Origin: Candidatus Latescibacterota bacterium
Lineage (GTDB): Bacteria; Latescibacterota; UBA2968; GCA-2709665
Direction of reading: 5' to 3'
Assembly (NCBI GenBank): GCA_965248435.1
Contig: OZ252100.1
Span: 5,120,001-5,184,000 of the forward strand
DNA length: 64,000 nucleotides
In this document: positions 1 through 64,000 of the stretch, one piece after another
Numbering within the stretch: position 1 is the first letter of the stretch
Layout of the letters: every line of letters starts with the position of its first letter
Position numbers and translations under genes: made by a program
Notes under the pieces: model-generated
Told to the model about the DNA's origin: nothing
The model's database searches: none
Seen by the model: the letters and a program-made list of their open reading frames with translations, nothing else

Positions 1-10
1 CGAGCGTGGA

Positions 11-1309
11 CTACAACACGAGACGGTCGAACGACTTGACGAAGACCAGAAAGTCCAGGAAGTCGACGCGACCGCTGTTGTCGAAGTCGAAGGCCGGAGC
101 GCTGCCGTTGAATGCAAGGGTAAAGGCGATGAAATCCAGAAAGTCGACCTTCCCGCTGTTGTCGAAATCGGTCCGCGGATCGGCGAATATCTGGACGCCG
201 GTTCCGGATATCGGGAGTTCGATGACCTCTCGCTCGGGATCGTTAGTGAAGATGCTGAGCGTACCCTGAAACTCACCTTCTGCGCCGGGTGAAACCGCGA
301 CCTTGAGGTCATAAGATGCACCGGCCTGTATTTCAAAGGAAGATTCCGACGGGGTAACGTTCTCCAGGTCCGATTCCACACCGGTGACGACCAGCTTGCC
401 CTCACCCGAATTCGTGATCCTGACGGTCCTTCGCATCGTGCGGCCCACCTCCGAATCCCCGAAGTCGACCCGGTCGACCGCGAGTTCGATCGCAGGGGGC
501 AGGGCGACGACCGCTATGGCCGGGATCGTGATCTCGAGGCTGGGCTGGTCGGTGTCGTTACTCGTCAGCGTCAGGCGGCCGGAGAGACTTCCATCCCGAA
601 CCGGCATCAACGTGATCTGAATCGTACCGGTTTCGCCCGGTTCGACCGTCAGTTCGGTAACGTCGACGGAGATCTCGTCCAGGTCCGAGCTGATTCCACT
701 GATGTCCAGCGTTCCGGTCCCGGTGTTCACGATATCGAGAGAGAGGGTACGTGAATCTCCGGGCTGGATCTCCGGCCCGAAGTCGAGCGTGTCGGCCGCC
801 TGGATCATGGGGGTCGAGATCAGCTGCTGAATGACTTCGGCGGCCTTTTGCCGGTCGAACCTTCCCGAGCCGCTCTTGTGCCGGACGACACCCTCCCGGT
901 CCACGACCAGCATCGCGTCGACCGAGCCGGCGGCGTTGACGCCGAGGGCGGTCACCCTTGAGGCCTGGAGGAGCAGTGGAAAGGAGACACCGGTCGTGTT
1001 TTCAAAGGCGTTTACCCCGGCCAGGCTGCCGTCCCACATGTCCAGCCCCAGGACCTGAACACCCTGATCTTCGAAGACCTGCCAGATTTCTGTTTCAATG
1101 GACGGACCCGTCCCGAAGCAGACACTTCAGTTGAATCCGAAGAAGTAGAGGACGAGCACGCCGTTTCTGAAATCGGTCGGAGCGTAATTCCTCCCATCGT
1201 GGCCGAGCAGCGAAAAATCAGGCAGTGCATCGCCCACGTTCAAGGCCTTGGCCTCGAGCGGCAGGGCAAGAAGACCCAGGATCAACCAAACCTTCGGTAC
1301 TCGTTCCAT
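11..1309 (-). CDS. Exported AhpC/TSA-like redoxin, probable selenoprotein (UxxC), with two Ig-like (choice-of-anchor D/HYDIN-type) domains and a C-terminal paired EF-hand/dockerin-like tail
   Basis: ORFs 1127..1330 and 11..1039 are in frame across TGA 1127-1129, reading YFFGFN-U-SVCFGTGP, which aligns to YFFGFR-C-PVCYGTGP of the neighbouring paralog. Signal peptide; DFDNSGKVDFLDF-type motif twice at the C-terminus. Confidence 0.85.
1100..1113 (-). promoter_or_regulatory. Putative bacterial SECIS hairpin (GGACG-GGTC-CGTCC)
   Basis: Hairpin begins 13 nt 3' of the in-frame TGA; identical sequence and spacing at 2916-2929. Confidence 0.7.
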
Positions 1310-1373
1310 TCCTTGCGCTCCTATGATCACTCCCGGCTGTTCGATTGCGGATTTCGGATTGCAGATTGCGGAT

Positions 1374-2078
1374 TCAGTTCAAGGGCTGGCCGAACGAGGA
1401 AGCGAAGACCAGGAAATCGCCGAAATCGACGCGGCCGCTGGCGTCCAGGTCGTAGGCCGTTTCATCGGTGTCGTAGGCCTGAGCGAAAAGGACGAAATCC
1501 AGGAAGTCGACGCCGCCGCTCTGGTCAAAATCGGCCCGCGGATCGGCGAGGGCGGAGTCGCTGTCCAAAAGTCCGGAGATGACGTTGGCCGCCCTTCTGA
1601 CATCCTCAGGCTGGGAAGTGCTGATGTGACGGATCACTCCCCCCTGGTCGATGACCATCAACGCGTCGATCTGACCCACAATATTCACCTCGAACCTGTT
1701 CACAGCCGTTTGGGCGGTCCCATTCAACAGCAACGGAAATGTCGTGCCGGTGATCCTGCTGAAATTCAAAACTCCGGACTCACTCCCGTTCCACATCTCG
1801 ATGCCGAGCACCTGAAGGTCACGGTCTTTGAAGGCCTGCCATATTTCACGCTCGACGAACGGGCCCGTTCCATAACATACGGGACAGCGGAATCCGAAGA
1901 AATAGAGGACGAGGACCCTCCCGCTGAAGTCGTCAGATTCATACGTCCCTCCTCCGAGCGCGTCCAGGGCGAAACCGGGCGCCTGATCGCCGACGTTGAT
2001 CGCGGAGATCAGGGTGGGCAGTGAAAGGGATGCAGCGAGGACCCAAAGAATAAGATAAGCTGACGGCCGTCTTTTCAT
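1374..2078 (-). CDS. Exported AhpC/TSA-like redoxin (CxxC paralog) with paired EF-hand/dockerin-like tail
   Basis: Signal peptide, VGDQAPGF motif, CPVC, two DFD/DLD-xSGxVDF repeats. Confidence 0.85.
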   Translation of the reverse strand: MKRRPSAYLILWVLAASLSLPTLISAINVGDQAPGFALDALGGGTYESDDFSGRVLVLYFFGFRCPVCYGTGPFVEREIWQAFKDRDLQVLGIEMWNGSESGVLNFSRITGTTFPLLLNGTAQTAVNRFEVNIVGQIDALMVIDQGGVIRHISTSQPEDVRRAANVISGLLDSDSALADPRADFDQSGGVDFLDFVLFAQAYDTDETAYDLDASGRVDFGDFLVFASSFGQPLN

Positions 2079-2105
2079 CCAGGTCTGTGCCTCGGATCAA
2101 ACGTT

Positions 2106-3125
2106 TCAGCCCAGAGGCCTGTTGAAGGATGTGGCAAAGATGATGAGATCTCCGAAATCGACCCGGCCGCTGGCGTCCAGGTCGAACGCCGGGTCCGTGG
2201 TGTCGAAGGCCTGCGAGAAGCGGACGAAGTCCAGGAAATCGACCTCGCCGCTCCCGTCAAAGTCGGTTCGGGGATCGGCGAAGCGGACGACCGTCTCTCC
2301 GGAGAAGGGGATCATCAGCTCAGGCGTGGCAGGGTCGTTGCTCAAGACGCTCAACGTCCCGGAGAAGGGCCCCTCCTCGGCCGGCGTTACCGTGACGTTG
2401 ATCTCGTGACTCTCTCCGGGGGGGATACTTATCCCTGAGATGTTTGTCGTGATCTCAGACAGGTCGGACCGGACCCCCGTGATATCGAGAGGGGCCGTGC
2501 CAGAGTTGATGACTTCCAAAGTGAAGGTCCTGGATACGCCCGACTCGAGTTGCGAGCCGAGGGTCAGGGCGTTAACGCGCGTCTCAATCGCGGGCTTGTC
2601 GAGAAGCTCCGTAATGGTTTTCGCCGCGACGTCTATCGATTCCCCCGCGAAACGGATGATGCCCTGCTGGTCCGCGACGATGATGTCATCGATGCGACGC
2701 AAAACGCCACTGTAATCGGTCGCGTAGAGGTAGTTTTCGAGGGGCATACCATTCGCATCGAAATTCGTCCTGCTGGCGGCGCGCAGTAGAAGCGGAAAGG
2801 TCACGCCCGTGATCGCCCTGAAGTTGTCCACGCCCGTCGCGCTCCCGTTCCAGATGTCCAGGCCGAGAACCTGCACGCCCTGGTCCTCGAACGCCTTCCA
2901 TAGTTCTTTTTCGATGGACGGACCCGTCCCGTAGCAGATCGTTCAGTCGAAGCCGAAGTGATACAGGACGATGACCTTACCCTCGAAGTCCGCCGACCTG
3001 TAGGTGTCGCCAATGCCGTCATGCAGGGCAAAGGGGGTAAGCGGTCTTCCCACCTCGGCCGTCACGCTGGCAAAGCCGAGGCACAGGAGGACCGCTGTCA
3101 GGGCCGGTTTGGCAAGCTTGAACAA
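2106..3125 (-). CDS. Exported AhpC/TSA-like redoxin, probable selenoprotein (UxxC), one Ig-like domain and EF-hand/dockerin-like tail
   Basis: ORFs 2943..3125 and 2106..2876 are in frame across TGA 2943-2945, reading HFGFD-U-TICYGTGP. AAGGAG RBS before the TTG start. Confidence 0.85.
2916..2929 (-). promoter_or_regulatory. Putative bacterial SECIS hairpin
   Basis: GGACGGGTCCGTCC 13 nt after the TGA, identical to 1100-1113. Confidence 0.7.
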
Positions 3126-3164
3126 TTCTGTTCTGGCTCCTTCCCTCTTGAGGCTCGGCGTACA

Positions 3165-4712
3165 TCAGAAATGAGTGGTCAGCCGCATCTCCATCCCGCG
3201 GAACGGGAGCACCTGATAGCACGTCCCGGAGGTGCACGCCGTGCCTCCGCGACGTTTCCCCGCGAACAGGATGGCGTCGTGTCGTCCGAAAAACTGCGCG
3301 TTCAGATTTATCCCCCACCACGTCACCGGGTCGGTCTCGCGCTCGAAGGTCTCAGGCCTGTCCACTTCCACAGGGTCGGAGGACCGGTCTGTTTGTAAGG
3401 CCGCGCCGAAGCCTGCAGGGTGCTGCCAGGAGAGGGAGGCGTAGGTTTCCGTAAAAAGGGCAGACCCTTCGGGAGGATGAGCTGCCCGCTGCAGCTGGAA
3501 ATCGAATTCAAATCGGTGATCTGTCGGCGTGGAGGTGCCCAGGGTAAACCCCCCGACCCGTCGCCTTGAAATGCCTCGCAGCTCATCCTTGCCCCAGTCG
3601 AAAAAGGCGGTCGCGGTGAACTCGGGATAGAATCTATCGAAGTCCATCTCCAGGTATTGCTCTTCGAAGTCCCTGCTGATGTCGGCGATGTCGTTGCGCC
3701 CCCGGCTCAAGTTGGCCGTAAACGTGGCGAGCCCGGGCTGGTTGTAGGTCGCCTCTATCTGGTAGCCCCTTTCGTTCTGCGGGAAGAGGACGTGTGTGGC
3801 CCGGTTGAGCAGGTATGCGCTATGTTCTCTGACCAGGGACGGCGGATCGTTGACCTGCGAAGAGAGAAGATCGTCGGTCCTGAGTGAAAATCCGTCATAG
3901 TCCTTGTACTCGAAGCCGAATCCCAATCGGGTTCCGCCGAGGTCTCCGGACAGGTAGAAAGCCCGACCCTCTTCTTCCACTCCGGCCCGGTTGGCGATCT
4001 CTCCGTACAGACTCGCGTAAATGTCCTGAATCCCGGAGCGCTCGATCAGGGGGGTCAGTTCGATGCTCCCGATGCCCGACCAGACCCAGTTCGAATCCAG
4101 ACGCCCCGGATCGAGTGCGACCCACGTCCCGCCTACCCTCAGAGGATCCAGGAGCCGGACAGAGAGTTCGCCGCCCGCGACCCAGTCCTGTCTCCGATCC
4201 AGCCCCGATATGTCCGGTGGGACATCCGCCCTCACGGGTCGCCCCACGAGGGCCTTCGCCTCCGCCCGATTGCCGATCCAGGAGACTATTCCCCCTTCCA
4301 GGTCCTGGGAGGGGGTGTAGCGCCTGCGAAAATTGTTGTCTTCGAGGATGACGCCCGGAAGCTCGAAGGCCCTGAGGGTGAGTCCGCGGCCAAGGATGGC
4401 GTAGTAATTACCTGCCACGACCTCGGCGGAACCCAACGTCCAGCGCGCATATTTTTGGGACAGGTTGAGGATGCGTCGATCCTCGCCCAGGGCCTCGAAG
4501 ATTTCGGCGCGGAGTCCGACCTGGATCCTGCTGCTCGGGGCATACTCGAGATTGAACTGCTCGTAGACGGTCGAGATGTCCTCGGCATCCGAACCCGGCA
4601 CCTTGCCCCGCTGCACCTCCGTGACGCTGGACAGGACCACCTGGGCGCCCGCCTTCGCGAAAGAGAGCAGCAGGCCCAGGACCATCAGGCTACATTTCAG
4701 CACGATCAACAT
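3165..4712 (-). CDS. Outer-membrane beta-barrel-like protein, DUF6029-like
   Basis: Signal peptide, amphipathic beta strands, GNYYAILGRGLTLR motif, C-terminal GGTACTSGTC..PFRG..F; adjacent to TlpA as usual for this family. Confidence 0.7.
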   Translation of the reverse strand: MLIVLKCSLMVLGLLLSFAKAGAQVVLSSVTEVQRGKVPGSDAEDISTVYEQFNLEYAPSSRIQVGLRAEIFEALGEDRRILNLSQKYARWTLGSAEVVAGNYYAILGRGLTLRAFELPGVILEDNNFRRRYTPSQDLEGGIVSWIGNRAEAKALVGRPVRADVPPDISGLDRRQDWVAGGELSVRLLDPLRVGGTWVALDPGRLDSNWVWSGIGSIELTPLIERSGIQDIYASLYGEIANRAGVEEEGRAFYLSGDLGGTRLGFGFEYKDYDGFSLRTDDLLSSQVNDPPSLVREHSAYLLNRATHVLFPQNERGYQIEATYNQPGLATFTANLSRGRNDIADISRDFEEQYLEMDFDRFYPEFTATAFFDWGKDELRGISRRRVGGFTLGTSTPTDHRFEFDFQLQRAAHPPEGSALFTETYASLSWQHPAGFGAALQTDRSSDPVEVDRPETFERETDPVTWWGINLNAQFFGRHDAILFAGKRRGGTACTSGTCYQVLPFRGMEMRLTTHF

Positions 4713-5256
4713 CAGGTGGCTCTTCGGTCTCCTGCTCAGCGGGGAGCGCGGCCTCGATTGCGTTGAGCAGGTCCTTGTGTTGACTGGGCCTGAATCCGGA
4801 TAAACGAAGCAGGATTTCCCCGTCGGGGGCGACCAAAAGCGTGGCAGGCAGGGAAGTCACCTGGAACCGGCGCATGACCCCGCCATCGCTGTCGATCACG
4901 ACCGGAATGGTGATCTTTCTCGCCCTGATGAACGGTTTTACTTTCGTCCGACTGCGCGGTCCGTCTTCGTTGACCCCGAGTACGGTGAGACCGCGATCCT
5001 TGAAGCGTTCGTGGAGCCCCACCAGTTTCGGCATCGCCTTGAGACAGGGTTTGCACCAGGTTGCCCAAAAATCGATCAGGACGGGTCCGTTCTTCCGCAG
5101 TGCGGACAGCCTGATCTGTTTCCCCTCCGGAGTTGGGAGGCTGAAGTCGGGCGCCTGGGTCCCGGAGGTGGGTTGCGGCAGCAGCAGCCCGCATAGCACC
5201 AACAGGACCACGGGGGTGCCCCATTTTTGTGTGGACTTCAATTCTGAGGTACACAT
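4690..5256 (-). CDS. TlpA/ResA-family thiol-disulfide oxidoreductase
   Basis: APDFSL...DFWATWCKPC; N-terminal hydrophobic segment; start uncertain. Confidence 0.9.
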   Translation of the reverse strand: MCTSELKSTQKWGTPVVLLVLCGLLLPQPTSGTQAPDFSLPTPEGKQIRLSALRKNGPVLIDFWATWCKPCLKAMPKLVGLHERFKDRGLTVLGVNEDGPRSRTKVKPFIRARKITIPVVIDSDGGVMRRFQVTSLPATLLVAPDGEILLRLSGFRPSQHKDLLNAIEAALPAEQETEEPPDVDRAEM

Positions 5257-5608
5257 AAGGGCCTCCGGTCTCCGATGTCCCACAGGTTGGCTAAGTCTTT
5301 AAATGTCAAAATAAACAACGTGTTCTCTAATATATGTAAAGCGAGCTCCCCTGACAATATCCGAGGCGGGCGCAAATCTGCCCGTCAGGAATCGGGATTA
5401 GAAAATAGCCAAATGCGTGCCGCGATTCGAGTTTCGCTGCATGGCATTTATTTACAGTGGGATATAGCTGATTGTCAGGTTTTACGGATGGCCAGGGTCG
5501 GCCCGTGTGGTCGCAGGTGGGCTGCACGGTCTCACGATGACGTAAGAGGACCTACCTTTTAAAAGACGGGATGCAGCCGAGGGGTGGCGCTTTGGGTGTA
5601 GACCCTGA

Positions 5609-6409
5609 TCAGAGATTCGCACTCAGCCAGCTCAGGATTTCTTGAACCGGGTCGGCTTCACGCAGCAGGAAGTATCCGGAGGCCGCCCCCTGATAGCCCG
5701 TGAGTCGAACCGGACTCGCCGTCTGCTGCGCCATGGACTCGGCGGAGGTATAAGAGAAGCCGTCTCCGAAGGCGGCCAGAAACAGGACGGAGCTTGGCCG
5801 AAAGTTGGACAGGCCCTGAACATACTGCGGCCCGAGGCTGGGTTGCCCTTCCCTGTATTGTGGGGAGATAGAAACGGCCGTCTTGACCTCAGGATAGATG
5901 GACGAGCTTAGAAAGGCGAGGTTTCCGCCGATCTCGACCCCGATGACCGCGATCCGCCCGCTGTCCGCATCCTGGCGGGTCTTGATAAAGCCGATCGCGG
6001 ACCGGACGTCATCCAGCATCTGATTCACTTCGTCCGCCGTAAAAACGCTGAAGGGAGAGTAAACGCCGTTCTTGTCCGTACTCTGACCGTGTCCGCGCAT
6101 GTCGATGGCCAGGGTCAGGTAGCCGCTCCGGACCAACTTCGGGATGAATTCGGGGATAAGGGAGAACCACTGCGTGTGGTTCCCTGAGAACCAGTGGAGC
6201 AGGAGCACGACCGGCCGGGTGCCGCTCTGGTTGCCAGGGGTAAACCAGGTGCCGAAGATCGTGTAGCCATCGTCGGTGGCAAAGCTGGCCGGCTCCATCC
6301 TGACGATCTCGGCGGTTGTGTTCGTCTCTCCGCCTGTGGGCGAATCCTCTCCACAGCCTGCGCCGAACAGGAACAGAAGCAATAAGAAACAGTAACGGTA
6401 CGTGGTCAT
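5609..6409 (-). CDS. Alpha/beta-hydrolase-fold lipoprotein with non-canonical catalytic motifs
   Basis: Lipobox GAGC; VLLLH, AIDMRGHGQS; nucleophile elbow reads GVEIGG. Confidence 0.75.
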   Translation of the reverse strand: MTTYRYCFLLLLFLFGAGCGEDSPTGGETNTTAEIVRMEPASFATDDGYTIFGTWFTPGNQSGTRPVVLLLHWFSGNHTQWFSLIPEFIPKLVRSGYLTLAIDMRGHGQSTDKNGVYSPFSVFTADEVNQMLDDVRSAIGFIKTRQDADSGRIAVIGVEIGGNLAFLSSSIYPEVKTAVSISPQYREGQPSLGPQYVQGLSNFRPSSVLFLAAFGDGFSYTSAESMAQQTASPVRLTGYQGAASGYFLLREADPVQEILSWLSANL

Positions 6410-6618
6410 GGGGCTCTCCTGTTGGATGGTCAGCAATACCTCAAAGAATTAACCAAATTGCCGGCAGGGCGGCAAGCGAGAAGGTGCGAAATGAGTCATA
6501 AATGCCCGAGCTAAGGTTGCCCTATTCCTCCTTGACTTCTCGCACTGCCGGCCTCATACTATTGTTTAAAATCAATGACATGCTTCAATAAACGACCCAA
6601 CCCACCATCGGTTCCACC

Positions 6619-6987
6619 ATGGCTGAAGCCGAGCAATTCACAGATCCGACAGGCAGAGCCTGGGTCGCCGTACCTGCCCCGGACTATGTCGACGGTCAGC
6701 GCGGACAGAGGCTCCTGGAAGTCTGCCTCCAGCTTATGGAAAAGGGCGTGAACCACGTTGCGCTGAATCTCGAACAGACGCGCGTGGTAAACAGCGTGGG
6801 CGTGTCGCGGCTGATCGAGCTTGTGGAGGCCTTCGCCAAGCAGTCCGGAACCTCGGTCGCTTTCTGCACGTCGAATCCGGTTATTTCCAAGACCTTTCGT
6901 ATTATGGGGCTTGCGCAAAAGGCGTCGCTTCTGGACAGTGTCGCGACGCTCAAAAACATGGGCCCCGGGCCTCAGGAGGATGTTTGA
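6619..6987 (+). CDS. STAS anti-anti-sigma factor
   Basis: LNLEQTRVVNSVGVSRLIE with phosphoacceptor Ser; paralog of 10337..10687. Confidence 0.85.
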   Translation: MAEAEQFTDPTGRAWVAVPAPDYVDGQRGQRLLEVCLQLMEKGVNHVALNLEQTRVVNSVGVSRLIELVEAFAKQSGTSVAFCTSNPVISKTFRIMGLAQKASLLDSVATLKNMGPGPQEDV

Positions 6988-6989
6988 GG

Positions 6990-7841
6990 ATGAACGAGAG
7001 GCCTCAGCTGTTCGCGGTGGGGGTACCCCTCCCCGAACTGGAGACCATCCGTTCGAATCTGCCTGCGCTGGAGTTGACTTCGGCCGATGACGCCGCCAGT
7101 GCGGCGGAGACCCTCCGCAAGCGGGAACATCATTACGGGGTGGTCCTGCTTGACCCCCAGGCCCTGGGGGAGGGCGTCGATGCATTTGTGGCATACCTCC
7201 GCGGCTCCTTCGCCGACGTTTCTCTCGCTGCGCTGGGACAAATTCCTGAAGAGGAACGGAAGCGACTCAAACTGTTGGGGGTGTCACATTTTTTTGAGAC
7301 TCCGCTCAACGAAGAATCGGTGGAGCTTTTGTCGCAGATCTCATCCGAACCGAGGAGAAGGCGTGGGACCATGACCGACTGGTCCGTCACGATCGACAAG
7401 AGTAATTGGATCGAAGTCACCGTGCCCAGCAAGGAAGACTACGTATCGAGGATACAGCAGCTGATCGACGTGCTCGAGCAGAGCCGGTTGGATCAGGACA
7501 CGCGCGACGAACTACAGCTTGCAGTGGATGAGCTCGTTCGAAACGCGATCGAGTGGGGCAACCGCCGCGACGCGGAAAAGCAAGTGCGTATCAGCTATTA
7601 CTGTGCGGAGGACCGGGTGATTCTGAAAGTGGAGGATGAGGGTGAAGGGTTCAACGCCGCGGCATTGAGAGATCCGACCGAAGATCTGGAAAAGCATATG
7701 GCAGATCGCGCCGCCGCAGGAAAACGCATGGGGGGGCTGGGTCTTCATTTGATTCGTAATCTGATGGATGAGGTGATTCACAACGACTCCGGAAACGTGG
7801 TGATGTTGACGAAGTATCTGGACCAGGGAAAAAGATCTTAA
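6990..7841 (+). CDS. Degenerate receiver-like domain + RsbW-type HATPase (anti-sigma Ser kinase)
   Basis: LAVDELVRNAIEWGN, VEDEGEGF, GGLGLHLIRNLMDEV. Confidence 0.85.
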   Translation: MNERPQLFAVGVPLPELETIRSNLPALELTSADDAASAAETLRKREHHYGVVLLDPQALGEGVDAFVAYLRGSFADVSLAALGQIPEEERKRLKLLGVSHFFETPLNEESVELLSQISSEPRRRRGTMTDWSVTIDKSNWIEVTVPSKEDYVSRIQQLIDVLEQSRLDQDTRDELQLAVDELVRNAIEWGNRRDAEKQVRISYYCAEDRVILKVEDEGEGFNAAALRDPTEDLEKHMADRAAAGKRMGGLGLHLIRNLMDEVIHNDSGNVVMLTKYLDQGKRS

Positions 7842-7844
7842 CGT

Positions 7845-10321
7845 ATGGATGCCCCTGCGGTGTCTCCGGAAGACCGGACCGACAGACTGCTCTACAGCAT
7901 GAGTTCCCTCTACGAGATGGGCGACCTGATCGCATCGGAAGCGGATATCGAAGAGGTCGCCGAGACGGCTTTGCGGGGCATCATGGGGGCGGTCGCTGTT
8001 TCGTCGGGGGCGCTGCTTATCGACGATGCCAAAGACGGGTGTCTCCGGACCTCGGCGGTCCGGGGGGTTAAGGTGGGTCTGTCCCCGGTTTCGATCGACG
8101 CGTCTGCTCGATCGTTTTTGGCTCGGAAGAAGCGCCCGATCCTTTTCGAGGCGGGCGAATGGCCGAGTGAGCTCAACTGCTGCCGCGAGTCGCTGATGCG
8201 CCTGAACCCTCGCGTCTGGATTCCACTCGTTTTTCGAAACGAGGTCCAGGGGATCCTGAGTCTCGGCGAAAAGTTCCTGGGGGTCGACTACTCGAAGATG
8301 ACGTCCAGCTCCTGTGGACGACGGGGCGACACCTTTCCATCGGCCTCTACAATCAGCGGCTGATTTCCGAGATTCGAAACGCAACATTTCAAGTGAACCG
8401 AAAGGTCGTGGAGCTCGAAACCCTCTACGACGCCGGACTGGCCTTAGGGTCTTCCCTTCAGGTAAAGGAAGTCATCGAGGAGGTGCTGCTGCTGTCGGTC
8501 GGCATCGTGGATGCCCGGGGCGGCTGTTTGATTCTGAAAGACGAACAAACCGGGCGATTTGGGCTCGAGCATTCTGTAGGACTCACGTCCGAGGCGTGTG
8601 AGGTGATGGGTGAGACTTCCTTCCGCCGCAAGATCGCCAGGATGATCAGCTCCAGGAAACCGCTCGAGCCTAGCTCGAAAGATTTCTCGCGTGAGCCGGA
8701 TTTCGAGTTTGCGCTTGCCGCTCCCGTCGGCGAAGTAGGCGGAATCGTTGTCGTCGACAAAGAGACACACGAAGGCATTCAGGCGTTCACGGAAGCGGAC
8801 GCCCATCTTCTGGAACTGATGGGCCAGCAGGCCGGGGCCGCGATCGCGAATGCGCGGCTCTACAAGAGTATGGTGGAGGTCAAGAACTACCAGCAGAACG
8901 TTCTTACAAGCATCGGCAATGGTGTGATTTCAACCGACCTGAAGGGCCGGATCGTGCAGGTGAATCCGTCTGTCAGGAGGATCTTTGGAATCGAAGAGAG
9001 TCTGCGCGGCAAGTCGTGCGCACGGTTTTTTCAAAGGAGCGGATGCAGAGAGATCGCACAGGCCGTAGCGGCCTCTCTAAAGGATGGTGAAGACCGAACG
9101 GTCGTCGGCGAGAACGTCCAGGAACGGGAGATCGCGCTGGACGCCAGCATCACGAGCCTCAGGAACGAACAGGATGAAGTCCAGGGCCTGGTGATCGCGC
9201 TCGAGGATCTGAGCCGAGAGACCCGGATGCGGACGATGTTCAAACAGTATGCGAGCGATCAGGTCGTGGACCTGCTCCTTGCCGACAACAACAGGCCGGT
9301 TCTGGGCGGGGAAATACGGGACGTCACCATCCTCTTCGTGGATGTGCGCGGGTCGACCGCGCTGCTGAGCCGGATCGGCCCGGAAGAGATGGTGCTGCTT
9401 CTCAACGAATGCTTTTCCCGTTTGAACGAGATCATCTTCGGATACAACGGCACGTTCGATAAGTATACAGGCGACGGTTTCATGGTGGTCTATGGCGCAC
9501 CGGTCGCGTTTCCTGACGACAGCGAGCGCGCCGTGATGTCGGCCCTGGCCATGCACCAGGAGATGGAGCGGTTCAATCGGGATCGAGGCGACGCACTCGG
9601 GCTTGGCTACGGGATTACTCGTGGAAAGGTGCTGGCCGGGAACATCGGCTCGATTCGGCGAATGGAGTACACGGTCATCGGACCGGCCGTCGGACTTTCG
9701 GCACGTCTCTGTGACGCGGCCCGCGGCGGAGAGATCTGGACCGGTCCGGAGATACACGCGGAGTTGAAGGACCGTTTTGACTTCGAATCCCGCGGGATTC
9801 AGAGGTTTAAGGGTCTGGATCCGACACACGTCTACGAGGTTTTCGGACCCCGGGGTACGCGTCGGCGCCCGACCAGGAAAGGAGGTGGGAAGATGGTGGA
9901 ACGCAGATCCAAGGCAGAGCCCAAAATAGATCTGACGATCCCCATGATTCCGGACATGGAGCTTGCGGCCAGCAAGACGGCGGAGGGGGTCGGCGAGTTT
10001 ATGGGGTTGGACCAGAATAAGGTCGAAGAAGTGAAAATGGCTTTGATCGAGGCGTGCATCAATGCCTTCGAACACAGCCAGAGCAAGGACCGCCGTGTCT
10101 TCCTGGATTTCGATGTGGGAAACGATGCACTCACGATACGGATTTCTGACCGGGGTCAGGGATTCGATCCGGAGCGTGCACAGGAAATTGCGATCGAGCG
10201 GAGGGAGCGGCACGAGAGCCGCCGCGGGTGGGGGTTGAAGATCATAGAAGAGTTGATGGACGAAGTGGACATCAAATCCGACGAGAACGGTACGGTCATT
10301 ACCATGGTGAAGCGTCACTGA
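7845..10321 (+). CDS. GAF-GAF-PAS-class III cyclase-RsbW HATPase multidomain protein, split by an apparent 1-nt frameshift near 8293
   Basis: ...GVDYS continues in the second frame as EDDVQLLWTTGRHLSIGLYNQRL into ORF 8393..10321. Cyclase motifs TILFVDVRGST, DKYTGDG; kinase motifs IEACINAFEHS, SDRGQGF, RGWGLKII. Confidence 0.8.
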
Positions 10322-10336
10322 GGACAGGAGTCGGCA

Positions 10337-10687
10337 ATGTCAGAGAGTCTGCAGGTACGGGTTCGGCGGGAGGGAGAGATCGGGGTCCTCGAGACCGACG
10401 GCTACATCAATAATCTTGGGGCCGAAAAGGTCGCGGAAATGTGCGAAGGGTTGATTCAGGAGGGCGTCAAGGACTTCGTGATCAACCTCGAGAAGTCGCG
10501 GATCATCAACAGCATCGGGATCTCGATCCTGATCGAGGTCATCGAGAAGGTCAGGGGCCTGGAGGGAAACGTCGCGTTTTGCTGTGTGACGCCCACCATC
10601 GCGAAGACGTTCAAGATTATGGGGCTTCTGAAGGCGTCGAGCATCCACGATGACGAGAGCGCGGCGGTTGCCGCCTTGGCCGGGTGA
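10337..10687 (+). CDS. STAS anti-anti-sigma factor (RsbV/SpoIIAA-like)
   Basis: INLEKSRIINSIGISILIE. Confidence 0.9.
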   Translation: MSESLQVRVRREGEIGVLETDGYINNLGAEKVAEMCEGLIQEGVKDFVINLEKSRIINSIGISILIEVIEKVRGLEGNVAFCCVTPTIAKTFKIMGLLKASSIHDDESAAVAALAG

Positions 10688-10740
10688 GTTGAAGATCGGG
10701 TACCGGGGTTCGGGTACCGGGTACCGGAACTGTGGATCGT

Positions 10741-10878
10741 GTAGAGACGCCCCGGTGGCGGTAGAGACGCCCCGCTGGGGCGTCTCTATGCCGACGCAGA
10801 TACATTGCCAGGGTGGGCGGCGACCGGTGTCTGCATCGGCCGGGGTGGGATCGTTGGAAAACGCGCGGGAGAATCACC
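10741..10878. repeat. REP/REPIN-like element (GTAG-AGACGCCCC..GGGGCGTCTCT family)
   Basis: GTAG-led palindrome plus conserved flank shared with 14380-14486, 17481-17563 and 33534-33620. Confidence 0.75.
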
Positions 10879-10890
10879 TATAATTAATGT

Positions 10891-10925
10891 AAAGGCCCCG
10901 AGGCCAGCCCCCGGGGCCTTTCTGT
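10891..10925. terminator. Probable bidirectional intrinsic terminator
   Basis: AAAGGCCCCG...CGGGGCCTTT hairpin between convergent genes. Confidence 0.6.
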
Positions 10926-10926
10926 T

Positions 10927-13900
10927 TTATGATCGGCGACGCTTTGTCTTGTCCATCCGGACCACGACGCAGGTGATGTCGTCGGCCTGAGGCGCCGCTC
11001 CTCGGAACGCGTCCATCCGTTTCATGATGAAGTCTATGGTTTCCGACGCCGACAGGTCCTCTTTACACGCAGATCGGATCGTTTCCATCGTGGCTTCGAA
11101 CCCGAATTGATCTCCCGCTCCGTTTTCGGCTTCCGGGATGCCGTCCGAATAGAAGACGAGCCGATCTCCATCCTGGAGTTTGGCCTCTACAACAGGAAAC
11201 TCGGTGTCGGGCCGAACGCCGAGCGGGTAGGCGTCCATCACGATCTCTCTCAACTCTCCGGATGATGCGCTGAAATGGGTGGGATATGGACATCCCCCGT
11301 TCGTGAGCCGCACATCTCCGGTGGACAGATTCAGCTCGCCGATTTCGAGACAGATGAACGTCTCCTTCGGGAGCATTCTGCATAGGGCCCGGTTGAGGCG
11401 GTCGAAAACCTCTTCCAGGGTCCCGCCCATTCTCATGTGCGTATCGAGCATCCCGCTGAACATGAGCATGGGCACCGCCGCTTCCATGGCGTGACCCGTG
11501 ACATCGGCCATCACCCCGGCCACGCGACTCTTCGAAAGCGCAAAGTACTGGAAGAAGTCTCCGCCGACGTGATTCGCCGGCACGCAGCGGCCGGCGATGT
11601 CGAACCCTTTGATGCGAAGACTTTCCCTGGCCATCAGGCTCTTCTGCAGGTCGTGGGCGGTCTGGAGTTCATCTTCCGCCTCCGCGATGAGCCTTCGGTC
11701 GCGACGGATCACCCGAACGGTCTGCCAGATCGTCAAGGCGATGAAGAGACTCAGCGCAGAGATCCAGCCGATTCGTTCATAGGGCAGATGCACGTGGAGT
11801 AGAACGGTGGCCGGTGTCTCGGAGTAGACCATGTCCCGGTCGACGGCCTGCACTTCGAACGTATACGAGCCCACGGGAAGATCCTGAACCTCCCAGCGAC
11901 GATCCCGAGTCGTCTTCCAGTCGTCGTCATAGCCCTTGAGGCGGTGTCTGTATACCATGGCGTCCGGCCGGGTCTTGAAGCTCATCCCGTGGAACTCGAA
12001 GCCAACGACTCCGACCGTGGATGGGATCGAAAGTTCGTCCTCGCGTTCGTAGCGGTGGTCGGCCACGACGGCATCGATAACGATCGGCGGGCGGAGCGGG
12101 GCGGGCGAGCGAAACCGCGTTACGCCCTTGTTGGTCCCGATCCAGATGTCGCCGTCCCTGCTCTCCAGAATTCCGCCTCCACTTACGTAGTTGCCCGCCA
12201 GTCCATCGTCGCTGGTCAAGGTCTGAAAGACGTCCCCGTCAAACCGGCTTAAGCCCCCGCCAGAAGTGCCGAACCAGAGATGCCCGTTCCGATCCTTTAG
12301 AATATGGGTCACCTCGTTGGACGCCAATCCGTCCTTTGTCGTGAACGTGGTCCACGCCTGCTCGGGACTTGATCCGGGGTCGAACCGGCTCACCCCTCCC
12401 CCGAACGTGCCAAACCAGATCTCCCCCTCGGGACCTTCCAGCATCGCGAGCACCTCATCTTGAGCCAGCCCGTCTTCTATCGTGAACGTCTCCCAACCCT
12501 TGCACTCCGAAGAAGGATCGTATCGGCTCGCTCCGCGCTTTGTGCCGAACCAGAGATGTCCATCCCGGTCCTGGATTATGGACGATCGAACGGCATTGTC
12601 CGCCAGCCCGTCATCCGTGGTAAAGGTAGCCCAGGTCTGGCCATCGAAGCGGCTGGCACCCCCATCCGTGGCGAACCAGATGTGCCCGACCCGATCCTGG
12701 AAAATCGCGTGTACGTCATCGTTCCCCAGCCCGTCTTTTGTCGTGAAAGTGGTCCACGTCTTCCCATCGTAGTGACTCACTCCGCCCCTCTGCGTGCCGA
12801 ACCAGAAGACTCCGTCCCGATCCTGGAGGATCGAAGACACCCGTTGTCCCACGAGCCCGTCTTCTGCGGTGAAGGTGGTCCACGACTGCCCCGCCTGCCC
12901 TGAGCCCCGTCGAAGGGGACTCGATCCGGAGTCAAACCGGCTCACTCCGCCGGGCGTGCCGAACCAGAGATGCCCGTCCCGGTCCTGGTGGACCGATTCC
13001 ACACGGTCGTTCACCAGCCCGTCTTCTGTCGTGAAGGTGATCCACGTTCGACCGCCATACCGGCTCAGTCCAGTGTAGGTGCCGACCCAAAGGTCACCCT
13101 CCCGATCCTGAAGGAGTGAGATGACGGTGTCGTCAGGCAGGCCGTCTTCTGTGGTGAAGGTGGTCCAGGCAGCCTGTCCCGGGCTTGACCCGGGATCATA
13201 CCTGCTCACGCCGCCCGAGGTGCCGAACCAGGGGTGTCCTTCTCGGTCCTGGAGGAGCGAAGTCACGTGATTGTGCGCCAGCCCGTCTTCTGTGGTAAAG
13301 GTGGTCCAGGCTTGCCCCGGACTCGATCCGGGGCCTGTCCCGCCTGCCCTGAGCTCTGTCGAAGGGGCCTCCGAGCCGGGATCATACCGACTCACACCCC
13401 CCCACGTGCCGAACCAGAAGGCTCCCTCCTGATCCTGGAAGATTGAGGACACATCATTGTGTGCCAGCCCATCTTTTGTGGTGAAGGTGACCCATGACTT
13501 CCCCGGACCTGATCCGGGGTCGTATCGGCTCACACCGTCGTTGGTTCCAAACCATAGATTGCCCTCTCGATCCTGGAGGATCGACCCCACGCTGTCGTTC
13601 GCCAGGCCATCTTCTGTGGTGAGGGTGGTCCACGAGTCGCCATCGTACCGGCTCACGCCGGCGGAGGTGCCGAACCAGAAATGCCCCTCCCGATCCTGAA
13701 GGATCCGTGCCGATCGGTCGTGCGCCAGGCCATCTTCTGTGGTGAACGTGGTCCACGCCACCTGTCCCGAGCCCGGTCCCTGCGTACGCAGGGAGGGATC
13801 GTACCGGCTCACGCCAGAAAAGGTGCCAAACCAGAAACGACCTTCCCGATCCTGGAAGATCGATCTCACCCTGTTGTCGGCGAGACCGTCTTCCGTGTCG

Positions 13901-14151
13901 AGCGTCGTAAAGGTCTGTCCGTCATAGCGAATGACGCCGCTGGCCCTGCTGCAGAGCCAGAGGACGCCATCGCGATCCTGATAGATGCACGGAATAAAGC
14001 CGCTGACGAGGCCGTCGGTGACGTCGTAGGTCCGCCACACGCCCTTCATGGAAGGGGGTGACGAGGCTTGCTGGCCCGTCGACTCGAGAGGGAAAGCGAG
14101 GAATAGGGTGAGGGCTAAGATGTGAAGAACGGGGGTGAGGCGTCTGCGCAT
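10927..14151 (-). CDS. Membrane sensor: beta-propeller repeats + Y_Y_Y domain + TM + SpoIIE/RsbU PP2C phosphatase
   Basis: About 14 WTTFTTEDGL..QDREG..WFGT..GVSRYD repeats; VGGDFF, ADVTGH, FYSDGI, ADDIT motifs. Confidence 0.92.
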   Translation of the reverse strand: MRRRLTPVLHILALTLFLAFPLESTGQQASSPPSMKGVWRTYDVTDGLVSGFIPCIYQDRDGVLWLCSRASGVIRYDGQTFTTLDTEDGLADNRVRSIFQDREGRFWFGTFSGVSRYDPSLRTQGPGSGQVAWTTFTTEDGLAHDRSARILQDREGHFWFGTSAGVSRYDGDSWTTLTTEDGLANDSVGSILQDREGNLWFGTNDGVSRYDPGSGPGKSWVTFTTKDGLAHNDVSSIFQDQEGAFWFGTWGGVSRYDPGSEAPSTELRAGGTGPGSSPGQAWTTFTTEDGLAHNHVTSLLQDREGHPWFGTSGGVSRYDPGSSPGQAAWTTFTTEDGLPDDTVISLLQDREGDLWVGTYTGLSRYGGRTWITFTTEDGLVNDRVESVHQDRDGHLWFGTPGGVSRFDSGSSPLRRGSGQAGQSWTTFTAEDGLVGQRVSSILQDRDGVFWFGTQRGGVSHYDGKTWTTFTTKDGLGNDDVHAIFQDRVGHIWFATDGGASRFDGQTWATFTTDDGLADNAVRSSIIQDRDGHLWFGTKRGASRYDPSSECKGWETFTIEDGLAQDEVLAMLEGPEGEIWFGTFGGGVSRFDPGSSPEQAWTTFTTKDGLASNEVTHILKDRNGHLWFGTSGGGLSRFDGDVFQTLTSDDGLAGNYVSGGGILESRDGDIWIGTNKGVTRFRSPAPLRPPIVIDAVVADHRYEREDELSIPSTVGVVGFEFHGMSFKTRPDAMVYRHRLKGYDDDWKTTRDRRWEVQDLPVGSYTFEVQAVDRDMVYSETPATVLLHVHLPYERIGWISALSLFIALTIWQTVRVIRRDRRLIAEAEDELQTAHDLQKSLMARESLRIKGFDIAGRCVPANHVGGDFFQYFALSKSRVAGVMADVTGHAMEAAVPMLMFSGMLDTHMRMGGTLEEVFDRLNRALCRMLPKETFICLEIGELNLSTGDVRLTNGGCPYPTHFSASSGELREIVMDAYPLGVRPDTEFPVVEAKLQDGDRLVFYSDGIPEAENGAGDQFGFEATMETIRSACKEDLSASETIDFIMKRMDAFRGAAPQADDITCVVVRMDKTKRRRS

Positions 14152-14379
14152 AGGCGAGCACCAACACGAAAGGGGCACACTGAAGACCCGACGTATGCCC
14201 CTTTTTAAATCCCTCGGTTTGAGAGGCCCCGACCCTCAAACAGGATTTGCTGTCAACATCTTATGCTGCAATAAGATCTGCAATGGCAAAATAGGCCACG
14301 GCACCGTAAAAGACAAGGGAAATCACGAAAGGGATCACGAAATGCGCGAAGGAGCACGAAAACGCACGAAACCCTACGG

Positions 14380-14486
14380 CGGCGACCGGTGTCTGCCTCG
14401 GACAGGGTGGGATCGTTCGCGAAGTGCGCGGGGAAATCGTGTGACGGGAATAGCACGGGAATGAATTCCCGCGCGGGAGAATCACA
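14380..14486. repeat. Degenerate copy of the REPIN-like flank
   Basis: GGCGGCGACCGGTGTCTGC..GGGTGGGATCGTT..CGCGCGGGAGAATCAC, as at 10816-10877. Confidence 0.6.
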
Positions 14487-14580
14487 AAGTCCGCCCTCTG
14501 ACGGACTCGCTCTTTCCGGTAAAAAATCCCCACCAGAAAGACTCTGACAGGGAGACTCAACACACAGCTCGACACTTTGT

Positions 14581-14796
14581 TTAAGCTGGTTCTACGTCCA
14601 TGTAGTCGGCTTCGGAGCTTGGCTAGGGAATGGGTTGGCCATCTTCCTTGAGCCCCTCCAAGTGAAATTCAATCGCTTCCTGAATCAGTTTTCTAACTTC
14701 CTCTCTGGTCTCGGCCGCTGCAACACAACCCGGGAGATCGGGAACGTATGCGCCGTAGGAGGCTTCGCCTTTTTCAATGATGATTGCGTATTTCAT
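14581..14796 (-). pseudogene. hicB: HicB-family antitoxin with premature TAG (14623-14625); not in the ORF track
   Basis: MKYAIIIEKGEASYGAYVPDLPGCVAAAETREE..IEFHLEGLKEDGQPIP*PSSEADYMDVEPA. Confidence 0.8.
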
Positions 14797-15089
14797 AGCT
14801 TCGATCCCGCCACTTTTAGTCTTCGAATTTTTCTATCTGGTTTGCTCACTGCGAGTTCGTAAGAGGTCTGAAGGTTCAACCAGAACCGGGGCGTATTGCC
14901 AAACGCGCCGGAGAAAAGCCAGGCCGTTTGCGGCGTGATCCCCCTCTTTCCTTTTACGACCTCGTTGACTCTTTGAATGGGCATGCCAATGTGCTCGGCG
15001 AATGCCACCTGAGTCATCTCCATCGGCTTCAGGAATTACTCAAGAAGAATCTGTCCTGGATGTGTCGGGATTCGGTTCTGTGGGGTCAT
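14793..15089 (-). pseudogene. higA: HigA-family HTH antitoxin with premature TAA (15036-15038)
   Basis: MTPQNRIPTHPGQILLE*FLKPMEMTQ..QRVNEVVKGKRGIT..FWLNLQ. Confidence 0.85.
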
Positions 15090-15223
15090 GCTATCCTCCC
15101 AGTGATAGTCGGTCAATGAGACATCGTATCCTGAGTTTTACTCAGAAATATACACTTTGTCAAGATGTCACGGCTTCTTCCGCGGATATCCCATCGAAAC
15201 TAAGCCCATGCTGAATTCACACG

Positions 15224-15898
15224 CTATGTCGCTCGATCGCTCTCTAACTGACCATCTTTGAGGGTCACGACCCTTTGCGCGCGTCCGGCGATCGATTCGT
15301 CGTGCGTGACGAGGAGGATCGTCTGACCCCGCTCGTGGAGGTCCTCGAGTATCTGCATAATCTCGTCGCCAGTACGGCTGTCCAGGTTGCCTGTGGGCTC
15401 ATCGGCTAGGATGATCGAGGGATCATTAACGAGCGCACGTGCTATAGCGACGCGCTGGTGCTGACCTCCAGAGAGTTCGCTGGGTCGGTGCGACATTCGG
15501 TCTTTCAGGCCCACCATCTCAAGTACGATCTGTGCTCGATCACGGCGGTTCTTTCTGGGGGATGCCGAATAGATGAGCGGTAATTCAACGTTCTGAAGGG
15601 CGGTGGCCCGGTTTAGCAGGTTGAAGGTCTGAAATACGAACCCGATCCTCCGGTTCCGGATCTCTGCAAGGACATCGCCGTTCATTCTGTTAACACGCTC
15701 ACCGCCCAATTCATAGCATCCAGAAGTAGGGGTATCGAGACATCCGAGGATGTTGAGGAGCGTGGACTTGCCCGATCCGGACGGCCCCATTAAGGCGACA
15801 TACTCGTTCTGGGAGACGTTCAGATCGATCCCCTTGAGGGCGTGGATGGACTCGACGCCCATTCTATAGGTCTTCTGTATCTTTTCGAGACGGATCAT
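15224..15898 (-). CDS. MacB/LolD-type ABC ATPase
   Basis: [25 protein letters not shown]. Confidence 0.95.
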
Positions 15899-15908
15899 TC
15901 TTGAGGTG

Positions 15909-17135
15909 TCAATCGTATCGCAGCGCCTCGACAGGGTGGAGGCTCGATGCCCGGGCAGCGGGGTAGACTCCGAAGAATACGCCGATGCCCCCCGAGAAGA
16001 GGATGGCCAGTCCGATAGAACTCAACGAGACTACACTTGAAAACGATGCCTCGGAAAAATGCGCTATTGTCGCAGAACTCCCAAATCCGAGCCCCAGGCC
16101 GCAAACAACACCGAGGAGACCGCCGAATAGGCTGAGGACAGCGGACTCGACGATAAACTGTAGAAGAATGTGCCTCCGTTTAGCGCCAAGAGCTTTGCGT
16201 ATGCCGATCTCTCTCGTGCGTTCCGTGACGGAGAAAAGCATCACATTCATGATTCCGATCCCGCCGACCAACAGGGAAATGCCCGCTACCCCGCCGGCCA
16301 CCAGCTTTAGGACCAGAACGATGCGTTCCAGATTCTCAAGGATGCTCTCGCCGGTCACGATCAAGAATTCGTCGCCGTGTCTATGGAACCGTTCGAGCAC
16401 CATCCGGATGTCCTGAGCAACGCGGTGAACCTCGGCTCCATTGTTCAAGTAGACAAACACTACATCATAGTGGTCATTTCCCGTGATTCGTTTTTGGATC
16501 GTACTCACAGGAACAACGATCTGTTTGCCCCAATCCTCTCCGAAGAGCGTTCTGGGTTTCATCACGCCGATAACGGTATAGCGTTCGCCGTTAAGCTTGA
16601 TCTCTCGGCCAATGGCTTCCTGCTCCCCAAACAGTTCCTCGTCAACCTTGTTGCCGATCACACAAACCCTGCGCCACTCCCTCACGTCCCGGTTGGAGAG
16701 GAACCTGCCCTTGCTCAGGGCCCAGTCCATCATCCGGTGATAGCCCGGTAGGGTTCCCAGGATCTTCAAGGTGGTCGACGCTTTCTGGTAATGCACCTGG
16801 GCATTCCAACTGACCAGAGGAAAGGCCGCATCGATTTCGTCCGATCCGGCAGTGATCGCTTCAATGTCTCCGACTGTCAGCGTCTCCCGCCAGGCACGTC
16901 GAACCCGCCGCCCACCCTTGATGGCCCAGGGACCTGGCGGCTGTACGAGTATGAGGTTCGCGCCGCTGACCTGGACAAATTGCGACACGACGCTGTAGCG
17001 GAGCCCCTCACCGATCGACACGACGCCGACAACGGAGCCTATGCCGATTGTGATACCGAGAATCGTCAAGAGGGAGCGTAACGCGTTGGCATGCAGTTGG
17101 GAAAGCGCTACGGCAATAAGCTCAAGAATGTTCAA
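15909..17135 (-). CDS. MacB/FtsX-type ABC permease
   Basis: [44 protein letters not shown]. Confidence 0.95.
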
Positions 17136-17221
17136 CAGGGTCTCTTCGTTTCGAATGATTGGTTTCTTTGTGACATTGCTGTGGTCTGATTCTACACAAG
17201 AGACGCCCTGCCATGGCGTCT

Positions 17222-17841
17222 CTACAGCAACATCACCGTCGGTGGTGGTGGGTTTGGATAATGCTCATTCTGTTGCCACGTCATCGGATTATTCGCGATG
17301 TACCTTCTGAGAGTGTCCAATGAATCTTGATTCCAAATGATCCGATCATAAAACCCGGGTTGCCACGCGAAATGGTGATATCCCATCTTGCGAATTCGTT
17401 TTGTACAATTCGATTTAAATTGACCGACGATCGATCCCGGCGAATTTGGCATCCAAAATCGTGATGATCGAACGCCATTTGTAGAGACGCCCCGCCGGGG
17501 CGTCTCTAAGGTGGGTCGGGCGCCGGGGGGCGGCGGCCGGTTTCTGCATCGGCCGGGGTGGTATCACTCAGGATCTGTATGATCCCGTGCATATGGTTCG
17601 GCATAACGACCCAAGCGTCCAATTCTACTTTCGGCCGTATCCGCTCCGTTCTTTTCCACTCGTCCGCGACGATTTCACCGATTTCTGAAAATCGAATCTC
17701 TCCATTTGAGATGTCTCCAAGGAGACAGGCATGATCCTTCGTGCAGTTCGTGACGAAATACAAACCGGCCTTTGAGTAATCCCATCCGTGGAGACGTGTC
17801 GACTGGATCCGATATTTTTGACTGAAAAGATCATCCTTCAT
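17222..17841 (-). pseudogene. REP-associated tyrosine transposase (RAYT/Y1), disrupted around its internal REP
   Basis: RLHGWDYS..YFVT, HUH motif VMPNHMHGII, then a stop and frame change at the REP, then GSIVGQFKS..WQPGFYDRII..YIANNP. Confidence 0.85.
17481..17563. repeat. REP palindrome and flank inside the RAYT gene (a second REP lies at ~17199-17225)
   Basis: GTAGAGACGCCCCGCCGGGGCGTCTCTA. Confidence 0.8.
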
Positions 17842-17864
17842 CGTTGGTTCTTGTCTTGTCCTTT

Positions 17865-19073
17865 CTACCTCTCCTCGGTTTTTTCTCTGTAGATTTTCCC
17901 GGCGTTCGCAGCGACCTCATCATCCAGGACAAGGCCGGACAGGATCTCAAAGCGCACCTCCGACCTCAGGCCAAATTGAATCTCCTCCTCGATAAATCCC
18001 TTGGCCTCTTTTCGGTAGACGATCGAACGGCCGCGTGTGCCTTTTTTGTCGCTTTTTCTCGCCTCCACGCCGAAGTCCTCGTACACTGCCTCGATGGGCA
18101 GATAGAGTGTTGAGTCGCGCTCCGCCAAGATGATGTCGATGTCGCAGGACATGCCCTGCCGGAAACGGGGCTCGCGGTCCAGGATGCGGATCTCGGTGTG
18201 GAAGGTGATGATGTTGGTGCCCTGCAGGATCTCACCGACGGGTACAATCCTGTGGACCTCTCCTGTGTAGCTCGTGTCGGGATAGGCGCCTACGATGATC
18301 TTGACCCGCTGCCCGGGCTTCAATCTGCCCACATCGACTTCGCTGATGTCTGCTTTGACTGTCATCTGGCTCGGGTCCCCGATCTCGAATATCTTTTTAC
18401 CCGTTACCGTAGAGAGGGTGCCTGATACGACGACCTCACCGACTTCGACAGGACGACTAATCACGATTCCAGGAACGGGTGAGGGCAGGCGGACGTAATC
18501 CAGCTTCTGATCTTTCTTTGCCGGAGGAGCACCGTTCGTGTGCCGAATATTCGTTCGGGTCTCGATTATTTCTAGTTCAAGCTTCGCAAGTCTGTAGGCG
18601 TTTTGTGACTTTTGGAACTCATCCCGTACGCTTTCGACTTCTTCCTTCGAAATTAACCGGCGTCCAAGCAGCCGTTCCTTTCGGACTAGCCTCTTCTGGT
18701 TCTGCTCCAGGTCGATTCGCACCTGATCAACGGCGGCACGTTTGTTGTAGAGCTGTAGCGTCTGGTTGGGATCGGGTTCGATGATGGCGAGGATATCTCC
18801 ATCCTCTACCACATCGCCAGCTTCCGCGAGGAGCTGGACGATTTCACCGGATACGGTCGATTTGACCTCCACGGTTCGCACGAACTCGATCCGTCCGGTC
18901 TCTTTTAGCTGTTCGATGACCACGCCTCGTTTAACTCTGGTCGTCGCCACGTCTTCTACTGGATCCTTTCTTCTTTCCTCCCGGGTCAGGTTGAGGGTAA
19001 CGATACCCGAGACCAGAACGACGCCAAGGAGACCGAAGAGGAGCTTGCGCTTTCGGGACCACGTTTTCGCCAT
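17865..19073 (-). CDS. MacA/YknX-like membrane fusion protein
   Basis: N-terminal TM, VEVKSTVSGEI..GDVVEDGD, coiled hairpin, SPVPGIV, ISEVDVGRLKPGQ. Confidence 0.92.
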   Translation of the reverse strand: MAKTWSRKRKLLFGLLGVVLVSGIVTLNLTREERRKDPVEDVATTRVKRGVVIEQLKETGRIEFVRTVEVKSTVSGEIVQLLAEAGDVVEDGDILAIIEPDPNQTLQLYNKRAAVDQVRIDLEQNQKRLVRKERLLGRRLISKEEVESVRDEFQKSQNAYRLAKLELEIIETRTNIRHTNGAPPAKKDQKLDYVRLPSPVPGIVISRPVEVGEVVVSGTLSTVTGKKIFEIGDPSQMTVKADISEVDVGRLKPGQRVKIIVGAYPDTSYTGEVHRIVPVGEILQGTNIITFHTEIRILDREPRFRQGMSCDIDIILAERDSTLYLPIEAVYEDFGVEARKSDKKGTRGRSIVYRKEAKGFIEEEIQFGLRSEVRFEILSGLVLDDEVAANAGKIYREKTEER

Positions 19074-19114
19074 CCATTTGCCTTTACGCCGAGGTGAGAT
19101 CGAAGGGTTGTTGT

Positions 19115-19867
19115 TCAGTTCCCCAATCTACCCATCATGCCACCGAGCAGATTCTGGGCGGCGGCAGAAACCAGGAGGTAGATGACCCACAGACCGAAAA
19201 CGAAGTATGCCGCGTGTCTAGTCTCAACACCCGAGGTTATTCCGAGGCCGACAGAGACGAGTGCGAACTGCCAGATCGAAAACACGTTAACCAATGAAAG
19301 GAAGGTGAACAGAAAGCTGCCATGCATCGACTCAGGCAGGAGTAGGCCGGGGCCAAGTTGGACCACTATCGACTTTCTGGCCAATACGAGCGGTACGGTG
19401 ATGATGGCGGCGGGAATGCCCACAAGAGCGCCATAGCTGACAACAGCGAGGGTCTTCTTGTATGTGCCTCGACCGCCGAGCAGGAAGTTGGTAAGCACTA
19501 GAAAGATGCCCGCCTGAATAAAGAGGTTCGCAGCCGAGCCGATTGGAGCGCCAACAAGAGCAGTAATGCCCCCGGCATTCGTCACGCCTTCCAGAACTTG
19601 TGCCCGCTGTTCTTCCGAGAGGTCAGGGTTCTCTTGAAGCTGTTTGCTCATGGCCTCCAGCCCCTCGGTTTGGACAACTGGCATGATCAGGTAGGCAGAC
19701 AGTGCACCTGCAATGGTGACCAGTATCAGCGGGACCAGCCAGTCCTTAAGTCCGACGAACTCGTTGAGCGAACCGAAAGTATTTGCAGGAGAGGTGAACA
19801 CGTTCATCCCCAGTTCAAAAACGCCCATCTGTTGACTGTTTCCTTGAGTTTCTCTCGATTCTTCCAT
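19115..19867 (-). CDS. Yip1-family membrane protein (YknW/As-48E-like)
   Basis: VFTSP..TF motif, about 5 TM helices, NVFSIW; first gene of the MFP/ABC operon. Confidence 0.85.
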   Translation of the reverse strand: MEESRETQGNSQQMGVFELGMNVFTSPANTFGSLNEFVGLKDWLVPLILVTIAGALSAYLIMPVVQTEGLEAMSKQLQENPDLSEEQRAQVLEGVTNAGGITALVGAPIGSAANLFIQAGIFLVLTNFLLGGRGTYKKTLAVVSYGALVGIPAAIITVPLVLARKSIVVQLGPGLLLPESMHGSFLFTFLSLVNVFSIWQFALVSVGLGITSGVETRHAAYFVFGLWVIYLLVSAAAQNLLGGMMGRLGN

Positions 19868-20340
19868 GCCATATCCCCTTGTGTGTGACGACGATCCTTC
19901 GTGGCGCTAGCAGTCTCTATCAAGCAATTGACGTACCCCTCGGCTTGCTAGGCGGTCCGTGTGCTTACCGATACGGGTGACACGGTTGTGAGAGGGATGA
20001 AACTCACCGGCGAGGAGAGCGCCTGTCATAAAAGGGATGCGGTATGGATCTTTCACTCTTACAGATTCAAACGAAAGGCTTTTTCACCTTCAAGTGAGCG
20101 GCAGGTTGCATTACACGACGTGCCGGGGTGTCTATCAAGGGGAACGAGTGCACTTCTTTTCAACAGTTAATTAGACTTCTGGGGAACAAATACAGACCAC
20201 AGAAGGAGGTTCAAGAGCCGGCGGTACGGTGATTGCAGGAATAGTTCTCGAGTTATCTGCAGTGGAAGTGAAGAGGGTGACGCATTCGAGGAGGTGATCG
20301 TGTAGGTAGCACGGTCAATAAGGCGTGGGGAGATGCAGTT

Positions 20341-20955
20341 GTGGACTACGAAGATGACTATCTGATTCTAAACTTGACCCCCTATTTCAATAGTGATGGA
20401 ATTTCTTCCGATGAAGACCGTGCCGACGGATTCTTTACGGCTAACGGATATACCTATGCGGAAGAAGATTTGCCAGCGTCGAATTCGATCCTGGAATGCG
20501 ATGACGTTGTGTTCCGATTTCCTGACAAAAGCGCAGGCCGAGATAATAACATCTCCTTAGAGGGCCAGAAAATTCCGGTTCCTGAGGATCTGTACGACAC
20601 GGTCTACTTCCTTGGCGCGGCTGAAGAGATCAGTTTACGAGAAAACATTCAGTTCGTTTTTTCAGACGGTGGGCGGGAGGAGGCTTTGTTAGGACTAAGC
20701 GGGTGGGGGCTGGGGCGCGAACTCGAATACGGAGAGCGCGCGGCGATTCAATGCGAGGGATACCATATCGTGCGCCCCGTGTCCTACCATCGCTATACGG
20801 ACACCCTCGGTCTTGATCACGGTATTTGGATGCAGAGCGTGTCCATCTCAGACAGACCGTTGGTTGGGATTGAGCTTCCGGATCTTCCGCCGATGCACAT
20901 TTTTGCAATGACACTTCACCGTACAGAGATCGGAAAGTTCCAGAGGAAACAGTGA
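20341..20955 (+). CDS. Uncharacterised acidic beta-sandwich-like protein
   Basis: 204 aa; DNNISLEGQKIPVP..YFLGAA motif recalls accessory beta-sandwich modules of some glycoside hydrolases; overlaps the next gene by 4 nt. Confidence 0.55.
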   Translation: MDYEDDYLILNLTPYFNSDGISSDEDRADGFFTANGYTYAEEDLPASNSILECDDVVFRFPDKSAGRDNNISLEGQKIPVPEDLYDTVYFLGAAEEISLRENIQFVFSDGGREEALLGLSGWGLGRELEYGERAAIQCEGYHIVRPVSYHRYTDTLGLDHGIWMQSVSISDRPLVGIELPDLPPMHIFAMTLHRTEIGKFQRKQ

Positions 20956-21956
20956 AGCGGCTAATTTCAGGTATACCGTTCTGCAATTATCATTATTACA
21001 ACTGCGAACATAGAACATTCGATGTGCTCGTCAGATTTTATGGTTACGAAACGCCGCTCATCCTTCACGCGAATTGGTACTTTTCGTTCCGCAGGCGGGG
21101 CGATGAGAATTTTCAGCTCAGTTCCGGATCGCAGGCCCTCTTTCAAAGTTTGGCAAGATGCGGTATTCAGGTTGTCGTGCATCAGGAGCCCACGATCCAA
21201 GCTGCCTGGGAGCGTGTGGTTTCACAGATTCTGGAAGGACATCCCGTTCCAATCCTGGCAGACCAGAGGCATCTCGAGGACTACTATTTGGTCCGTCAGG
21301 GAGTAGACGGAGGGCACTACGTGATCCTGGACGGTTTTGATGAGGAAAGGAAGACGGTGCACGTCATCGATCCTTCACCCGGGAGAAAGTTTCGAGGAGA
21401 GTTGCCATTTTCCGGTTTCTTCGCAGAGAACGGCAGGATCGATGATGACCGGCCTGGACCTAACTGGTATGAGCTCCGTCTCTCAGAGCCGCGTTGGGCT
21501 CTTTCTGTTGAAGAGGCCGTTAAAACCCTGAGGCAAAACGTTCGTCAAATGCTGCGAGGGAGTGCTTATCTGTCCGATACACTTGTCGGGCTGCAAGGAC
21601 TGCAGATGCTGGCGGAGCAGACGATAGAATGGAGAGATCTAGAGAGCGACGAGGCGCGGTTGCGGCTGAAACACCTGTCAAAATCTCTTAATAATGTCCT
21701 TATGGAACGGGAAGGGCACAGTGATTATCTCAAGCTGGTGGCCCAAGAGATGGATCACCCCGAAGTTGGTATCGTCAGTGAGCAGCTTCGCCACATTGTG
21801 CAAAAGTGGTACGTGTTACGAAATGTCTGTTTAAAGGGCCAGATCAAGGGTCTAGAACAAACGGTCGAGAAACTTTCTGATCGGTTGCGGGAAATCTCAT
21901 GCCTTGAGGAACAGGCGCTGAATCAGTTGAATGGAGTGGTCGGACACTCACGGTAA
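20952..21956 (+). CDS. BtrH-like papain-fold (C39-related) Cys enzyme with C-terminal helical DUF4872-like domain
   Basis: N-terminal NCEH, PVPILADQRHL, GHYVILDGFDEE..VHVIDP, GLQGL..LA, IxxLEEQA. Confidence 0.75.
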   Translation: MKRLISGIPFCNYHYYNCEHRTFDVLVRFYGYETPLILHANWYFSFRRRGDENFQLSSGSQALFQSLARCGIQVVVHQEPTIQAAWERVVSQILEGHPVPILADQRHLEDYYLVRQGVDGGHYVILDGFDEERKTVHVIDPSPGRKFRGELPFSGFFAENGRIDDDRPGPNWYELRLSEPRWALSVEEAVKTLRQNVRQMLRGSAYLSDTLVGLQGLQMLAEQTIEWRDLESDEARLRLKHLSKSLNNVLMEREGHSDYLKLVAQEMDHPEVGIVSEQLRHIVQKWYVLRNVCLKGQIKGLEQTVEKLSDRLREISCLEEQALNQLNGVVGHSR

Positions 21957-22125
21957 GTTTCCCCGCATTTTGAGACAGCTATAGTACTTGGGTACACGAT
22001 CTTTAGAATGTTTCGTGGGAACAAAGCATGCTTTCAACGGCAGGTTCACTGGATGTTTAAAACCCCCAGATCTGCCCGAAAGCCATAAGCGTATGATGGT
22101 ATGATCAAGAAAGGAGGTGATCAAT

Positions 22126-22350
22126 ATGCCGAAGATGAAACCGAAGCTCATCAAACCCCGGAGACGTGATTGCTCAAATGCGGTAGATGCGTATCTGAGC
22201 GAGTCTCAGCAGTGTATGTTAGGTGCCGCAGCATTGGGCACAGCTACGGCTTTAATGGTAGTTATGACTGGAGGGGCCGGCCTTGCCGTTTTCCTTGCTG
22301 CAAATGCGATAGGCGGCCTTGCGCAGGTATCCTATGTTGTTGCCTGCTAG
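22126..22350 (+). CDS. 74-aa candidate RiPP/bacteriocin precursor
   Basis: Strong RBS AAGGAGGTGA; basic leader KPKLIKPRRR; Gly/Ala-rich hydrophobic core; Cys16, Cys30 and terminal Cys74. Confidence 0.7.
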   Translation: MPKMKPKLIKPRRRDCSNAVDAYLSESQQCMLGAAALGTATALMVVMTGGAGLAVFLAANAIGGLAQVSYVVAC

Positions 22351-22582
22351 GATTCCAGAAATCGGTTGCGAATAGCTTTTCGGTTGTAGATCTGGGGGGA
22401 TTAACTTGCGTTTCTCGGAAATTCGTGACATGTATGGAAAGGCTCGTCCAAAAAAAATAGAGAATGGGCCCGATCGGCTTCGAAGAAGTAAGAAGTGCGA
22501 CATCGGAATGAATGTTCGTCCCAAGGAGCCTTCTTATCGCTTGTCAACAGTCATCCAGAACTGACGATGGAAGCGTCGTACG

Positions 22583-23368
22583 ATGAGATCAACACATCAG
22601 TTTCATTCGCAAAGCGCCAGAACTGCGTTACTCAGCAGTAAGAAGATCTGCATTCTTCTCAAGACGAACTTCCTCCTGGGTAAACGACTTACAGAGTCTA
22701 CTTATGTAACAATCCTACTGTATGCTTTGTTTGGATTCTGCACAGCTATTCTAGGAATGCTCTCTCTAATTGCAAAGCCTTGTTTCTTACACGCCACAGT
22801 TTTTTATATAACCTTGCTTGCTCTGGTGCAGGTACTTGCATTGAGTATTTACCAGTCACGATCGGGTATTTACCTAAGTAGATATAAATTGGGGATCTAT
22901 CCTGTATCTAATCACGCTGTCCTATGGTTTTTGTGGCTCAATGAATTTATCGATCTTAAGCTCATAACACTTCTGTTTCCAATATCCACATGTCTGGCGT
23001 TTCTCATCTATCTTCATCGATTAGGGGCAATTTATTATGCAATTCTCATCGCTATTGTTTACGCCACCTTCTGTTTGTTTCTTTTAATCGTAAGATTGAT
23101 TACTGCGGAATTTGAATGGACGCGAACCCCTGTTTCAATTGGAAGTATCGCTCTCTTTCTGGCAATGGCAGTATATTCTAGTCCAGAGAGAAATCGCCAT
23201 CTAATCCACATTGAAAATTCTTTGAGTGGGCAGACTTTCTTCATCAGTATTTTCGGCGTATTTATTCTAGCCTGGCTATTTCTATATGCATGTGCCTACT
23301 ATCTGATTTCTGCTGAACATTTCAAGGAAATGCAAGCACAAGAAACCTACCACGAAGTGTTCGAATGA
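22583..23368 (+). CDS. Multi-pass membrane protein (putative exporter permease/immunity)
   Basis: About 6 hydrophobic helices; AT-rich; overlaps the next gene. Confidence 0.7.
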   Translation: MRSTHQFHSQSARTALLSSKKICILLKTNFLLGKRLTESTYVTILLYALFGFCTAILGMLSLIAKPCFLHATVFYITLLALVQVLALSIYQSRSGIYLSRYKLGIYPVSNHAVLWFLWLNEFIDLKLITLLFPISTCLAFLIYLHRLGAIYYAILIAIVYATFCLFLLIVRLITAEFEWTRTPVSIGSIALFLAMAVYSSPERNRHLIHIENSLSGQTFFISIFGVFILAWLFLYACAYYLISAEHFKEMQAQETYHEVFE

Positions 23369-24090
23369 GTGCCTGTATGACAAGCCCACGAACAGCGAAT
23401 ATAAACATTCCGTATCTCTTGCGTCTTTTAAGCTCAAACTTGCGTTTGACCTGTCGATATTCGGGAATGAGATTTCCTTTACTTTGGATTTCAGCATATT
23501 GCATTCCTTACCTGGCATATGAAACAACGGGCGTCCCAAACCCTGCGTTTAATTTTATTGCCTTGATCGCTTTAATGTTTTCATGCGAACCGTTTCTTGT
23601 GGATGCCTTAAACGGCGAGGTAAACACGCTTGTTCGATACATTGCCAGCGGCGTGGATCTGGTTTATGTCATCCTTATGAACAATACCATCTCGATCTGT
23701 ATTCTTTGCACCTCCTTTTTGCTCCTCGCCTTGGAGATAGAAATCATCAGCGTGCACTCCGGGAATCCTGAAATTTCCGAGACGACACGGTTTATGGGTA
23801 TGTACCTTTTTGCTGCCATCTTTCCTCTGCTGGTCCTTGGAAACTACGCATCGGTTCTTAGACATTCTCTGGGCATTCGGAGAAACGGAACGCTTTTGCG
23901 TCGAGTAGTATTGAGCACAATTCTAATCAGTTTGGCATCGATTCCCTTTGTGATTTGTGAACTCTTCTTTGACACAGTTTTTGTTACCCTGACTGTGATT
24001 TGTTTGAGTATCGGAACGTGGTATATCGTCAGCATTAGGCACGTAGCCCTTATCGCCCGACAACAGATATTCGATTTGATGGAGCTCTGA
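23365..24090 (+). CDS. Multi-pass membrane protein (putative ABC-2-like permease)
   Basis: About 6 TM helices; directly abuts the ATPase. Confidence 0.7.
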   Translation: MSACMTSPRTANINIPYLLRLLSSNLRLTCRYSGMRFPLLWISAYCIPYLAYETTGVPNPAFNFIALIALMFSCEPFLVDALNGEVNTLVRYIASGVDLVYVILMNNTISICILCTSFLLLALEIEIISVHSGNPEISETTRFMGMYLFAAIFPLLVLGNYASVLRHSLGIRRNGTLLRRVVLSTILISLASIPFVICELFFDTVFVTLTVICLSIGTWYIVSIRHVALIARQQIFDLMEL

Positions 24091-24879
24091 ATGGCAACAA
24101 ATGCGCTACAGGTAGAGAAATTGAGTAAGCATTATCGCAAGGGTGCCGTCAAGGCGCTGGATCTGCTTTCACTGGATGTCAAGAGAGGACGGATGTTCGG
24201 GGTGGTTGGGCAGAATGGTGCTGGCAAGACAACACTAATTTATATCATCGCAGGCCTTATCCGTCAGACAAAGGGCAGGTTTTTTATTTTTGATGAGGAG
24301 GTCGAACAGACTGATTATCACTATCGCCGCCGCATCGGTTTCGTGTTGGAGCGTCCGATGTATTTCAATAAGCTCACAGTTAAGGAGTATCTAGAGTTCG
24401 TTGCGGGGATGTACGACATTCCAAAGCAGGAAACGCGCCTAAAGATTGAAGAATTGATCGAATTTTTTGATCTACGCCAAATGGCGGATAGATACATCGA
24501 AACCTACTCAAAGGGAATGAAACAAAAGGTATCTCTCGCCGCTGCTATTATTCACGAACCTGATTTATTGATCCTGGATGAACCGTTTGACGGCATCGAC
24601 TTTGCGTCTTCTGAGGAGATCAAGAACCTTCTTTTACAGATGAATGCCAAGGGCATTACGAGTGTTATTACTTCCCACATTTTGGAGCTTGTCGAATCGC
24701 TATGTGATGAGTGCGCCATTATTCACGAAGGACGAGTGGTGTTTCAAAGCACGATGCAAGATCTTGAGGTGCAGCTCCGGAATACTTCCGATGGTACGCC
24801 GAAGTCTTCTCTGAGGGATATTTTTATGCAGATCACGGCGGCTGATCGGAAGCACAAGTCTCTTTCATGGTTGTCGTGA
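24091..24879 (+). CDS. ABC exporter ATPase
   Basis: GQNGAGKTT, YSKGMKQK, ILDEPFDG, TSH. Confidence 0.95.
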   Translation: MATNALQVEKLSKHYRKGAVKALDLLSLDVKRGRMFGVVGQNGAGKTTLIYIIAGLIRQTKGRFFIFDEEVEQTDYHYRRRIGFVLERPMYFNKLTVKEYLEFVAGMYDIPKQETRLKIEELIEFFDLRQMADRYIETYSKGMKQKVSLAAAIIHEPDLLILDEPFDGIDFASSEEIKNLLLQMNAKGITSVITSHILELVESLCDECAIIHEGRVVFQSTMQDLEVQLRNTSDGTPKSSLRDIFMQITAADRKHKSLSWLS

Positions 24880-24916
24880 GAATCCATTCGCTTGTTGGAA
24901 TGCCATAACCAATCTA

Positions 24917-26404
24917 TTGAAAATGACCATGTTAAAAGGGATAAAGAACTGCTTCCTCGGCGAATACACTAAGAGCCGTAATGCCTTTGAGCACATATGC
25001 CTTCCGGATGAAGGAAGGGAGTTTCTGAAGCCGTCCATAGAAATCTTTACCCAGGAGGTTTACGACGCCTGTGAGGGCCAAAGAGAGAGGGCAACCTGTG
25101 AATTTCAAATAGGAAATAGGGAATTTGAAGACTCCAAGTTTCGTAAGGCAGCGGCTTCGTACTCGGACTCCTTGGTGGCCCTAGAGAGTTTGTCCGGCTA
25201 TATATCTCGTGGCGTTTCTCTGGTGATGCTTTCGGAGCTTTGCGAAGCGGCCAGGATGTTTGAGAAAGGGTGGGATCTGGCACTTCAACAGCGCTCTCAT
25301 CGGTTTAAAGCAGCAATTGGAATCAACTTGGGCCAGGTTTATGTCGATTTGGGTAGGTTAGATTGTTCCCACAAAATCCTAAGGGACGTTGTTGAGGATT
25401 GTCGCGAGACCGGAGATCTTGATTTAAAAGCGATGGCGCTTGCTCATCTCGCCCTAATGATGTTTGTCAGGGGGTCATACGACGAGGGAATTGAGAGCTG
25501 CAACCTCGCGAGTGAGATTTGTCAAGGAGGAGAAGATGACGCTCGAGCCCTTTTTGCTAAGGGCGTCCTGTTTATGGCAAAAGGGGACCTTGAGGAGGCA
25601 CAAACTGTCTTGCAAGAAGGAACAAGATTGCTCAAGGACCTCAAGTATTCTTACACTGACGCCCGAATTCGGTTACAGCTGGCACATCTCCAGTTGCTTA
25701 AGGGAAAGGGGCAGGAGGCATTGGAGGTTTCTAAGGGCGCCCTTCACGGTTTTCAACGGATCCTAAGTCCACAAGGCGAAGCTCGAACCATAGGATTGAT
25801 TGCGATTATTCGTTCTTCCATGGGGGACACTGAACAAGGACGTCAGCTGTTCCGAAAGGCTCTGGCATTAGACCGCCAGACCGGATATCGACGTGGTGAG
25901 ATCAGACAGCTTCTCAATTGGAGCAAGATCAGCCTTCAACTAGGCGATATTGAAAATGCCTGTACCTTATCGCAGGAGGCTGAGAGGCTTGCTCTGATGA
26001 TCGGTCATACTATCGCGCTTCTGGAAGCTACGCCTTTGCGTGCATTGTCGTCAGGGAATATCTCGGAAATAGATAAGAATACCACTTTGAAAGAATGTTT
26101 GGAATTAAGCAGAACCACTTGTATCTCCGTCGGTGAAATCCAGATCCAGCAGTTTCTTAGTTCCGATTACCTGGGCTGTGGACAGCTGGATGAAGCGCTG
26201 GACTGTTGTCGAAAAGCAGTGGATTTGAGCCGAGATTTGGGAAATCGCGTCGAGCAAGCGAAGTCTCACGGCTTCCTGGCCCAGCTATTGGATCAGAAAG
26301 GGGAGCATCAGCTCGCGGCTGAGCAGGTAGGAATCGCCGAGGCAATGCTGCAAAGTATGGGCATTCCGATACAGCCGAGAGGTCAGGTCCCGTTTCCGAA
26401 CTGA
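24917..26404 (+). CDS. TPR-repeat protein (MalT/NB-ARC-type TPRs)
   Basis: Repeated NLGQVY..G, EA..AL..R..G.R.GE helices; no catalytic domain recognised. Confidence 0.75.
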   Translation: MKMTMLKGIKNCFLGEYTKSRNAFEHICLPDEGREFLKPSIEIFTQEVYDACEGQRERATCEFQIGNREFEDSKFRKAAASYSDSLVALESLSGYISRGVSLVMLSELCEAARMFEKGWDLALQQRSHRFKAAIGINLGQVYVDLGRLDCSHKILRDVVEDCRETGDLDLKAMALAHLALMMFVRGSYDEGIESCNLASEICQGGEDDARALFAKGVLFMAKGDLEEAQTVLQEGTRLLKDLKYSYTDARIRLQLAHLQLLKGKGQEALEVSKGALHGFQRILSPQGEARTIGLIAIIRSSMGDTEQGRQLFRKALALDRQTGYRRGEIRQLLNWSKISLQLGDIENACTLSQEAERLALMIGHTIALLEATPLRALSSGNISEIDKNTTLKECLELSRTTCISVGEIQIQQFLSSDYLGCGQLDEALDCCRKAVDLSRDLGNRVEQAKSHGFLAQLLDQKGEHQLAAEQVGIAEAMLQSMGIPIQPRGQVPFPN

Positions 26405-26499
26405 ACCAGATCCCTCCGGAATACTATTCATCCAACGAGATACGCTTCACGAGATACGAGATATGATTTGGATAACGCGCAGAACTGCGGAAGGGCGGG

Positions 26500-26880
26500 C
26501 TAACTCACCTGTTCTGAATCGTTCTTCTCGAGCAGGCGCTCGATCCGTTGGGCGAGGGCATCCATCCGAACAGGTTTGGTCAGGTACTCATCGGCTCCGG
26601 ATTCGTAGAGCAGGTCGGCGATTCTGTAGTCGTTGAGGGCGGTGACGACGATCACCGGTGTGTCGGGTGCCACAGTCTTTATGCGGGGGAGGAGTTCCAG
26701 GCCGTTCACATCGGGCATCTTGATGTCCAGCAGGACGACGTCGGGACGGGTTCTCTGGATGGATGCGAGTCCCTTCTCCGCTTCAAAGGCCACACTGACT
26801 TTGTGTCCCTTTGCCTCGAGGAAGGTCTTTACGACGTCGCAGAAGTCGGGTTCGTCGTCGATAACGAGGATGTTGGGCAC
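26500..26880 (-). CDS. Single-domain response regulator
   Basis: ILVIDDE, LLDIKMPDVNG, VVTA, YLTKP. Confidence 0.93.
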   Translation of the reverse strand: MPNILVIDDEPDFCDVVKTFLEAKGHKVSVAFEAEKGLASIQRTRPDVVLLDIKMPDVNGLELLPRIKTVAPDTPVIVVTALNDYRIADLLYESGADEYLTKPVRMDALAQRIERLLEKNDSEQVS

Positions 26881-27035
26881 GTCTACTTGCCTTTCTGATG
26901 CGATTGAAGAGTCAACTGGTGGAGGGCCGCGGAGACAAGGAACTTTCCCCCGAATTCCTCAAGACCTGGCTCACCTGCCCGCCGCGGCCCGCGCTCCATC
27001 AGTTCAGCAACACCTGGCAGCTGCATACTGTAAAC

Positions 27036-27050
27036 GCAAAGGTTATGCCA
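27036..27050 (-). promoter_or_regulatory. Putative sigma-54 (-24/-12) promoter
   Basis: Minus strand TGGCATAACCTTTGC (GG-N10-GC), about 155 bp upstream of the response regulator. Confidence 0.55.
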
Positions 27051-27270
27051 CAGGAGCAGAGTCGAGGCGGGTTTACGCCAGGTGTCAGATTATCAATGTC
27101 TTAGTCCCATCGGGCAGGTCTCGACACGCGACTCCCTCCTGGATTTGTCCTCCCGGCATGTTATAGAATGTTATATTCTGACTGCCGTTTCATCCTGTTT
27201 GTGACCCGGGTGAAGGCCCGCGATCGCAGCCAAGAAACGACTTATCTGGATCTCTTAGAGGAAGTTTCCG

Positions 27271-28062
27271 ATGGGCATCGTGACCGTGACGCTCACGACC
27301 GACTTCGGTCTCCGAGACGCCTACGTGGGCGCCGTAAAGGGGGTCATTCTCGGCATCTCCCCTGAGGCCCGTCTGGTGGACATTTCACACGAGGTCCCGC
27401 CCCAGGATGTGGAGGCCGGGGCCTTCCTCCTGGCGGGTGCCACTTCCTACTTCGCCGACGGGACGGTGCACCTCGCCGTCGTGGACCCGGGCGTGGGCAG
27501 CGACCGAAGGGGACTGATTGTCGAGACCTCCCGCCATCATTTCGTCGGACCTGACAACGGCATCTTCAGCCCGGTCTTTGCCGCCGAGGAAATCAAGAAG
27601 ATCGTGGAGATCCAGAATCGAGACCTGGCCCTTCCGAACGTGAGCGACACGTTTCACGGGCGGGATCTGTTCGCCCCGGCGGCCGCACATCTGTGCAACG
27701 GCGTCCACGTGGACGCGTTCGGTCCCGAGATAACGGACCCAAAGACCCTGGACCTCTGGGAGACGAAACAGAGCGAGGCGCGGCTGACCGGGAAGGTCGT
27801 CTCCGTAGATACGTTCGGAAACGGGATTACGAATCTTTCCAGGAGAGAGATCGAGGTATGGGCCAAGGGACGCCCGTTTCGGGTCGAGATCGGGAGGTGG
27901 ACGTTCGACAGCATCTCCCGGACCTACGCTGATGAGGCGGTGGGTGAGGCGCTGGTCCTCTACGGGAGCAGGGACACGCTGGAGGTCTCCATCTGCAGCG
28001 GAAGCGCGGAAGCGGTGATGGGACTTTCGCGCGGCAGCGAGGTGAATTTGGTCAAAGCGTAG
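27271..28062 (+). CDS. SAM hydroxide adenosyltransferase / halogenase family (DUF62)
   Basis: TLTTDFG, AVVDPGVGS.R, GPDNG, TFHGRDLFAPAAA, D.FGN.ITN. Confidence 0.92.
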   Translation: MGIVTVTLTTDFGLRDAYVGAVKGVILGISPEARLVDISHEVPPQDVEAGAFLLAGATSYFADGTVHLAVVDPGVGSDRRGLIVETSRHHFVGPDNGIFSPVFAAEEIKKIVEIQNRDLALPNVSDTFHGRDLFAPAAAHLCNGVHVDAFGPEITDPKTLDLWETKQSEARLTGKVVSVDTFGNGITNLSRREIEVWAKGRPFRVEIGRWTFDSISRTYADEAVGEALVLYGSRDTLEVSICSGSAEAVMGLSRGSEVNLVKA

Positions 28063-28089
28063 TCGATTACGGTTTGGATTCCACGACGG

Positions 28090-28773
28090 CTACGGAAGGA
28101 TGTCGAGCAGGTCTGAGATCTGATCGATCTTGTAGTCCGCCTGCTCCTCAGCGTTCTTCGGGGTGCGGGTAGCGTCTCTGCCGTGACGGATGTGCGCCGT
28201 CGACATGCCGAGCCGGTTTGATGCGGCGATCTCGGCATCCAGCTTGTCACCGACGGAGAGGATCTGATCCGGGGGGAGTTCCAGCCGCGCCGCGGACTGC
28301 CGCAGGGCGGCGTCCTTCAAAGGGCCGTCAGCATCGTCGTGCAGGGTCAGTGTCCCCTGTTCTTCGTTGAAGTATCCGTCGAGCGCGAGTCGGCTGACCT
28401 TTTCGCGCTGCCGAAGAGGTCGACCCGCGGTCACGACCGCAAGCAGATAGCCCCTTTCCCGGAGTGTATCGAGCGTTTGCTCCACTCCAGGAAAGGGGTG
28501 AATTGTTTCCACCTCCGGCCTGTTGTAGGCCTCGAGTGCGAGATCGGCGACGTAGGGGGAAAGTTTATAGCGCTCGCAAATCTCTCTGATGGCCCCGGTC
28601 GAGCCGTGTTCCAGAGCGAGTTCAGCCTGAAGGCTGCAGAGCGCGTCCACTTCAAGATCCGAGGCTTCCGACACGATGCTTTCGGCAGCCCTCCGGCGAG
28701 CCGGTTCGGTCAGCTGCCCGGTACAGTCGAAGAGGGTGTCGTCCAGATCGAAGATGACTGCCTTGATGGGCAT
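28090..28773 (-). CDS. HAD-superfamily hydrolase
   Basis: IFDLDDTL, VVTAG, VGDKLDAEI. Confidence 0.9.
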   Translation of the reverse strand: MPIKAVIFDLDDTLFDCTGQLTEPARRRAAESIVSEASDLEVDALCSLQAELALEHGSTGAIREICERYKLSPYVADLALEAYNRPEVETIHPFPGVEQTLDTLRERGYLLAVVTAGRPLRQREKVSRLALDGYFNEEQGTLTLHDDADGPLKDAALRQSAARLELPPDQILSVGDKLDAEIAASNRLGMSTAHIRHGRDATRTPKNAEEQADYKIDQISDLLDILP

Positions 28774-28809
28774 GCTGGGATCGATGTCACGGAGGTTGTT
28801 TACCGGAGT

Positions 28810-30765
28810 TCACGATTCGCCCGAGGCACCGGGCAGGTCGAGTCCGCAGTAGATTCTGCAGATCGCGTCGGCCACCTTTTCGGGGCTGTGACTGATGAAG
28901 TCGCCGACGCCGCGGTTCATCGCCTCGGTTTGATAATCCTCTGTCAGGTCTGCCTGCGTCCAGTGTGCGAGTCCGTCGAGTTGGTTGCTGTCGCACTCGA
29001 CGAGTTCTTTCTTGTCCTTCCTGTAGCGATCGAGCAGCCGCTTCCAGACCTTTCCTGAAGGTGTCTGAAAGAAGGTTTCATCCTGTACGAGAACGTGGTC
29101 CAGAATCTGATTTCCCCTGGCATCCGGAAGATGACGAAGCAGCAGCCTGAGGTGATCGGAAGCCGCGAACCCATCGGTTTGACCGGGCTGGGTCATGATG
29201 TTGCACACATACACCGTCAGTCCGTCGGTGCGGTCGAGCAGCGCGTTTTGGATGTCGGGGACCAGCAGGTTAGTGATGACGCTCGTGAAGAGGCTGCCCG
29301 GTCCCAGGACGACGATGTCGGCTTCAGCGATCGCACGCGCGGCCTCCTTGGATGCCCGAGCGCGATTCTTCGACGGGCGAAACGTCTTTCCCTTTCTTGC
29401 GTGGATCTCGACCTGACCGCTGCCCAGATCTTCGTGGCGTTCGAGGGTCCCGTTTTTCCGTTCGACCTCCCTCAGAATATCGTCGTTCAACACGAGGTAG
29501 GCGCGTTTCAACGGGGGCTTCGCCGGTTTTCTCACCATCCATTCCGTGTAGCGGTGCTCTCCGTTTTCGAGCTCGGCACAGAGGTGGACGTTGTCGGTCG
29601 ACGCCGGAAAGATGGTTCCTTTGACGTGCAGCATCTCACTCGCCGTTCGAATCGCTTCCTGGAAGTCCCCGCTCTGCTGGGTGAGCGCCGCGACGAGAAA
29701 ATTTCCGATGTGGTCATTCTTGAAGATTCCGGCTTCCTGCTCGTTATCGGGAAAGCGGTGCTGAAACACACTGTGGAGACCGGGTGGGATGTGACGAGGG
29801 TCCGCGAGGGCAATCAGGGCGTTGCGGACGTCTCCCGGCGGCTGCACGCCGAGATTCCAGCGGATTCGACCCGAAGAGGCGCCGGTATCCGTCACCGAAA
29901 CGACGGCCGAAGGGCTGTTCGTGTAGGTCTGCATGCCGGTGAGGACGGTCGGAAGCCCCGTGCCGCCACCGATGGCCACGACTTTCAGGTTGTCTCGGTC
30001 TTTTCCGAGCCTGGCGAGCTTGAGCAGCGTGGGCAATTGGGCAAGGTAGCGGATCTGGTAGTCGGGTCGATCTCCCTCCGCCGGTTCTTCTTCAGCGAAC
30101 CGTCCCTTTTTCAGCCACACCGTCGTCAGACCCATCCTGTTTCCGGTTCGGATTTCGTCCTGTGCGCGGTCCCCGACGCAGGCGACCTCCCCGGTGCTGA
30201 GGTCGTGTTCCTTCAACAGCTCCCGGAACCAGTAGTCGTGGGAGCGTGGGCCTTCGTTTACGATTTTGTCGAAGTGAGGTGCAAGCCCGAGCCGATCGAT
30301 CTTGTTTCTCTGGCGAGCGGGTCTTCCGAGGGTGACCAGAAAGAGCAGGATGCCGTCGTTCCGGAGCGCCTTCAGGGTCTCAAAGGCATCGGCAAACGGC
30401 CTGAGGTCCTCCACATCTTCGACGTTGTAGATTTGCTCGAGATCTTCCACGAGGCTTTCGACCGGATCGGCGTCCGACTTCTTCCCTTTCGTGCGAGTCT
30501 TGAGGTAGCGACGAAAGGCATCCGGTTTGTCTTTGAGCAGGCCCTTGGCGATGTCGTAGAACGCGAAGTAGAACGGAGAGGAGGAATAGTAGGGGCCGTG
30601 TCGGCGTTCCAGGTCGTTGATGCGCCTCAGCGCGTAGTCTCTGGACGAGAAGAAACCGTTGCCGTAGAGGTAGTCGGCAACGCGGCCTCGCGCGGCGTGT
30701 ACGAGTGGCGTCAGATCAAACAGCGTCCCGTCAAGGTCGAAGATTATGGCTCGAACATCTTTCAT
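28810..30765 (-). CDS. HAD hydrolase fused to a YvcK/CofD-like (UPF0052) domain
   Basis: N-terminal FDLDGTL..VGDR; then VVAIGGGTGL, PPGDVRN, LGPGSLFTSVITNL, CNIMTQPGQT. Confidence 0.9.
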   Translation of the reverse strand: MKDVRAIIFDLDGTLFDLTPLVHAARGRVADYLYGNGFFSSRDYALRRINDLERRHGPYYSSSPFYFAFYDIAKGLLKDKPDAFRRYLKTRTKGKKSDADPVESLVEDLEQIYNVEDVEDLRPFADAFETLKALRNDGILLFLVTLGRPARQRNKIDRLGLAPHFDKIVNEGPRSHDYWFRELLKEHDLSTGEVACVGDRAQDEIRTGNRMGLTTVWLKKGRFAEEEPAEGDRPDYQIRYLAQLPTLLKLARLGKDRDNLKVVAIGGGTGLPTVLTGMQTYTNSPSAVVSVTDTGASSGRIRWNLGVQPPGDVRNALIALADPRHIPPGLHSVFQHRFPDNEQEAGIFKNDHIGNFLVAALTQQSGDFQEAIRTASEMLHVKGTIFPASTDNVHLCAELENGEHRYTEWMVRKPAKPPLKRAYLVLNDDILREVERKNGTLERHEDLGSGQVEIHARKGKTFRPSKNRARASKEAARAIAEADIVVLGPGSLFTSVITNLLVPDIQNALLDRTDGLTVYVCNIMTQPGQTDGFAASDHLRLLLRHLPDARGNQILDHVLVQDETFFQTPSGKVWKRLLDRYRKDKKELVECDSNQLDGLAHWTQADLTEDYQTEAMNRGVGDFISHSPEKVADAICRIYCGLDLPGASGES

Positions 30766-30864
30766 GGTCGACCCTGGAGTGCTACGCGATCACCGGGTAA
30801 GCTTGGCAACAGCGGAGGATGAATATGATGGAATGTGGAGGGATGCAGAGAGATGGAGGGAGCG

Positions 30865-31236
30865 TCAAACTCGGCAGGCGGCAGCGTCTTCGACTGCTTG
30901 TACGATGTCCGAGAGGTCTGAGGGTTTCTCGAGGACGTGGTGAATACCCAATTCTTTGAGTTCGCCGTTGACCAGATTGTCTACGTATCCCGAAATGACG
31001 AGCACAGGGGTCGTCAGGCCTGATTCCTTGAACAGCCGGGCCACTTCCAATCCATCCAGGCCGGGCATTCGCAGGTCCAGCGTGACGAGGTCGTAATCTC
31101 CGGAGAGGGCGTCCCCGATAGCTGTCGCCAGGTAGGGGGAGCCGTCGACTTCAAAGCCGGCTCCAGACAAGATTTCCTGGAGGGTACTGCGGAAGTTTTC
31201 CTCGTCTTCGATCACCAGAATTCGTTTCGCCATCAC
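30865..31236 (-). CDS. Single-domain response regulator
   Basis: ILVIEDE, LDLRMPGLDG, ISGY, LEKP. Confidence 0.92.
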   Translation of the reverse strand: MMAKRILVIEDEENFRSTLQEILSGAGFEVDGSPYLATAIGDALSGDYDLVTLDLRMPGLDGLEVARLFKESGLTTPVLVISGYVDNLVNGELKELGIHHVLEKPSDLSDIVQAVEDAAACRV

Positions 31237-31340
31237 AGCTATCCCGCACGACGAGTGGGAGTGAATTTATTTTAAAATTACCAATTTGCAAGGACTTTTT
31301 AGTGACCCAGGTCACGTTGATGTAAGAGATCGGCAAAAAA

Positions 31341-32150
31341 ATGGGGGGCTGTGTGATGCAGATCACGCGTGGGTGGAAGAAATCACAGCTACAGGGATCC
31401 CTGGGACTGTTCTGGGGGGCGGTTCTGGATTTCGTCTACCCTCCTCACTGCCTGCTGTGCGATGCACCGCTGGCGTCTGCCCCCGGGCTCTGCCAGGGCT
31501 GTCGCGCCTGCCTGGGCACGATCGAGGGACCGCGCTGTTCGCGGTGCGGCTGCCCGACGGATTCGCGACAGCGCAGCTGCGGCAACTGTGCCGATAAGCG
31601 CTTTCGGTTCTGCAGACTGCGAACTCTCGCCTCCTTCAACCCGCAGATGCAGCGAATGATCCATCTTTTGAAATATCAGGGTAAATGTCTGGCGGGACGG
31701 GTTCTGGGAGACGCCCTCGGAAGGACACTCAGAGAAGACCCGATGCACGCCGTGATCGAGACAGTGGTTCCGGTTCCTCTGCACGCGAGCCGCGAGCGTG
31801 AAAGGGGATTCAACCAGAGTGCGATTATCGCATCGGCCGCCGATGCGCATCTGGGCCTGGGCGTGAGAGGGGATATCCTGAAGCGTGTCCGGCCGACAAA
31901 GACCCAAACGACCCTGGACCTTTCTCAGAGAGAGGCGAACGTGTCGGGCGCCTTCCGCGTCCGGAAGCCCGCGCTGGTTGAAGATCGCTCGCTGCTCCTG
32001 GTCGACGACGTGGTGACGACCGGGTCGACTTCGAACGCGTGCACGGACGCGCTTCTTGAAGCCGGGGCAAGGGAGGTCTTTGTCGCGGCAGCCGCCTGTC
32101 CCTATTTCGATGAGGGTGATTGTCCTGGCGCCTCGGACAACCGGATATAG
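31341..32150 (+). CDS. comF: ComF-family protein (Zn-ribbon + PRTase)
   Basis: CxxC pairs, PVPLH..RERGFNQS, LVDDVVTTGST. Confidence 0.92.
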   Translation: MGGCVMQITRGWKKSQLQGSLGLFWGAVLDFVYPPHCLLCDAPLASAPGLCQGCRACLGTIEGPRCSRCGCPTDSRQRSCGNCADKRFRFCRLRTLASFNPQMQRMIHLLKYQGKCLAGRVLGDALGRTLREDPMHAVIETVVPVPLHASRERERGFNQSAIIASAADAHLGLGVRGDILKRVRPTKTQTTLDLSQREANVSGAFRVRKPALVEDRSLLLVDDVVTTGSTSNACTDALLEAGAREVFVAAAACPYFDEGDCPGASDNRI

Positions 32151-32277
32151 ATCTTGACAGGCAATCCGGGATACGTATACATATACGCACGCTGCGGCAG
32201 GCGCACGACAGTTCGGGTTTGGGTTCACGCTTCGTTCCGATGTCCGCGTGCGTGGCTGACTCGCGGATGGGTCACGC

Positions 32278-33501
32278 GTGGTCTCACGAATCAGGGAGGT
32301 CGATCTGGCAAAGGTCGCGATTACGGACGTGGAGTTGAAGGATGAGCGGGTACTCGTCCGCGTGGACTTCAACGTTCCGCTGGACAGCGGGGGCGTGGCC
32401 GATGATACCCGGTTGAGGGCCGCCCTGCCGACGATCGAGTACATCGTGGAGCAGGACGGTCTGCCGGTGTTGATGTCGCACCTGGGTCGCCCCGGCGGTG
32501 AGCGTGACCCGAGGCTTTCTCTCAAGCCTGTGGCGGAGCGCCTCGAAGCGCTCGTGGGGCGGGACGTGATCCTGACGAAAGACTGCGTCGGTCCGGAGGT
32601 AGAGGCGGCCGTAAAAGGGGCGCGCAAGGGCACCGTGGTCCTTCTGGAAAACCTCAGGTTTCACGCGGAAGAGGAGAGCAACGATCCGGAGTTCGCGCGT
32701 CAGCTCGCGTTGATGGGCACGGTCTATGTGAACGACGCGTTCGGAACCGCCCATCGCGCCCACGCTTCGACAGAGGGCGTGGTCCACTATTTCGCGAACT
32801 GCGCGGCAGGGTTCCTGATGCAGAAAGAGCTGAGCTACCTGGGCGACGCGCTGGCCGATCCCAGGCCGCCGTTCGTGGCCGTGATGGGGGGCGCGAAGGT
32901 GTCTGGAAAGATCGATGTGATCCAGAACCTGATGCCGCGCGTAGACACGCTCCTGATTGGCGGCGGGATGGCGTTTACGTTCTTCGAGGCGATGGGGTTG
33001 GAGATCGGCCGGTCGCTTCTGGAGGAGGATCGAGTCGAAGTGGCCGGATACCTTCTCAAACGCGCGGAACAGGAAGAGACCGAGCTTCTGCTGCCGGTCG
33101 ACTGCGTAGCGACGACCGAAATCAAGGAAGGCGCAGCATCCCGCGTCGTTCCACGGGATCAGTTGCCGGCGGACCTCGAGGGCGTAGACATCGGTCCGGA
33201 GACGCGCGCGATCTTCTCGGACAAGATCAAGGAATGTGGGACCGCCGTCTGGAACGGCCCGATGGGTGTGTTCGAGATCGATGCTTTTGCAGAGGGAACG
33301 AAGGCCGTTGCCGCCGCGTTCGCGGACGCGACCTCACGGGGTGCGACGACGATCGTGGGTGGGGGCGAGACTGCCGCCGCCGTCGCCGAGTACGGCCTTG
33401 CCGAGAAAATGAGTCACGTTTCCACGGGCGGCGGGGCCTCGCTGGAGTTTATGGAAGGGAAGGAGCTTCCTGGAGTGGCTGCTTTGCCGGATGAGGAATG
33501 A
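32278..33501 (+). CDS. pgk: Phosphoglycerate kinase
   Basis: RVDFNVP, SHLGRP, LLENLRF, NDAFGTAHRAHAS, STGGGASLE. Confidence 0.98.
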   Translation: MVSRIREVDLAKVAITDVELKDERVLVRVDFNVPLDSGGVADDTRLRAALPTIEYIVEQDGLPVLMSHLGRPGGERDPRLSLKPVAERLEALVGRDVILTKDCVGPEVEAAVKGARKGTVVLLENLRFHAEEESNDPEFARQLALMGTVYVNDAFGTAHRAHASTEGVVHYFANCAAGFLMQKELSYLGDALADPRPPFVAVMGGAKVSGKIDVIQNLMPRVDTLLIGGGMAFTFFEAMGLEIGRSLLEEDRVEVAGYLLKRAEQEETELLLPVDCVATTEIKEGAASRVVPRDQLPADLEGVDIGPETRAIFSDKIKECGTAVWNGPMGVFEIDAFAEGTKAVAAAFADATSRGATTIVGGGETAAAVAEYGLAEKMSHVSTGGGASLEFMEGKELPGVAALPDEE

Positions 33502-33533
33502 ACGTGAATCGTGGATCGTTGGTCGTGGTTTTT

Positions 33534-33620
33534 GTAGAGACGCCCCGGTGGGGCGTCTCTATCGCGGGGTCGGGCGCCAGGGTCGGGCCGCAGCCGGTGT
33601 GTGCATCGGTCGGGGTGGGT
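33534..33620. repeat. REP/REPIN-like element between pgk and tpiA
   Basis: GTAGAGACGCCCCGGTGGGGCGTCTCTA plus flank matching 17481-17563. Confidence 0.8.
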
Positions 33621-33667
33621 TGTTCGCCCGTGCGAATTCCATAGAGCATTTATCGATAGTGAGCGTC

Positions 33668-34423
33668 ATGCGTAGACCGATCGTGGCTGGTAACTGGAAG
33701 ATGAACAAGGCGGGAGACGAGGCGGAGAGTCTCGCGAGGGAGGTCGCCTCTATCGTGGGCGATGTCGATGCCGTAGACGTCGTGATCTGCCCTCCTTTTC
33801 CTTCGCTGGAACGCGTGGCGCAGGTCCTCGAGGGAGAGCGCGTGATGCTCGGTGCGCAACACGTCCATTGGGAAGCAGAAGGCGCGTTCACAGGCGAGGT
33901 TTCGCCGGGCATGTTGTTGACTTGCGGTTGTCGTTGGGTTATATTAGGACATTCTGAACGTCGCACTCTGTTCGGCGAGACGGACGAAACCGTTAACCGC
34001 CGATTGAGGGCGACTATTTCGTCCGGGCTTTACCCGATCGTCTGCGTGGGTGAGCGCCTGGAGGAGCGAAAGTCGGGACAGACCGAAGCGAAGATCGAGG
34101 AGCAAGTCGAGGGCGCGTTTCAGGGTCTGTCCTCCGAGCAGGCCGAAGGGGTGGTGGTCGCCTACGAGCCGGTCTGGGCCATCGGGACCGGCGAAACGGC
34201 GACACCGGAACAGGCCGAAGCGGTCCATCATTTTATTCGCGAGCTTCTTGAACGGCTGTATTCATCCGAGGTTGCCGAAGCGGTTCGAATTCAGTACGGC
34301 GGTTCGGTGAAACCTGAAAATGCGGCGGACCTTTTCGCGAGGTCGGACATCGACGGCGGTTTGATCGGAGGGGCCTCACTCGAGGCCGATTCTTTCTCCG
34401 CCATCGTGAAGGCCGCCTCTTAG
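33668..34423 (+). CDS. tpiA: Triosephosphate isomerase
   Basis: AGNWKMN, GHSERR, AYEPVWAIGTG, YGGSVK, GGASL. Confidence 0.98.
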   Translation: MRRPIVAGNWKMNKAGDEAESLAREVASIVGDVDAVDVVICPPFPSLERVAQVLEGERVMLGAQHVHWEAEGAFTGEVSPGMLLTCGCRWVILGHSERRTLFGETDETVNRRLRATISSGLYPIVCVGERLEERKSGQTEAKIEEQVEGAFQGLSSEQAEGVVVAYEPVWAIGTGETATPEQAEAVHHFIRELLERLYSSEVAEAVRIQYGGSVKPENAADLFARSDIDGGLIGGASLEADSFSAIVKAAS

Positions 34424-34447
34424 TTCGACATCTTCTGGTAAGAGACT

Positions 34448-34825
34448 ATGGAAATCGTTCTGTTGATCATCCACATTCTGATTTGCATCATCCTCATCGT
34501 CTCGGTTCTTCTTCAGGCGAGCAAAGGGGGTGGGCTCGCGGGCGCGTTCGGCGGGAGCGGCGCTTCGGGTGCGATTCTCGGGAGCACGGGTTCCGCGTCG
34601 TTCTTGAGCAGGCTGACGACCTATCTTGGAGCCGTATTTTTTCTGACCTGCCTCGGGCTCTACTGGCTTTCATCCACCGATGTGCTTCCCGAGACGGCCG
34701 CGGAACAGGCAATCATGGGAGAGACAGGCCCCGTACCTCTTCAGGCGCTCCCTCAAACCGGTGGGAAAGGGTCAGCGGAAACGACAACACCCGCACCTGC
34801 CTCATCGGAGGAACAGCAGAGATAA
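34448..34825 (+). CDS. secG: Preprotein translocase subunit SecG
   Basis: VLLQ..KGGGL.GAFGG..FL.RLT; canonical tpiA-secG-tRNA-Leu order. Confidence 0.95.
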   Translation: MEIVLLIIHILICIILIVSVLLQASKGGGLAGAFGGSGASGAILGSTGSASFLSRLTTYLGAVFFLTCLGLYWLSSTDVLPETAAEQAIMGETGPVPLQALPQTGGKGSAETTTPAPASSEEQQR

Positions 34826-34842
34826 CCTGCCTGGACCTGGGT

Positions 34843-34929
34843 GCCGAAGTGGTGGAATTGGTAGACACGCTGTCTTGAGGGGGCAGTGGGGCTTGCCCCG
34901 TCGGGGTTCGAATCCCCGCTTCGGCACCA
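34843..34929 (+). tRNA. tRNA-Leu(GAG)
   Basis: GCCGAAG/CTTCGGC acceptor stem, TGGTAGAC D loop, TTGAGGG anticodon loop, long variable arm, GTTCGAATC, encoded CCA. Confidence 0.96.
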
Positions 34930-35394
34930 ATGATAGTCGCATACATTTAAGGGCACTTACGCGAGCAACAGAAAGAAAAGGCGTGGGTGCCTTTTTTGTT
35001 TCCCAAGATGCCGTCTCCATCATGTCTCCATCGGTAGGAGACGATCATATGCTGTCAGGGTTGGGGGATCTCGACGCCCTGCCAAACGGGATAGGATGTC
35101 CTATACTTGCATTTGCTTGATGATGCGGGAGGGCAACTGAGTGGGATCCTAATAGGAGGAAAGCCAAACAAAAGAAACTTGAGTAGCCAGCAAACTATTT
35201 TTAGACGATCCGCCGTAAAAGGAAGGGGAAAACTGACTAAGGTCACCCCTTCCTTATTTTTTTGCAAGGCCACAACTTTAGTAATGTTTACCGTAGGCAT
35301 CATTAGGACCATGTTTTTCGTTGATCAAGTCCATGAGAAGATCAGTCGCTTTTCTTATGCGGGAATCGATCATCATAACATCGGTCCTTTCTTA

Positions 35395-36906
35395 TCACGT
35401 AGATGTTGAATCGTGCTTCAATCCGCGGAGCAGACTGACTCCCAGGAGCAGCAATATCAGGGCGAAGGGCAGGCCGGTGGTGACGACACCGGTTTGCAAC
35501 GCCTTTAAACCCCCACCCAGCAGGAGCACGGAGGCGACGATCCCTTCCATTGAAGCCCAGAAGATGCGCTGGACCGTGGGCGGGTTGGGATAGCCGCCCG
35601 CCGTGATGATATCCACCACCAGCGAGGCGGAATCGGACGAAGTGACGAAGAAGATCGTGATGGCGACCACGGACAGAGCAGAGGTGATGGCGGCCAACGG
35701 AAATTGGTCGAGCAGCTTAAAGAGCGCTGTAGCGACATTAGCATTCACCGCCTCGACCACTCCCCCTTGCCCCGAAAGCTCCTGGAAGAGCGCCGTGTTG
35801 CCGAAGACGGTCAGCCACACAAAGGTCAGGAGTGTCGGCACCAGCAGGACACCGAGGAGAAACTCGCGGATGGTGCGCCCCTTTGAAATGCGCGCGATAA
35901 AGATGCCGACGAATGGCGCCCAGGCGATCCACCAGGCCCAGTAGAAAATGGTCCATCCGTGCTGCCACTCCGTGCCGCTATAGGCTTCGGTCCACAAACT
36001 CAAACGGGGCAGATTTGTCAAATAAGCACCCATGTTCTGCACCAGGGCGTCCAGCAGGCGCAGCGTAGGTCCGACGATAAATACGAAGGAGAGCAGCAAA
36101 AGGGCGATGATCATGTTGAGTTGGCTGAGCCGCCGGATGCCCTTGTCGAGCCCGAGGACGACCGATATCGTCGCCAGAAGTGTGATTCCCCCGATCAGGA
36201 CGACCTGCTGTGTCGAACCCTGCCCTAATTCAAAGAGGTAGTCGAGGCCGGCGTTTATCTGTTGGGCACCGAGGCCCAGGGATGTAGCCAGACCGAAGAG
36301 CGTGGCCACCGCCGCGAGGATATCGATCAGGTTGCCCAGACTACCATGAATGCGTTCGCCCAGCAGCGGATAGAACACCGAACGGATGGTCAGGGGTAGC
36401 CCGCGGTTAAACGCGAAATAAGCCAACCCCAGGGCCGTCAAACCATAGAGCGCCCAGGCGTGCACGCCCCAGTGGAAGAAGGTGATGGCCATAGAAAGCT
36501 GGGCGGCCTCGGGCGTTCGCGCTTCGCCCCAGGGCGGCGCAATAAAGTGGTGTATGGGCTCGGCGACGCTCCAGAAGACCAGGCCAATGCCCATGCCGGC
36601 GCTGAAAAGCATGGAAAACCAGCCCCAGGTGGTAAATTCGGGCCGCGCATCGGCCCCGCCCAAGCGGATCTCGCCGTAGCGGCTGAAAAGTAGATAGATG
36701 ACAATGCCCAGATAGACGTTGACCGTAGCGACGAAGAGCCAGCCGGCGCTCGATGTGATCGCGGCCTGGACTGCGGTGAAGACCGCGCTCATCTGCTCCA
36801 GGTAGAACAGACTGAAGGCGACGAAAAGGACGATCAAGCTCGTCGAAGTCCAGAATACAGTAGGGTGAATTTCCAGTTTCAGGCGATTGCGTACAGGTTT
36901 ATCCAA
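35395..36906 (-). CDS. BCCT-family betaine/choline/carnitine transporter
   Basis: WFSMLFSAGMGIG, FHWG.HAW, WT.FYWAWWIAWAPFVG.FIARISKGRT. Confidence 0.95.
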   Translation of the reverse strand: MDKPVRNRLKLEIHPTVFWTSTSLIVLFVAFSLFYLEQMSAVFTAVQAAITSSAGWLFVATVNVYLGIVIYLLFSRYGEIRLGGADARPEFTTWGWFSMLFSAGMGIGLVFWSVAEPIHHFIAPPWGEARTPEAAQLSMAITFFHWGVHAWALYGLTALGLAYFAFNRGLPLTIRSVFYPLLGERIHGSLGNLIDILAAVATLFGLATSLGLGAQQINAGLDYLFELGQGSTQQVVLIGGITLLATISVVLGLDKGIRRLSQLNMIIALLLLSFVFIVGPTLRLLDALVQNMGAYLTNLPRLSLWTEAYSGTEWQHGWTIFYWAWWIAWAPFVGIFIARISKGRTIREFLLGVLLVPTLLTFVWLTVFGNTALFQELSGQGGVVEAVNANVATALFKLLDQFPLAAITSALSVVAITIFFVTSSDSASLVVDIITAGGYPNPPTVQRIFWASMEGIVASVLLLGGGLKALQTGVVTTGLPFALILLLLGVSLLRGLKHDSTST

Positions 36907-36934
36907 GACAGGTCTCCGATCGTCCGGGTTAAAT

Positions 36935-37771
36935 TCAAGATTTGACGAAGTGCTGGACGCCCCAGGTCAGGTAGCACCGCTGGCCGCCCTCGATCCAGCG
37001 CGCCAGCCCCACTTTCATGCGATCTATATAGTCATCGCTGACGACCTCTCGCAGATGCCCTTCTTTCTTTTTGGTTTCTTCCAGCACGCGCGTGTAATGG
37101 GTGATCAAATGCGGGGTGAAATCGCGGAATCCTTCGTTGCGCCAGCCAAATTTCCGGGCCTGGTCCAGGTAAAATCCAGGCGAGCCCAGCGTCTCCAGAT
37201 GGATGCGGTCGAGGATGGGTTGCAGCACCCCCTCGGGACAGTCGTCTGCCTGCATGGGATCGGTGAGGATAAACTCTCCACTCTTCTTTAACACGCGGTC
37301 CACTTCTTCGAGCACCTGTTCGCGGTGACCACTGTGCAAGATGGCGTCCTGGGACCAGACGATATCGAAAGTGCCATCCTCACAGGGGATATCTTCGAAA
37401 CTGCCATCGACGACTTCTATGTGGTCGTCCAGCCCCGCCTCGCGGTTCATTTGTCGATGGCGTTCGTTCTCCACTTCACTCAGGTTGAGCGCGGTGACGC
37501 GACACTCGTGATTAGCAGCCAGAAAGCGCGCCGCTCCACCGAATCCAGATCCAAGATCGAGCACCTGTGCAGTGGCACTGAGATTGTCGAGCTTCGCCGC
37601 CAAATGCGCCACAGTGCGGCGGCTGGCGACGGATATAGACTCATCCGAATCGGCATACATGCCAACGTGGATATCCTCGCCTCCCCATATCAAATAGTAG
37701 AAATTATCTGCGTCCTCGCTGTCGTAATACTCTCTGGCTACATCGACGGCCGGTGAATAATCGGTGGTCAT
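36935..37771 (-). CDS. Sarcosine/dimethylglycine N-methyltransferase-like (SDMT family)
   Basis: YYDSEDADNFY..IWGGEDIHVG, LDLGSGFGG, WSQDAILHS, FILTDPMQ. Confidence 0.88.
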   Translation of the reverse strand: MTTDYSPAVDVAREYYDSEDADNFYYLIWGGEDIHVGMYADSDESISVASRRTVAHLAAKLDNLSATAQVLDLGSGFGGAARFLAANHECRVTALNLSEVENERHRQMNREAGLDDHIEVVDGSFEDIPCEDGTFDIVWSQDAILHSGHREQVLEEVDRVLKKSGEFILTDPMQADDCPEGVLQPILDRIHLETLGSPGFYLDQARKFGWRNEGFRDFTPHLITHYTRVLEETKKKEGHLREVVSDDYIDRMKVGLARWIEGGQRCYLTWGVQHFVKS

Positions 37772-38126
37772 CTTCTATCCTCCTCAAGTTTCTTGTCGGT
37801 AGGCTTTCTTGGCAATGCGACTGAAGCGAGCCAACGGCTTTATATCACGCGTTCCTCGATGAACTTCTTGAGATCTTCCCTGGGGTGCTGATGACGAAAG
37901 GGAAGCCGTCAAAAGGGTCTAAGAGGACATTCTGGAGGTAGGAATGGACTCTCCCAGCGAACGAGAAACTGGGAGAATCCACAGGTAGGCTATTATTTGA
38001 TTCCGATTGCGTGGAAATTCAGTATGGCAGGCTCATTGGAGACTCCATCCCCCGTAACGGACACCGAATTGGCCCTATGATAAGTGCATCAACAGAAATT
38101 CACAAATGAAAAGTAAACTCACCCCA

Positions 38127-38238
38127 GTTCGAATCCCCGCTTCGGCACCAGTTAAAAAACAAAGGGTTACGTCAATTGGGCGTAACCCCTTTTTATTGCC
38201 AATTGCGCCACTGCTGCCATTTTGCTACCGTTTGGATC
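38127..38238 (+). repeat. tRNA-Leu 3'-end copy (24 nt) + conserved hairpin/arm tail, unit 1
   Basis: GTTCGAATCCCCGCTTCGGCACCA, then AAGGGTTACGTC..CGTAACCCCTTTTT..TTGCGCCACTGCTGCCATTTTGCTACCGTTTGGATCA. Confidence 0.92.
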
Positions 38239-38256
38239 AATTGAGGGCTTAGGGGC

Positions 38257-38910
38257 ATGACGAAAATACCGCGTGGCGGCTTGGTAAGAACCGACAAGGG
38301 ATTGCGTTGCTGGTGGTGCCTTACGGACCCCCTCTACATTCGTTATCACGACCGTGAGTGGGGCCGACCTGTACGCGACGACACGCGGCTGTTTGAGAAA
38401 ATGTGTCTTGAGGGATTTCAGTCGGGTCTGAGTTGGCTGACGATTCTAAAGAAGCGCGAAAACTTTCGCGAGGCCTTCGATGGGTTTGACATTGAACGGG
38501 TCGCGCGATTCGGGAAACGGGACGTGACTCGACTGTTGAAAAATGCCGGTATTGTGCGTCACCGGGGCAAGATCGAATCGACCATCAACAACGCCAAACG
38601 CGCGCGCGAGTTGGTGGAAGAGGCAGGCTCTTTGGCGGCGTATTTTTGGCGTTTCGAGCCTGAAGCTTCGTCGCGTCCCAAACGGATGACGCTTGCGAAA
38701 ATCATGGCGATGACAAAGTCGCCAGAGTCGATTGCGTTGTCCAAAGATCTAAAAAAGCGTGGCTTTACCTTCGTGGGGCCCACCACGGCGTATGCCTTCA
38801 TGCAGGCGATGGGAATGGTGAATGACCATATTGAAGGGTGCGGAATTCGAGAGGAGGCGATCGCGGCGCGCACGAAGTTTCGTCGCCCGAGTTTCGTTGC
38901 CGACGATTAA
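38257..38910 (+). CDS. tag: DNA-3-methyladenine glycosylase I
   Basis: RCWW..YHD.EWG, LEGFQSGLSW, FVGPTT.YAFMQA.G.VNDH..C. Confidence 0.95.
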   Translation: MTKIPRGGLVRTDKGLRCWWCLTDPLYIRYHDREWGRPVRDDTRLFEKMCLEGFQSGLSWLTILKKRENFREAFDGFDIERVARFGKRDVTRLLKNAGIVRHRGKIESTINNAKRARELVEEAGSLAAYFWRFEPEASSRPKRMTLAKIMAMTKSPESIALSKDLKKRGFTFVGPTTAYAFMQAMGMVNDHIEGCGIREEAIAARTKFRRPSFVADD

Positions 38911-38951
38911 CCTTGTGCATAGAGGATATCCCGGAAAGAAAGGAACCCGAC

Positions 38952-40292
38952 ATGCCAAATCGCAAGACCGCTTTGATGCTGCTTGAGTTAGTTGGTTTGG
39001 CTTTTTTGGCTGTAGTTTGCAGCGATAACAAGACGTACAACGAAGCCGGGCAAAAGGCTTACGAGCAGGGCCACTACGCCGAAGCTGAAAAGCAATTTGT
39101 GGCCGCTCTCGAAGAAGCAGAAAAGGTCGGGCCTCAAGATCCTGGCCTCGCCACAAGCCTGAACAATCTGGCGGGAGTTTACAGAGCCCAGGGCAAGACT
39201 GCAGAGGCCGAGCCGCTATACAAGCGGTCACTGGCGATATTGGAAAAGGCCCTTGGGCCAGACCATCCTGTTGTGGCGGCCTCCTCGAACAATCTGGCGG
39301 GACTTTACAGAGCCCAGGGCAAGACTGCAGAGGCCGAGCCGCTATACAAGCGGTCACTGGCGATATTGGAAAAGGCCCTGGGGCCAGACCATCCTGATGT
39401 GGCGGCCTCCTTGAACAATCTGGCGGGACTTTATAGAGCCCAGGGCAAGTATGCAGAGGCCGAGCCACTATACAAGCGGTCACTGGCAATCAAGGGGAAA
39501 ACGCTTGGGCCAGACCATCCTGATGTGGCGACCTCCTTGAACAATCTGGCGGGACTTTACAGGGCCCAGGGCAAGTATGTTGAGGCCGAGCGACTAAACA
39601 AGCGGTCACTGGCGATATTGGAAAAGGCCCATGGACCAGACCACCCCTCTGTGGCGACCTCTTTGAACAATCTGGCGCTACTTTACAGAGCCCAGGGCAA
39701 GTACGCAGAGGCCGAGCCACTAAACAAGCGGTCACTGGCGATATTGGAAAAGGCCCATGGACCAGACCACCCCTCTGTAGCGACCTCCTTGAACAATCTG
39801 GCGCTGCTTTATCATGACCAGGGCAAGACTGCAGAGGCCGAGCCATTATACAAGCGGTCACTGGCGATATGGGAAAAGACCCTGGGGCCAGACCATCCTG
39901 ATGTGGCTACCTCCTTGATCAATCTGGCGGATTTTTACGGAACCCAGGGCAAGTATGCAGAGGCCGAGCGACTGAACAAGCGGGCACTGGAGATCATGGA
40001 AATGGTCCTGGGGCCAGACCATCCTGATGTGGCGATCTCCTTGAACAATCTGGCGGAACTTTACAGAGCCCGGGGCAAGTACGCAGAGGCCGAGCCACTA
40101 TACAAGCGGTCACTGGCAATACTGGAAAAGACCCTGGGACCAGACCATTCCCATGTGGCCAAAAGCCTGGAGAACTACGCTGCCCTGCTACGGAAAACGC
40201 AACGCAACTTCGAGGCGGAAGAAATGAAGGCTCGCGCAAAGGCGATCCGGGTCGAGCAAGCAATGAGAAACACATCCGTGATAAGTGAATAG
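38952..40292 (+). CDS. TPR protein with near-identical 42-aa kinesin-light-chain-type repeats
   Basis: About 8-9 repeats of GPDHP.VATSLNNLA.LY.AQGKY.EAEPLYKRSL; N-terminal hydrophobic segment. Confidence 0.92.
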   Translation: MPNRKTALMLLELVGLAFLAVVCSDNKTYNEAGQKAYEQGHYAEAEKQFVAALEEAEKVGPQDPGLATSLNNLAGVYRAQGKTAEAEPLYKRSLAILEKALGPDHPVVAASSNNLAGLYRAQGKTAEAEPLYKRSLAILEKALGPDHPDVAASLNNLAGLYRAQGKYAEAEPLYKRSLAIKGKTLGPDHPDVATSLNNLAGLYRAQGKYVEAERLNKRSLAILEKAHGPDHPSVATSLNNLALLYRAQGKYAEAEPLNKRSLAILEKAHGPDHPSVATSLNNLALLYHDQGKTAEAEPLYKRSLAIWEKTLGPDHPDVATSLINLADFYGTQGKYAEAERLNKRALEIMEMVLGPDHPDVAISLNNLAELYRARGKYAEAEPLYKRSLAILEKTLGPDHSHVAKSLENYAALLRKTQRNFEAEEMKARAKAIRVEQAMRNTSVISE

Positions 40293-40316
40293 GATAGGGG
40301 ATCGCTGGATTTGGCT

Positions 40317-40470
40317 TTGAGGGGGCAGTGTGGCACGCCCTGTCGGGGTTCGAATCCCCGCTTCGGCACCAGTTAAAAAACAAAGGGTTACGTCATCAAG
40401 ACGTAACCCCTTTTTATTGCCAATTGCGCCACTGCTGCCATTTTGCTACCGTTTGGATCACTTGATGCGA
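40317..40470 (+). repeat. tRNA-Leu 3' half (anticodon loop to CCA, variant variable arm) + conserved tail, unit 2
   Basis: TTGAGGGGGCAGTG..GTTCGAATCCCCGCTTCGGCACCA; tail nearly identical to unit 1. Confidence 0.92.
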
Positions 40471-40736
40471 ACCCAACTGCTGGGTTTTTCGCCTACAAGG
40501 GGTTTCACGAACCGGTTCGAATAGAATGTTATCGGGGGCGGAGTCTGTGTAGTTCGAAGATATACCCACTTCAGACGAGAACGTTAGTGGCCACCTGCAA
40601 AGGCAATGCTATGAACAGAGATATGGTAGAGCTAGCACAGATCGAGGATTCTTTCCGGGGGAGGTTCGAAGCCACCGTCCGGGATAGAGCGAAGCAAAAA
40701 AACGTGGTGTAACAGCTCATTAAGGAGATATCGCAA

Positions 40737-41621
40737 ATGGTCGACATTCCCTATGTGGTATCCGAGGAAGAAAAGTACTATTTCGACCTCAGAGGCTACC
40801 TGATCATCCGTAACGTGCTTTCTCCGGAAGAAATCGGTGCCTGCAACCACGCCATCGACCAGTTTACCGACCAGATTGTGCCCGGCAACGAAATCGGGGA
40901 ACTCTCCCGGGGCTCAGAGGCTCTGGCCGGCAGCGGCCGGATCGAATTGCGCGGCATGCTCGGCTGGCCCGAACCCCACCGCAGCCCTTTCCGCAACCTA
41001 CTGATCCACCCGGTCGTCGTCTCCCGCCTCAACGAATTCTCCGGCAAGGGTTTCCGCCTGGACCACGGCCCCCTCCTCATCAGCGCCAAAAAAGGCACCG
41101 AAGGCCACTGGCTCCACGGCGGCGGCGAACCCTTCAGCCCGGCCGTCTGGTACCACCAGCAAAACGGCAAAATCTACTGCCGCGGCATCACCGTCGCCTG
41201 GCAGTTGGCCGTCTGCGGTCCCGGCGACGGCGGCTTCTGCATCGTGCCGGGAAGCCACAAACTCAGCGAACCCACGCCGGAGGAAGTCCGTTTCGCAGAA
41301 GATGATATGGACCTCATTGTCCAGCCTGAAATGGATGCCGGCGACGTCCTCTTCTTTGCCGAAACCGCCACTCACGGCGCCCTGCCCTGGAAGGCTGACC
41401 ACGACCGCAGGTCCGTCCTCTACAAATACACCTCCCGGGCCGCGGCCCGGGAGGTGGGCAAGCACTTTACGCCACAAGAGCGTTACGGCGAATGGGTCAA
41501 CGAACTCACCCCCGAACAGCAGGCTGTCCTCTACGGCCCCGGCGTGCACCACGGAGGGCGGCTGCCCCTGCTGGAGTCGGATGGGAAATCAGTGCAGATC
41601 GTGGAAATGGAGACCAAATAA
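40737..41621 (+). CDS. PhyH-family Fe(II)/2OG dioxygenase-like protein
   Basis: YFDLRGYL, GGFCIVPGSHK, GDVLFF.E...HG, RRSVLYKY. Confidence 0.88.
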   Translation: MVDIPYVVSEEEKYYFDLRGYLIIRNVLSPEEIGACNHAIDQFTDQIVPGNEIGELSRGSEALAGSGRIELRGMLGWPEPHRSPFRNLLIHPVVVSRLNEFSGKGFRLDHGPLLISAKKGTEGHWLHGGGEPFSPAVWYHQQNGKIYCRGITVAWQLAVCGPGDGGFCIVPGSHKLSEPTPEEVRFAEDDMDLIVQPEMDAGDVLFFAETATHGALPWKADHDRRSVLYKYTSRAAAREVGKHFTPQERYGEWVNELTPEQQAVLYGPGVHHGGRLPLLESDGKSVQIVEMETK

Positions 41622-42534
41622 TGGACGCCAAAGAACGCTACCTCTGGGATTTGAACGGGCACCTGATTGTCTGCAACGTCCTCAGCGAGGAGGATCTCAA
41701 AGCCGCAAACGATGCCATCGACTTCTGCGCCGACCGCATCGTGCCGGGCGATGAAAACCGCCTTTCCAGAGGCTCCACGTTCTGCAGGGCCTGGGGCGTC
41801 CCGGATTGCAGGGCACCAACCTGCTCGACATCGAAAAACCATACTGCGACATCTTCCGCAAACTGCTCGTCCACCCCGCCGTCATCTCCCGCCTGAAAGT
41901 CATGTGCGGCACAGGCTTCCGTCTCGACCACGGCCCCCAGTTTATCGGCGGTATCAAAGGCACCTCCGGGCACGCCCTCCACGGCTCCGGAGCCCCCCAC
42001 AAACCCTACGTGGCCTATCGCAACCGGAACGGTGAAATGCACTGCGCCGGCGTCACCGTCTCCTGGCAACTGGTCGAAGTGCCTGAAGGCAAAGGCGGGT
42101 TCGCCTGCGTGCCCGGCTCTCACAAATCCGACTTCGACATGCCCGAAGGCGTGCGCACCGTGGACGACGACATGGGCACCTCCATCAACCCCGAAGCCCA
42201 CCCCGGCGACGTTGTCTTCTTTATGGACGGGGCTCAGACCCACGGCACATATCCCTGGGTGAACGACCACGAGCGCCGTTCCATCCTTTACAAATTCGCC
42301 TCCCGTACCGCCGTTCGCTCAGGTGTCTCCGTCCAGATTGCTCCCCCGGAGATCTACTGGGATGAAAACATCGTCGACGGCATGACGCCGGAAGAGCGTG
42401 CTGTCATGTATGGCCCCTGCTCGGGCCACGGAGGCGTCGTCCCCTCCCTCGATGTCACAGAAGACGGCACCGTCATCGTGGAAGGTGGAGACGAGACCAA
42501 AGCACCCCCGACGCCTGATGGACCTCCGCAATGA
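41621..42534 (+). pseudogene. Second PhyH-family paralog with apparent 1-nt frameshift near 41780
   Basis: MDAKERYLWDLNGHL..SRGST switches frame to LQGLGRP..DHGP..PGSHKS..THGT. Confidence 0.8.
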
Positions 42535-42854
42535 CGGTCACAGGGAAGCCACTCGGGCGGGGTAGAGCTATCCTGATTACACAGCCTCCCGCTTAATCCC
42601 TCTCTGTTTCCCCATTTACATAACATCCAGTTCTGACTCAACCTCCTGGCACCCTCTTTGCCTGTCTGTAATGCAAAAGGAGGGTGCCAATGTTTTGCCC
42701 GGAAGAACTACGACGCCAGACTGATTGAAGACTTGGAGCGGGCTTGTGACAATGGTCACTTATTTTGGTAGCATGGTTTTGCATCCTGTCTATATTGAGA
42801 AATCCGGCCTCAGTTCATAAGTGACCCCAACCCTACAGGACGGAGGAACCAGCC

Positions 42855-44393
42855 ATGCGATACTCTCGACTTAAGTGGGTTTTGCCCATCGTAGTCTGCA
42901 CTTTGGCCGTTGTGACATCTGCTTATGCTCAGGTAAGAAGGGCGCCTCCGCCTCCGGGTAGACAGACACAGCAGGACTCTGTTACCGAGATCAAAGAGTT
43001 GAAACGCCAGATTGACCAACTGATGGGTAAACTCCCCCCCAACGTACAGGACGAGCTTGAAAAGGAACTGGCACAACCTCCTGGACCGCTCTCTCGCGGG
43101 CAGCCCCCTCAGACAGGCCGACCGCTGCCGTCGGACCAAGAGGCGGTGAAGCGTAAGATCCTTACGCTGAAGGATGAGATGGACAAACTGATGAGCAAGC
43201 TGCCACCGCGCACACAGGCCGAGCTCAAGCAGGAGCTGGCACAACCTCCGGAATCACCCCAGAAACCGGGTAGACCACAGCCGGGCCGAGGATCTCCACA
43301 GCTCGGAGGAACGCAGCTGGCTCCGCCACGGCCTGGTGCCCCGCAGCCAGGTTCACAGCAGCAACCCGGAGCTCCGCCGATTGGCGGAACTCAGCCCGGT
43401 CTGCCACAGCCTGGCCATGGTTCCCCCCAGTTCGGCAGACCTCAGCCGGGCCCACCTCAGCCGGGTACAAAGCATGCCGGTCCACCCGGAAAATCCCAGC
43501 CAGGTGCCCAGCGGCCTGGTGTGACGGAGGCCGGTCCACCCAGGCCCGGCGTCCAACCGTCTGGACCCCAGCCGGCGCCTCAGCAGCCTCCACCCCAGAA
43601 AACGGGCGTCCAACCGTCTGGACAACCCGCCCTCCTGATCGACGAGGAGTGCGCGTTCGTGAGCAGCACCTCGATGGGGGAAGTCCCCCCCAGAAGTAAT
43701 GTGGTCCCGCCACTCACGGTCGAGGTGGAGGGGGGCAGGATCCCCAACAAACTATTCCGGTGGATCGAGGACTCTTTTGCCGGCAGCGGAGTCGCGACCA
43801 GATCGGGTGAGATCCACATCATCCGCATCTCAGACTACGAATCGATGGCCGTCCGCGAATTCCAGAACGCCCACATCTCGAGCGTCACCTTTTCCGCGCT
43901 GGACGCCAATAGCCTCGATCCAACCCGCATCACGGTTGCTTTCAACCCTGAGAGCATCGTCAATAAGGCGGGCACCGGCAAGACCTCCAGTCCGCCAGGG
44001 TGGCCAGGGCAGAAAGGTAGGACATACTTTCGCGTGACCTTGGATGGGTTACCAACCAGCCACGTGTCACGGATCGAGTCGTTCGCCTGGAGTCGAGACT
44101 TGGATGGGAACACGGTCACGGTCCCGGAGCTCGAGCTGACCATCTCAATGATCGACTATGATGTCTACTTGGAAAAATTCGAAGCGTTTGTGATCTCCGG
44201 TAACCTTGGGACCGAACAGGAACTTGCCGGCAGTCTGGAACTCCTCGCCGGTAATCTTAAGACCGTTCTGGCCACTATTGAGCTGGGGGGCGTCACGCCC
44301 GTCTCCATCGACATCGGCAAATTTGAGGCGAGCAAGGAAGCAATGGCCCGCTTCAAGGTCCGTCTCAATGTCGGTAGCATGCGGTTCAAATAG
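42855..44393 (+). CDS. Secreted protein: signal peptide, duplicated helical unit, Pro/Gln/Gly-rich linker, C-terminal tandem gp19/Hcp-like tail-tube domains
   Basis: RBS GGAGG; AYA cleavage site; LF.WI..SF..RSGEI..REF.NA.ISSVTF.ALDA and FRV.LDGL...VSRIESF..P.L.LT..G..EQE..GSLELL patterns recalled from tandem tube proteins. Confidence 0.65.
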   Translation: MRYSRLKWVLPIVVCTLAVVTSAYAQVRRAPPPPGRQTQQDSVTEIKELKRQIDQLMGKLPPNVQDELEKELAQPPGPLSRGQPPQTGRPLPSDQEAVKRKILTLKDEMDKLMSKLPPRTQAELKQELAQPPESPQKPGRPQPGRGSPQLGGTQLAPPRPGAPQPGSQQQPGAPPIGGTQPGLPQPGHGSPQFGRPQPGPPQPGTKHAGPPGKSQPGAQRPGVTEAGPPRPGVQPSGPQPAPQQPPPQKTGVQPSGQPALLIDEECAFVSSTSMGEVPPRSNVVPPLTVEVEGGRIPNKLFRWIEDSFAGSGVATRSGEIHIIRISDYESMAVREFQNAHISSVTFSALDANSLDPTRITVAFNPESIVNKAGTGKTSSPPGWPGQKGRTYFRVTLDGLPTSHVSRIESFAWSRDLDGNTVTVPELELTISMIDYDVYLEKFEAFVISGNLGTEQELAGSLELLAGNLKTVLATIELGGVTPVSIDIGKFEASKEAMARFKVRLNVGSMRFK

Positions 44394-44625
44394 CCTGAAT
44401 CCAACGGAGACAACAACCAGAGCAGCAGCATCAGACTAGACCCTAGAATCCAGCCGGGACGAGAATCCCAATGAAAGGCGGCGGGACAGAATCTTCTCCT
44501 CACCTTCAAATCGGCCTGTAGGACGGACTTCCATTTGGCCTGGCAAACACATCTCGCGCTGGCCTCCCACCAGCCCGCCTGGAGGTTCTTGACTCACCAT
44601 ATTCAGTTGTCAAAGAGCAGATCCG

Positions 44626-44684
44626 CGGTATACCACTTCGGCCCGTTCGGTGTTCACGCACCGGCGGGCCTTTCTCTTTGCTTA
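44626..44684 (+). terminator. 59-bp terminator-containing direct repeat, copy 1
   Basis: GGCCCG.TCGGTG..CACCGGCGGGCC-TTTCTCTTT; near-identical at 45757-45815. Confidence 0.75.
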
Positions 44685-44814
44685 GATTCGCCACTTCTTC
44701 TGGGCTCTGGAATCACTATATTGAGTGATCACTGTCACGTGCTTTTTTGGTTTAAATGCGTAAACTAAACGTGCTTTCCGAGTCTTGCAGGAAACCCAAA
44801 AGGAGGAACATGCC

Positions 44815-45729
44815 ATGCGAACCCATAAATTACCCTTGGTCTTGACCCTTACGATTCTCCCTTTAATCATTTCCACACCAAGCAAAGCAGCCGACTTACG
44901 AACAGACCGATACGAACAAAAAGCAGTTCTGTTGATTGGGGGCCAAGATCCAAACGCAATCCGTGTTAATCTGGGGGAAAAGGTGCAAACCAGGTCCTCT
45001 GGGCAGCGTGTTGTGGAAACAAACCAGGGCCGGCTGCTTGATTTCAGCGTTTATATCGATCTAACATTCCCTACATCATCACTATCCAGTTGGATACATG
45101 AATCGGTTACCAAAGGAGTCGCCAGCACAAGGCTTGTCGAGCTCACAAGTTATGACCCCGCTTTGGGTAAAATGCGTCAGGATGTGTTCCCCAGCAACTA
45201 TGTCATCTCGCGGGTTATCTTCCCCATGTTAAACGCTAAGAGCAGCTCCCAAGCCGAAATGTCGGTCCAGATCATCCCCAGCGGTCTCCCGTTAGGCTCA
45301 GGAGGGGGAGGGGGATCTACTGGGCGTGTTGAACATAAAACCCAGACGCTGATTAGTGAGAGAGACTTCAGTGTGGAAAACAACATCGGTCTGCCTGAGG
45401 ACGTGCAAGTCCAAGCCGTTAGCCATCTGACCTGGCAGAAGGAAGGTGGCCAGGTCCAGATTTCACCGGTTCAATTGACACTACTCTTGACCAAAGACGT
45501 TGCAAAGGCCTTCTCTGACCTCATGACGAAAGTTCGCATAGGTGGCTTGCTGCGAGGTAGCATTACCCTGCATCTGATGAACCCGATGACCAGGTTGCCG
45601 ATGTATTCGATCGAGCTGCATAATCTGACGCTTGTTTCATTCCAGCAGTCTCAATTGATGGATCGATCCGGTCTCCTCTCCGGTGAGATGGTAATAAAAC
45701 CCGCACAGGTCATTTTTACTTCCCGTTGA
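44815..45729 (+). CDS. Secreted protein, divergent paralog of the tandem tube-like region of 42855..44393
   Basis: RBS AAGGAGG; signal peptide; LSSWI..S..G...R, ISRV.FP.LNA.S, Gly linker, F.V....GLP, GSI.L..L....I.L. Confidence 0.55.
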   Translation: MRTHKLPLVLTLTILPLIISTPSKAADLRTDRYEQKAVLLIGGQDPNAIRVNLGEKVQTRSSGQRVVETNQGRLLDFSVYIDLTFPTSSLSSWIHESVTKGVASTRLVELTSYDPALGKMRQDVFPSNYVISRVIFPMLNAKSSSQAEMSVQIIPSGLPLGSGGGGGSTGRVEHKTQTLISERDFSVENNIGLPEDVQVQAVSHLTWQKEGGQVQISPVQLTLLLTKDVAKAFSDLMTKVRIGGLLRGSITLHLMNPMTRLPMYSIELHNLTLVSFQQSQLMDRSGLLSGEMVIKPAQVIFTSR

Positions 45730-45756
45730 TTCGGTAGTCCATGGGCAGATGGGCAT

Positions 45757-45815
45757 CGGTATACCGCTTAGGCCCGCTCGGTGTTCACGCACCGGCGGGC
45801 CTTTCTCTTTGCTTA
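45757..45815 (+). terminator. 59-bp terminator-containing direct repeat, copy 2
   Basis: See 44626-44684. Confidence 0.75.
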
Positions 45816-45980
45816 AATTTTCGGAAAGGGACAGGCGGGAGGGTGCGGTTCAGGTGAAAATGGCGCTACTGGCCGTGGAGGAGGATAATATTTGACATTG
45901 CGCCGAGACGGTGGTAAATAAATCTCACAGAGTAAGTGATGTCATGCGTGGACCAGAACAAACAGAGGGGAGGACTAAGC

Positions 45981-46355
45981 GTGAACCGCCTAATTACAAT
46001 GAGCACCCTGCTAACCAGTCTGACCTTGATCTGTGCTCCTAAGTCAGCAACAGCTCAAGATCCGGCAAAGGCGTCACCAACCAATTATAAGGTCGTGTTG
46101 GAGAATGATCGTGTTCGAGTTCTGGAGATGAGACTTCATCCTGGGGAAAAGGATAACAAGCACTCACACCCGTCTGAGATTGTTTATTTCGTTCACCCGG
46201 CCAAGGTGAAAATCACGCTTCCAGATGGAGAAACCATAGATGCGGAACTCAAGAAAGGTCACGTGATGTTTCACGATGCGTGGACACACACAGTACAAAA
46301 TGTAGGCACAGAGGAACTACTTGCGATTATCGTGGAGTTAAAGGAGATGCCGTAG
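45981..46355 (+). CDS. Exported small cupin
   Basis: Signal peptide; YKVVLENDRVRVL..PGE....HSHP..HTV.NVG..ELK. Confidence 0.85.
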   Translation: MNRLITMSTLLTSLTLICAPKSATAQDPAKASPTNYKVVLENDRVRVLEMRLHPGEKDNKHSHPSEIVYFVHPAKVKITLPDGETIDAELKKGHVMFHDAWTHTVQNVGTEELLAIIVELKEMP

Positions 46356-46612
46356 GGATCTTTCTGGATTTTGCTGTTGGATGACAATTCGAGAGTGAAC
46401 CCCCAGTGGGGGAACAAAACCAGAGTCTTCCGATATGACTTGACAGGCCTATTCAGGCAGTTGCAAATTACCCCTCGGCGGCGTCCCTTTGTATGGAATC
46501 TGTGGTGGTGCATATTGGGGACTGCCGAATGTAAGAACTCTTGAAACCCAGACGGTGTCCCTGATGTCGGGATGTCTTCTGGGTTCTTCGTCTTTACAGG
46601 GAAACTAAAAGT

Positions 46613-47629
46613 TTGACCGAAACCATTCTCGCTGACGGATACCCCGCCCTGAGCGCAGAGGTCACCCGTCTCCTCCAGGAGGGAAAGGTGCGAGCGGTCG
46701 CGGCGGTGGAGCGTGAAACGCTGGTGACCTATCACGGGATCGGGCGCGTGGTGAGCGAGTACCTGCTGGCGCACCCCGCGGGCTACGGCGAGCAGACGAT
46801 GACGCGACTTGCGTCAGACGCAGGGCTTAGCAGGTCTATAATTTACGAAGCCGTTGATTTTTATAGATTTAGACCAAAATTCCATGCGCGTGGAAAATTG
46901 GTCTGGACGCATTATCGAGCCCTCCTCAGGCTGCCGACGGACGCGGAGCGTGACGCGGGTGAGGCAGCGGCCCTGAAGCACTCCTGGAGCGTGCGCGAGC
47001 TGGAGGCGCAGATCAGGGCAGGGGCGATCGCGCCCGCTGCCCGGGCGTCTCGCGAGGTCGCGCCGACCCATCCCCTCGCAGCGCTTCGCGGGCAGTTTTA
47101 CACCTACAAGCTGATCGAGGGGAGCGAACCCGGTGATGGGTTACGGTTGGACCTGGGATTCGGGATACAGCTCGCCTGGCCGATTCCGGAAGAGGAGAGG
47201 TATAGAGCGGGGCAATTCGTGACCGCGTCGCGCGAAGCAGATGAGGCCTACTGCTTCGTTCAGGTCACCGACCGGACCGCCGCGTTCTACACGTATCGAG
47301 CGAAAGTCCTCAGGGTGATCGACGGAGATACGGTCTGGCTGGACATCGACTGCGGGTTCAGGGTGTGGACGCGCCAGAAGGTGCGCCTCCGGGGCATCGA
47401 TACTCCGGAGATCGAGACCGCGGAAGGCGTCCAGGCGCGAGACTTTGTCGTGGACGCGCTGAAGGGCCTGCCGTTCGTCGCGGTCACCACGACGAAGCCG
47501 GACAAGTACGATCGATACCTGGCCGATCTGTTCTACCTGGCTGGAGAAGAGGACAAAGAGGGGGTGCTCAAGGAAGGGGCATTTCTGAATCGCGAGCTCG
47601 TGCAGGCGGGGTTCGCCAGGAGAGTCTAG
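46613..47629 (+). CDS. DUF1016(YhcG)-N-like domain fused to a thermonuclease (SNase) domain
   Basis: Y..IGR..YG......LA, L.WTHYRALL..WSVREL..QI; VLRVIDGDT, VRLRGIDTPE, DKYDRYLA, LN.ELV..G.A. Confidence 0.85.
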   Translation: MTETILADGYPALSAEVTRLLQEGKVRAVAAVERETLVTYHGIGRVVSEYLLAHPAGYGEQTMTRLASDAGLSRSIIYEAVDFYRFRPKFHARGKLVWTHYRALLRLPTDAERDAGEAAALKHSWSVRELEAQIRAGAIAPAARASREVAPTHPLAALRGQFYTYKLIEGSEPGDGLRLDLGFGIQLAWPIPEEERYRAGQFVTASREADEAYCFVQVTDRTAAFYTYRAKVLRVIDGDTVWLDIDCGFRVWTRQKVRLRGIDTPEIETAEGVQARDFVVDALKGLPFVAVTTTKPDKYDRYLADLFYLAGEEDKEGVLKEGAFLNRELVQAGFARRV

Positions 47630-47640
47630 ACAAGCTTCTT

Positions 47641-47707
47641 TCTTTGGCGATTGCGTAACTGCTACTATTTTGCTACCGTTTGGATGACTTGATGCGGACT
47701 CAACCCC
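47641..47707 (+). repeat. Tail-only remnant of the tRNA-att repeat
   Basis: ATTGCG..CTGCT....TTTTGCTACCGTTTGGAT.ACTTGATGCG matches the unit 2 tail. Confidence 0.75.
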
Positions 47708-47743
47708 ATGGCAAATGCCTACACACATCAGTGTGGTATCCCG

Positions 47744-48556
47744 ATGCGACTCATGTATGCGTTCTCAGTGCTGATTGCTGGCCTTTTGATTTCTTGCGAA
47801 GGCAAACAGGGACCGACGGGTCCAGAAAATCTCACTTTCGCTGATCTGAATCTTGAGGCGGCCGTTCGGGCCTCGATCTCGCAGCCAACAGGAGATATCC
47901 TATCATCGGACGTCTCTGGACTTACCAGTCTAAATGCTAGTAGCAGAGGCATCGTGAGCCTGGATGGGATCGAAAACCTCACCGTGCTGGACTCGCTCAA
48001 TCTCCTTAACAATCAGATCAGCGAACTGTCCGCATTGTCAGGCCTTACCTCACTGAAGAGTCTCGATCTTGGTATCAATCAGATCAGCGAACTGTCCGCA
48101 TTGTCAGGCCTTACCTCACTGAAGAGTCTCGATCTTGGTATCAATGAGATCAGCGACATCTCTGCGCTGTCAGGCCTCACCTCGCTGGGGTCGCTCTATC
48201 TCTTTAACAATCAGATCAGCGAACTGTCCGCATTATCAGGCCTCACCGGGCTCAGGGATCTCCGTCTGTTCAACAACGAGATCAGCGACATCTCAGCGTT
48301 GTCGAGCCTCACCTCGCTGGAGATTCTCTATCTGAATAAGAACGAGATCAGTGACATCTCTGCGTTGTCAGGTCTCACCGCGCTGGAGGTTCTCAGTATC
48401 GAGACCAATGAGATCAGCGATATCTCAGGACTCGTCAACAACGAGGGACTCGGCTCAGGAGATTTGGTGGGCCTATCTCCTAACCCTCTGAGCGAGGAGG
48501 CGCTATCGGTTCAAATCCCGGCACTCAAGGCACGGGGGGTGACGGTTATCAATTAG
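47744..48556 (+). CDS. Internalin-type LRR lipoprotein
   Basis: Lipobox LISC; 22-aa N.IS..SALSGLT.L..L.L repeats. Confidence 0.9.
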   Translation: MRLMYAFSVLIAGLLISCEGKQGPTGPENLTFADLNLEAAVRASISQPTGDILSSDVSGLTSLNASSRGIVSLDGIENLTVLDSLNLLNNQISELSALSGLTSLKSLDLGINQISELSALSGLTSLKSLDLGINEISDISALSGLTSLGSLYLFNNQISELSALSGLTGLRDLRLFNNEISDISALSSLTSLEILYLNKNEISDISALSGLTALEVLSIETNEISDISGLVNNEGLGSGDLVGLSPNPLSEEALSVQIPALKARGVTVIN

Positions 48557-48638
48557 GATTCCCACTTTTGCCAAGAGGCACGATGGATGAAGGTCGATCC
48601 CACCCGATCCTGGCGGCCTGCTCAGGTCTGGAGGACCT

Positions 48639-49364
48639 ATGCCAGAAAACGAAATAAGATTGGGAAAGCTGACTCGAAGGGAATTCCGAGAAGCGCACGA
48701 GGCGGGGCGTTTCAGCTCGGCGATCATCCCCACGGGATCCCTGGAGCAACACCTTGAACACCTGGCGATGGAGCACGATACGGCCTCCGCGTGCACCATC
48801 GCAGAGGAAGTCGCAAAGCGACTCTATCCCCAGGTCGTGGTCTGCGCCCCGTTGATGGTCGGGGTATCGGAGCACCACATGGCCCACAAGGGGACGATAT
48901 CGATCAAGGTGTCGACTTTCCTGGGCGTCCTGTTCGATACCGTCGAGAGCCTGGTAAGACACGGCGTGAGGAACATCCTCATCCTGAACGCGCACGGCGG
49001 TAACGTCGGCCCGATAGAAAGCGCGCTCCGGCAGTGGTTGCTCCATTTTCAGCTGACATCCCGAGAAGTGAATCTCCAGTTCTGTTCATACTGGGACCTT
49101 CTGGACGAAGCGTTCACGAGTCGACACCTGGAAACCAGGTCCTTCCCGGGCCACGCGACGGAGTTTGAAACCGCCTTCGCACTGGCGGCGAATCCCGAGA
49201 ACGTGCGCCTGGACGCCGTGGCAGGCCAGGATGTGGAGGGACCCGCCGAAGCGACTGCAGAGAAGGGCAGGGCCCTCGTGGAAGAGTCTGTACGCCGGGT
49301 GACGGCATTCGTGTCTGAGATGATTGACGGCAGGATTCAGGCGGAAGCGTTGAAGCACCACTAG
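48639..49364 (+). CDS. Creatininase-family amidohydrolase
   Basis: IIPTGSLEQH..HL...D, S.HH, LNAHGGN, HA.EFET. Confidence 0.92.
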   Translation: MPENEIRLGKLTRREFREAHEAGRFSSAIIPTGSLEQHLEHLAMEHDTASACTIAEEVAKRLYPQVVVCAPLMVGVSEHHMAHKGTISIKVSTFLGVLFDTVESLVRHGVRNILILNAHGGNVGPIESALRQWLLHFQLTSREVNLQFCSYWDLLDEAFTSRHLETRSFPGHATEFETAFALAANPENVRLDAVAGQDVEGPAEATAEKGRALVEESVRRVTAFVSEMIDGRIQAEALKHH

Positions 49365-49399
49365 AGACCCTCCTTCCTTTTCGCAGCGAGGCAAAAGCA

Positions 49400-50506
49400 A
49401 TGAAAATCAACCGTGTCGATCTCTACGAAGTGGACGTGCCCGACCGTCCCTGGGCCTGGTCGGACGAGGTGTTCGGAATGCCGGCCCACCGGAAACACAC
49501 GATTCTTTTTCTCGTGGTCCGCACCGACGCCGGGGTAGACGGACTGGGTGAGGTGCCCCTGACGTTCGGCCGGGAGCTGGTGGAAGCGGAGGTGGCCGGG
49601 TGGGTGGGACGCGATCCGCTCAGCCTAGACCTCGCGGCCGCGACTTCGATGTCTGAACCCGACGCGGCATCTGTCGCGATACGGCGCGCCCTGGAATGTG
49701 CGGTCCTGGACATCAGGGGCAAGGTGCAGGGCTGTCCGGTGTCGGACCTGCTGGGCGGGGCGGTGCGCGAGCGGATACCGGTCTCTCTCTGCACGGGATA
49801 CAAGACGGTCGAGAACACGGCCAGGGATGCGGTGTGGGGCTGGGAGCAGGGGTTCCGTACCTATAAGATGAAGTGTATCGTGGAGGAGGAACTCCCCGAT
49901 CTGAGGGATCGGGTGGCCTATGTCGCCGACCGGGTGGAGGCGATCCATCGCGAGGTCCCGGAGATGGCGGTGCGCCCCGACATCCGCCGCCGTCTGAAAG
50001 AGGTCTGGGCAGCCGAGGAGCTGGCCCGGCGGCTGGAGGGACACTGCGTGGACTGTCTGGAGAGCCCGATCACGACCGGGGCGGAGGACGGCACGTTTTC
50101 GGAGTGGCGCCGCCTGCGAGGGCTCATTTCGTTCCCGATCGCCGAACACGCAGCGGAGGACCTCGCGCGGACCATGCGGTCGGCGGATGCCGTGGACTAC
50201 GTGATCATCAGCGCACATACGGCCGCAGAGAAGGTCCGCACGGCCGCGACCGTGGAGACGCTCGGGCTTCAGGCTTGGGTCCAGTCCATAGGGCTGGGGG
50301 TGGACAACGCCCTTGCCCTGCACCTGTGCGCCGCCGGAAAGAGTCTGACCCGTCCCAACGACATCGTCGGCCTCTGGGCCAAGGAAGACGACTGCGTGCG
50401 GGAGGCGTTCTCCGTAGAGGAAGGCACGGTCGCCGCGCCCGGGGGACCCGGCCTGGGGGTGACCCTGGACATGGAGGCCGTGGAACGATACGCAGTGGGC
50501 CGATGA
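49400..50506 (+). CDS. Mandelate racemase/muconate lactonizing enzyme family
   Basis: TDAG..G.GE, LDI.GK..G.PV..LLGG, KMK, PGLGV.LD. Confidence 0.9.
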   Translation: MKINRVDLYEVDVPDRPWAWSDEVFGMPAHRKHTILFLVVRTDAGVDGLGEVPLTFGRELVEAEVAGWVGRDPLSLDLAAATSMSEPDAASVAIRRALECAVLDIRGKVQGCPVSDLLGGAVRERIPVSLCTGYKTVENTARDAVWGWEQGFRTYKMKCIVEEELPDLRDRVAYVADRVEAIHREVPEMAVRPDIRRRLKEVWAAEELARRLEGHCVDCLESPITTGAEDGTFSEWRRLRGLISFPIAEHAAEDLARTMRSADAVDYVIISAHTAAEKVRTAATVETLGLQAWVQSIGLGVDNALALHLCAAGKSLTRPNDIVGLWAKEDDCVREAFSVEEGTVAAPGGPGLGVTLDMEAVERYAVGR

Positions 50507-50521
50507 AGGGGGCGACGAGTT

Positions 50522-50614
50522 GGTTCGAATCCCCGCTTCGGGACCCATGAAAAAACAAAGGGTTACGTCATTGAGACGTAACCCCTTTTTAGTGCCAATT
50601 GCGCCACTGCTACC
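50522..50614 (+). repeat. Degenerate tRNA-Leu 3'-end copy + conserved tail, unit 3
   Basis: GGTTCGAATCCCCGCTTCGGGACCC..AAAGGGTTACGTCATTGAGACGTAACCCCTTTTT..GCCAATTGCGCCACTGCTACC. Confidence 0.9.
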
Positions 50615-50632
50615 GGCATACCGGAGACCGCG

Positions 50633-51022
50633 CTAACGCGATTCGTCCTCAGTGTCAAAATGGGCCGGCATGGTGATCTCGATGACCTCCCAGTCATCGG
50701 AATACTCCAGTACCTCGTGCTTGACCCCGGGCGGCTGATACCAGGCGTCGCCGGACTCCACACGGATCTCACCGATGTCTTCGAAGTAGAGCTGTGCCCA
50801 GCCCTTGATCATGTAGACCATCTGGAAGTCCAGATCGTGGGAGTGATAGCCAATCGGGCCCTTGCAGGGTTGGTCGGCGCGAATGATGTGCGCCAACACC
50901 TTGCCTCCCGTGGCGTCCCTGATCCCCAGGTCGCGGTAGCCGAAGTAGGGCCGCAGACCGTCCTTGACCCACTGGGCATCCTTTGCGTGCGCCGCAAACG
51001 TTTTGGTCGTTTTCTCGGTCAT
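50633..51022 (-). CDS. Cupin-domain protein
   Basis: GLR..F.YRDLGI..AT.G, H.H..DFQ, GD..YQPP..KH. Confidence 0.88.
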   Translation of the reverse strand: MTEKTTKTFAAHAKDAQWVKDGLRPYFGYRDLGIRDATGGKVLAHIIRADQPCKGPIGYHSHDLDFQMVYMIKGWAQLYFEDIGEIRVESGDAWYQPPGVKHEVLEYSDDWEVIEITMPAHFDTEDESR

Positions 51023-51217
51023 CGTGCTACTCCTATCGCCATCAGATAGTGAACCTGCTATCCACGAGGATTACCCAGCCGGTGTGACGGTGGATTCGGC
51101 CGAAGCTCATCCGAGGCTTTGGTCCGACCCGGAACATGTCTTAACTGTCCGCAATTTAATCAATGATCTCGAAGGTGTCAAAAACTGTCGGTGCCCGGCC
51201 TTCTTGCAGTCATTCAG

Positions 51218-51270
51218 GCGTAACCTTTTTTCTTTGGTAATTGCGCAACTGCACCCATTTTGCTACCGTT
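51218..51270 (+). repeat. Tail-only remnant of the tRNA-att repeat
   Basis: GCGTAACCTTTTT..ATTGCGCAACTGC..CCATTTTGCTACCGTT. Confidence 0.7.
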
Positions 51271-51566
51271 CACAGACGAGCGGAAGAGTCCAGATTGTTG
51301 TCTTTCCCTACCACGAACAGGTTCGGATTAAGACCCTATGGGGTGGATTCTGCGAAGTTCGTGATACACCCCCGCGCCAGACAATATTGTTGGTTCGCTG
51401 ATACCGTAGTTGAACTAAACCGCTTCGCGGTGGCCTGCTGCAAGGCCTTTGCTCTTTGACAACCAGGATATGATACCGTGCAAGTCCGGAGCCACTTTGC
51501 AAATGGCTCTGTGCTTCGCATCCTCCTTCTGCTAACAACGTCCACCATCAGCAGAAGGAGAGAGCC

Positions 51567-52418
51567 ATGACCAAGCATCGGAAGCGAATGATCCGGGACA
51601 TGCAGTTGAAAGGTTTAGATCCGGATACGCAGAAGGCGTACGTGAGCGGAGTGGCCGGGCTGTGTCGTTACTGCAAGACACCGCCCGACCGGCTCAGCGA
51701 AGAAGAGATCCGCGCCTATCTGCACTATCTGATCACTGAGCGGAAGCTGTCCCAAAGCTATGTCAACCAGGTATACAGCGGACTGAAGTTTCTGTTCCAA
51801 ACGACGTTGAAGCGTGACTGGGTCGAGTGGGGCATCCCGCGTGCGAAGAAGGCAAAGAAGCTCCCGGTGGTACTCTCCACAGAGGAAGTGCAGCGGCTGA
51901 TCGACAGGACCAACAACCTGAAACACCGTACGCTGCTGATGGTCATTTACTCTGGTGGGCTCAGACTGAGTGAGGCCATCGGGCTAAAGCTTTCCGATAT
52001 CGACAGTGACCGGATGCTGATCCGTGTGCGGGGCAAAGGCCAAAAAGAGCGAGAGACGCTTCTGGCCCAGGAGGCGTTAAAGGCACTCCGCGTCTACTGG
52101 CGCAGCTACCAGCCTCGCGATTGGCTGTTCCCTGGCGAAAGACCGGATGCACCGCTCCACGCCCGCAGTGTCCAGAAAGTCTTCGAGCAGGCCTGCCGAC
52201 GCGCCGAGATACAAAAGCGTGCGAGTGTCCATTCTCTGCGTCACAGCTTCGCCACACATCTTCTGGACAACGGAGTGGACGTCCGTTTCGTCCAACAACT
52301 GTTGGGTCACACGAGCCTGCGAACCACCACCGTCTACCTCCACGTCACCACTCGCGATCTCACGCGTATCAGAAGCCCCCTGGACCTTTTGGGAGATGAA
52401 GACAAGCCGACCTTGTAG
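51567..52418 (+). CDS. Tyrosine recombinase with N-terminal SAM-like domain
   Basis: YSGGLRLSE, GKG.K.R, HSLRHSFATHLL, LLGH.S..TT..Y.HV. Confidence 0.95.
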   Translation: MTKHRKRMIRDMQLKGLDPDTQKAYVSGVAGLCRYCKTPPDRLSEEEIRAYLHYLITERKLSQSYVNQVYSGLKFLFQTTLKRDWVEWGIPRAKKAKKLPVVLSTEEVQRLIDRTNNLKHRTLLMVIYSGGLRLSEAIGLKLSDIDSDRMLIRVRGKGQKERETLLAQEALKALRVYWRSYQPRDWLFPGERPDAPLHARSVQKVFEQACRRAEIQKRASVHSLRHSFATHLLDNGVDVRFVQQLLGHTSLRTTTVYLHVTTRDLTRIRSPLDLLGDEDKPTL

Positions 52419-52430
52419 CAGAGGTCGGCC

Positions 52431-53615
52431 ATGTCACAGCCTCTCGAAGTCGCCGACATCTTCCGAGTCCACGGAGATGGGTATCAAGCACACTACGGTG
52501 ATCACATGCCGCTTCGGCAGAAGCGGGCCATGCGAGCCATCCAGATCTGCCGAACAGCTGCGCTGGGCGGACACGTGGAAGTGTGCGGGCAGTGCGGAAC
52601 GAAGCGGATCGCCTACAACTCCTGCCGCAACCGGCACTGTACGAAGTGCCAGTTCCTGACGACCGAACGATGGATCGACGCTCGTAAAGAGGATCTCCTT
52701 CCGATCCCATACTTCCACGTCGTCTTCACGTTGCCCGAGCCCCTGCGGCCGCTTGCTCTGCGGAACCAGAAGCTGATCTACAACCTGGTGTTTAAAGCCG
52801 CATCGCAGAGTCTTCTGGAGCTGGCGCGGGAACGGAAGTATCTTGGAGCGCAGATCGGCTTTACCGCCGTGCTTCATACATGGTCTCAGACACTCATCGA
52901 CCACCCGCATCTGCACTGTATCGTAACTGGAGGTGGGCTGACCCACGACGGTCAGGAATGGAAGGCGGCGCGACGGGGCTTCTTTCTACCCGTAAAAGTT
53001 CTGTCCCGACTGTTCCGGGGGAAGTTCCTCGCGTTCCTGAAGGACGCGCACCAGGAAGGCCTTCTGGCGTTTCCGGGATTGAGTGCTCCACTGGAAGATG
53101 CGTTCTTCGATCTGCTTCGGGGTCTTTACCAGAGGGAATGGACCGTTTACGTCAAGCCGACTTTTGCGGGTCCAGAACGCATCGTGGCCTATCTGGGACG
53201 ATACACGCACCGGATCGCCATCTCCAACCACCGGCTGGTCGCCTGTGAGGGCGACCGGGTCTCATTCCACTACCGGGACCGCCAGGCCGGCAACCGACGG
53301 AAGCTGATGACCGTCGATGCCTACGAGTTCATCCGGCGGTTCCTGCTTCACATCCTGCCGGATGGCTTCGTGAAGATCCGGCACTACGGACTGCTCAGCA
53401 ATCGGGGTCGCCGGAAAAAGCTCGCACGATGCCGTAGGCTCCTGGGCACTGTATGCACGACGGCTTCCGCAGCCACAAAGGCGACCTGGCAGGACCTTCT
53501 GTTCCGGGTAACAGGCATCGATCTTCAGGTCTGTGCGCAGTGCGGAGGCCCTATGCTCACAGTCGGAACCCTCGCGCCTCTGCGAGCGCCTCCGGCACAT
53601 GTTGCCGTAGCTTGA
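52431..53615 (+). CDS. IS91-family-like HUH transposase with Zn-binding domain
   Basis: CRTAALGG, SCRNRHC..C, FHVVFTLP, HTW...HPHLH, YLGRY.HR, RHYG.L.N. Confidence 0.93.
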   Translation: MSQPLEVADIFRVHGDGYQAHYGDHMPLRQKRAMRAIQICRTAALGGHVEVCGQCGTKRIAYNSCRNRHCTKCQFLTTERWIDARKEDLLPIPYFHVVFTLPEPLRPLALRNQKLIYNLVFKAASQSLLELARERKYLGAQIGFTAVLHTWSQTLIDHPHLHCIVTGGGLTHDGQEWKAARRGFFLPVKVLSRLFRGKFLAFLKDAHQEGLLAFPGLSAPLEDAFFDLLRGLYQREWTVYVKPTFAGPERIVAYLGRYTHRIAISNHRLVACEGDRVSFHYRDRQAGNRRKLMTVDAYEFIRRFLLHILPDGFVKIRHYGLLSNRGRRKKLARCRRLLGTVCTTASAATKATWQDLLFRVTGIDLQVCAQCGGPMLTVGTLAPLRAPPAHVAVA

Positions 53616-53820
53616 GCTCCTACACCATCCCTTGTCCGCAAGCCCAACCACCCAACACGGCAGTAGTCTGTCCACTCTTTGAGCTTGGTAGAGCGACTAT
53701 GGGATCCTGCGACATCGGCCCCTCCAAACAGCTTCAAATACGGTCCGATGACTGGGCCAGCCCAGCGGTCCTTACACAAGAATCACTCATCCAATCCCCA
53801 TAGGCAGGTGAAGCGGCTTC

Positions 53821-53895
53821 GTTCAACACCGTGTATCCGGAATCCCGCTCCCGTCCACGCTTCTCCGACTCCGGATACACGCTTAATCGTTATAC
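53821..53895 (+). other. attC-like site
   Basis: GTTCAAC (RYYYAAC)...CGTGTATCCGGA / TCCGGATACACG...GTTATAC; 75 bp. Confidence 0.6.
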
Positions 53896-54005
53896 GAAAT
53901 TACCCATCCCTAGATAGACGTGGGGCGCTGCAAAAACAGAACCACTCCTGTACTTTTATACCGCTTCTGTATTTATCTGTAACAGGTCGATAAGGGAGGG
54001 ATATT

Positions 54006-55205
54006 TTGAAAATAACTGCCATCGAGACGATCCGGATCGAAGAGTTCTCCAATATGCTGTGGGTACAGATCCATACGGATGAGGGCTTGGTAGGGCTCGG
54101 TGAGACTTTATACGGACCACAGTCCGTAGAGGGCCATATCCATGGGATCATCGCGCCCTATCTGATCGGTCAAGATCCCCTGTTAATCGATCGCCACACC
54201 AGTCATCTGATCGGCTACGTTGGATTCAACGGATCCAGCGCTGAACAGCGAGGGCGCTCGGCCATCGATATAGCTCTCTGGGACGTGTGGGGACAGGCCA
54301 CGGGCCAACCCATTCATCAGTTGTTGGGTGGGGCCGTACGGGAGGATATTCGCGTTTATAATACCTGCGGTGGCTATGGGTATGCTCGCTTTAAGCCCGT
54401 GTACGATACTTCCGGTTTCGAATTACCCGACACGGGCGCTAAGGGTCCTTACGAGGATCTAGACGCCTTCCTCAACCATGCGGACGAATTAGCGCACAGC
54501 CTGTTGGCCATGGGGATTACGGGAATGAAGATCTGGCCTTTCGATGCAGCCGCAGAGGCCTCGAACGGGGCCTACATCTCCGCAGCCGATCAGGAGCAAG
54601 CATTACTGCCGTTCGCCCAAATTCGAGAAGCCGTTGGCAACTCTATGGACGTCATGTGCGAATTGCATGGATTATGGAATCGCCCTACAGCCAAGACAAT
54701 TGTTGCTGCGTTGGAAGAATTTAATCCGCTCTGGATCGAAGACCCCGTCCAGATGGATCAGCTTGAAAGTCTGGGTGAGGTACAGGCATCGACCCGTGTG
54801 CCCATCGCTACAGGTGAAACGCTGGGGGGCAGAGCCCAATTTAAAGACTTGCTGCAGCGCAATGGGTGCGGGGTGGTGATTATGGACGTCGCTTGGTGCG
54901 GGGGCATCTCGGAAGCACGAAAGATCGGGGCCATGGCCGAAGCCTGGCATGTTCCCGTTGCCTTCCACGACTGCACCGGCCCCGTGGTGCTAGCCGCTTC
55001 GACCCATCTGGCACTTAACGCCAGAAACTGTTTCGTTCAGGAAATCGTGCGGGCCTTCTACTACGATTGGTACAAAGAGGTGGCCACTCATCTGCCGCCG
55101 CTGAAAGAAGGACGCATTTCGGCCCCCGACGGTCCTGGACTGGGGCTCAAACTCATCCCCGACAGATTAAAGACCCGTGACGTACACGTCCGGCGAAGCG
55201 AGTGA
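54006..55205 (+). CDS. Mandelate racemase/galactonate dehydratase-like enolase-superfamily enzyme
   Basis: MKITAIET, HTDEGLVGLGET, DIALWD..G, KIWPFD, WIED, GE.L, HDC.GP. Confidence 0.92.
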   Translation: MKITAIETIRIEEFSNMLWVQIHTDEGLVGLGETLYGPQSVEGHIHGIIAPYLIGQDPLLIDRHTSHLIGYVGFNGSSAEQRGRSAIDIALWDVWGQATGQPIHQLLGGAVREDIRVYNTCGGYGYARFKPVYDTSGFELPDTGAKGPYEDLDAFLNHADELAHSLLAMGITGMKIWPFDAAAEASNGAYISAADQEQALLPFAQIREAVGNSMDVMCELHGLWNRPTAKTIVAALEEFNPLWIEDPVQMDQLESLGEVQASTRVPIATGETLGGRAQFKDLLQRNGCGVVIMDVAWCGGISEARKIGAMAEAWHVPVAFHDCTGPVVLAASTHLALNARNCFVQEIVRAFYYDWYKEVATHLPPLKEGRISAPDGPGLGLKLIPDRLKTRDVHVRRSE

Positions 55206-55354
55206 GCACCAGTGATGGTGCGTGCATTATCACCGCCATGAATGTCAATATTGAGAGAGGCAACCACCCGCCTCCGCGGGACAGCAGCCGTCGGCCATGC
55301 TGACCGTTACACCCAAGCGGCCAGATTGGATAGGGCGCGCGCAGAGAGAATAGG

Positions 55355-56086
55355 ATGAATCACAAAGACGATAAACCTATCGGACTACGATCTTATGAAA
55401 GTTGGGCAGAACGCTATGCCGCGGCTGTAGACTCAAAACCTCCCAATGCACACTGTGAACGCCCTGCTATGCTGTCATTGCTCCCAGAAATCAAGGGAAA
55501 GCATGTGCTCGATGCCGGATGTGGTCCAGGTTGGTATGCTGAGCATTTAGTCTCCAGTGGCGCCAAAGTTACTGCTATTGATGTCACACCAAAGATGGTG
55601 GAAATTACAAAGGAGAGATTGGGCACGTCGGTAGATGTGTACGAGGCAGATCTGAGTAAACCTCTCGACTTTCTGGAGAGTGGATCAGTCGACTGCATCG
55701 TTTGCTCGCTAACGCTACACTACATCGAAGATTGGGCAGATGTCTTTACGGAGATGTACCGCATACTCCGCGAATCAGGCCATTTGGTGTTCTCCACACA
55801 TCATCCCTTCAACCCCTCAGTACTGGAACAAGGCAAGTACTTTGAGACAGAGCTGGTTGAAGATGTATGGGGAAGTTTTGGCAAGCCTAAAGTCAAGGTG
55901 CAGTTTTTTAATCGACCCCTAAGTGAGATGATTCTGCCCTTACATACGGCGGGTTTTCTTGTCGAACAGATTATCGAACCACTCCCTACTGAAGAATGCA
56001 AAGAACGGTATCCGGAGTTTTATAAGAGTGTGTCACAATGTCCTTGGTTTCTTTGTGTCCGAGCAAAAAAGAAATTGAAGGCATGA
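55355..56086 (+). CDS. Class I SAM-dependent methyltransferase
   Basis: VLDAGCGPG, SL.LHYIEDW, LVFSTHHP. Confidence 0.92.
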   Translation: MNHKDDKPIGLRSYESWAERYAAAVDSKPPNAHCERPAMLSLLPEIKGKHVLDAGCGPGWYAEHLVSSGAKVTAIDVTPKMVEITKERLGTSVDVYEADLSKPLDFLESGSVDCIVCSLTLHYIEDWADVFTEMYRILRESGHLVFSTHHPFNPSVLEQGKYFETELVEDVWGSFGKPKVKVQFFNRPLSEMILPLHTAGFLVEQIIEPLPTEECKERYPEFYKSVSQCPWFLCVRAKKKLKA

Positions 56087-56189
56087 GGCTATAGCGCGCG
56101 CACGGCAGCCGGCGCCTGACTGACACCTCGTTTCAGTCTGCGCCCCGCCTGGGGATGAATCTTTCACATCGCTGGGGGAATTCCACGAA

Positions 56190-57122
56190 ATGGATCGAAC
56201 CACGCTTGGCAGAACGGGCCTCGAGGTCAGCGTCGTAGGAATCGGCGCCGGAGGTCCGAGCCGGATCGGCAAGAGAACCGGTAAGACGGACCGGGAGTCG
56301 GCCGACATCGCCCTGAAGGCGTTCGAGGCCGGCGTCAACTTCATCGACACGGCTGAGGGATACGGTACCGAGCCGATCATCCGGCTGGCTCTCGAGGACA
56401 TTCCACGTGACCAGCTGATCATCTCGACCAAGAAAAGCTCGAAGGGTCGAACAGCCGACTCTGTCGTCACAAGCTGCGTAGAGAGCCTGGAGCGGCTCGG
56501 GACCGACTACATCGACGTCTACAGCCTCCACGCCGTCTTCCCCGATGACTACGCGCGATGCTGCGAAGAGCTCTACCCGGAGCTGGTCAAACTGCAGGAA
56601 GCGGGCAAGATCCGCTACATCGGCATCACGGAGACGTTCAACTCGGACAAGGCGCACGACACGCTGAAAGCCGCCCTCGCCGACGACCTGTGGGACGTCG
56701 CCATGGTCGGGTTCAACATCCTGAACCAGACCGCGCGGGACGCTGTTTTCGCGAGGGCGATCGAACAGGACGTCGGGATTCAAGTGATGTTCGCCGTTCG
56801 CACAGCAATGAGCGACCCCGCGTTCCTCGTCGAGGTAGTCGGCGGGCTGATCGAGGCCGGTCAGCTGGATGCGGGCGATCTGGACGACCTCGGCCATCCG
56901 CTCGACTTCCTCGTCCACGAGAGCGGCGCGGTCAGCATTCCCGACGCCGCCTACCGCTTCTGCCGATACGAGCCCGGCACGCACGTCATTCTGTCCGGAA
57001 CCGGCAATCCCGATCACCTGCAGGAAAACATCGCGAGCTTCGAGCGCCCACCGCTTCCTCAGGCCGACGTCGACCGCCTGAAGCACATCTTCCGCAACGT
57101 CGATTCCATCACCGGTCAGTAG
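56190..57122 (+). CDS. Aldo/keto reductase
   Basis: LGRTGLEVS, NFIDTAEGY, ISTK, SL.RLGTDYID, GKIRYIG. Confidence 0.93.
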   Translation: MDRTTLGRTGLEVSVVGIGAGGPSRIGKRTGKTDRESADIALKAFEAGVNFIDTAEGYGTEPIIRLALEDIPRDQLIISTKKSSKGRTADSVVTSCVESLERLGTDYIDVYSLHAVFPDDYARCCEELYPELVKLQEAGKIRYIGITETFNSDKAHDTLKAALADDLWDVAMVGFNILNQTARDAVFARAIEQDVGIQVMFAVRTAMSDPAFLVEVVGGLIEAGQLDAGDLDDLGHPLDFLVHESGAVSIPDAAYRFCRYEPGTHVILSGTGNPDHLQENIASFERPPLPQADVDRLKHIFRNVDSITGQ

Positions 57123-57237
57123 GTGACCGCTCGATTCGACTTCGCGGTCGTGGGGTGTGGCTGCTCTCTGCGCATTTTGTTTTCTGAGGCCACGGCCACT
57201 TCGTCAGCCCGCAGACCGAACGTTACACGCAAGCGGC
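57122..57237 (+). other. Degenerate attC-like palindrome ending CGTTACACGCAAGCGGC (the same ending occurs at 55305-55321)
   Basis: Nested TTCG/CGAA, GCGG/CCGC and GTGGCTG/CGGCCAC pairs directly after the stop codon. Confidence 0.4.
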
Positions 57238-57305
57238 GCAAGAGTTCCCACCACCCCCACTCGGATTAATTGTGCACAGGAAAAATCGGAAAGCAGGCAG
57301 ACCTA

Positions 57306-57905
57306 GTGCGTTTTCATTTTATCCGACACGGTAAGAGAGACCGCAAGATCGGCGATCCTCCATTGACATCAGAGGGTCGAGAAGAGGCAGAACTACTCGC
57401 CAGGAAGTTAGCATCAAACGGCATCGCACGAATTTTCAGCAGTCCGCTGGCACGAACAAGAGAGACAGCGGAGATCATCGCCACCATTTTGAATCTTGAA
57501 GTTACTGAAGATTCACGGCTACGTGAACGAATGAATTGGGGTGACATCGAAGGCCAACCTTTCGACGAGTTCGTAACCGAATGGGAGCGGTGTAGCAGAG
57601 AACGAGACTACCAACCCAGTGTTGGCGATTCAAGCCTTGGCGCTGGTAGACGCATTGAGGCTTTTGTATCCGATCGCTACCTTCAAGCATTCAAAGACAC
57701 TGTGATTGCGGTGACCCATGGCGGCATCCTGGCAGACTTCCTTCTCAACGTTTTCTCATCTGAAGAACTGGGTCGCGTGTGTTCGAAATTTTGTGATGAC
57801 CCATACAGTGGCGAAGTCATGCGTGAGTGCTCGATTACAACCGTTTCGTATGACGGGAACCGGCATGGACTCGACGCTGTTGGGGTCGTCCTATTTGGGG
57901 ATTAA
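57306..57905 (+). CDS. Histidine phosphatase family protein
   Basis: FIRHG, SSPL.RT.ETA, LRE, VTHGG. Confidence 0.92.
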   Translation: MRFHFIRHGKRDRKIGDPPLTSEGREEAELLARKLASNGIARIFSSPLARTRETAEIIATILNLEVTEDSRLRERMNWGDIEGQPFDEFVTEWERCSRERDYQPSVGDSSLGAGRRIEAFVSDRYLQAFKDTVIAVTHGGILADFLLNVFSSEELGRVCSKFCDDPYSGEVMRECSITTVSYDGNRHGLDAVGVVLFGD

Positions 57906-57994
57906 TTCTGAGCAGAAGTCGAATATTCACTACGTTTACGGCGGTCCAGCATATATCAAACTTATCTTGAATGTGATCCCTATCAGGAGTGATC

Positions 57995-58155
57995 ATGGTT
58001 GCCCGTGAAGTGGAGAGAGTTGAAGTCGTTGACTATGACGAATTATGGCCCGCCGCATTCCAGAGAGGACGTGAAGTGCTCATCAATGCGATCGGCGAGT
58101 ACGTGGTTGGCAGCATTCAACACGTCGGCAGTACTTCAGTTCACGGGCCCACTGG
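57995..58155 (+). pseudogene. N-terminal fragment of a GrpB-family nucleotidyltransferase-like gene
   Basis: VEVVDYD..WP..F....L...IQHVGSTSV.G, after which the similarity is lost. Confidence 0.75.
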
Positions 58156-58333
58156 CTTCAGAAAGGTGGAGAGCTGTATAACAAGCCAACGCACTACGAC
58201 TCCAGACGAATTGCCTGTGTTTCATCAACGAATTCATAAACACAGGCTATTTTTGTTGATCGGCGACGGAGGACGAAGCGATCTTTCACGACCACGCAGA
58301 CATAGTCACAGATTAAATCCGTAAGGAGGTCAA

Positions 58334-58846
58334 ATGCCACTCAAATACAAAGAAGGCCAGACGTTTCCATCGATCAGCTTGATCGACGATCGAGGGAACG
58401 AAGTTTCGATTGCAGAGGTGGCGAGCCGACAGCCGCTGATCCTTGCGTTCTACCGCGGGCCCTGGTGACCGAAGTGACAGGTTCAACTGAAGGAACTGGT
58501 CCAGTTCCATACACGAACAGAAGTGGCTTCCTGCCGAATCGCCGTCGTTTCCGTGGATCCCCCAAGGGTTCAGGAAGCTTTCAAAGCGGGTTTGGGTGCT
58601 CGGTTCCCCTTTCTGAGTGACGAGAATCTGACGCTCACCGACGAGCTCGGCATCCGCGAGTCGACGGATACGCGTCACGGTCCGCTGCCCGTGCCCTTTA
58701 CGTTCGCGCTGCTGCCCGATCTGACCATTCATCGAATTTTCAACGGTTGGTACTTTGTCGGCAGACCCACGCCGGATGAGCTGAGGATCACGATTCGGGA
58801 AATGATGGCCAGGGCCGTGAAGGACCTCGACTTCAGGGGAGAGTAA
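58334..58846 (+). CDS. AhpC/TSA-like redoxin with two in-frame TGA codons (W-U-P-K-U), probable UxxU selenoprotein
   Basis: RBS AAGGAGGT; LILAFYRGPW-TGA(58466)-PK-TGA(58475)-QVQL, in frame with ORF 58523..58846 (VSVD, FPFLSD). Confidence 0.85.
58492..58508 (+). promoter_or_regulatory. Putative SECIS hairpin GGAACTG-GTC-CAGTTCC
   Basis: Perfect 7-bp stem 14 nt after the second TGA; GGTC apex as in the other two. Confidence 0.7.
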
Positions 58847-58968
58847 GACGGCGATTTGGCCCTGAATGAAGTCACACGCGCCAATTTTCTTTCTGCCTGT
58901 AACGAAAAAGGAGGGGCCAGGGGCAGTTCTGACGATAAGATTGTTCATAGCCCCCACTAGCCTCTACC

Positions 58969-59067
58969 GGGCAGTGGGGCGCGCCCCGTCGGGGTTCGAA
59001 TCCCCGCTTCGGCACCCATGAAAAAACGAAGGGTTACGTCATCAAGACGTAACCCCATTTTTGTGCC
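58969..59067 (+). repeat. tRNA-Leu 3' half + conserved hairpin, unit 4
   Basis: GGGCAGTGGGGCGCGCCCCGTCGGGGTTCGAATCCCCGCTTCGGCACC..AAGGGTTACGTCATCAAGACGTAACCCC. Confidence 0.92.
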
Positions 59068-59114
59068 TCGAAACCTCGGCGTCCGTATAGCGTCCATTCA
59101 ACCTTACGCCTCAC

Positions 59115-59423
59115 TCAGAGTTGGAGCGCCTTCTCTATCTTATCCTCCTTTTCCTCGGGCTGCTGCTGGCCTTGCATACGAAGGCCAAGGTCATCCATGA
59201 TCTCCTTCATACGGTTGATGCGTTCCTCCGTCTCCTCCATCTCTTCGGTTACTTCGGCCAGCCCATCCTTAGCGGACTTAAGTCTTTTCCGAGCGCCCAC
59301 CAGGCCTGACTTGACGCTGATCAGTCGCTGCTCAAGCTTTCGCTTTCCAAACGAGGTGTAGTACTTGACGACGACCACAGCGAAAAGAGCTACGGCAACC
59401 CAAATCATAGTCCAAAACCCCAT
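59115..59423 (-). CDS. Small membrane-anchored coiled-coil protein
   Basis: N-terminal TM followed by a heptad-rich charged helix. Confidence 0.7.
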   Translation of the reverse strand: MGFWTMIWVAVALFAVVVVKYYTSFGKRKLEQRLISVKSGLVGARKRLKSAKDGLAEVTEEMEETEERINRMKEIMDDLGLRMQGQQQPEEKEDKIEKALQL

Positions 59424-59801
59424 TGAGGGACTGAGTCAGATGGCTCACGAAAAACATCGTCCAGTTCCTATGTACGGCTTCCTCAAAGGTATGTCAAACA
59501 GTATCCTCAAACTCCTCTCCAGCCTGTCGCGTTCCTGACAGAAAATTGAGACCTGTTTTTTCAGTCTGATAGCGTTATCAGATACAACGTGCCGATCTCT
59601 GCTAAGGTCGAGAAAACTCTTAAGTACACGTGCAGAAAGAGGCTACACCTCGCCAGTTGCCGAGACGCATCTGTTGGTGCTGCCAGTATTAAGATAGAGC
59701 CTACTCTCTCTGAATCGTCAAGTTCAGTTCCTCGAATACGGGCTGGAACCGCAGGTCCCTCACTTCTGCCGCCGGCCGCTCCCTTGGCCGCTCTCCCTGC
59801 A

Positions 59802-59830
59802 TTGACAAGCTGGTGAGTCCAGCCTAGATT
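59802..59830 (+). promoter_or_regulatory. Putative sigma-70 promoter
   Basis: TTGACA-N17-TAGATT, 65 bp upstream of 59896. Confidence 0.55.
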
Positions 59831-59895
59831 AGCGCCTGTGAACAGTGCGCTGAATCAAACTTCCTGTCCCTTATCGTCATAAGAAAGAAGGAAAA

Positions 59896-61089
59896 ATGAA
59901 CACCGATCAGTCACCGTCGGCGGCGGAGTCTGAGCCGATCTCGAACTATTACCGCGCATCGGCCTTTGCTGACGCCAAACCCGAGCTTGCGGCTCCCGGG
60001 GCCACGCCAGAGAGGTTGGCTCACCTGAAGGAGCACGGTTTTGTCATCATCGCCGACTTTGTCGGCAACCCATTCATCCCCGTTCTCCGCGAGGCGGGCC
60101 GCCGTGTTACCGAAGCGTGCTCACCCGAGAATGGCTACGGCAAGATCGACTGCTCGAAGGGCTACGTGCACCGCGCGAAAGAGGACGAGCCCTGGGCGAT
60201 TCGGGGCATCATCCATCCCGCCTTCAAGGAGCCCGTCTTCGCCGAGTTCCTCGGCTCTCCGGATTTCATGAGCTTCGTGGACTCCTGGTGCGGCGGCCTC
60301 CAGCCTGAGGATCTGGTGATGATTGCAATTCTCCTGTGGTGCAATCCCCGGCGGAACGAGAATAAGCTCAGCTGGCACCGGGACGTGAAGTGGTGGGGCA
60401 CCGGGGAGCGCTCCCTTGCGCAGCAGGAGGCCCGGGACGGCCCTGAGGCCTACTCCGAGGAGGTCGAAAAGGTCCGCTGGGAGGAAATCCGCGCCGAAAA
60501 CGCTGAGGCTGTCACTGAGCGGAACGGAGTGAGCATGTTCCTGGCGCTGGTCGACGACGAGTGCCACGAACTCGTGCCTGGCAGCCACGATCGGTGGCGT
60601 ACGCCGTTTGAGCACGACGTGCTCCTCCCGCAAGCCATGAAAGACCAGGGAGTAGCGCACACTCCAGGTTGGAACGGCGTGGACCCGCTGCCAAACCAGG
60701 TCGCGATCCGGCTCAAGGCCGGGGAAGCTGTCATCCGCAGTGGAGCCACGATCCACACCGGGCACACCGTCTCTGATCGTGAGCGCAACACTTTGTCAAT
60801 CGGTTGGTCGAAGTGGACGGGGCCGTTCACCGGGGAGCCCTCGGTGGTGGACGTGCGAAGCGCGTGGCAACTCGACCCCGCCGTGCGAGCAGCTTTGCCA
60901 CACGAGTGGATGAAGACGACGTGGGACCGTTGGGCCGAAACGCAGAAACTGGGGGATACGATCGAGGACCGGTACTCGGCGTTCGATATCGCGCGTATCA
61001 AAGCTGGGGAGGTGGTGGGTCGGCGCGGAGAGTTGGAGCGCCAGGCCGCGGCGGCAGGCGAAGTGTGGAAGCCCTTCCAAACCGTGTGA
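59896..61089 (+). CDS. PhyH-like Fe(II)/2OG dioxygenase
   Basis: HGFVII, WHRD, LVPGSH.RW, LKAGE....IH.G. Confidence 0.8.
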   Translation: MNTDQSPSAAESEPISNYYRASAFADAKPELAAPGATPERLAHLKEHGFVIIADFVGNPFIPVLREAGRRVTEACSPENGYGKIDCSKGYVHRAKEDEPWAIRGIIHPAFKEPVFAEFLGSPDFMSFVDSWCGGLQPEDLVMIAILLWCNPRRNENKLSWHRDVKWWGTGERSLAQQEARDGPEAYSEEVEKVRWEEIRAENAEAVTERNGVSMFLALVDDECHELVPGSHDRWRTPFEHDVLLPQAMKDQGVAHTPGWNGVDPLPNQVAIRLKAGEAVIRSGATIHTGHTVSDRERNTLSIGWSKWTGPFTGEPSVVDVRSAWQLDPAVRAALPHEWMKTTWDRWAETQKLGDTIEDRYSAFDIARIKAGEVVGRRGELERQAAAAGEVWKPFQTV

Positions 61090-61211
61090 AGAAGGACTCG
61101 TGTTGCCCGGGATTCAAGAATTTGCCCACTCAGGGGGGTAAGGCAGATCGAGAAAACATAAAGCATACTACCTCCCGAAGCATCGAGAGTTTGACCAGTT
61201 GACCCAACCAG

Positions 61212-61967
61212 CTACCCGCGACCGATGTAGGGCATCTTGGTGGCCATGATGGTAATGAACTGGACGTTCGCATCGAGCGGGAGGCTGGCCATGTGGACGA
61301 CCGCGTTGGCGACGTGCTCGACGTCAATCGTGGCCTCCGGGACCGTCTCCCCATAGGGCTGGAGGCGGCCGCCCTCGCGGGTTTGCCGGGACCGCTCGAC
61401 GAAAGCGTTCCCAATATCGATCTGCCCGACGGCGATGCTGTATTTCCGGCCGTCGAGGGACGATGACTTCGTGAGGCCAGTGATGGCGTGCTTCGTGGAT
61501 GTGTAGGGAGCCGAGTTGGGTCGAGGCACGTGCGCGGAAACGGATCCGTTGTTTACGATACGGCCGCCCTGCGGGTCCTGATCCTTCATGATTCTGAAGG
61601 CCTGTTGCGTGCACAGGAAGGTGCCGGTCAGGTTCGTATCGACGACCGACTTCCACTGCTCATAGGTGAGATCTTCGAGGAGTACGGAAGGCGCACCGAA
61701 GCCGGCGTTGTTGAACAGGAGATCGAGACGGCCATACGTCTCGACCACCTTTCCGAAAAGAGTCTCGACCTGGGATGGATCGCCCACGTCCGTGGGAACG
61801 ACGATGCCGGATCCGCCTGCCTTCTCGATCTCGGCCACTGTTTCATCCAGGGGTTCGGGACGGCGCCCGGCGACGCCGACCGCATAGCCGGCTTTGGTCA
61901 GTGCGATCGCAGTGGATCTTCCGATACCGGATCCACCTCCTGTCACGATTGCGATTTTGTCACTCAT
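61212..61967 (-). CDS. Short-chain dehydrogenase/reductase
   Basis: [21 protein letters not shown]. Confidence 0.95.
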
Positions 61968-61999
61968 GCGTCCTCTCCGGTGTCAAAATTCGAATTGCT

Positions 62000-63048
62000 G
62001 GATTCAATGACTAAGTGCAACACTTGGACTTGAAGACTTCAGCTGGTGTTTTGAAGTTAAGACATTTTCTTGGTCGGTTGTTGATCCGGTTCTGAATTTT
62101 CTTTAACTCGTGTTTGCTGACCTTTGAGAAGTCTGTCTTCTTGGGGAGGTATCTGCGGACCAGACCGATAGCGTTTTCCACAGCGCCTCGCTCCCAGCTG
62201 TGGAACGGTTTGCAGAAATAGGATTTGGTGCCAAGCACCTCGTTGACCCGTTGATGTTGGCCGTTTTCGGATCCGTTGTCATATGTGATGCTCTTCCTCA
62301 TGTGGGGAGGATGTCGCCCAAGGCGTCGATTAATCGCTTCGGCGACCTCCGAGGGTCCGTTCTTTGCCAGCTTAGCCAGGTGTAGGTATCTCGACGATCG
62401 CTCAAGACAAGCGCCAACGGCCTGTTTGCTCTCACGAGAGATGATGGTGTCGGATTCCCAGTGGCCAGGTTGTTTCCGTTTTTCGATGTAACGGGGACGT
62501 CGATCGATCGAAATACGGCCTGGAATGTGGCTTTCCCGGTGTTTTCGGGTATGCCACCGCGGCTTTCGTTTTTTGTGAGCTCGGGATAAGCAAGCAACCA
62601 GATCCCGCTGCTTGTGCACCTTTGGATCGTAGATATACTGGTAGATGGCTTCGTGGCTGATACCCGCGCTCGGACGCTCCTCGGGAAGCCTCCCAGCGAT
62701 CAACTCGGGAGACCATCCTTGCTTGAGTTTGGTCTCGACATATCGCCGGATAACCGGATTCTTCAGCCGTTTCCGCTTGCCGGCCTCCCGCTTACGTTTC
62801 TCAGCCCTTCTGTGAGCCTGGAGGCCCGAGTAACTCTCAGCTATCGGGGACGGATTACGTTTCAACTCTCTTGAAATCGTGCTGGCGCTCCGGTCAAGGG
62901 CCTTGGCAATATCTCTAAGGCTTGCACCAGTGGCTCGACAAAGCGCAATCTGCTCGCGTTCGTCTATCGTAAGATGCTTGTAATTGTTTCCCATACACTT
63001 AGGATAGGACAGTTGCTACCCTAAGTGTTGCACTTCCTTATTGAACTC
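62000..63048 (-). mobile_element. IS30-family insertion sequence
   Basis: About 26-bp imperfect inverted repeats (TTCAAT....AAGTGCAACACTT) at 62000-62025 and 63023-63048 flanking the transposase. Confidence 0.88.
62011..62994 (-). CDS. IS30 transposase
   Basis: YKHLT..ER, STISRELKRN, WSPE.I, GHWE.D, ITYDNG.E, WERG..EN, N.RPRKCL...TP.E. Confidence 0.96.
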   Translation of the reverse strand: MGNNYKHLTIDEREQIALCRATGASLRDIAKALDRSASTISRELKRNPSPIAESYSGLQAHRRAEKRKREAGKRKRLKNPVIRRYVETKLKQGWSPELIAGRLPEERPSAGISHEAIYQYIYDPKVHKQRDLVACLSRAHKKRKPRWHTRKHRESHIPGRISIDRRPRYIEKRKQPGHWESDTIISRESKQAVGACLERSSRYLHLAKLAKNGPSEVAEAINRRLGRHPPHMRKSITYDNGSENGQHQRVNEVLGTKSYFCKPFHSWERGAVENAIGLVRRYLPKKTDFSKVSKHELKKIQNRINNRPRKCLNFKTPAEVFKSKCCT

Positions 63049-63169
63049 GGGATTCCGATAATCTGCTTGAGCAGCTGCTTCTGCCTTCCTCCATCTCACC
63101 CTGGTAGCAGATGCACTCCGTCGTTCGACCTGCTGTCTGCCCGTCAGGACAATGTTGGCTGATTGCATT

Positions 63170-64000
63170 TCAGTTTTTCCAACCCCCGACGAAATCCTCG
63201 ACGCCATAATCGGCAGGCATATTGTAGGGACAGAGACGCGCAGGTTCGTCTTGGAAGCCCGACACGTACTGTTCTGGTGCTGATTCCAGCTTTTCGTTGA
63301 ACGTCTGGAATCGCTGCCACAACGTCTCTGTCTCGGATGCGGTGAATCGGTCGGCGATCTCCTTGAACTGGGGCCAGGCGGAGCGCGTCCCGTTGGGATC
63401 GAATCGGATCTTCTTCGCCAGCTTTTCCAGGATGGCCACGCAGACGATCTGTTCCTCTTTTGCCGGATGGAGGGCATCCAGACCCTCCCGGAAGGCAGGT
63501 TCGTCCTTTGCGATCAGCGCCCTGTAGATAGAAGTAACTTGATCCAGTTCACGTTCGAAAAGCTCACGGGATCGCTTGAACGCGTTTCGAGACCCGGGTG
63601 ACAGGTGCCTTGTGAAATCAAGATCCCACACCCGGGTGTGGGGGTTAAGGGGATAGGCGGATCCGCCAAAGCTCCGGTAATTCGCGATCAGGGTTCGTCT
63701 CAGCTTTGAGCTGTAGTTGCTTGGCCAGTGCTGGATCAAATTCGTGTATACGACGCCGTCACCCGCCTTGAGATCCACGGGTGTGGGGAGGGGTTTGCGC
63801 AGGCTTTCCAGAAGGCAGCGTTTCTCCTCTTCGGTCATCGGCCTCCGATGGCTTCCTGGGACGACCCACAAGACGCTGTCATCGTAAAGTGCGATGTTCC
63901 ACTGGATGTTGGCGGGGCCGTTGGCCTGGAGGTCTTTCTGAAGGCCGCCGATCGGAGGCTGTTCATCCGGATGAATGTCGAAATGCCACCGATCAGGCCC
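63170..64000 (-). CDS. PhyH-like dioxygenase (5' end outside the window)
   Basis: WHFD..QWNIALYDD..LWVVPGSHRR, LKAGDGVVY....HW. Confidence 0.8.
   Translation of the reverse strand, partial: GPDRWHFDIHPDEQPPIGGLQKDLQANGPANIQWNIALYDDSVLWVVPGSHRRPMTEEEKRCLLESLRKPLPTPVDLKAGDGVVYTNLIQHWPSNYSSKLRRTLIANYRSFGGSAYPLNPHTRVWDLDFTRHLSPGSRNAFKRSRELFERELDQVTSIYRALIAKDEPAFREGLDALHPAKEEQIVCVAILEKLAKKIRFDPNGTRSAWPQFKEIADRFTASETETLWQRFQTFNEKLESAPEQYVSGFQDEPARLCPYNMPADYGVEDFVGGWKN

What the first reader, a model, noticed from the sequence alone, without database searches (positions are those of the whole stretch)
11..5256. Exported selenoprotein redoxin array coupled to a DUF6029-like barrel and TlpA
Seen: three tandem paralogous redoxins with signal peptides and paired EF-hand/dockerin-like tails. 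Two have an in-frame TGA exactly where the third has the first Cys of CxxC (N-U-SVC, D-U-TIC versus R-C-PVC), so the ORF caller splits them. They are co-oriented with TlpA and a barrel carrying a C-terminal CxxxxC. Inference: a TlpA to barrel to surface-anchored Sec/Cys redoxin electron relay, with 0, 1 or 2 Ig spacers setting reach. Exported selenoproteins with such anchors are little characterised.
Basis: partly seen in the sequence, partly recalled or inferred. Interest (0 to 1): 0.8.

Follow-up and report, generated by a model that had tools for sequence, protein, structure and literature searches.

The report
Exported dockerin-tailed selenoprotein redoxin operon
Two of three neighbouring genes for exported thiol-reducing enzymes almost certainly place the rare amino acid selenocysteine in their active site, a known trick in a new domain arrangement, but nothing yet supports the proposed electron relay through the neighbouring outer-membrane barrel.

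Summary
On the minus strand lie five tightly packed genes: a TlpA/ResA-like redoxin (4690-5283), a DUF6029 outer-membrane barrel (3165-4712), and three paralogous redoxins, C (2106-3125), B (1374-2078) and A (11-1309). A and C each carry one in-frame TGA (1127-1129 and 2943-2945) exactly where B has the first Cys of CxxC.

The selenocysteine reading is well supported. One AhpC/TSA domain spans each TGA. An identical hairpin follows both TGAs and fits the bacterial SECIS model. TGA is the commonest ordinary stop in the window. Diverged orthologue fragments stop at the same residue, and their downstream halves stay intact.

The tail folds as a dockerin. The spacers are choice-of-anchor D Ig domains (0, 1 or 2). 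Most relatives are Cys forms, and two that were tested carry type IX secretion sorting domains.

The barrel's CxxxxC is a family-wide hallmark (115 of 120 homologues), so it is no evidence for a relay.

UxxC redoxin selenoproteins and exported selenoproteins are already known. This is a new architecture of a known kind, of moderate interest.

The parts
5329..5357 (-). Promoter-like site (TTGTCA-17-TATATT) upstream of the first gene
   Evidence: Consensus scan, 10 of 12 matches. The scan found 2 sites in 6.6 kb against 1.4 expected, so this is weak on its own.
4690..5283 (-). TlpA/ResA-like thiol:disulfide oxidoreductase with an N-terminal hydrophobic segment and a WCKPC motif. An alternative ATG start lies at 5256.
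   Evidence: Pfam AhpC-TSA 94.2 bits and Redoxin 67.3 bits. NCBIfam ResA subfamily 101.8 bits, below its 170 cut-off. It overlaps the barrel gene by 23 nt.
3165..4712 (-). DUF6029 outer-membrane beta-barrel with a signal peptide and a C-terminal ...THF
   Evidence: Pfam PF19494 64.4 bits. 171 homologues found. AF2 model pLDDT 90.5, pTM 0.86, about 24 strands. Best PDB fold matches are usher pores FimD/PapC, TMq 0.45-0.54.
3219..3236 (-). Codons of Cys493...Cys498 (CTSGTC) in the barrel
   Evidence: The motif is present in 115 of 120 listed homologues. C493 and C498 are invariant in the 68-sequence alignment. They lie in a small hairpin, strands 490-494 and 497-501, before the last strand.
2106..3125 (-). 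Redoxin C: signal peptide, TlpA-like redoxin with D-U-TIC, one choice-of-anchor D Ig domain, dockerin tail
   Evidence: The database splits it into a 60-aa piece (P0158) and a 256-aa ORF.
2943..2945 (-). In-frame TGA of C, proposed Sec codon
2910..2933 (-). Hairpin after the TGA of C: GGACG-GGUC-CGUCC (2916-2929) plus a short lower stem
   Evidence: 18 nt after the UGA, 4-nt loop starting GG, 5-bp stem, -7.6 kcal/mol.
2295..2597 (-). Ig-like (choice-of-anchor D / DUF1573) domain of C; coordinates approximate
2109..2285 (-). Dockerin tail of C
   Evidence: NCBIfam dockerin_GC 19.4 bits, below the cut-off of 29.
1374..2078 (-). Redoxin B: signal peptide, redoxin with R-C-PVC, no Ig domain, dockerin tail
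   Evidence: best PDB sequence matches 2LS5 and ResA.
1857..1870 (-). Weaker hairpin in B at the place homologous to the A and C hairpins (GAACG-GGCC-CGUUC)
   Evidence: -5.4 kcal/mol, same spacing from the Cys codon at 1884-1886.
1377..1553 (-). Dockerin tail of B
   Evidence: AF2 pLDDT 95.2. The ten best PDB fold hits are all from cohesin-dockerin entries; the best is 2y3n_B, TM 0.82, E 1.5e-3.
11..1309 (-). Redoxin A: signal peptide, redoxin with N-U-SVC, two Ig domains, dockerin tail. The ATG at 1309 agrees with orthologue starts; a GTG at 1330 is also open.
1127..1129 (-). In-frame TGA of A, proposed Sec codon
1094..1117 (-). Hairpin after the TGA of A: GGACG-GGUC-CGUCC (1100-1113) plus a 4-bp lower stem with an AU bulge
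197..805 (-). Two Ig-like (choice-of-anchor D / DUF1573 / ASH) domains of A; coordinates approximate
   Evidence: 2 stretches each
14..190 (-). Dockerin tail of A

Best explanation
A and C are genuine selenoprotein genes. B is their cysteine paralogue.

Proposed mechanism (inferred):
- Each A or C mRNA carries a UGA followed, 18 nt later, by a short G-rich-loop hairpin. That hairpin would recruit SelB with Sec-tRNA, so the ribosome inserts selenocysteine as the attacking residue of a UxxC motif in a TlpA/ResA-type thioredoxin fold.
- All three proteins are exported by an N-terminal signal peptide.
- Each carries a C-terminal dockerin that presumably ties it to an unidentified partner in the envelope or at the cell surface. 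It sits behind 0, 1 or 2 Ig-like choice-of-anchor D domains.
- The selenolate or thiolate attacks an oxidised extracytoplasmic substrate (a disulfide, or a peroxide-, sulfur- or selenium-type oxidant). The resolving Cys closes a selenenylsulfide or disulfide.
- A reductant regenerates the site. The co-transcribed periplasmic TlpA-like protein is the obvious candidate.
- The role of the DUF6029 barrel is open. It could be a porin for the substrate, a route or anchor for the redoxins, or simply a neighbour.

Shown by computation: the in-frame TGAs, domain continuity across them, the hairpins, the conserved stops and intact downstream halves in relatives, the dockerin fold, and the barrel fold.

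Inferred: Sec insertion, export, docking, the reductive chemistry and recharging by TlpA.
For: 1. Both TGAs align with the first Cys of B's CxxC, and one AhpC-TSA domain spans each.
2. TGA is not reassigned. 18 of 39 Pfam-backed ORFs in the window end in TGA, including B, C and the barrel.
3. An identical 16-nt stretch GGGACGGGUCCGUCCA follows both TGAs. It has 18 nt spacing, loop GGUC, a 5-bp stem and -7.6 kcal/mol. This meets the four constraints of the bacterial SECIS model quoted in PMC13188914 (passages seen). All 5 codons of the hairpin are identical between A and C, against 62 of 148 identical codons for identical residues overall.
4. Orthologues keep the stop.
   - Five distinct 60-aa variants, about 75% identical to A's N-terminal piece, all end ...FFGFN.
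   - P0160, on the 78,313-nt contig of a close relative, ends ...HFGFD.
5. The downstream half stays intact. P0006 is 291/345 identical to A with one gap. It shares its contig length (3755 nt) and source with an N-terminal piece and a barrel fragment.
6. Cys forms of the same family are abundant: 146 of the 150 best representatives have CxxC. That is the usual Sec/Cys pattern.
7. UxxC selenoproteins with PF00578 or TlpA-like domains are listed families.
8. The tail is a dockerin by fold.
9. Of the relatives, 2 of 2 tested carry T9SS type A sorting domains. The Ig domain is a 'choice-of-anchor' domain. Both point to an extracytoplasmic or surface location.
Against: - No tRNA-Sec and no SelA/SelB/SelD-like Pfam match among 44 further ORFs in the 64-kb window. 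The 5.66-Mb source contig could not be read.
- The hairpin is marginal: -7.6 against a threshold of -7.5. A simplified version of the model is met by 136 of 2020 TGA triplets in the window, 6.7%.
- The 61-nt folds are no more stable than shuffles: z -1.17 and +0.09.
- The Cys paralogue B has a similar but weaker hairpin at the same place. Part of the pairing may therefore be a by-product of the GTGP codons.
- Orthologues were seen only as predicted proteins. A stop is there, but whether it is TGA is unknown.
- Rfam holds no matching family.
- Location, partner and substrate are untested.
Confidence: 0.75

Rival explanations
1. A and C are pseudogenes. Nonsense mutations (TGY to TGA) killed two of three redundant paralogues, and only B works.
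For: - TGY to TGA is a single base change.
- The ORF callers split both genes.
- No Sec machinery is seen in the window.
- The hairpin alone is weak evidence.
Against: - Two independent hits fall on the one catalytic codon.
- The same stop position is kept in five diverged variants and in a close relative.
- The downstream half is 84% identical over 345 residues with one gap and no break.
- Pfam domains downstream are intact.
- Synonymous sites in the hairpin are identical between A and C.
Confidence: 0.07
2. One reading: electrons pass from periplasmic TlpA through the barrel's CxxxxC to surface-docked Sec/Cys redoxins, and the Ig spacers set their reach.
For: - The five genes are co-oriented and tightly packed, with a 23-nt overlap between TlpA and the barrel.
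- The Cys pair sits in a hairpin next to the last strand. By strand count this is on the outer face (inference).
- Relatives of the redoxins carry surface-sorting domains.
Against: - The Cys pair is a hallmark of DUF6029 at large: 115 of 120 homologues, invariant in 68 aligned sequences. That includes sequences labelled Latescibacteria, Gemmatimonadota and Eisenbacteria.
- A single disulfide in an outer loop has no evident path to a periplasmic donor across a membrane-spanning barrel.
- No precedent was found. The only work found that mentions DUF6029 links it to Wzi-like polysaccharide porins.
Confidence: 0.05
3. A purely periplasmic system. The three redoxins stay in the periplasm and are reduced directly by TlpA. 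The barrel is a porin that admits the oxidised substrate, or is functionally unrelated. The dockerin binds a periplasmic or outer-membrane-inner-face partner.
For: - The window's three proteins have a signal peptide but no T9SS sorting domain, so no known route across the outer membrane is encoded in them.
- TlpA-family proteins are periplasmic reductants (established knowledge).
- A periplasmic selenoprotein with a signal peptide is documented: MccSep.
Against: - Choice-of-anchor D domains and dockerins are typical of surface or secreted proteins (NCBIfam naming; recalled for dockerins).
- The closest family members are T9SS cargo.
- The barrel is large, about 24 strands, and resembles usher pores in size.
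Confidence: 0.3
4. The TGAs are read through as an ordinary amino acid (Cys, Trp or Gly), or the pieces are separate genes.
For: Near-cognate read-through of UGA exists at low level (established knowledge).
Against: - TGA terminates 18 of 39 supported ORFs, including three genes of this operon.
- The downstream pieces have no signal peptide and begin inside the thioredoxin fold.
- The position is the catalytic residue, where Sec/Cys exchange is the rule (passages).
Confidence: 0.03

Closest known systems
Prx-like thiol:disulfide oxidoreductase and thiol-disulfide isomerase-like (TlpA-like, cd02966) selenoproteins with UxxC, as tabulated in PMC13188914 and PMC9312934 (table passages seen)
   Same: - PF00578 domain, UxxC with Sec as the first residue, and a SECIS hairpin right after the UGA.
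- Abundant Cys homologues.
- Function known only by prediction.
   Different: - Here the redoxin is fused to choice-of-anchor D Ig domains and a dockerin.
- It sits in a Sec/Cys/Sec tandem array beside a DUF6029 barrel.
- Sequence likeness to the listed exemplar accessions was not tested, because they could not be fetched.
ResA / TlpA periplasmic thiol-disulfide oxidoreductases (PDB 1ST9, 3C71 and others) and the uncharacterised 2LS5
   Same: Best sequence matches among solved structures: 2LS5 at E 8.4e-12 and ResA at 3.8e-9. Same fold and same CxxC position.
   Different: - The motif is FGF-x-[U/C]-x-x-C-x-GTGP instead of W-C-x-x-C.
- Scores lie far below the NCBIfam ResA cut-off: 33-44 bits against 170.
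- Extra Ig and dockerin modules.
HBP35 of Porphyromonas gingivalis, a cell-surface T9SS cargo with thioredoxin activity (PMC4674972, passage seen)
   Same: It is a precedent for a thioredoxin-fold protein displayed on the surface of an FCB-group bacterium. The wider family of the window's redoxins carries the same kind of T9SS sorting domain.
   Different: - HBP35 uses Cys and a T9SS C-terminal domain. The window's proteins use Sec or Cys and a dockerin.
- No sequence comparison was made.
MccSep, periplasmic multihaem selenoprotein of Geobacter (PMC13510729, passages seen)
   Same: A selenoprotein split in annotation at a UGA, with a cleaved signal peptide, shown experimentally to lie outside the cytoplasm.
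   Different: It is an unrelated fold (cytochrome c) that works as a polysulfide reductase.
Cellulosomal dockerins (for example 2Y3N chain B)
   Same: Two Ca-loop-plus-helix repeats. Fold match TM 0.82.
   Different: - No cohesin partner is identified.
- The Pfam dockerin model did not match at E <= 0.01.
- The cargo is a redoxin, not a glycoside hydrolase.

Membership tests
Bacterial selenoprotein gene | In-frame UGA aligned with Cys in homologues | tested here: met
   CxxC is present in 146 of 150 representatives.
Bacterial selenoprotein gene | bSECIS hairpin: loop 3-9 nt with G in its first two positions, stem 4-16 bp, 16-37 nt after the UGA, MFE <= -7.5 (criteria from PMC13188914, seen) | tested here: met
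   18 nt, loop GGUC, 5 bp, -7.6 kcal/mol. The fit is marginal, and 6.7% of all TGA triplets in the window pass a simplified version of the test.
Bacterial selenoprotein gene | The stop position and the downstream reading frame are conserved in orthologues | tested here: met
   This is at protein level only, so which stop codon the orthologues use was not seen.
Bacterial selenoprotein gene | selA, selB, selC (tRNA-Sec) and selD present in the genome | not testable with these tools
   None in the window.
Bacterial selenoprotein gene | Selenium in the protein | not testable with these tools
   Needs 75Se labelling or mass spectrometry.
Prx-like / TlpA-like UxxC selenoprotein families | PF00578 (AhpC-TSA) domain above its cut-off, with a UxxC motif | tested here: met
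   A 47.6 bits, C 38.3 bits, cut-off 26.
ResA (NCBIfam NF002854) | Score above the curated cut-off of 170 bits | tested here: not met
   A 39.3, B 43.9, C 32.6 and the TlpA-like gene 101.8 bits. All are TlpA/ResA-like, none is ResA proper.
Dockerin | Duplicated Ca-binding loop plus helix, and the dockerin fold | tested here: met
   Repeats. Model pLDDT 95.2. The top ten PDB hits are all from cohesin-dockerin entries, TMq 0.64-0.82, while EF-hand proteins score TM about 0.3.
Dockerin | Match to a curated dockerin sequence model | tested here: not met
   No Pfam Dockerin hit at E <= 0.01. NCBIfam dockerin_GC gave 19.4 bits for C against a cut-off of 29.
Dockerin | A cohesin partner | not tested
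   No cohesin Pfam match among the ORFs scanned. The genome was not available.
T9SS cargo | C-terminal type A or B sorting domain | tested here: not met
   No TIGR04183 match in A, B or C. It is present in relatives P0014 and P0018.
DUF6029 (PF19494) | Pfam match above the cut-off, a beta-barrel fold, and the C-terminal RRGGxAC-x4-C motif | tested here: met

The most novel reading that the evidence does not exclude
A selenium-based redox module on the outside of the cell. Dockerin-bearing selenocysteine redoxins would cross or plug into the 24-strand DUF6029 barrel and dock at the surface at graded distances. There they would act as an extracellular reductase array, for example on disulfides, polysulfide or elemental sulfur, or selenium or tellurium species. 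Reducing power would come from the periplasmic TlpA-like protein. This would make DUF6029 a new protein-conducting or protein-anchoring outer-membrane component, and it would be the first cohesin-dockerin-type assembly built around selenoenzymes.
Probability: 0.1. Interest if true: 0.75.

Novelty: new variant of a known kind. Interest (0 to 1): 0.45.

Why it matters
Standard annotation misses these two genes: the database holds them as 60-aa and 256- or 342-aa pieces. The case therefore adds to the evidence that selenoproteomes of uncultured FCB-group bacteria are under-counted.

The Sec / Cys / Sec tandem array is useful in itself. B is sister to C in the tree and keeps a weakened copy of the hairpin. 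That makes the array a compact natural system for studying Sec-to-Cys exchange and the decay of a SECIS element.

If the proteins are truly displayed outside the outer membrane, selenol chemistry would be exposed to the environment. That would bear on extracellular sulfur, selenium or metal redox cycling.

The operon also gives an uncharacterised, widespread barrel family (DUF6029) its first concrete functional neighbourhood to test.

Tried and rejected
1. Complex prediction of the barrel with redoxin B. The result was no verdict, so it says nothing for or against binding.

The tool chose the dockerin tail as its pattern. Of 167 matched stretches, 6 encoded a relative, and all 6 matched only tail residues 157-234. 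I read only L001, where the module sits on unrelated Latescibacterota proteins. The other matches are to MAGs labelled Latescibacterota, Planctomycetota, Phycisphaerae and Saccharibacteria. No orthologous DNA was obtained, so the Cys/TGA alternation could not be read at nucleotide level.

4. Rfam scan of 1-5600 at E <= 10: only two chance-level hits, and no bacterial SECIS family.

5. Folding of 61-nt stretches: not more stable than shuffles, so global stability gives no support.

6. Crude screen of the whole window for further in-frame TGA candidates: 101 TGA sites with open frame on both sides. Only the two known ones have a redox-motif context, so there is no further selenoprotein candidate.

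7. PDB sequence search with the tail: only sub-significant EF-hand and dockerin hits, best E 0.013. The fold search was needed.

8. Code reassignment of TGA: rejected.

9. Peroxiredoxin proper: rejected. The motif is CxxC/UxxC, and the nearest solved relatives are ResA-type.

10. Literature:
   - 'selenocysteine' + 'choice-of-anchor': 0 papers.
   - 'selenoprotein' + 'dockerin': 2 papers, unrelated by title (listing only).
   - 'selenoprotein' + 'Latescibacteria': 3 papers (listing only).
   - 'DUF6029': 2 papers (a preprint and its journal version, listed once), and the passages were read.
   - Supplements were not consulted.

Full report
**What is there**

Bases 11-5283 of the minus strand hold five co-oriented genes with short gaps or an overlap.
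- A TlpA/ResA-like redoxin at 4690-5283. It has WCKPC, Pfam AhpC-TSA 94 bits and Redoxin 67 bits.
- A DUF6029 protein at 3165-4712, overlapping the first gene by 23 nt. Pfam gives 64.4 bits against a cut-off of 27.
- Three paralogous redoxins that I call C (2106-3125), B (1374-2078) and A (11-1309).

A sigma-70-like site lies just upstream of the first gene at 5357-5329. No convincing terminator separates the genes. Read by eye, Shine-Dalgarno-like stretches precede C, B and A.

**The observation**

Under table 11, A and C each fall into a 60- to 67-aa piece and a long downstream ORF. With TGA read through, both give one continuous protein.
- A reads ...FFGFN-U-SVCFGTGPS, with the TGA at 1127-1129.
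- C reads ...HFGFD-U-TICYGTGPS, with the TGA at 2943-2945.
- B reads ...FFGFR-C-PVCYGTGPF.

In the alignment the two U columns coincide with the first Cys of B's CxxC. One AhpC-TSA domain match runs across each TGA.

The domain architectures are as follows.
- A has two Ig-like domains, C has one and B has none (Pfam DUF1573/ASH/HYDIN-type; NCBIfam 'choice-of-anchor D').
- All three begin with a signal-peptide-like hydrophobic segment. This was read by eye; no predictor was available.
- All three end in a duplicated DxDxSGxVDFxDF tail.

**Is it selenocysteine?**

Evidence for:
- TGA is not a sense codon in this organism. 18 of 39 Pfam-supported ORFs in the window stop with TGA, including B, C and the barrel.
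- Both TGAs are followed by the identical stretch GGGACGGGUCCGUCCA. This forms a 5-bp stem with loop GGUC, 18 nt after the UGA, at -7.6 kcal/mol. In A it is extended by a 4-bp lower stem with a two-base bulge.
- This meets the four constraints of the consensus bacterial SECIS model quoted in the 2026 review PMC13188914. Those are a loop of 3-9 nt with G in its first two positions, a stem of 4-16 bp, 16-37 nt spacing, and MFE <= -7.5 (passages seen).
- All five hairpin codons are identical between A and C. Across the whole pair, only 62 of 148 identical residues use the same codon.
- Relatives keep the stop.
  - A cluster of five distinct 60-aa proteins, about 75% identical to A's N-terminal piece, all end ...FFGFN.
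  - P0160 ends ...HFGFD. It comes from a 78,313-nt contig that also holds a 97%-identical B orthologue and a near-identical phosphoglycerate kinase.
- The downstream half is not decaying. P0006 is 291/345 identical to A with a single gap. It shares its contig length (3755 nt) and source with one of the 60-aa pieces and a barrel fragment.
- Three further relatives (P0005, P0008, P0113) start just after the motif. That fits the same split. For the short contigs, however, a contig edge cannot be excluded.

Evidence against, or gaps:
- The window has no tRNA-Sec and no sel gene among 44 other ORFs. The rest of the genome was out of reach.
- The hairpin passes the energy threshold only narrowly. 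A simplified form of the model is met by 136 of 2020 TGA triplets in the window.
- The 61-nt folds are not unusually stable.
- B has a weaker hairpin (GAACG-GGCC-CGUUC, -5.4 kcal/mol) at the same place.
- The orthologues were seen only as proteins, so their stop codon is not known to be TGA.

Weighing these, I put the Sec reading of A and C at about 0.85. The fuller explanation, which adds an extracytoplasmic location and reductive UxxC chemistry, I put at 0.75.

**Family and evolution**

An exhaustive HMMER search with B's redoxin domain found 4338 proteins at E <= 1e-3 and 273 at E <= 1e-10. Of the 150 best, 146 carry CxxC, mostly as F-[FL]-G-[YNFH]-x-C-P-x-C...GP. P0111 and P0118 have AxxC, P0113 is N-terminally cut, and P0004 is aberrant.

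Typical members are about 260 aa. The two I tested (P0014, P0018) end in a type IX secretion type A sorting domain. A smaller clade carries the dockerin tail instead, and it contains all the split forms.

In a tree of the region after the motif (28 rows, 104 columns):
- the dockerin clade has 88/83 support;
- A groups with P0006 (99/97);
- B groups with C (91/93).

With C and A both Sec, the simplest reading is that B reverted from Sec to Cys after duplication. Its weakened hairpin would then be a relic. This is an inference from a short alignment.

The nearest solved structures by sequence are the uncharacterised 2LS5 (E 8.4e-12) and ResA (3.8e-9). All three proteins score far below the NCBIfam ResA cut-off. 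They are TlpA/ResA-like, not ResA and not peroxiredoxins.

**The tail**

Sequence models give only sub-threshold EF-hand and dockerin_GC hits.

An AlphaFold model of the 59-residue tail, built from 11 aligned sequences, has pLDDT 95.2. Its ten best PDB matches are all chains from cohesin-dockerin entries. The best is 2Y3N chain B at TM 0.82 and E 1.5e-3, and no hit has E <= 1e-3. Calmodulin-type EF-hands reach only TM about 0.3.

So the tail is a dockerin by fold.

The same module sits at the N-terminus of unrelated proteins of Latescibacterota MAGs. No cohesin was found in the window.

**The barrel**

The last protein search returned 171 homologues. The few that carry a name are labelled Latescibacteria, Gemmatimonadota or Eisenbacteria. 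The Atlas places the family mainly in Bacteroidota and Ignavibacteriota.

The model (68 sequences, pLDDT 90.5, pTM 0.86) shows about 24 strands. The best PDB matches are the 24-strand usher pores FimD and PapC (TMq 0.45-0.54, E about 2e-9), followed by AlgE, MOMP and TonB-dependent receptors. I take this as likeness in barrel size, not as homology. The only work found on DUF6029 notes an HHpred likeness to the Wzi barrel.

The Cys pair C493/C498 is invariant in the 68-sequence alignment. It is present in 115 of the 120 listed homologues. The five without it are shorter or have shifted tails. It closes a small hairpin (490-494, 497-501) before the last strand. By strand parity that hairpin should face outward, which is an inference.

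It is thus a family hallmark, most simply a structural disulfide. It gives no specific support to an electron relay.

**How it most likely works**

This is inferred.
1. SelB with Sec-tRNA reads the two UGAs at the hairpins.
2. The pre-proteins are exported through the Sec translocon.
3. The UxxC or CxxC site reduces an oxidised extracytoplasmic substrate through a mixed selenenylsulfide or disulfide.
4. The site is recharged, most plausibly by the co-transcribed TlpA-like protein.
5. The dockerin holds the enzymes on an unknown partner.

Whether they act in the periplasm (no outer-membrane sorting signal in A, B or C) or at the surface (choice-of-anchor domain, dockerin, T9SS-sorted relatives) is open. 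I give the purely periplasmic variant about 0.3.

**Comparison with what is known**

- UxxC selenoproteins with PF00578 or TlpA-like domains are long-listed predicted families (tables in PMC13188914 and PMC9312934; passages seen).
- The same tables list predicted Sec forms of DsbA-like, DsbG-like, substrate-binding and TonB-dependent receptor proteins.
- MccSep is an experimentally localised periplasmic selenoprotein with a cleaved signal peptide (PMC13510729; passages).
- A surface-displayed thioredoxin-active T9SS cargo, HBP35, is known (PMC4674972; passage).

What I did not find in print is a selenoprotein with a dockerin or a choice-of-anchor domain. 'Selenocysteine' + 'choice-of-anchor' gave 0 papers. 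'Selenoprotein' + 'dockerin' gave 2 papers, unrelated by title. I also found no link between DUF6029 and redoxins. Subscription journals and supplements were not covered.

**Verdict**

The selenoprotein reading is well supported but still lacks the genome-level check. The relay through the barrel is unsupported. This is a new domain architecture and gene arrangement of a known kind of selenoprotein. Interest 0.45.

Noticed in passing
window 3165-4712 compared with protein P0282: The barrel orthologue on the 78,313-nt contig of a close relative is only 272 aa. After about residue 217 it follows the alternative frame seen as window ORF 3895-4125(-). This is a frameshift or an assembly error in that relative.
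   Followed up: partly
proteins P0004, P0111, P0118: There are variants of the redoxin family without the first Cys or Sec. P0004 reads FGFSEPGC and also has a shifted C-terminus, on a 1727-nt contig. P0111 and P0118 read AxxC. They are either monothiol forms or sequence errors.
   Followed up: no
window 20000-26500: A low-GC island (0.44-0.51 against about 0.59 elsewhere). It holds a BtrH_N/DUF4872 protein, an ABC ATPase, a TPR protein and three ORFs with no Pfam match. It may be horizontally acquired.
   Followed up: no
window 51567-53615 and 62011-62994: Mobile-element genes: a tyrosine recombinase followed by an IS91-type Y2 transposase, and an IS30-like HTH_38/rve transposase.
   Followed up: no
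window 6984-14178: A cluster of partner-switching-type regulators lies right next to the operon. It includes an HATPase_c_2 kinase, a GAF-PAS-cyclase-HATPase_c_2 protein, and a 1083-aa Reg_prop/Y_Y_Y-SpoIIE phosphatase. Any link to the redoxin operon is untested.
   Followed up: no
L001:2199-3356 and L001:5090-7684: In a Latescibacterota MAG the same dockerin module sits at the N-terminus, after a signal peptide, of two unrelated large proteins. The module is therefore a portable tag in this group of bacteria.
   Followed up: partly
window 1310-1373: The B-A intergenic spacer contains a short repeated AATCCG/CAATC-like motif, read by eye.
   Followed up: no
window 40737-42534: Two adjacent PhyH-family ORFs. 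The second matches only the C-terminal half of the profile. It may be a truncated or split gene.
   Followed up: no

Follow-up and report, generated by a model that had tools for sequence, protein, structure and literature searches.

Tandem copies of a tRNA-Leu(GAG) 3' end delimit small cargo blocks lacking a cognate integrase in a Candidatus Latescibacterota genome

In staphylococci, the SCCmec and pseudo-SCC arrays at rlmH consist of recombinase-less cassettes standing in tandem at one att site, which the recombinase of another cassette can move. The locus described here, which lies in a 64-kb window (the whole stretch of DNA analysed), shares with them recombinase-less tandem units at one site and direct repeats; the staphylococcal cassettes, in contrast, rely on serine recombinases (Ccr) and a protein-gene target, without a tRNA or terminator copy. 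Ordered small gene units, remnants of recombination sites between them and a single anchor also recall integrons. Here there is no attI and units hold several genes, and the integron-like character given to the locus in the original prediction fails on the lack of an adjacent integrase and of any attC-type site, and on the presence of genes on both strands.

The tycheposon islands of Prochlorococcus, as a preprint describes them (bioRxiv 10.1101/2020.12.28.424599), arise by successive integrations with partial tRNAs between the elements and degenerate remnants, and resemble this locus in tRNA insertion, partial-tRNA flanks, older elements pushed inward and adaptive cargo. The preprint names tyrosine recombinases among the tycheposon hallmark genes, so the original contrast between tycheposons and a tyrosine-recombinase-style end was mistaken. 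The differences lie in their hallmark integrase and replication genes, none of which is present here, in the terminator and 11-bp paired-repeat arm found here, and in the setting, another lineage, whose genome is IS-rich and 5.7 Mb in size. The ssrA islands of Dehalococcoides are likewise multiple tandem islands bounded by direct repeats of a tRNA-like 3' end, 15 of which, by the published account, lack the integration module and are proposed to be cis-mobilizable (PMC3146451). That account gives a tmRNA target, a serine recombinase and a constant 20 bp repeat, whereas the repeat of the present array varies in length (24-55 nt), with an arm layout indicative of tyrosine integrases. Streptococcal CIMEs, as presented in PMC5704250, are comparable in that attL and attR are retained while integration and transfer genes are lost, and tandem arrays form there when a new ICE or IME enters an att site belonging to an element already present. 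Unlike CIMEs, the units here are far smaller and have no adjacent ICE or IME to mobilise them in cis.

Junctions, terminator and paired-repeat arms

The sole tRNA of the window, tRNA-Leu(GAG), was found by ARAGORN in agreement with Rfam and lies in a TIM-SecG-tRNA-Leu synteny kept in relatives. Past it runs an array of about 29.7 kb, in which seven junctions (J1-J7) bound as many blocks, each 0.6-7.7 kb long (Table 1). Synteny with a same-genus genome (G001) places its right edge at about 64588 and the start of the ancestral flank at about 64589, beyond the window, and the end originally set at 59067 is wrong.

Table 1. Features of the tRNA-Leu(GAG) array, in window coordinates
Feature	Position	Strand	Basis or remark
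J0: intact tRNA-Leu(GAG), anchor, attL side	34843-34929	+	ARAGORN; Rfam RF00005, 50.7 bits
Block A tRNA-proximal arm: diverged terminator hairpin, paired GTCTCCAT	34951-35031	+	Direct reading
Block A cargo	35395-37771	-	Pfam; NCBIfam equivalog below cut-off
Block A: BCCT betaine-type transporter	35395-36906	-	Pfam; NCBIfam equivalog below cut-off
Block A: sarcosine/dimethylglycine N-methyltransferase-like gene	36935-37771	-	Pfam; NCBIfam equivalog below cut-off
J1: 24-nt tRNA 3' end 38127-38150; hairpin 38164-38188; TGCTGCC/TGCTACC 38212-38229, 11 nt apart	38127-38256	+	
Block B (2.2 kb unit): DNA-3-methyladenine glycosylase I	38257-38910	+	Pfam; NCBIfam TIGR00624 above cut-off
Block B: TPR-repeat protein, 126-nt tandem repeats	38838-40292	+	Pfam; repeat finder
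J2: 55-nt tRNA 3' part 40317-40371; hairpin 40385-40409; full tail, paired repeat 40433-40450	40317-40477	+	
Solo copy of the ~100-nt IS-flank family, no IS	40501-40599	+	nhmmer profile search, E 3.4e-15; alignment
Block C1: two PhyH-type dioxygenases, cupin, two family-less proteins (512 and 314 aa)	40737-47629	+	Pfam
Block C1: DUF1016/nuclease-domain protein, stop codon 6 nt ahead of J3	46613-47629	+	Pfam; PHROGs endonuclease
J3: tail alone, no tRNA part, no hairpin	47639-47704	+	
Block C2: leucine-rich-repeat (LRR) protein, creatininase-family protein, enolase-superfamily enzyme	47708-50506	+	Pfam; NCBIfam, all below equivalog cut-offs
J4: 29-nt tRNA 3' end 50522-50550; hairpin 50560-50584; first tail half	50522-50614	+	
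Block D1: small cupin protein	50633-51022	-	Pfam
J5: hairpin right half, then tail	51209-51294	+	
IS91-family insertion sequence	51408-53892	+	Pfam; NCBIfam NF033538, 449.6 bits; flank comparison
IS91-family element: Xer/IntI-like tyrosine recombinase	51567-52418	+	Pfam
IS91-family element: Y2 transposase	52431-53615	+	Pfam
Block D2: enolase-superfamily dehydratase, methyltransferase, aldo-keto reductase, histidine phosphatase, GrpB fragment	54006-58957	.	Pfam; NCBIfam
Block D2: family-less 214-aa protein	within 54006-58957	-	
J6: 53-nt tRNA 3' part 58969-59021; hairpin 59031-59055	58969-59080	+	
Block E	59081-64000, on to about 64588	.	Pfam; NCBIfam; synteny; end outside window
Block E: short MscS_porin-like ORF		-	
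Block E: 397-aa protein		+	
Block E: SDR		-	
Block E: IS30-family IS	61985-63060		
Block E: extra paralogue of a flank gene	63169-64357	-	
J7: degenerate native terminator	about 64589-64625		Outside window

Repeat finder and direct reading bore out the four predicted partial copies of the tRNA 3' end, all on the same strand, at 38127, 40317, 50522 and 58969. The copies start in the T-loop (J1 and J4), the anticodon loop (J2) and the anticodon loop or stem (J6). Anticodon loop or stem and T-loop are the classical crossover sublocations of tyrosine integrases, and the match of all four starts counts in favour of the reading preferred below. The variable-arm loops of the copies are unlike each other (CTTG, CACG, GCGC), as predicted, and the proposal that the units come from different sources is supported. 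Past the J6 hairpin the sequence resembles that downstream of the native tRNA in G004. The tRNA part is missing at J3, J5 and J7, which begin within or past the hairpin; J3 is the tail-only remnant that it was taken for, but J5, read originally in the same way, retains the right half of the hairpin, and J7 lies about 110 nt upstream of the gene (window coordinate 64736) that adjoins the tRNA in G001. When the whole genome (5.67 Mb) was searched for the 161-nt unit, nine matches came up, two of them the 3' ends of two further tRNA-Leu genes; as the other seven fall in this locus, the repeat array is not a product of chance.

A GGGTTACGTC...GACGTAACCC stem-loop with a T-run follows each of the four partial copies, and a consensus scan of 34500-54000 flagged those of J1, J2 and J4 as terminator-like. 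The hairpin also lies 3' of the intact tRNA-Leu(GAG) in four relatives (G001, G004, G002, G006), has a match in 25 of the order's 52 other genomes, and is preserved as a structure, its stems covarying, downstream of this tRNA in each of the 23 relatives read. Judged by sequence conservation, the GGGTTACGTC/GACGTAACCC hairpin is the putative native terminator of the tRNA: it does accompany all four copies, as originally noted, but is not an att hairpin specific to the elements. The hairpin downstream of the intact tRNA differs (about 34951-34991), in keeping with the divergence noted before. The intact tRNA also has an arm with a paired repeat of its own, an addition to the earlier account: GTCTCCAT occurs there twice as an exact 7-mer with an 11-nt period (35013-35031), and at another place in the genome the same repeat type stands 3' of a tRNA-Val fragment.

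The TGCCA/TGCTGCC/TGCTACC tail comprises two 7-mers 11 bp apart. As predicted, it accompanies three copies; it is complete after those at 38127 and 40317 and partial after that at 50522, where it reaches 50614. Of the genome's 47 tRNAs, 5 have exact 7-mer repeats with an 11-nt period in the 110 nt downstream, against 13 of 5000 random windows (0.26%), and the same scan with periods of 8-10 and 12-15 gave 0-1 of 47. One repeat type, GCTAAC, is common to Pro-cgg, Gly-ccc and a Pro-tgg fragment, and another, GTCTCCA, to Leu-gag and the Val fragment. A terminator with paired repeats at an 11-nt period lies 55 nt to 2 kb from tyrosine integrase genes of 390-460 aa in this genome and two relatives: at tRNA-Ala here (integrase 2 kb from the arm; one-mismatch repeat, read by eye), at tRNA-Pro in G038 (about 1 kb; repeat read by eye) and at tRNA-Val in G052 (about 55 nt; exact repeat). 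The three integrases form one family, 32-45% identical over aligned parts, with Phage_integrase and Phage_int_SAM_5 domains in the one member scanned. Since paired repeats with an 11-nt period are enriched after tRNAs in this genome and, at three other tRNAs, have a tyrosine integrase gene close by, the suggestion that TGCCA/TGCTACC are integrase arm-type sites gains support, and the 11-bp paired repeats probably bind an integrase.

Cargo, recombinases and relatives

The cargo is metabolic and adaptive only, and the predicted absence of replication and transfer genes holds across Pfam, NCBIfam and PHROGs. A six-frame search of the island for PF00589 (E<=0.1) found only the IS91-linked recombinase and no other integrase or fragment, and one for PF00239 found none. 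The recombinase at 51567-52418 is not the island's integrase; it is part of an IS91-family element present in six genomic copies, 97-100% identical, with boundaries at 51408-53892 that flank comparison finds sharp in five of the six; the element is a later insertion. The earlier statement that the array has no integrase thus stands for a cognate integrase, although an IS91-borne tyrosine-recombinase gene does lie inside. A sequence family of about 100 nt occurs at the left end of all six copies (here 51310-51406). No integrase was found in this genome next to the repeat types of the array. Lacking a cognate integrase, the units appear non-autonomous, as CIMEs are.

In G001 the site is empty: the tRNA and its terminator are followed by the gene found here at 64736, and the tail is absent. 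None of 23 relatives has a second tRNA 3'-end copy at the site within the 12-20 kb fetched. Block A is of foreign origin: over 2343 nt, positions 35471-37813 share 92% identity with a contig from another family's genome (G043), against 79% with G001 and 64-69% with other genera for the neighbouring TIM-SecG DNA. The empty site in the closest relative, the lack of second copies and this block point to tandem accretion of small tyrosine-integrase-type islands, and serial integration at the tRNA, as originally proposed, is supported. Block D1 DNA is 92% identical in G004, and 53989-55269 in block D2 is 95% identical to a G001 gene at a different place. At least 46 of the order's 52 other genomes have a DNA match to the 397-aa gene of block E, though G001 lacks it, so part of this block could be rearranged chromosome rather than island.

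Origin of the array

We lean, if not heavily, towards a tandem accretion array of small tyrosine-integrase-type elements in the 3' part of tRNA-Leu(GAG), whose integrase modules were lost or never carried. Cargo genes end about 5-25 nt before J2, J3, J4 and J6 (about 355 nt before J1) and lie 4-20 nt past J1 and J3 on the right, so that any deletion of an integrase must have been remarkably clean, which favours units that never carried one. The main idea of the original prediction builds on such units: minimal cassettes, each of one to seven genes with a 120-160-nt attP (tRNA end, terminator, paired repeats), would form circles and integrate by means of an integrase supplied in trans from a rarer helper element, the tRNA serving as a cassette-capture platform by the logic of SCC/pseudo-SCC arrays or integrons. 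This is possible, if rather doubtful. It suits the clean junctions, with the Tag gene 20 nt past the J1 tail, the LRR gene 4 nt past the J3 tail and cargo ending close to the copies at J2, J4 and J6, and it suits the J1 and J2 arms, alike (95% identity over 118 nt) despite unrelated cargo. The layout recurs across the genome with tiny units, such as a lone FG-GAP gene of 3.1 kb between tRNA-Gly(ccc) and its fragment. Downstream partial copies follow 7 of the 47 tRNAs, a count that leaves out two of nine entries, Ser-cga (a neighbouring tRNA-Ser gene) and Pro-ggg (a fragment of the Pro-cgg island); six of these seven loci have no intact adjacent integrase, and the seventh (Thr-tgt) has one without a terminator-plus-repeat arm, which counts against the preferred reading. 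Two genomes from another family (G044, G045) carry the same tail types, likewise without a nearby integrase. Against helper-driven cassettes, this genome has no helper integrase with matching repeats, and no circular or excised joint is among those listed for four runs, whose contigs drop rare forms. Matches to the tail pattern stay at chance level, with 5 in public genomes, 4 in metagenomes and 1 in viral contigs, and there are none in the phage or plasmid records searched. Decay of ordinary islands is, in the account of PMC5704250, the commoner documented route.

That the assembler joined strains with one or two blocks each at the shared repeat is very unlikely. The four runs holding the stretch are one metagenome sample, short-read contigs break at repeats, the metagenome-derived genome is 97.5% complete with 7.0% contamination, and in run X3, though not in X1, contig depths differ between blocks (about 13 in A, 4-7 in C1). 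Such depths cannot rank the parts. However, an assembly in two contigs (5.66 Mb and 17 kb) implies long-range data, one X3 contig (48205-50692) crosses J4 with no differences and another (34901-35898) leads out of the tRNA to block A, the junctions all have unique flanks and each differs in repeat length and sequence, and no alternative block-to-block joint is listed among the contigs of the four runs. It is hardly probable at all that rolling-circle read-through of an IS91-family element with its flanks, or segmental duplication of the tRNA 3' flank, spread the units. Such an element does lie 114 nt past the J5 tail, the tRNA copies start beside GTTC or CTTG, the tetranucleotides targeted by IS91, and two further IS copies have DUF1016 genes just upstream; but apart from the sharp boundaries, the other five copies have no tail or tRNA piece, a single IS copy faces seven junctions, the native G001 site has no tail, and the blocks are unrelated to each other, which excludes duplication. 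Action of a host or IS-borne Xer-like recombinase on the terminator hairpin, as in dif-exploiting elements, would explain why J3, J5 and J7 start in or after it; the hairpin is built like a simple tyrosine-recombinase core site (10-bp inverted arms, 5-6-nt spacer), and the genome holds six Xer/IntI-like recombinase copies. We give this a very slim chance, as the covarying stems in 23 of 23 relatives fit a terminator, the loops differ (AATTGG, ATCAA, ATTGA), against a shared overlap region, and the start of each of the four best junctions lies within the tRNA.

Under tandem accretion, each element would have carried an attP of three pieces: copies of the tRNA 3' part and of the terminator, and a short arm in which one helical turn (11 bp) separates two 7-8-mers. 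This repeat pair is presumed to provide arm-type integrase sites. Integration would have rebuilt the tRNA from the incoming copy and pushed the former copy inward, resulting in J1-J7 and the blocks between them. We infer the order in which the elements arrived and, indirectly, as the island holds no integrase of the expected kind, that recombination was integrase-mediated. The integrase modules would have been deleted or never carried, leaving non-autonomous units. A later overlay may comprise the IS91-family and IS30-family insertions and deletions that took the tRNA part at J3, J5 and J7. The absence of that part at three junctions requires these extra deletion events. Arrays of this kind are already described, as tycheposon islands, Dehalococcoides ssrA islands and CIME accretion.

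Partial tRNA copies and the limits of the island

The window, positions 5120001-5184000 of contig C1, contains a single tRNA gene by ARAGORN and Rfam, an intact tRNA-Leu(GAG) preceded by pgk, tpiA and secG in a gene order kept in relatives; the Rfam scan detected tRNA and no other RNA family. Four partial copies of the 3' part of this tRNA (24-55 nt) lie downstream on the same strand, together with three degenerate junctions, and the seven junctions (J1-J7, counted from the tRNA) delimit blocks of cargo beginning with block A. The unit at J2 comprises 161 nt: a tRNA part, a hairpin and a repeat-bearing arm, here called the tail. Queried against the whole genome (5.67 Mb in two contigs), it gave nine matches, two of them at other tRNA-Leu 3' ends and seven at the tRNA-Leu(GAG) locus; the repeated tRNA-end units of the original prediction are therefore confirmed and not a product of chance. 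The tails of J1 and J2 share 95% identity over 118 nt, and J4 keeps the first half of the tail. Variable arms differ among the copies, as had been proposed: the loop reads CTTG in the intact gene, CACG in J2 and GCGC in J6, which would fit different donor copies of the tRNA end.

Features of the tRNA-Leu(GAG) island and related loci (window coordinates unless marked as contig C1 of the genome)
Feature	Coordinates	Strand	Description
tRNA-Leu(GAG)	34843-34929		intact gene
J1	38127-38150	same as tRNA	24 nt, from T-loop
J2	40317-40371	same as tRNA	55 nt, from anticodon loop
J3	47639-47704		tail alone, without tRNA part
J4	50522-50550	same as tRNA	29 nt of tRNA 3' end
J5	51209-51294		half hairpin and tail, without tRNA part
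J6	58969-59021	same as tRNA	53 nt of tRNA 3' part
J7	~64589-64625		degenerate terminator copy, without tRNA part
IS91-family element	51408-53892		tyrosine recombinase (51567-52418), then Y2 transposase; six copies, 97-100% identical
IS30-family element	61985-63060		30 further near-full-length genome copies
~100-nt family, in window	51310-51406; 40501-40599
~100-nt family / IS91 sites	contig C1, near 4651188, 3849755, 4844415, 1449640, 2072951, 4625421, 4954228, 5351225
Other tRNAs with partial copies	contig C1: Pro(cgg) 140582; Gly(ccc) 198111; Glu(ttc) 1132953; Pro(tgg) 2594819; Val(tac) 2872694; Thr(tgt) 4624031
tRNA-Ala(ggc), this genome			392-aa integrase 2 kb away; GTGACGA/GTGACAA with one mismatch, seen by eye and short of the exact-match test
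tRNA-Pro, genome G038			integrase ~1 kb away; TGCCA twice, read by eye
tRNA-Val, genome G052			integrase ~55 nt away; GTGTTGCCA twice, exact

The far end of the island was located by comparison with G001, a genome of the same genus in which the tRNA and its terminator are followed within 170 nt by a flank gene, with no island. The homologue of this gene lies here at window coordinate 64736-65815, outside the window, and J7 stands just before it. The short matches that define J7 are not significant alone, and it is their position that is; the run CCCTTTTTGTTTCT downstream of the J7 terminator is identical to that of G001. The degenerate terminator with the flank gene beyond it therefore sets the island at ~34930-64588, about 29.7 kb that comprise seven blocks and, downstream of the tRNA, seven junctions, and synteny with G001 thus moves the array end from the predicted 59067 to ~64588. 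A second copy of the tRNA 3' 15-mer was found in none of 23 relatives (12-20 kb fetched per locus), and the tRNA-Leu(GAG) site is normally empty.

A chimeric join of strain variants would be another source of such an array. It is unlikely, given an assembly in just two contigs. The four sequencing runs with this stretch come from one metagenome sample, read as Logan contigs, which reproduce the block sequences without differences; one contig spans J4 (48205-50692) and another extends from the tRNA into block A, while the pieces listed do not cover J1-J3. No block-to-block or excision joint occurs among the joints listed for these contigs, which drop rare forms, and differences in contig depth between blocks are no usable evidence. 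A joint from 34890 to 40374, with 39 other letters between and a 35-nt side, was seen in one run only. The contig that bears it carries a different tRNA-Leu, whose variable arm and T arm are not those of the present gene, with a spacer and hairpin of the J1/J2 type directly after it; we treat it as the locus of another organism, which might be a further host of the tail-type arm or a donor of it.

The terminator and the paired-repeat arm

The copies at J1, J2, J4 and J6 are each followed by a stem-loop, GGGTTACGTC-loop-GACGTAACCC, and a T-run; those of J1, J2 and J4 were scored as terminator-like in a scan that covered 34500-54000. The same stem-loop follows the intact tRNA-Leu(GAG) in G001 and in three other genomes (G002, G004 and G006), and a stem-loop with a T-run stands after the tRNA in all 23 relatives read, its stem sequence covarying between families. 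The hairpin is thus the tRNA's own terminator, and each unit includes a copy of the tRNA end and a copy of the terminator. These two parts are what an integrating element needs to rebuild a working tRNA gene. When hairpin and tail were used together as a query, 25 of the 52 other genomes of the order matched, nearly all in the hairpin part only; the match extends into the tail in G044 and G045 alone.

The tail carries TGCTGCC and TGCTACC 11 nt apart. After the intact tRNA the arm has a different hairpin and then GTCTCCAT twice, again 11 nt apart (35013-35031). Of the 47 tRNAs, 5 have an exact 7-mer repeat of this period in the 110 nt that follow them, against 13 of 5000 random windows, and at periods of 8-10 and 12-15 nt the count is 0 or 1 of 47. 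A GCTAAC repeat type is common to tRNA-Pro(cgg), tRNA-Gly(ccc) and the tRNA-Pro(tgg) fragment, and a GTCTCCA type to tRNA-Leu(gag) and the tRNA-Val fragment; the arm thus goes with the mobile partner rather than with the tRNA. A terminator with paired repeats of 11-nt period is also found near tyrosine integrase genes of one family at three loci (Table). The members share 32-45% identity over their aligned parts, with Phage_integrase and Phage_int_SAM_5 domains in the one member scanned, and comparison of the loci suggests that the layout is a signature of the family. Tandem repeats one helical turn apart beside a core have the look of the arm-type sites of lambda-like integrases, and by this likeness we infer that the paired repeats bind integrase.

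Tail-like repeats after tRNA-Leu in G004 and G045 have no integrase within 12-15 kb. The tail pattern gave five matches in public reference genomes, which is chance level (one of them is a known G044-like MAG), and four in metagenome contigs, none with a tRNA or hairpin; one of the latter is an iteron-like array beside a KfrA-type gene. Viral contigs yielded one match to the tail pattern and 70 to the GCTAAC repeat pattern, about the chance expectation, and these 71 loci include a tRNA in three cases and the right arrangement in none. The J2 unit had no match among phage and plasmid records.

Cargo, insertion sequences and recombinases

The cargo includes a BCCT transporter with a sarcosine/dimethylglycine methyltransferase-like gene (Pfam, NCBIfam, PHROGs), a Tag glycosylase, a TPR protein, PhyH-type dioxygenases, cupins, a DUF1016/nuclease protein, an LRR protein, a creatininase-family protein, two enolase-superfamily enzymes, a methyltransferase, an aldo-keto reductase, a histidine phosphatase, an SDR and several family-less proteins; many of the NCBIfam matches fall below equivalog cut-offs. 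Scans of the island ORFs against the three databases found no replication, transfer or phage structural genes, bearing out the expectation of islands without replication or transfer functions. The DNA of block A (35471-37813) shares 92% identity with a contig of G043, from another family of the order, where the counterpart has a different gene context and no tRNA nearby; the TIM-SecG DNA beside the tRNA shows 79% identity to G001 and 64-69% to other genera. The cargo of block A is thus foreign.

An enolase-superfamily dehydratase gene (53989-55269) is 95% identical to a gene elsewhere in G001, with 79% for flanking housekeeping DNA. The stretches 63169-64357, in block E, and 67755-68957 (window coordinate) are paralogues with 86% DNA identity, related to the gene after the flank gene in G001, the block E copy being the extra one. 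The DUF1016/nuclease gene (46613-47629) ends directly before J3, and a fragment of its 3' end lies outside the window at 64460-64548, right before J7; two paralogues with 70-72% amino acid identity (contig C1, 3848648-3849670 and 1449827-1450828) both lie ~190 nt upstream of IS91-family copies. A 63-nt direct repeat of 94% identity (44626-44688 and 45757-45819) brackets a family-less 314-aa ORF.

The original prediction held that the island has no integrase. A six-frame search of the genome returned 16 tyrosine-recombinase domains (PF00589) and three resolvase domains (PF00239), none of the latter in the island, and with these two profiles no cognate integrase was found next to an att site there. 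To this extent the prediction stands; the island does contain one recombinase domain, the tyrosine recombinase at 51567-52418, which is part of an IS91-family element and was ruled out as the island's integrase by the IS boundaries and the six genome copies. Membership in IS91 is indicated by a Y2 (HUH) transposase with PF04986 and PF14319 (NF033538, 449.6 bits against a cut-off of 125), and the element is a later insertion in the array. Immediately to the left of each of the six copies lies a member of a ~100-nt sequence family that starts TTCACGAAC; this flank is strongly diverged between copies, although the IS bodies share 97-100% identity. The family also occurs in solo copies, of which two lie behind integrase genes in the tRNA-Thr island, and the placement looks like target-specific insertion. 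As it flanks all six IS91-family copies, the ~100-nt piece after the tail was rejected as part of the island arm.

Other tRNAs of the genome show similar units. Downstream partial copies accompany 7 of the 47 tRNAs, a count that leaves out Ser-cga, which matches the next tRNA-Ser gene, and Pro-ggg, which matches the Pro-cgg island fragment. Their units span 1.2-25.7 kb; that of tRNA-Gly(ccc) is a single FG-GAP gene between the tRNA and its fragment. Among the seven loci an intact adjacent integrase is present at tRNA-Thr only, where a second core and a broken integrase come after the unit, and an integrase fragment at tRNA-Pro(cgg); in this genome, therefore, units as a rule have no integrase.

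Outside the island, the long tpiA reading frame opens with ~130 nt (33503-33634) of a short repeat family that has copies at 10761-10849 and 17478-17561 and on contig C1 at 4622183, 1535205 and 3617953. The stretch 22000-25000 has 42-46% G+C in a background of 55-63% and may be another acquired region. The second contig (C2, 17156 bases) carries tRNA-Asn and has nothing in common with the chromosome by megablast.

Proposed mode of accretion and comparison with known systems

The accretion array at tRNA-Leu(GAG) is real and well delimited, and the islands in it are non-autonomous. The array is best read as the outcome of repeated site-specific integration into the tRNA, in which each newcomer would displace the older tRNA end inward; integrase modules would then have been lost or were absent from the start, small deletions would have followed at J3, J5 and J7, and the IS insertions would have come last. 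The main rival, put forward in the original prediction, is that the units were moved in trans by an integrase from elsewhere. It draws support from the clean spacing between cargo and junctions at J1-J4 and J6: a cargo gene starts 4-20 nt after the tail at J1 and J3, and cargo genes end 5-25 nt before the tRNA copy at J2, J4 and J6. Such junctions favour the view that some units at least lacked an integrase from the outset. The nearly identical arms of J1 and J2 around unrelated cargo point the same way. A broader version, which we consider rather improbable, holds that integrase-free cassettes were stacked at many tRNAs by rare helper integrases acting in trans, on platforms common to families of the order. 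The cassettes would be mini-circles of one to seven genes with only a ~120-160-nt attP, made up of the tRNA end, the terminator and two 11-bp-spaced repeats. As it stands, the locus is an ordinary accretion array without its enzymes, of a kind already known.

SCC and pseudo-SCC arrays are a further analogue, and by analogy the locus appears to work like these arrays, tycheposon islands, Dehalococcoides ssrA islands and CIME accretion. The tycheposon preprint describes integrations that followed one another and are set apart by partial tRNAs, islands with degenerate remnants, and hallmark genes that include tyrosine recombinases (bioRxiv 10.1101/2020.12.28.424599). An account of Dehalococcoides reports tandem arrays of ssrA islands bounded by tmRNA-end repeats and reads 15 islands that have no integration modules as cis-mobilizable elements (PMC3146451); CIMEs and the accretion model are set out for streptococcal elements in a review (PMC5704250). 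Tycheposons have a hallmark integrase and a replication module, whereas Pfam, NCBIfam and PHROGs scans found neither here. A CIME has att sites on both sides and no integrase or transfer genes, as does this island. A CIME would also descend from a decayed ICE or IME and be moved in cis by a neighbouring one; no ICE or IME adjoins the array. Integrons have intI beside attI, cassettes that end in attC, and genes co-oriented behind a common promoter. In contrast, the array has no integrase at its anchor, its junctions are copies of tRNA, terminator and tail rather than attC, and block A, D1 and parts of D2 and E lie on the minus strand, so the integron-like platform of the original prediction is not borne out. 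The Xer/IntI-like gene at 51567, part of the IS, scores 191 bits against the integron-integrase cut-off of 265. The locus lies outside the integron and tycheposon families, whose defining genes and sites it does not have.

The array provides a clean example of how a flexible genomic island grows at a tRNA by the addition of one block after another, in a lineage with few descriptions of its mobile elements. The simple signature of a terminator and then paired repeats spaced by one helical turn could help to map such elements and to match integrases to them. Should mobilisation in trans be borne out, the locus would represent a natural platform for cassettes, distinct from integrons and SCC.

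Follow-up and report, generated by a model that had tools for sequence, protein, structure and literature searches.

Putative exported, sheath-independent relatives of injection-system tube proteins in a Candidatus Latescibacterota bacterium

The products of two neighbouring genes of a Candidatus Latescibacterota bacterium, ORF A and ORF B, are probably exported proteins that descend from the inner tube of contractile injection systems (CIS), act without a sheath and form rings in the periplasm or at the surface of the cell. The genes lie in the window, the whole 64,000-nucleotide stretch of contig OZ252100.1 that was analysed, where an earlier note had placed them between positions 42855 and 45729, as recovered here (Table 1). 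Each product carries a predicted N-terminal signal and a tandem gp19-like domain and is encoded away from sheath genes, the architecture of a family of exported tandem-tube proteins that is defined in this analysis and is not a curated family. The family to which A and B belong is large and mostly unannotated, and the two proteins appear to have put the tube fold to a new use, in the cell envelope or outside the cell.

Gene structure and export signals

Table 1. Features of ORF A and ORF B, with positions numbered from the first letter of the window.
Feature	Positions	Strand	Description and basis
ORF A	42855..44393	+	512 aa, ATG start; predicted signal peptide, two helical units, Pro/Gln/Gly spacer, tandem tube domain
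Shine-Dalgarno GGAGGA of ORF A	42842..42847	+	Sequence read directly; ATG 7 nt downstream
A signal peptide, Sec-type (aa 1-25)	42855..42929	+	Hydropathy and charge rules; kept in orthologs
A helical unit 1 (aa 46-78)	42990..43088	+	Aligns with unit 2
A helical unit 2 (aa 100-134)	43152..43256	+	Alignment with unit 1; ortholog comparison
A Pro/Gln/Gly-rich spacer (aa 135-258), loose xQPG pentads	43257..43628	+	Composition
A tube domain 1 (aa 259-377)	43629..43985	+	Predicted model, whole-length tandem-tube matches, alignments
A tube domain 2 (aa 378-512)	43986..44390	+	Single-domain tubes align here; Pfam stretch 426-506
ORF B	44815..45729	+	304 aa, ATG 44815; predicted signal peptide and divergent tandem tube domain
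Shine-Dalgarno GGAGGA of ORF B	44802..44807	+	Sequence read directly; 7 nt before ATG 44815
B signal peptide, Sec-type (aa 1-25)	44815..44889	+	Hydropathy rules; kept in P0155 and the paralog
Mature B, two tube-like halves, Gly-rich linker	44890..45726	+	Alignments, HMM; predicted from sequence

Both proteins begin with a basic n-region followed by a hydrophobic core and small residues at positions -3 and -1 (MRYSRLKWVLPIVVCTLAVVTSAYA in A and MRTHKLPLVLTLTILPLIISTPSKA in B), the core reaching a 12-residue Kyte-Doolittle mean of up to 2.5 in A and 2.3 in B. The signal peptides of A, B and the family were classed by simple rules of hydrophobicity, charge and RRxFL-type motifs, with those of A and B judged partly by eye. 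By these rules, the classical signal peptides described in the earlier note are Sec-type N-termini, and they are conserved in the A orthologs P0003 and P0004 and in the B ortholog P0155, which shares 75% identity with B; the B paralog also retains its signal peptide. The full-length architecture of A is kept in P0003 (520 aa) and P0004 (452 aa), and because the N-terminus is conserved in these orthologs, the internal GTG start used by the public gene call for A (P0005, 244 aa) is disfavoured. A lipoprotein reading of A was rejected, since in each of the three orthologs the conserved Cys15 follows V, I or L and not G, A or S. The frame of ORF B is open from TTG 44785 (44785..45729, 314 aa), however ATG 44815 is the more likely start; the public gene call for B, P0154, corresponds to the 304-aa form. 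A scan for promoters and terminators returned nothing above shuffled sequence.

Between its signal peptide and its tube domains, A contains the duplicated helical unit that had been noticed in the sequence. The duplication is borne out by alignment of the two units, in which 32 aligned residues score 97, a value reached in 0 of 1000 shuffles, and many positions of the units are invariant across the three orthologs. The stretch of xQPG repeats that follows had been put at about 140 aa; its Pro/Gln/Gly-rich, disordered-type character holds, but its length is 124 aa, with a composition of 31% P, 18% Q and 20% G and 13 PG dipeptides. This spacer is likely disordered, and its length differs among the orthologs of A. 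Tandem Repeats Finder detected no DNA tandem repeat beneath the Pro/Gln/Gly region, and a collagen-like triple helix was rejected for the spacer, as Gly does not occur at every third residue.

Tube fold and ring-stacking loops

In the predicted model, the C-terminal 251 aa of A is a tandem tube fold consisting of a beta-sandwich flanked by one helix. AlphaFold2 prediction of these residues with an 87-row alignment gave a pLDDT of 92.8 and a pTM of 0.89; single-sequence AlphaFold2 prediction of the same domain reached a pLDDT of only 33. Foldseek searches, by which the proposed tandem gp19/Hcp-like region could be checked, agree with that proposal for A: the top matches of the model are the tail tip and tube proteins of T5 and DT57C and the tube of P74-26, followed by Afp1, Pvc1 and Hcp. 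With VIA-align, the model aligns to the P74-26 tube (8ed0_A) with a Z score of 15.4 over 229 of 251 residues at an rmsd of 3.4, and further whole-model scores are Z 15.3 for 8xan_A and Z 15.2 for T5 pb6 (9iny_A). On one half of the model, Z is 12-14.6 for single CIS tubes and about 10 for Hcp, and the single-domain proteins T4 gp19, Pvc1, Afp1 and Hcp align to residues 117-251 of the model.

Neither A nor B reaches the cut-off of the curated gp19 or CIS inner tube models. Against Phage_T4_gp19 (PF06841; cut-off 28.2), full-length A scores 19.5 bits and the domain alone 23, against TIGR02241 A scores 12.1 bits versus a cut-off of 62.4, and B has no Pfam match of its own. Homology to CIS tubes is nevertheless supported, because 84 of the 87 aligned family members match Phage_T4_gp19 at E<=0.01 and the family profile matches solved CIS tubes, namely those of the Streptomyces CIS (8bl4, 8.7e-15), Afp1 (9.5e-7) and Pvc1 (3.5e-6). 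The T6SS_HCP, TssD, Phage_GPD and Phage_base_V models match neither A nor B, PHROGs gave chance-level matches only, and every tube match in NCBIfam was below cut-off, the Tat-signal model alone passing, for P0117.

Judged by sequence profile, B belongs to the tandem-tube family as well. A family HMM from which A, P0004 and B had been left out gives it 42.3 bits across both halves, the B paralog 68.1 bits and A 225.9 bits, and it is through this HMM that the tandem gp19/Hcp-like assignment extends to the second protein. The BLASTP comparison of A with B is not significant. ESM Atlas look-alikes of B, which serve as leads only, have a best score of 0.89 for unnamed clusters and 0.88 for a PF06841 cluster. 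FastTree joins the A and B clades with a support of 96; a sister relationship of the two is not claimed, as IQ-TREE with a mixture model flagged the join as two long branches meeting.

It is most improbable that A and B are degenerating remnants of an injection system or prophage that has been lost, with signal-like N-termini that arose by chance or from wrong starts and without present function. Sub-threshold Pfam scores, long branches and a public gene call that starts A internally would be expected of such remnants, however both frames are intact and preceded by strong ribosome-binding sites, and orthologs with 55-75% identity keep the signal peptide, helical units and domain. A third family copy is also retained elsewhere in the same genome, the A domain folds with high confidence in the predicted model, and dozens of independent family members likewise bear export signals.

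The long loop between beta2 and beta3 mediates most inter-ring contact in real tubes, as described in the available text of PMC9022992. The tandem-tube family keeps 31 residues in this region in each half. The long loop in half 1 of A has about 10 residues in place of 27, as counted by eye from the alignments, and the corresponding region in half 2 has 18 residues, 13 fewer than in the family; in B the two regions comprise 20 and 18 residues versus 31. As aligned, these shortened loops argue against long filaments of A and B: because the loops joining successive rings are shortened in both proteins, long tubes are unlikely and single rings are favoured over filaments. A complex prediction with three copies of the A domain returned a score of 0.01, which speaks neither for nor against rings.

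On the preferred reading of A and B as exported tube descendants, each protein would use the Sec pathway to cross the inner membrane, as their N-termini suggest, and the mature proteins may assemble into trimeric-type rings in the periplasm or at the cell surface. The lengths of the loops point to single rings or very short stacks, which A and B would form in place of long tubes. The helical units and the 124-residue spacer of A could function as a flexible tether or brush that holds the ring off its anchor, and the best guess for the role of such an envelope or surface ring is that it may serve as a scaffold, cap or binding platform.

The long low-complexity spacer of A with its loose pentads, together with the joining of a signal or lipobox to long Pro-rich linkers in some other family members, raises the possibility that the tube fold provides no more than a stable beta-sandwich within a surface or matrix protein that stays monomeric, for instance an adhesin or an elastic matrix component, in which the Pro/Gln/Gly region is the functional, elastomer-like part. 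The shortened inter-ring loops would fit a lost polymer function, and several further secreted repeat proteins, TPR and LRR proteins among them, are encoded in the window. This explanation is unlikely, however, as B is without a spacer and yet is conserved (75% identity with its ortholog) and kept beside A, and the residues that are near-invariant across the tandem-tube family lie in the tube core. The solved tandem tube domains among the structural matches, moreover, all form rings, insofar as the consulted part of PMC9022992 covers them.

Genomic surroundings and the exported family

The host genome is 5.67 Mb in size and 97.48% complete, and its eight Omp85 matches over cut-off indicate a diderm cell with an outer membrane. 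No CIS or T6SS genes are present within the window apart from A and B, as had been noticed from the sequence. An eCIS elsewhere in the genome had been named as a point to check, and the search returned no sheath, baseplate or spike match: no sheath passes the cut-off in the whole genome, the one weak place being a UPF0261 protein, and the models for gp25, VipB, CIS_tube, Phage_GPD, T6SS_HCP and Phage_base_V have no match in it. Pvc16_N has no match in this genome and none in the control genomes either, so its absence is uninformative. The neighbours of A and B include PhyH dioxygenases, a cupin, a nuclease and an LRR protein, which give no clue to function, and no phage genes flank the pair.

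Relatives of the tandem-tube family were found in 0 of 40 close relatives and 0 of 167 other genomes of the phylum, suggesting that the A and B genes are recent arrivals without conserved local context. Such a patchy, horizontally acquired distribution is typical of defence genes, and a mimic of a tail-tube ring could in principle stack on or block the end of a foreign tube. It is nonetheless very unlikely that A and B act as an extracellular or periplasmic defence, secreted as decoys or caps to bind the tails of incoming phages or attacking injection systems. No PADLOC model matches A, B, two family members or four neighbours from other loci, no defence genes adjoin the pair, the stacking loops that such a cap would use are shortened, and no experimental precedent was found in the literature searched.

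The tandem-tube family comprises at least 1059 clusters at 50% identity, counted as representatives matching at E<=0.001. Among the best 148 of these 1059 representatives, 132 are full-length members, and more than half of the full-length members sampled carry predicted Sec, Tat or lipoprotein signals (46, 20 and 6, respectively, for a total of 72), the remainder being 57 without a signal and three with an unclassified extension. A homologous-protein search with the family alignment returned four proteins. In 50,697 phage records, tblastn with a family member as query returned nothing, tblastn of family members against plasmids recovered single-domain eCIS tubes only, and JGI metagenome scans for relatives of A and of B found none. 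No description of exported tube proteins was found in the literature searched, which includes the available portions of PMC4899797 and PMC3482391.

Across 80 genomic loci, 99 tandem-tube ORFs were located, 36 of them with a sheath gene at most 8 kb away and 63 elsewhere. The members inside injection-system clusters at these loci are signal-less ones only. A signal is carried by 0/36 ORFs beside a sheath gene versus 33/63 (strict rule) or 38/63 (relaxed Tat rule) elsewhere, proportions that are biased towards exported forms because six Tat-type members made up the alignment used to retrieve the loci. Under the relaxed Tat rule, no signal was recognised on 25 of the ORFs that are not beside a sheath gene. 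Most of the 80 loci are MAG contigs cut at 8 kb, and a distant sheath gene can therefore be missed. The sheath-linked loci are true eCIS clusters that encode Pvc16_N, two sheaths, a single tube, CIS_tube and Phage_GPD, and signal-less tandem-tube members sit in such clusters of Myxococcota. Among the genomes that carry an exported copy, 9 of 36 contain a phage-type sheath over cut-off at any place. The idea of a domesticated tube, put forward in the earlier note, is strengthened by the separation of signals from sheath genes (0/36 versus 38/63).

Some loci of the family also contain genes for other tail-like components. In Nitrospirota, a tandem-tube gene with a Tat signal adjoins genes for Hcp (PF05638) and VgrG-like proteins (Phage_GPD, Phage_base_V and DUF2345), and a Gemmatimonadales locus holds two Sec tandem tubes and two Hcp genes. 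At least four Hcp-like and two VgrG-like ORFs of these loci have Sec-type N-termini, as judged by eye. Among the eight genomes concerned, VipB was matched in none, and a phage sheath was matched in none of the seven searched (G195 left out).

The pairing of signal-bearing tandem tubes with Hcp in Nitrospirota and Gemmatimonadales, with VgrG-like genes as well in the former, would be expected if A and B were remnants of, or acted with still unrecognised partners in, an exported sheath-less tail-like apparatus with a non-contractile tube, Hcp and spike outside the cytoplasm; the Sec-type N-termini of some Hcp-like and VgrG-like ORFs and the lack of a sheath or VipB match there point the same way. 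For A and B themselves this is quite unlikely, as their genome is without an Hcp, Phage_GPD or Phage_base_V match, the stacking loops retained in the Nitrospirota copies are lost from both proteins, and the Hcp and VgrG signals were judged by eye in MAGs. A wider possibility, less likely than not, is that Sec or Tat signals were gained repeatedly by tail-tube proteins, by Hcp and even by VgrG-like proteins, which now build sheath-less structures outside the cytoplasm; these would constitute an undescribed class of exported, non-contractile envelope or surface assemblies of tail origin across many soil and water phyla, with A and B as a stripped-down, ring-only form.

If the pattern of exported tube proteins holds, the ancient tube fold would have taken on a further role in the envelope or beyond the cell, and the pattern offers a directly testable case of the re-use of a virus-derived machine part. 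Many genes that are labelled 'phage tail protein' or left unnamed probably belong neither to phages nor to injection systems. Tat signals carry folded proteins, and their frequency in the family prompts one to ask if rings leave the cytoplasm already assembled. The Hcp and VgrG proteins with apparent signals that are encoded next to the Tat tube genes of Nitrospirota may point to a new secretion-related or surface structure.

Comparison with known systems

In phage tails, tailocins, eCIS and T6SS, the tube protein is, by the textbook account, a cytoplasmic component that depends on a sheath or a tape measure. The eCIS inner tubes (Afp1, Pvc1 and that of the Streptomyces CIS) have the same beta-sandwich-plus-helix arrangement as each half of A, however they consist of one domain, whereas A and B have two fused domains and predicted Sec signal peptides. 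The eCIS tubes are accompanied by a sheath, baseplate, spike and terminator, none of which was matched in the genome encoding A and B, and they keep the stacking loops that are shortened in A and B; A additionally has a 230-residue N-terminal extension.

The tandem tubes of siphophages (T5 pb6, DT57C, P74-26 and SH-Ab15497) are the best whole-length structural matches to A, with Z scores of 15.2-15.4 over 226-229 of 251 residues, and share with it the layout of two tube domains per chain. In the T5 and P74-26 tubes, these tandem domains form trimeric rings with pseudo-six-fold symmetry, as set out in the accessible part of PMC9022992. Sequence identity between the siphophage tubes and A is just 9-16%, and the family of A and B is nearer to the CIS tubes by sequence. 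The siphophage tubes occur in a phage context and are assembled in the cytoplasm, whereas A and B have no phage context, are predicted to be exported and lack an Ig-like decoration domain.

Hubs of the gp27/VgrG type likewise have two tube-like domains per chain, such that the trimer mimics a hexamer. These hubs carry Phage_GPD and Phage_base_V regions, an OB-fold and a needle domain, however, which are absent from A and B. Hcp (TssD) shares the tube superfamily fold with the second half of A at a Z score of about 10, and the TssD Pfam model is touched by 7 of 87 members of the A/B family. Hcp is a single-domain protein classically without a Sec signal, in contrast to A and B, which are tandem and signal-bearing and whose genome has no T6SS genes. 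Hcp forms rings that do not self-polymerise, as is proposed here for A and B.

Gene starts, export signals and N-terminal region

The neighbouring ORFs A and B, candidate exported tandem tail-tube-like proteins, were read from the window sequence and are separated by 421 nt. A GGAGGA box lies 7 nt 5′ of the first ATG of A and of ATG 44815 of B; because of the latter box, B is best read as starting at this codon with a product of 304 aa, the form also given by the public gene call (P0154). In the public protein collection A is present only as P0005, a 244-aa protein with an internal GTG start, which was rejected since conservation of the 268 upstream residues in A orthologs suggests that it is wrong. 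In the metagenome orthologs P0003 (520 aa, 65% identity) and P0004 (452 aa, 55% identity) the signal peptide is retained, as are the two helical units and the lead-in to the tube domain. A promoter and terminator scan revealed nothing above chance.

The N-termini of A (MRYSRLKWVLPIVVCTLAVVTSAYA) and B (MRTHKLPLVLTLTILPLIISTPSKA) consist of a basic start, then a hydrophobic core, with small residues at -3/-1, and similar signal-type N-termini occur in the A orthologs, the B ortholog P0155 (75% identity) and a third genome copy (L001). These sequence features and their conservation bear out the Sec-type signals proposed for both proteins in the earlier note, and export of A and B by the Sec pathway is likely. 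Eight Omp85-family matches over the cut-off were found in the same genome, so that export would take A and B to the periplasm or beyond.

Residues 46-78 and 100-134 of A form the duplicated helical unit described earlier (alignment score 97 against a shuffle mean of 26.7, with 0 of 1000 shuffles reaching 97), each copy reading helix, Pro-Pro, helix. A following run of about 140 aa of xQPG repeats had also been claimed; its composition stands, with 69% Pro + Gln + Gly and 13 PG dipeptides spaced mostly five residues apart, but it spans residues 135-258 (124 aa). The stretch differs in length among orthologs, no DNA-level repeat was found beneath it, and it is read as a flexible spacer that could plausibly act as a tether or brush.

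Tube fold, family membership and stacking loops

Searched alone, A produced only sub-threshold matches to Phage_T4_gp19 (19.5 bits, cut-off 28.2) and TIGR02241, and B matched neither. A full HMMER search with the last 251 residues of A identified 1059 representative proteins at E ≤ 0.001 (273 at E ≤ 1e-10), and 84 of 87 aligned family sequences matched Phage_T4_gp19 at E ≤ 0.01 (best 3.2e-25). With this 87-sequence alignment, AlphaFold2 modelled the 251 residues (pLDDT 92.8, pTM 0.89) as two halves, each a beta-sandwich plus helix. Comparison by Foldseek and VIA-align ranked the tandem tail tubes of P74-26, SH-Ab15497, T5 and DT57C first (Z 15.2-15.4 over 226-229 of 251 residues), followed by single contractile injection system (CIS) tubes and T4 gp19 (Z 12-14.6) and by Hcp (Z about 10, one half). 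By sequence profile, CIS tubes are the nearest kin of the family (Streptomyces CIS 8.7e-15, Afp1 9.5e-7, Pvc1 3.5e-6). Because the first alignment already contained B, the family HMM was rebuilt without A, P0004 and B; it scored B at 42.3 bits (both halves), the B paralog at 68.1 and A at 225.9. Tube fold and family membership are thus shown for A at the level of a predicted structure and well supported for B by the HMM, and the recognition of a tandem gp19/Hcp-like pair was right.

The beta2-beta3 long-loop region comprises 31 residues in each half of nearly all 99 tandem-tube ORFs in the loci described below, against 20 and 18 in B, and 18 in half 2 and, as judged by eye, some 10 instead of 27 in half 1 of A; in the A model, half 2 has a short hairpin and half 1 lacks one. 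Passages of a tail-tube review (PMC9022992) state that the long loop makes most inter-ring contact, that stable stacking is not predicted without it, and that the rings of T5 are trimers built from tandem domains. Together with the shortened loops, these statements point to rings rather than tubes for A and B. From the closest structures, there is perhaps an even chance that A and B would assemble as trimeric pseudo-hexameric rings, and from the loop loss, a lack of long stacking is about equally balanced. Most other exported members retain long loops and might still polymerise.

Genomic surroundings

Repeat and secreted proteins abound around A and B: the flanking genes encode a TPR_12 protein (9 repeats), an LRR protein whose start is lipoprotein-like and a small cupin with a signal-like N-terminus, as well as two PhyH dioxygenases, from adjoining genes, and a DUF1016_N-SNase nuclease. 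A separate low-GC region (0.44-0.51, compared with roughly 0.58 elsewhere) carries genes for a BtrH_N/Peptidase_C39-like + DUF4872 protein, an ABC-transporter ATPase and a TPR protein, along with two ORFs lacking Pfam matches, and might represent an acquired island for peptide processing and export.

Profile searches of the entire genome (5.67 Mb in 2 contigs, 97.48% complete) gave no sheath over the cut-off and no match to gp25, VipB, CIS_tube, Phage_GPD, T6SS_HCP or Phage_base_V, in agreement with the proposed absence of sheath, baseplate and spike and with no sign of an extracellular CIS (eCIS) elsewhere. The single weak sheath match is a UPF0261 protein. Pvc16_N matched in no control genome and its search is hence silent here. 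Besides A and B, the genome encodes one further family member, the B paralog, which has a signal peptide similar to that of B and stands alone among unannotated ORFs. No member was found at E ≤ 1e-5 in 40 close relatives and 167 other genomes of the phylum, so all three look acquired.

Coordinates of features in the window and in other loci
Feature	Locus	Coordinates	Strand	Remarks
ORF A	window	42855-44393	+	512 aa, from ATG 42855
ORF B frame	window	44785-45729	+	same strand as A
Repeat/secreted surroundings	window	38838-42534		
Repeat/secreted surroundings	window	45936-48556		
Low-GC region	window	20000-26400		
B paralog	L001	1048-2337	-	G000:C1 about 201.5-202.8 kb; 44% identity to B, 249 aligned columns
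Myxococcota eCIS cluster	L047	6676-15480		tandem tube genes adjacent in pairs; others similar
Myxococcota eCIS cluster	L037	5851-15687		as L047
Hcp/VgrG-like set ORF	L032	10031-12025	-	
Hcp/VgrG-like set ORF	L032	13152-13862	-	
Hcp/VgrG-like set ORF	L038	13908-14480	+	
Hcp/VgrG-like set ORF	L038	14502-16589	-	
Hcp/VgrG-like set ORF	L010	15250-16989	-	
Hcp/VgrG-like set ORF	L048	12731-13255	-	
Hcp/VgrG-like set ORF	L054	11528-12184	+	
Hcp/VgrG-like set ORF	L045	9645-10226	+	
Hcp/VgrG-like set ORF	L045	13469-14032	+	
Methyltransferase	L007	1866-3392		
Methyltransferase	L009	5846-7816		
Methyltransferase	L020	4325-5785		
Methyltransferase	L027	6068-7795		
Methyltransferase	L036	755-2284		
Methyltransferase	L083	6273-7811		
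Methyltransferase	L040	4122-5723		also listed
Methyltransferase	L044	1311-3014		also listed

Predicted export signals and sheath genes across the family

Simple rules were applied to the best 148 of the 1059 family representatives (132 full-length, 16 partial), assigning Sec-type signals to 46 of the full-length proteins, Tat-type to 20 and lipoprotein signals to six; in 57 the tube domain lies right at the start with no signal, and three have an unclassified extension. One Tat-type member passed the NCBI Tat-signal model. Six Tat-type members served as queries to fetch 80 loci, most on short MAG contigs, from Chloroflexota, Actinomycetota, Nitrospirota, Myxococcota, Verrucomicrobiota, Armatimonadota, Acidobacteriota, Gemmatimonadota and others. 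In proportions biased by this choice of queries, 36 of the 99 tandem-tube ORFs have a sheath gene within 8 kb and none of these carries a signal, against 33 of the 63 ORFs away from sheath genes under a strict rule (38 with a relaxed Tat motif). Predicted export signals are therefore common across a large family and, in these loci, absent beside sheath genes, extending the case of A and B.

Where a sheath gene is linked, the locus is a complete Myxococcota-type eCIS cluster (Pvc16_N, CIS_tube, Phage_GPD) with two sheath genes, two tandem tubes and one single tube; no description of tandem tube proteins as eCIS parts was found in the literature searched. In an unrooted FastTree phylogeny sheath-linked copies are nested (38 rows, 34 of them sheath-linked, support 97) and exported forms scattered, a topology that, with its root unplaced, is silent on which state is ancestral. 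The joining of the A and B clades by FastTree is doubtful, as a better model flags it as long branches meeting. Among the 36 genomes that carry an exported copy, nine have a phage-type sheath over the cut-off anywhere (MAGs of unstated completeness).

The immediate neighbours of exported copies share no theme except a recurrent methyltransferase. The Tat tandem-tube gene of Actinomycetota and Chloroflexota starts exactly where a DUF7059-MTS-DUF7782 methyltransferase gene ends, and at two loci from Verrucomicrobiota it is followed by a methyltransferase gene of another, PKMT-like kind; this may reflect a modification partner or no more than synteny. In Nitrospirota MAG loci, a Tat-signal tandem-tube gene adjoins genes for Hcp (PF05638) and for VgrG-like proteins (Phage_GPD + Phage_base_V + DUF2345), and at a locus of Gemmatimonadales two Sec tandem tubes occur together with two Hcp genes; by eye, a number of the Hcp and VgrG ORFs in these loci begin with Sec-type signals. 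VipB was found in none of the eight genomes with such sets, and a phage sheath in none of seven (all but G195). These genes may form a tail-like set that is exported and has no sheath.

The favoured reading of A and B is an envelope or surface ring serving as scaffold, cap or binding platform. The literature searched, including portions of PMC4899797 and PMC3482391, contained no description of signal-bearing tube proteins. The likeness of A and B to CIS, phage and T6SS tubes is one of fold; they depart from working tube proteins in four defining respects, in that they miss the curated family score, lie without sheath and baseplate genes alongside, have shortened stacking loops and, as their signals predict, would be assembled outside the cytoplasm.
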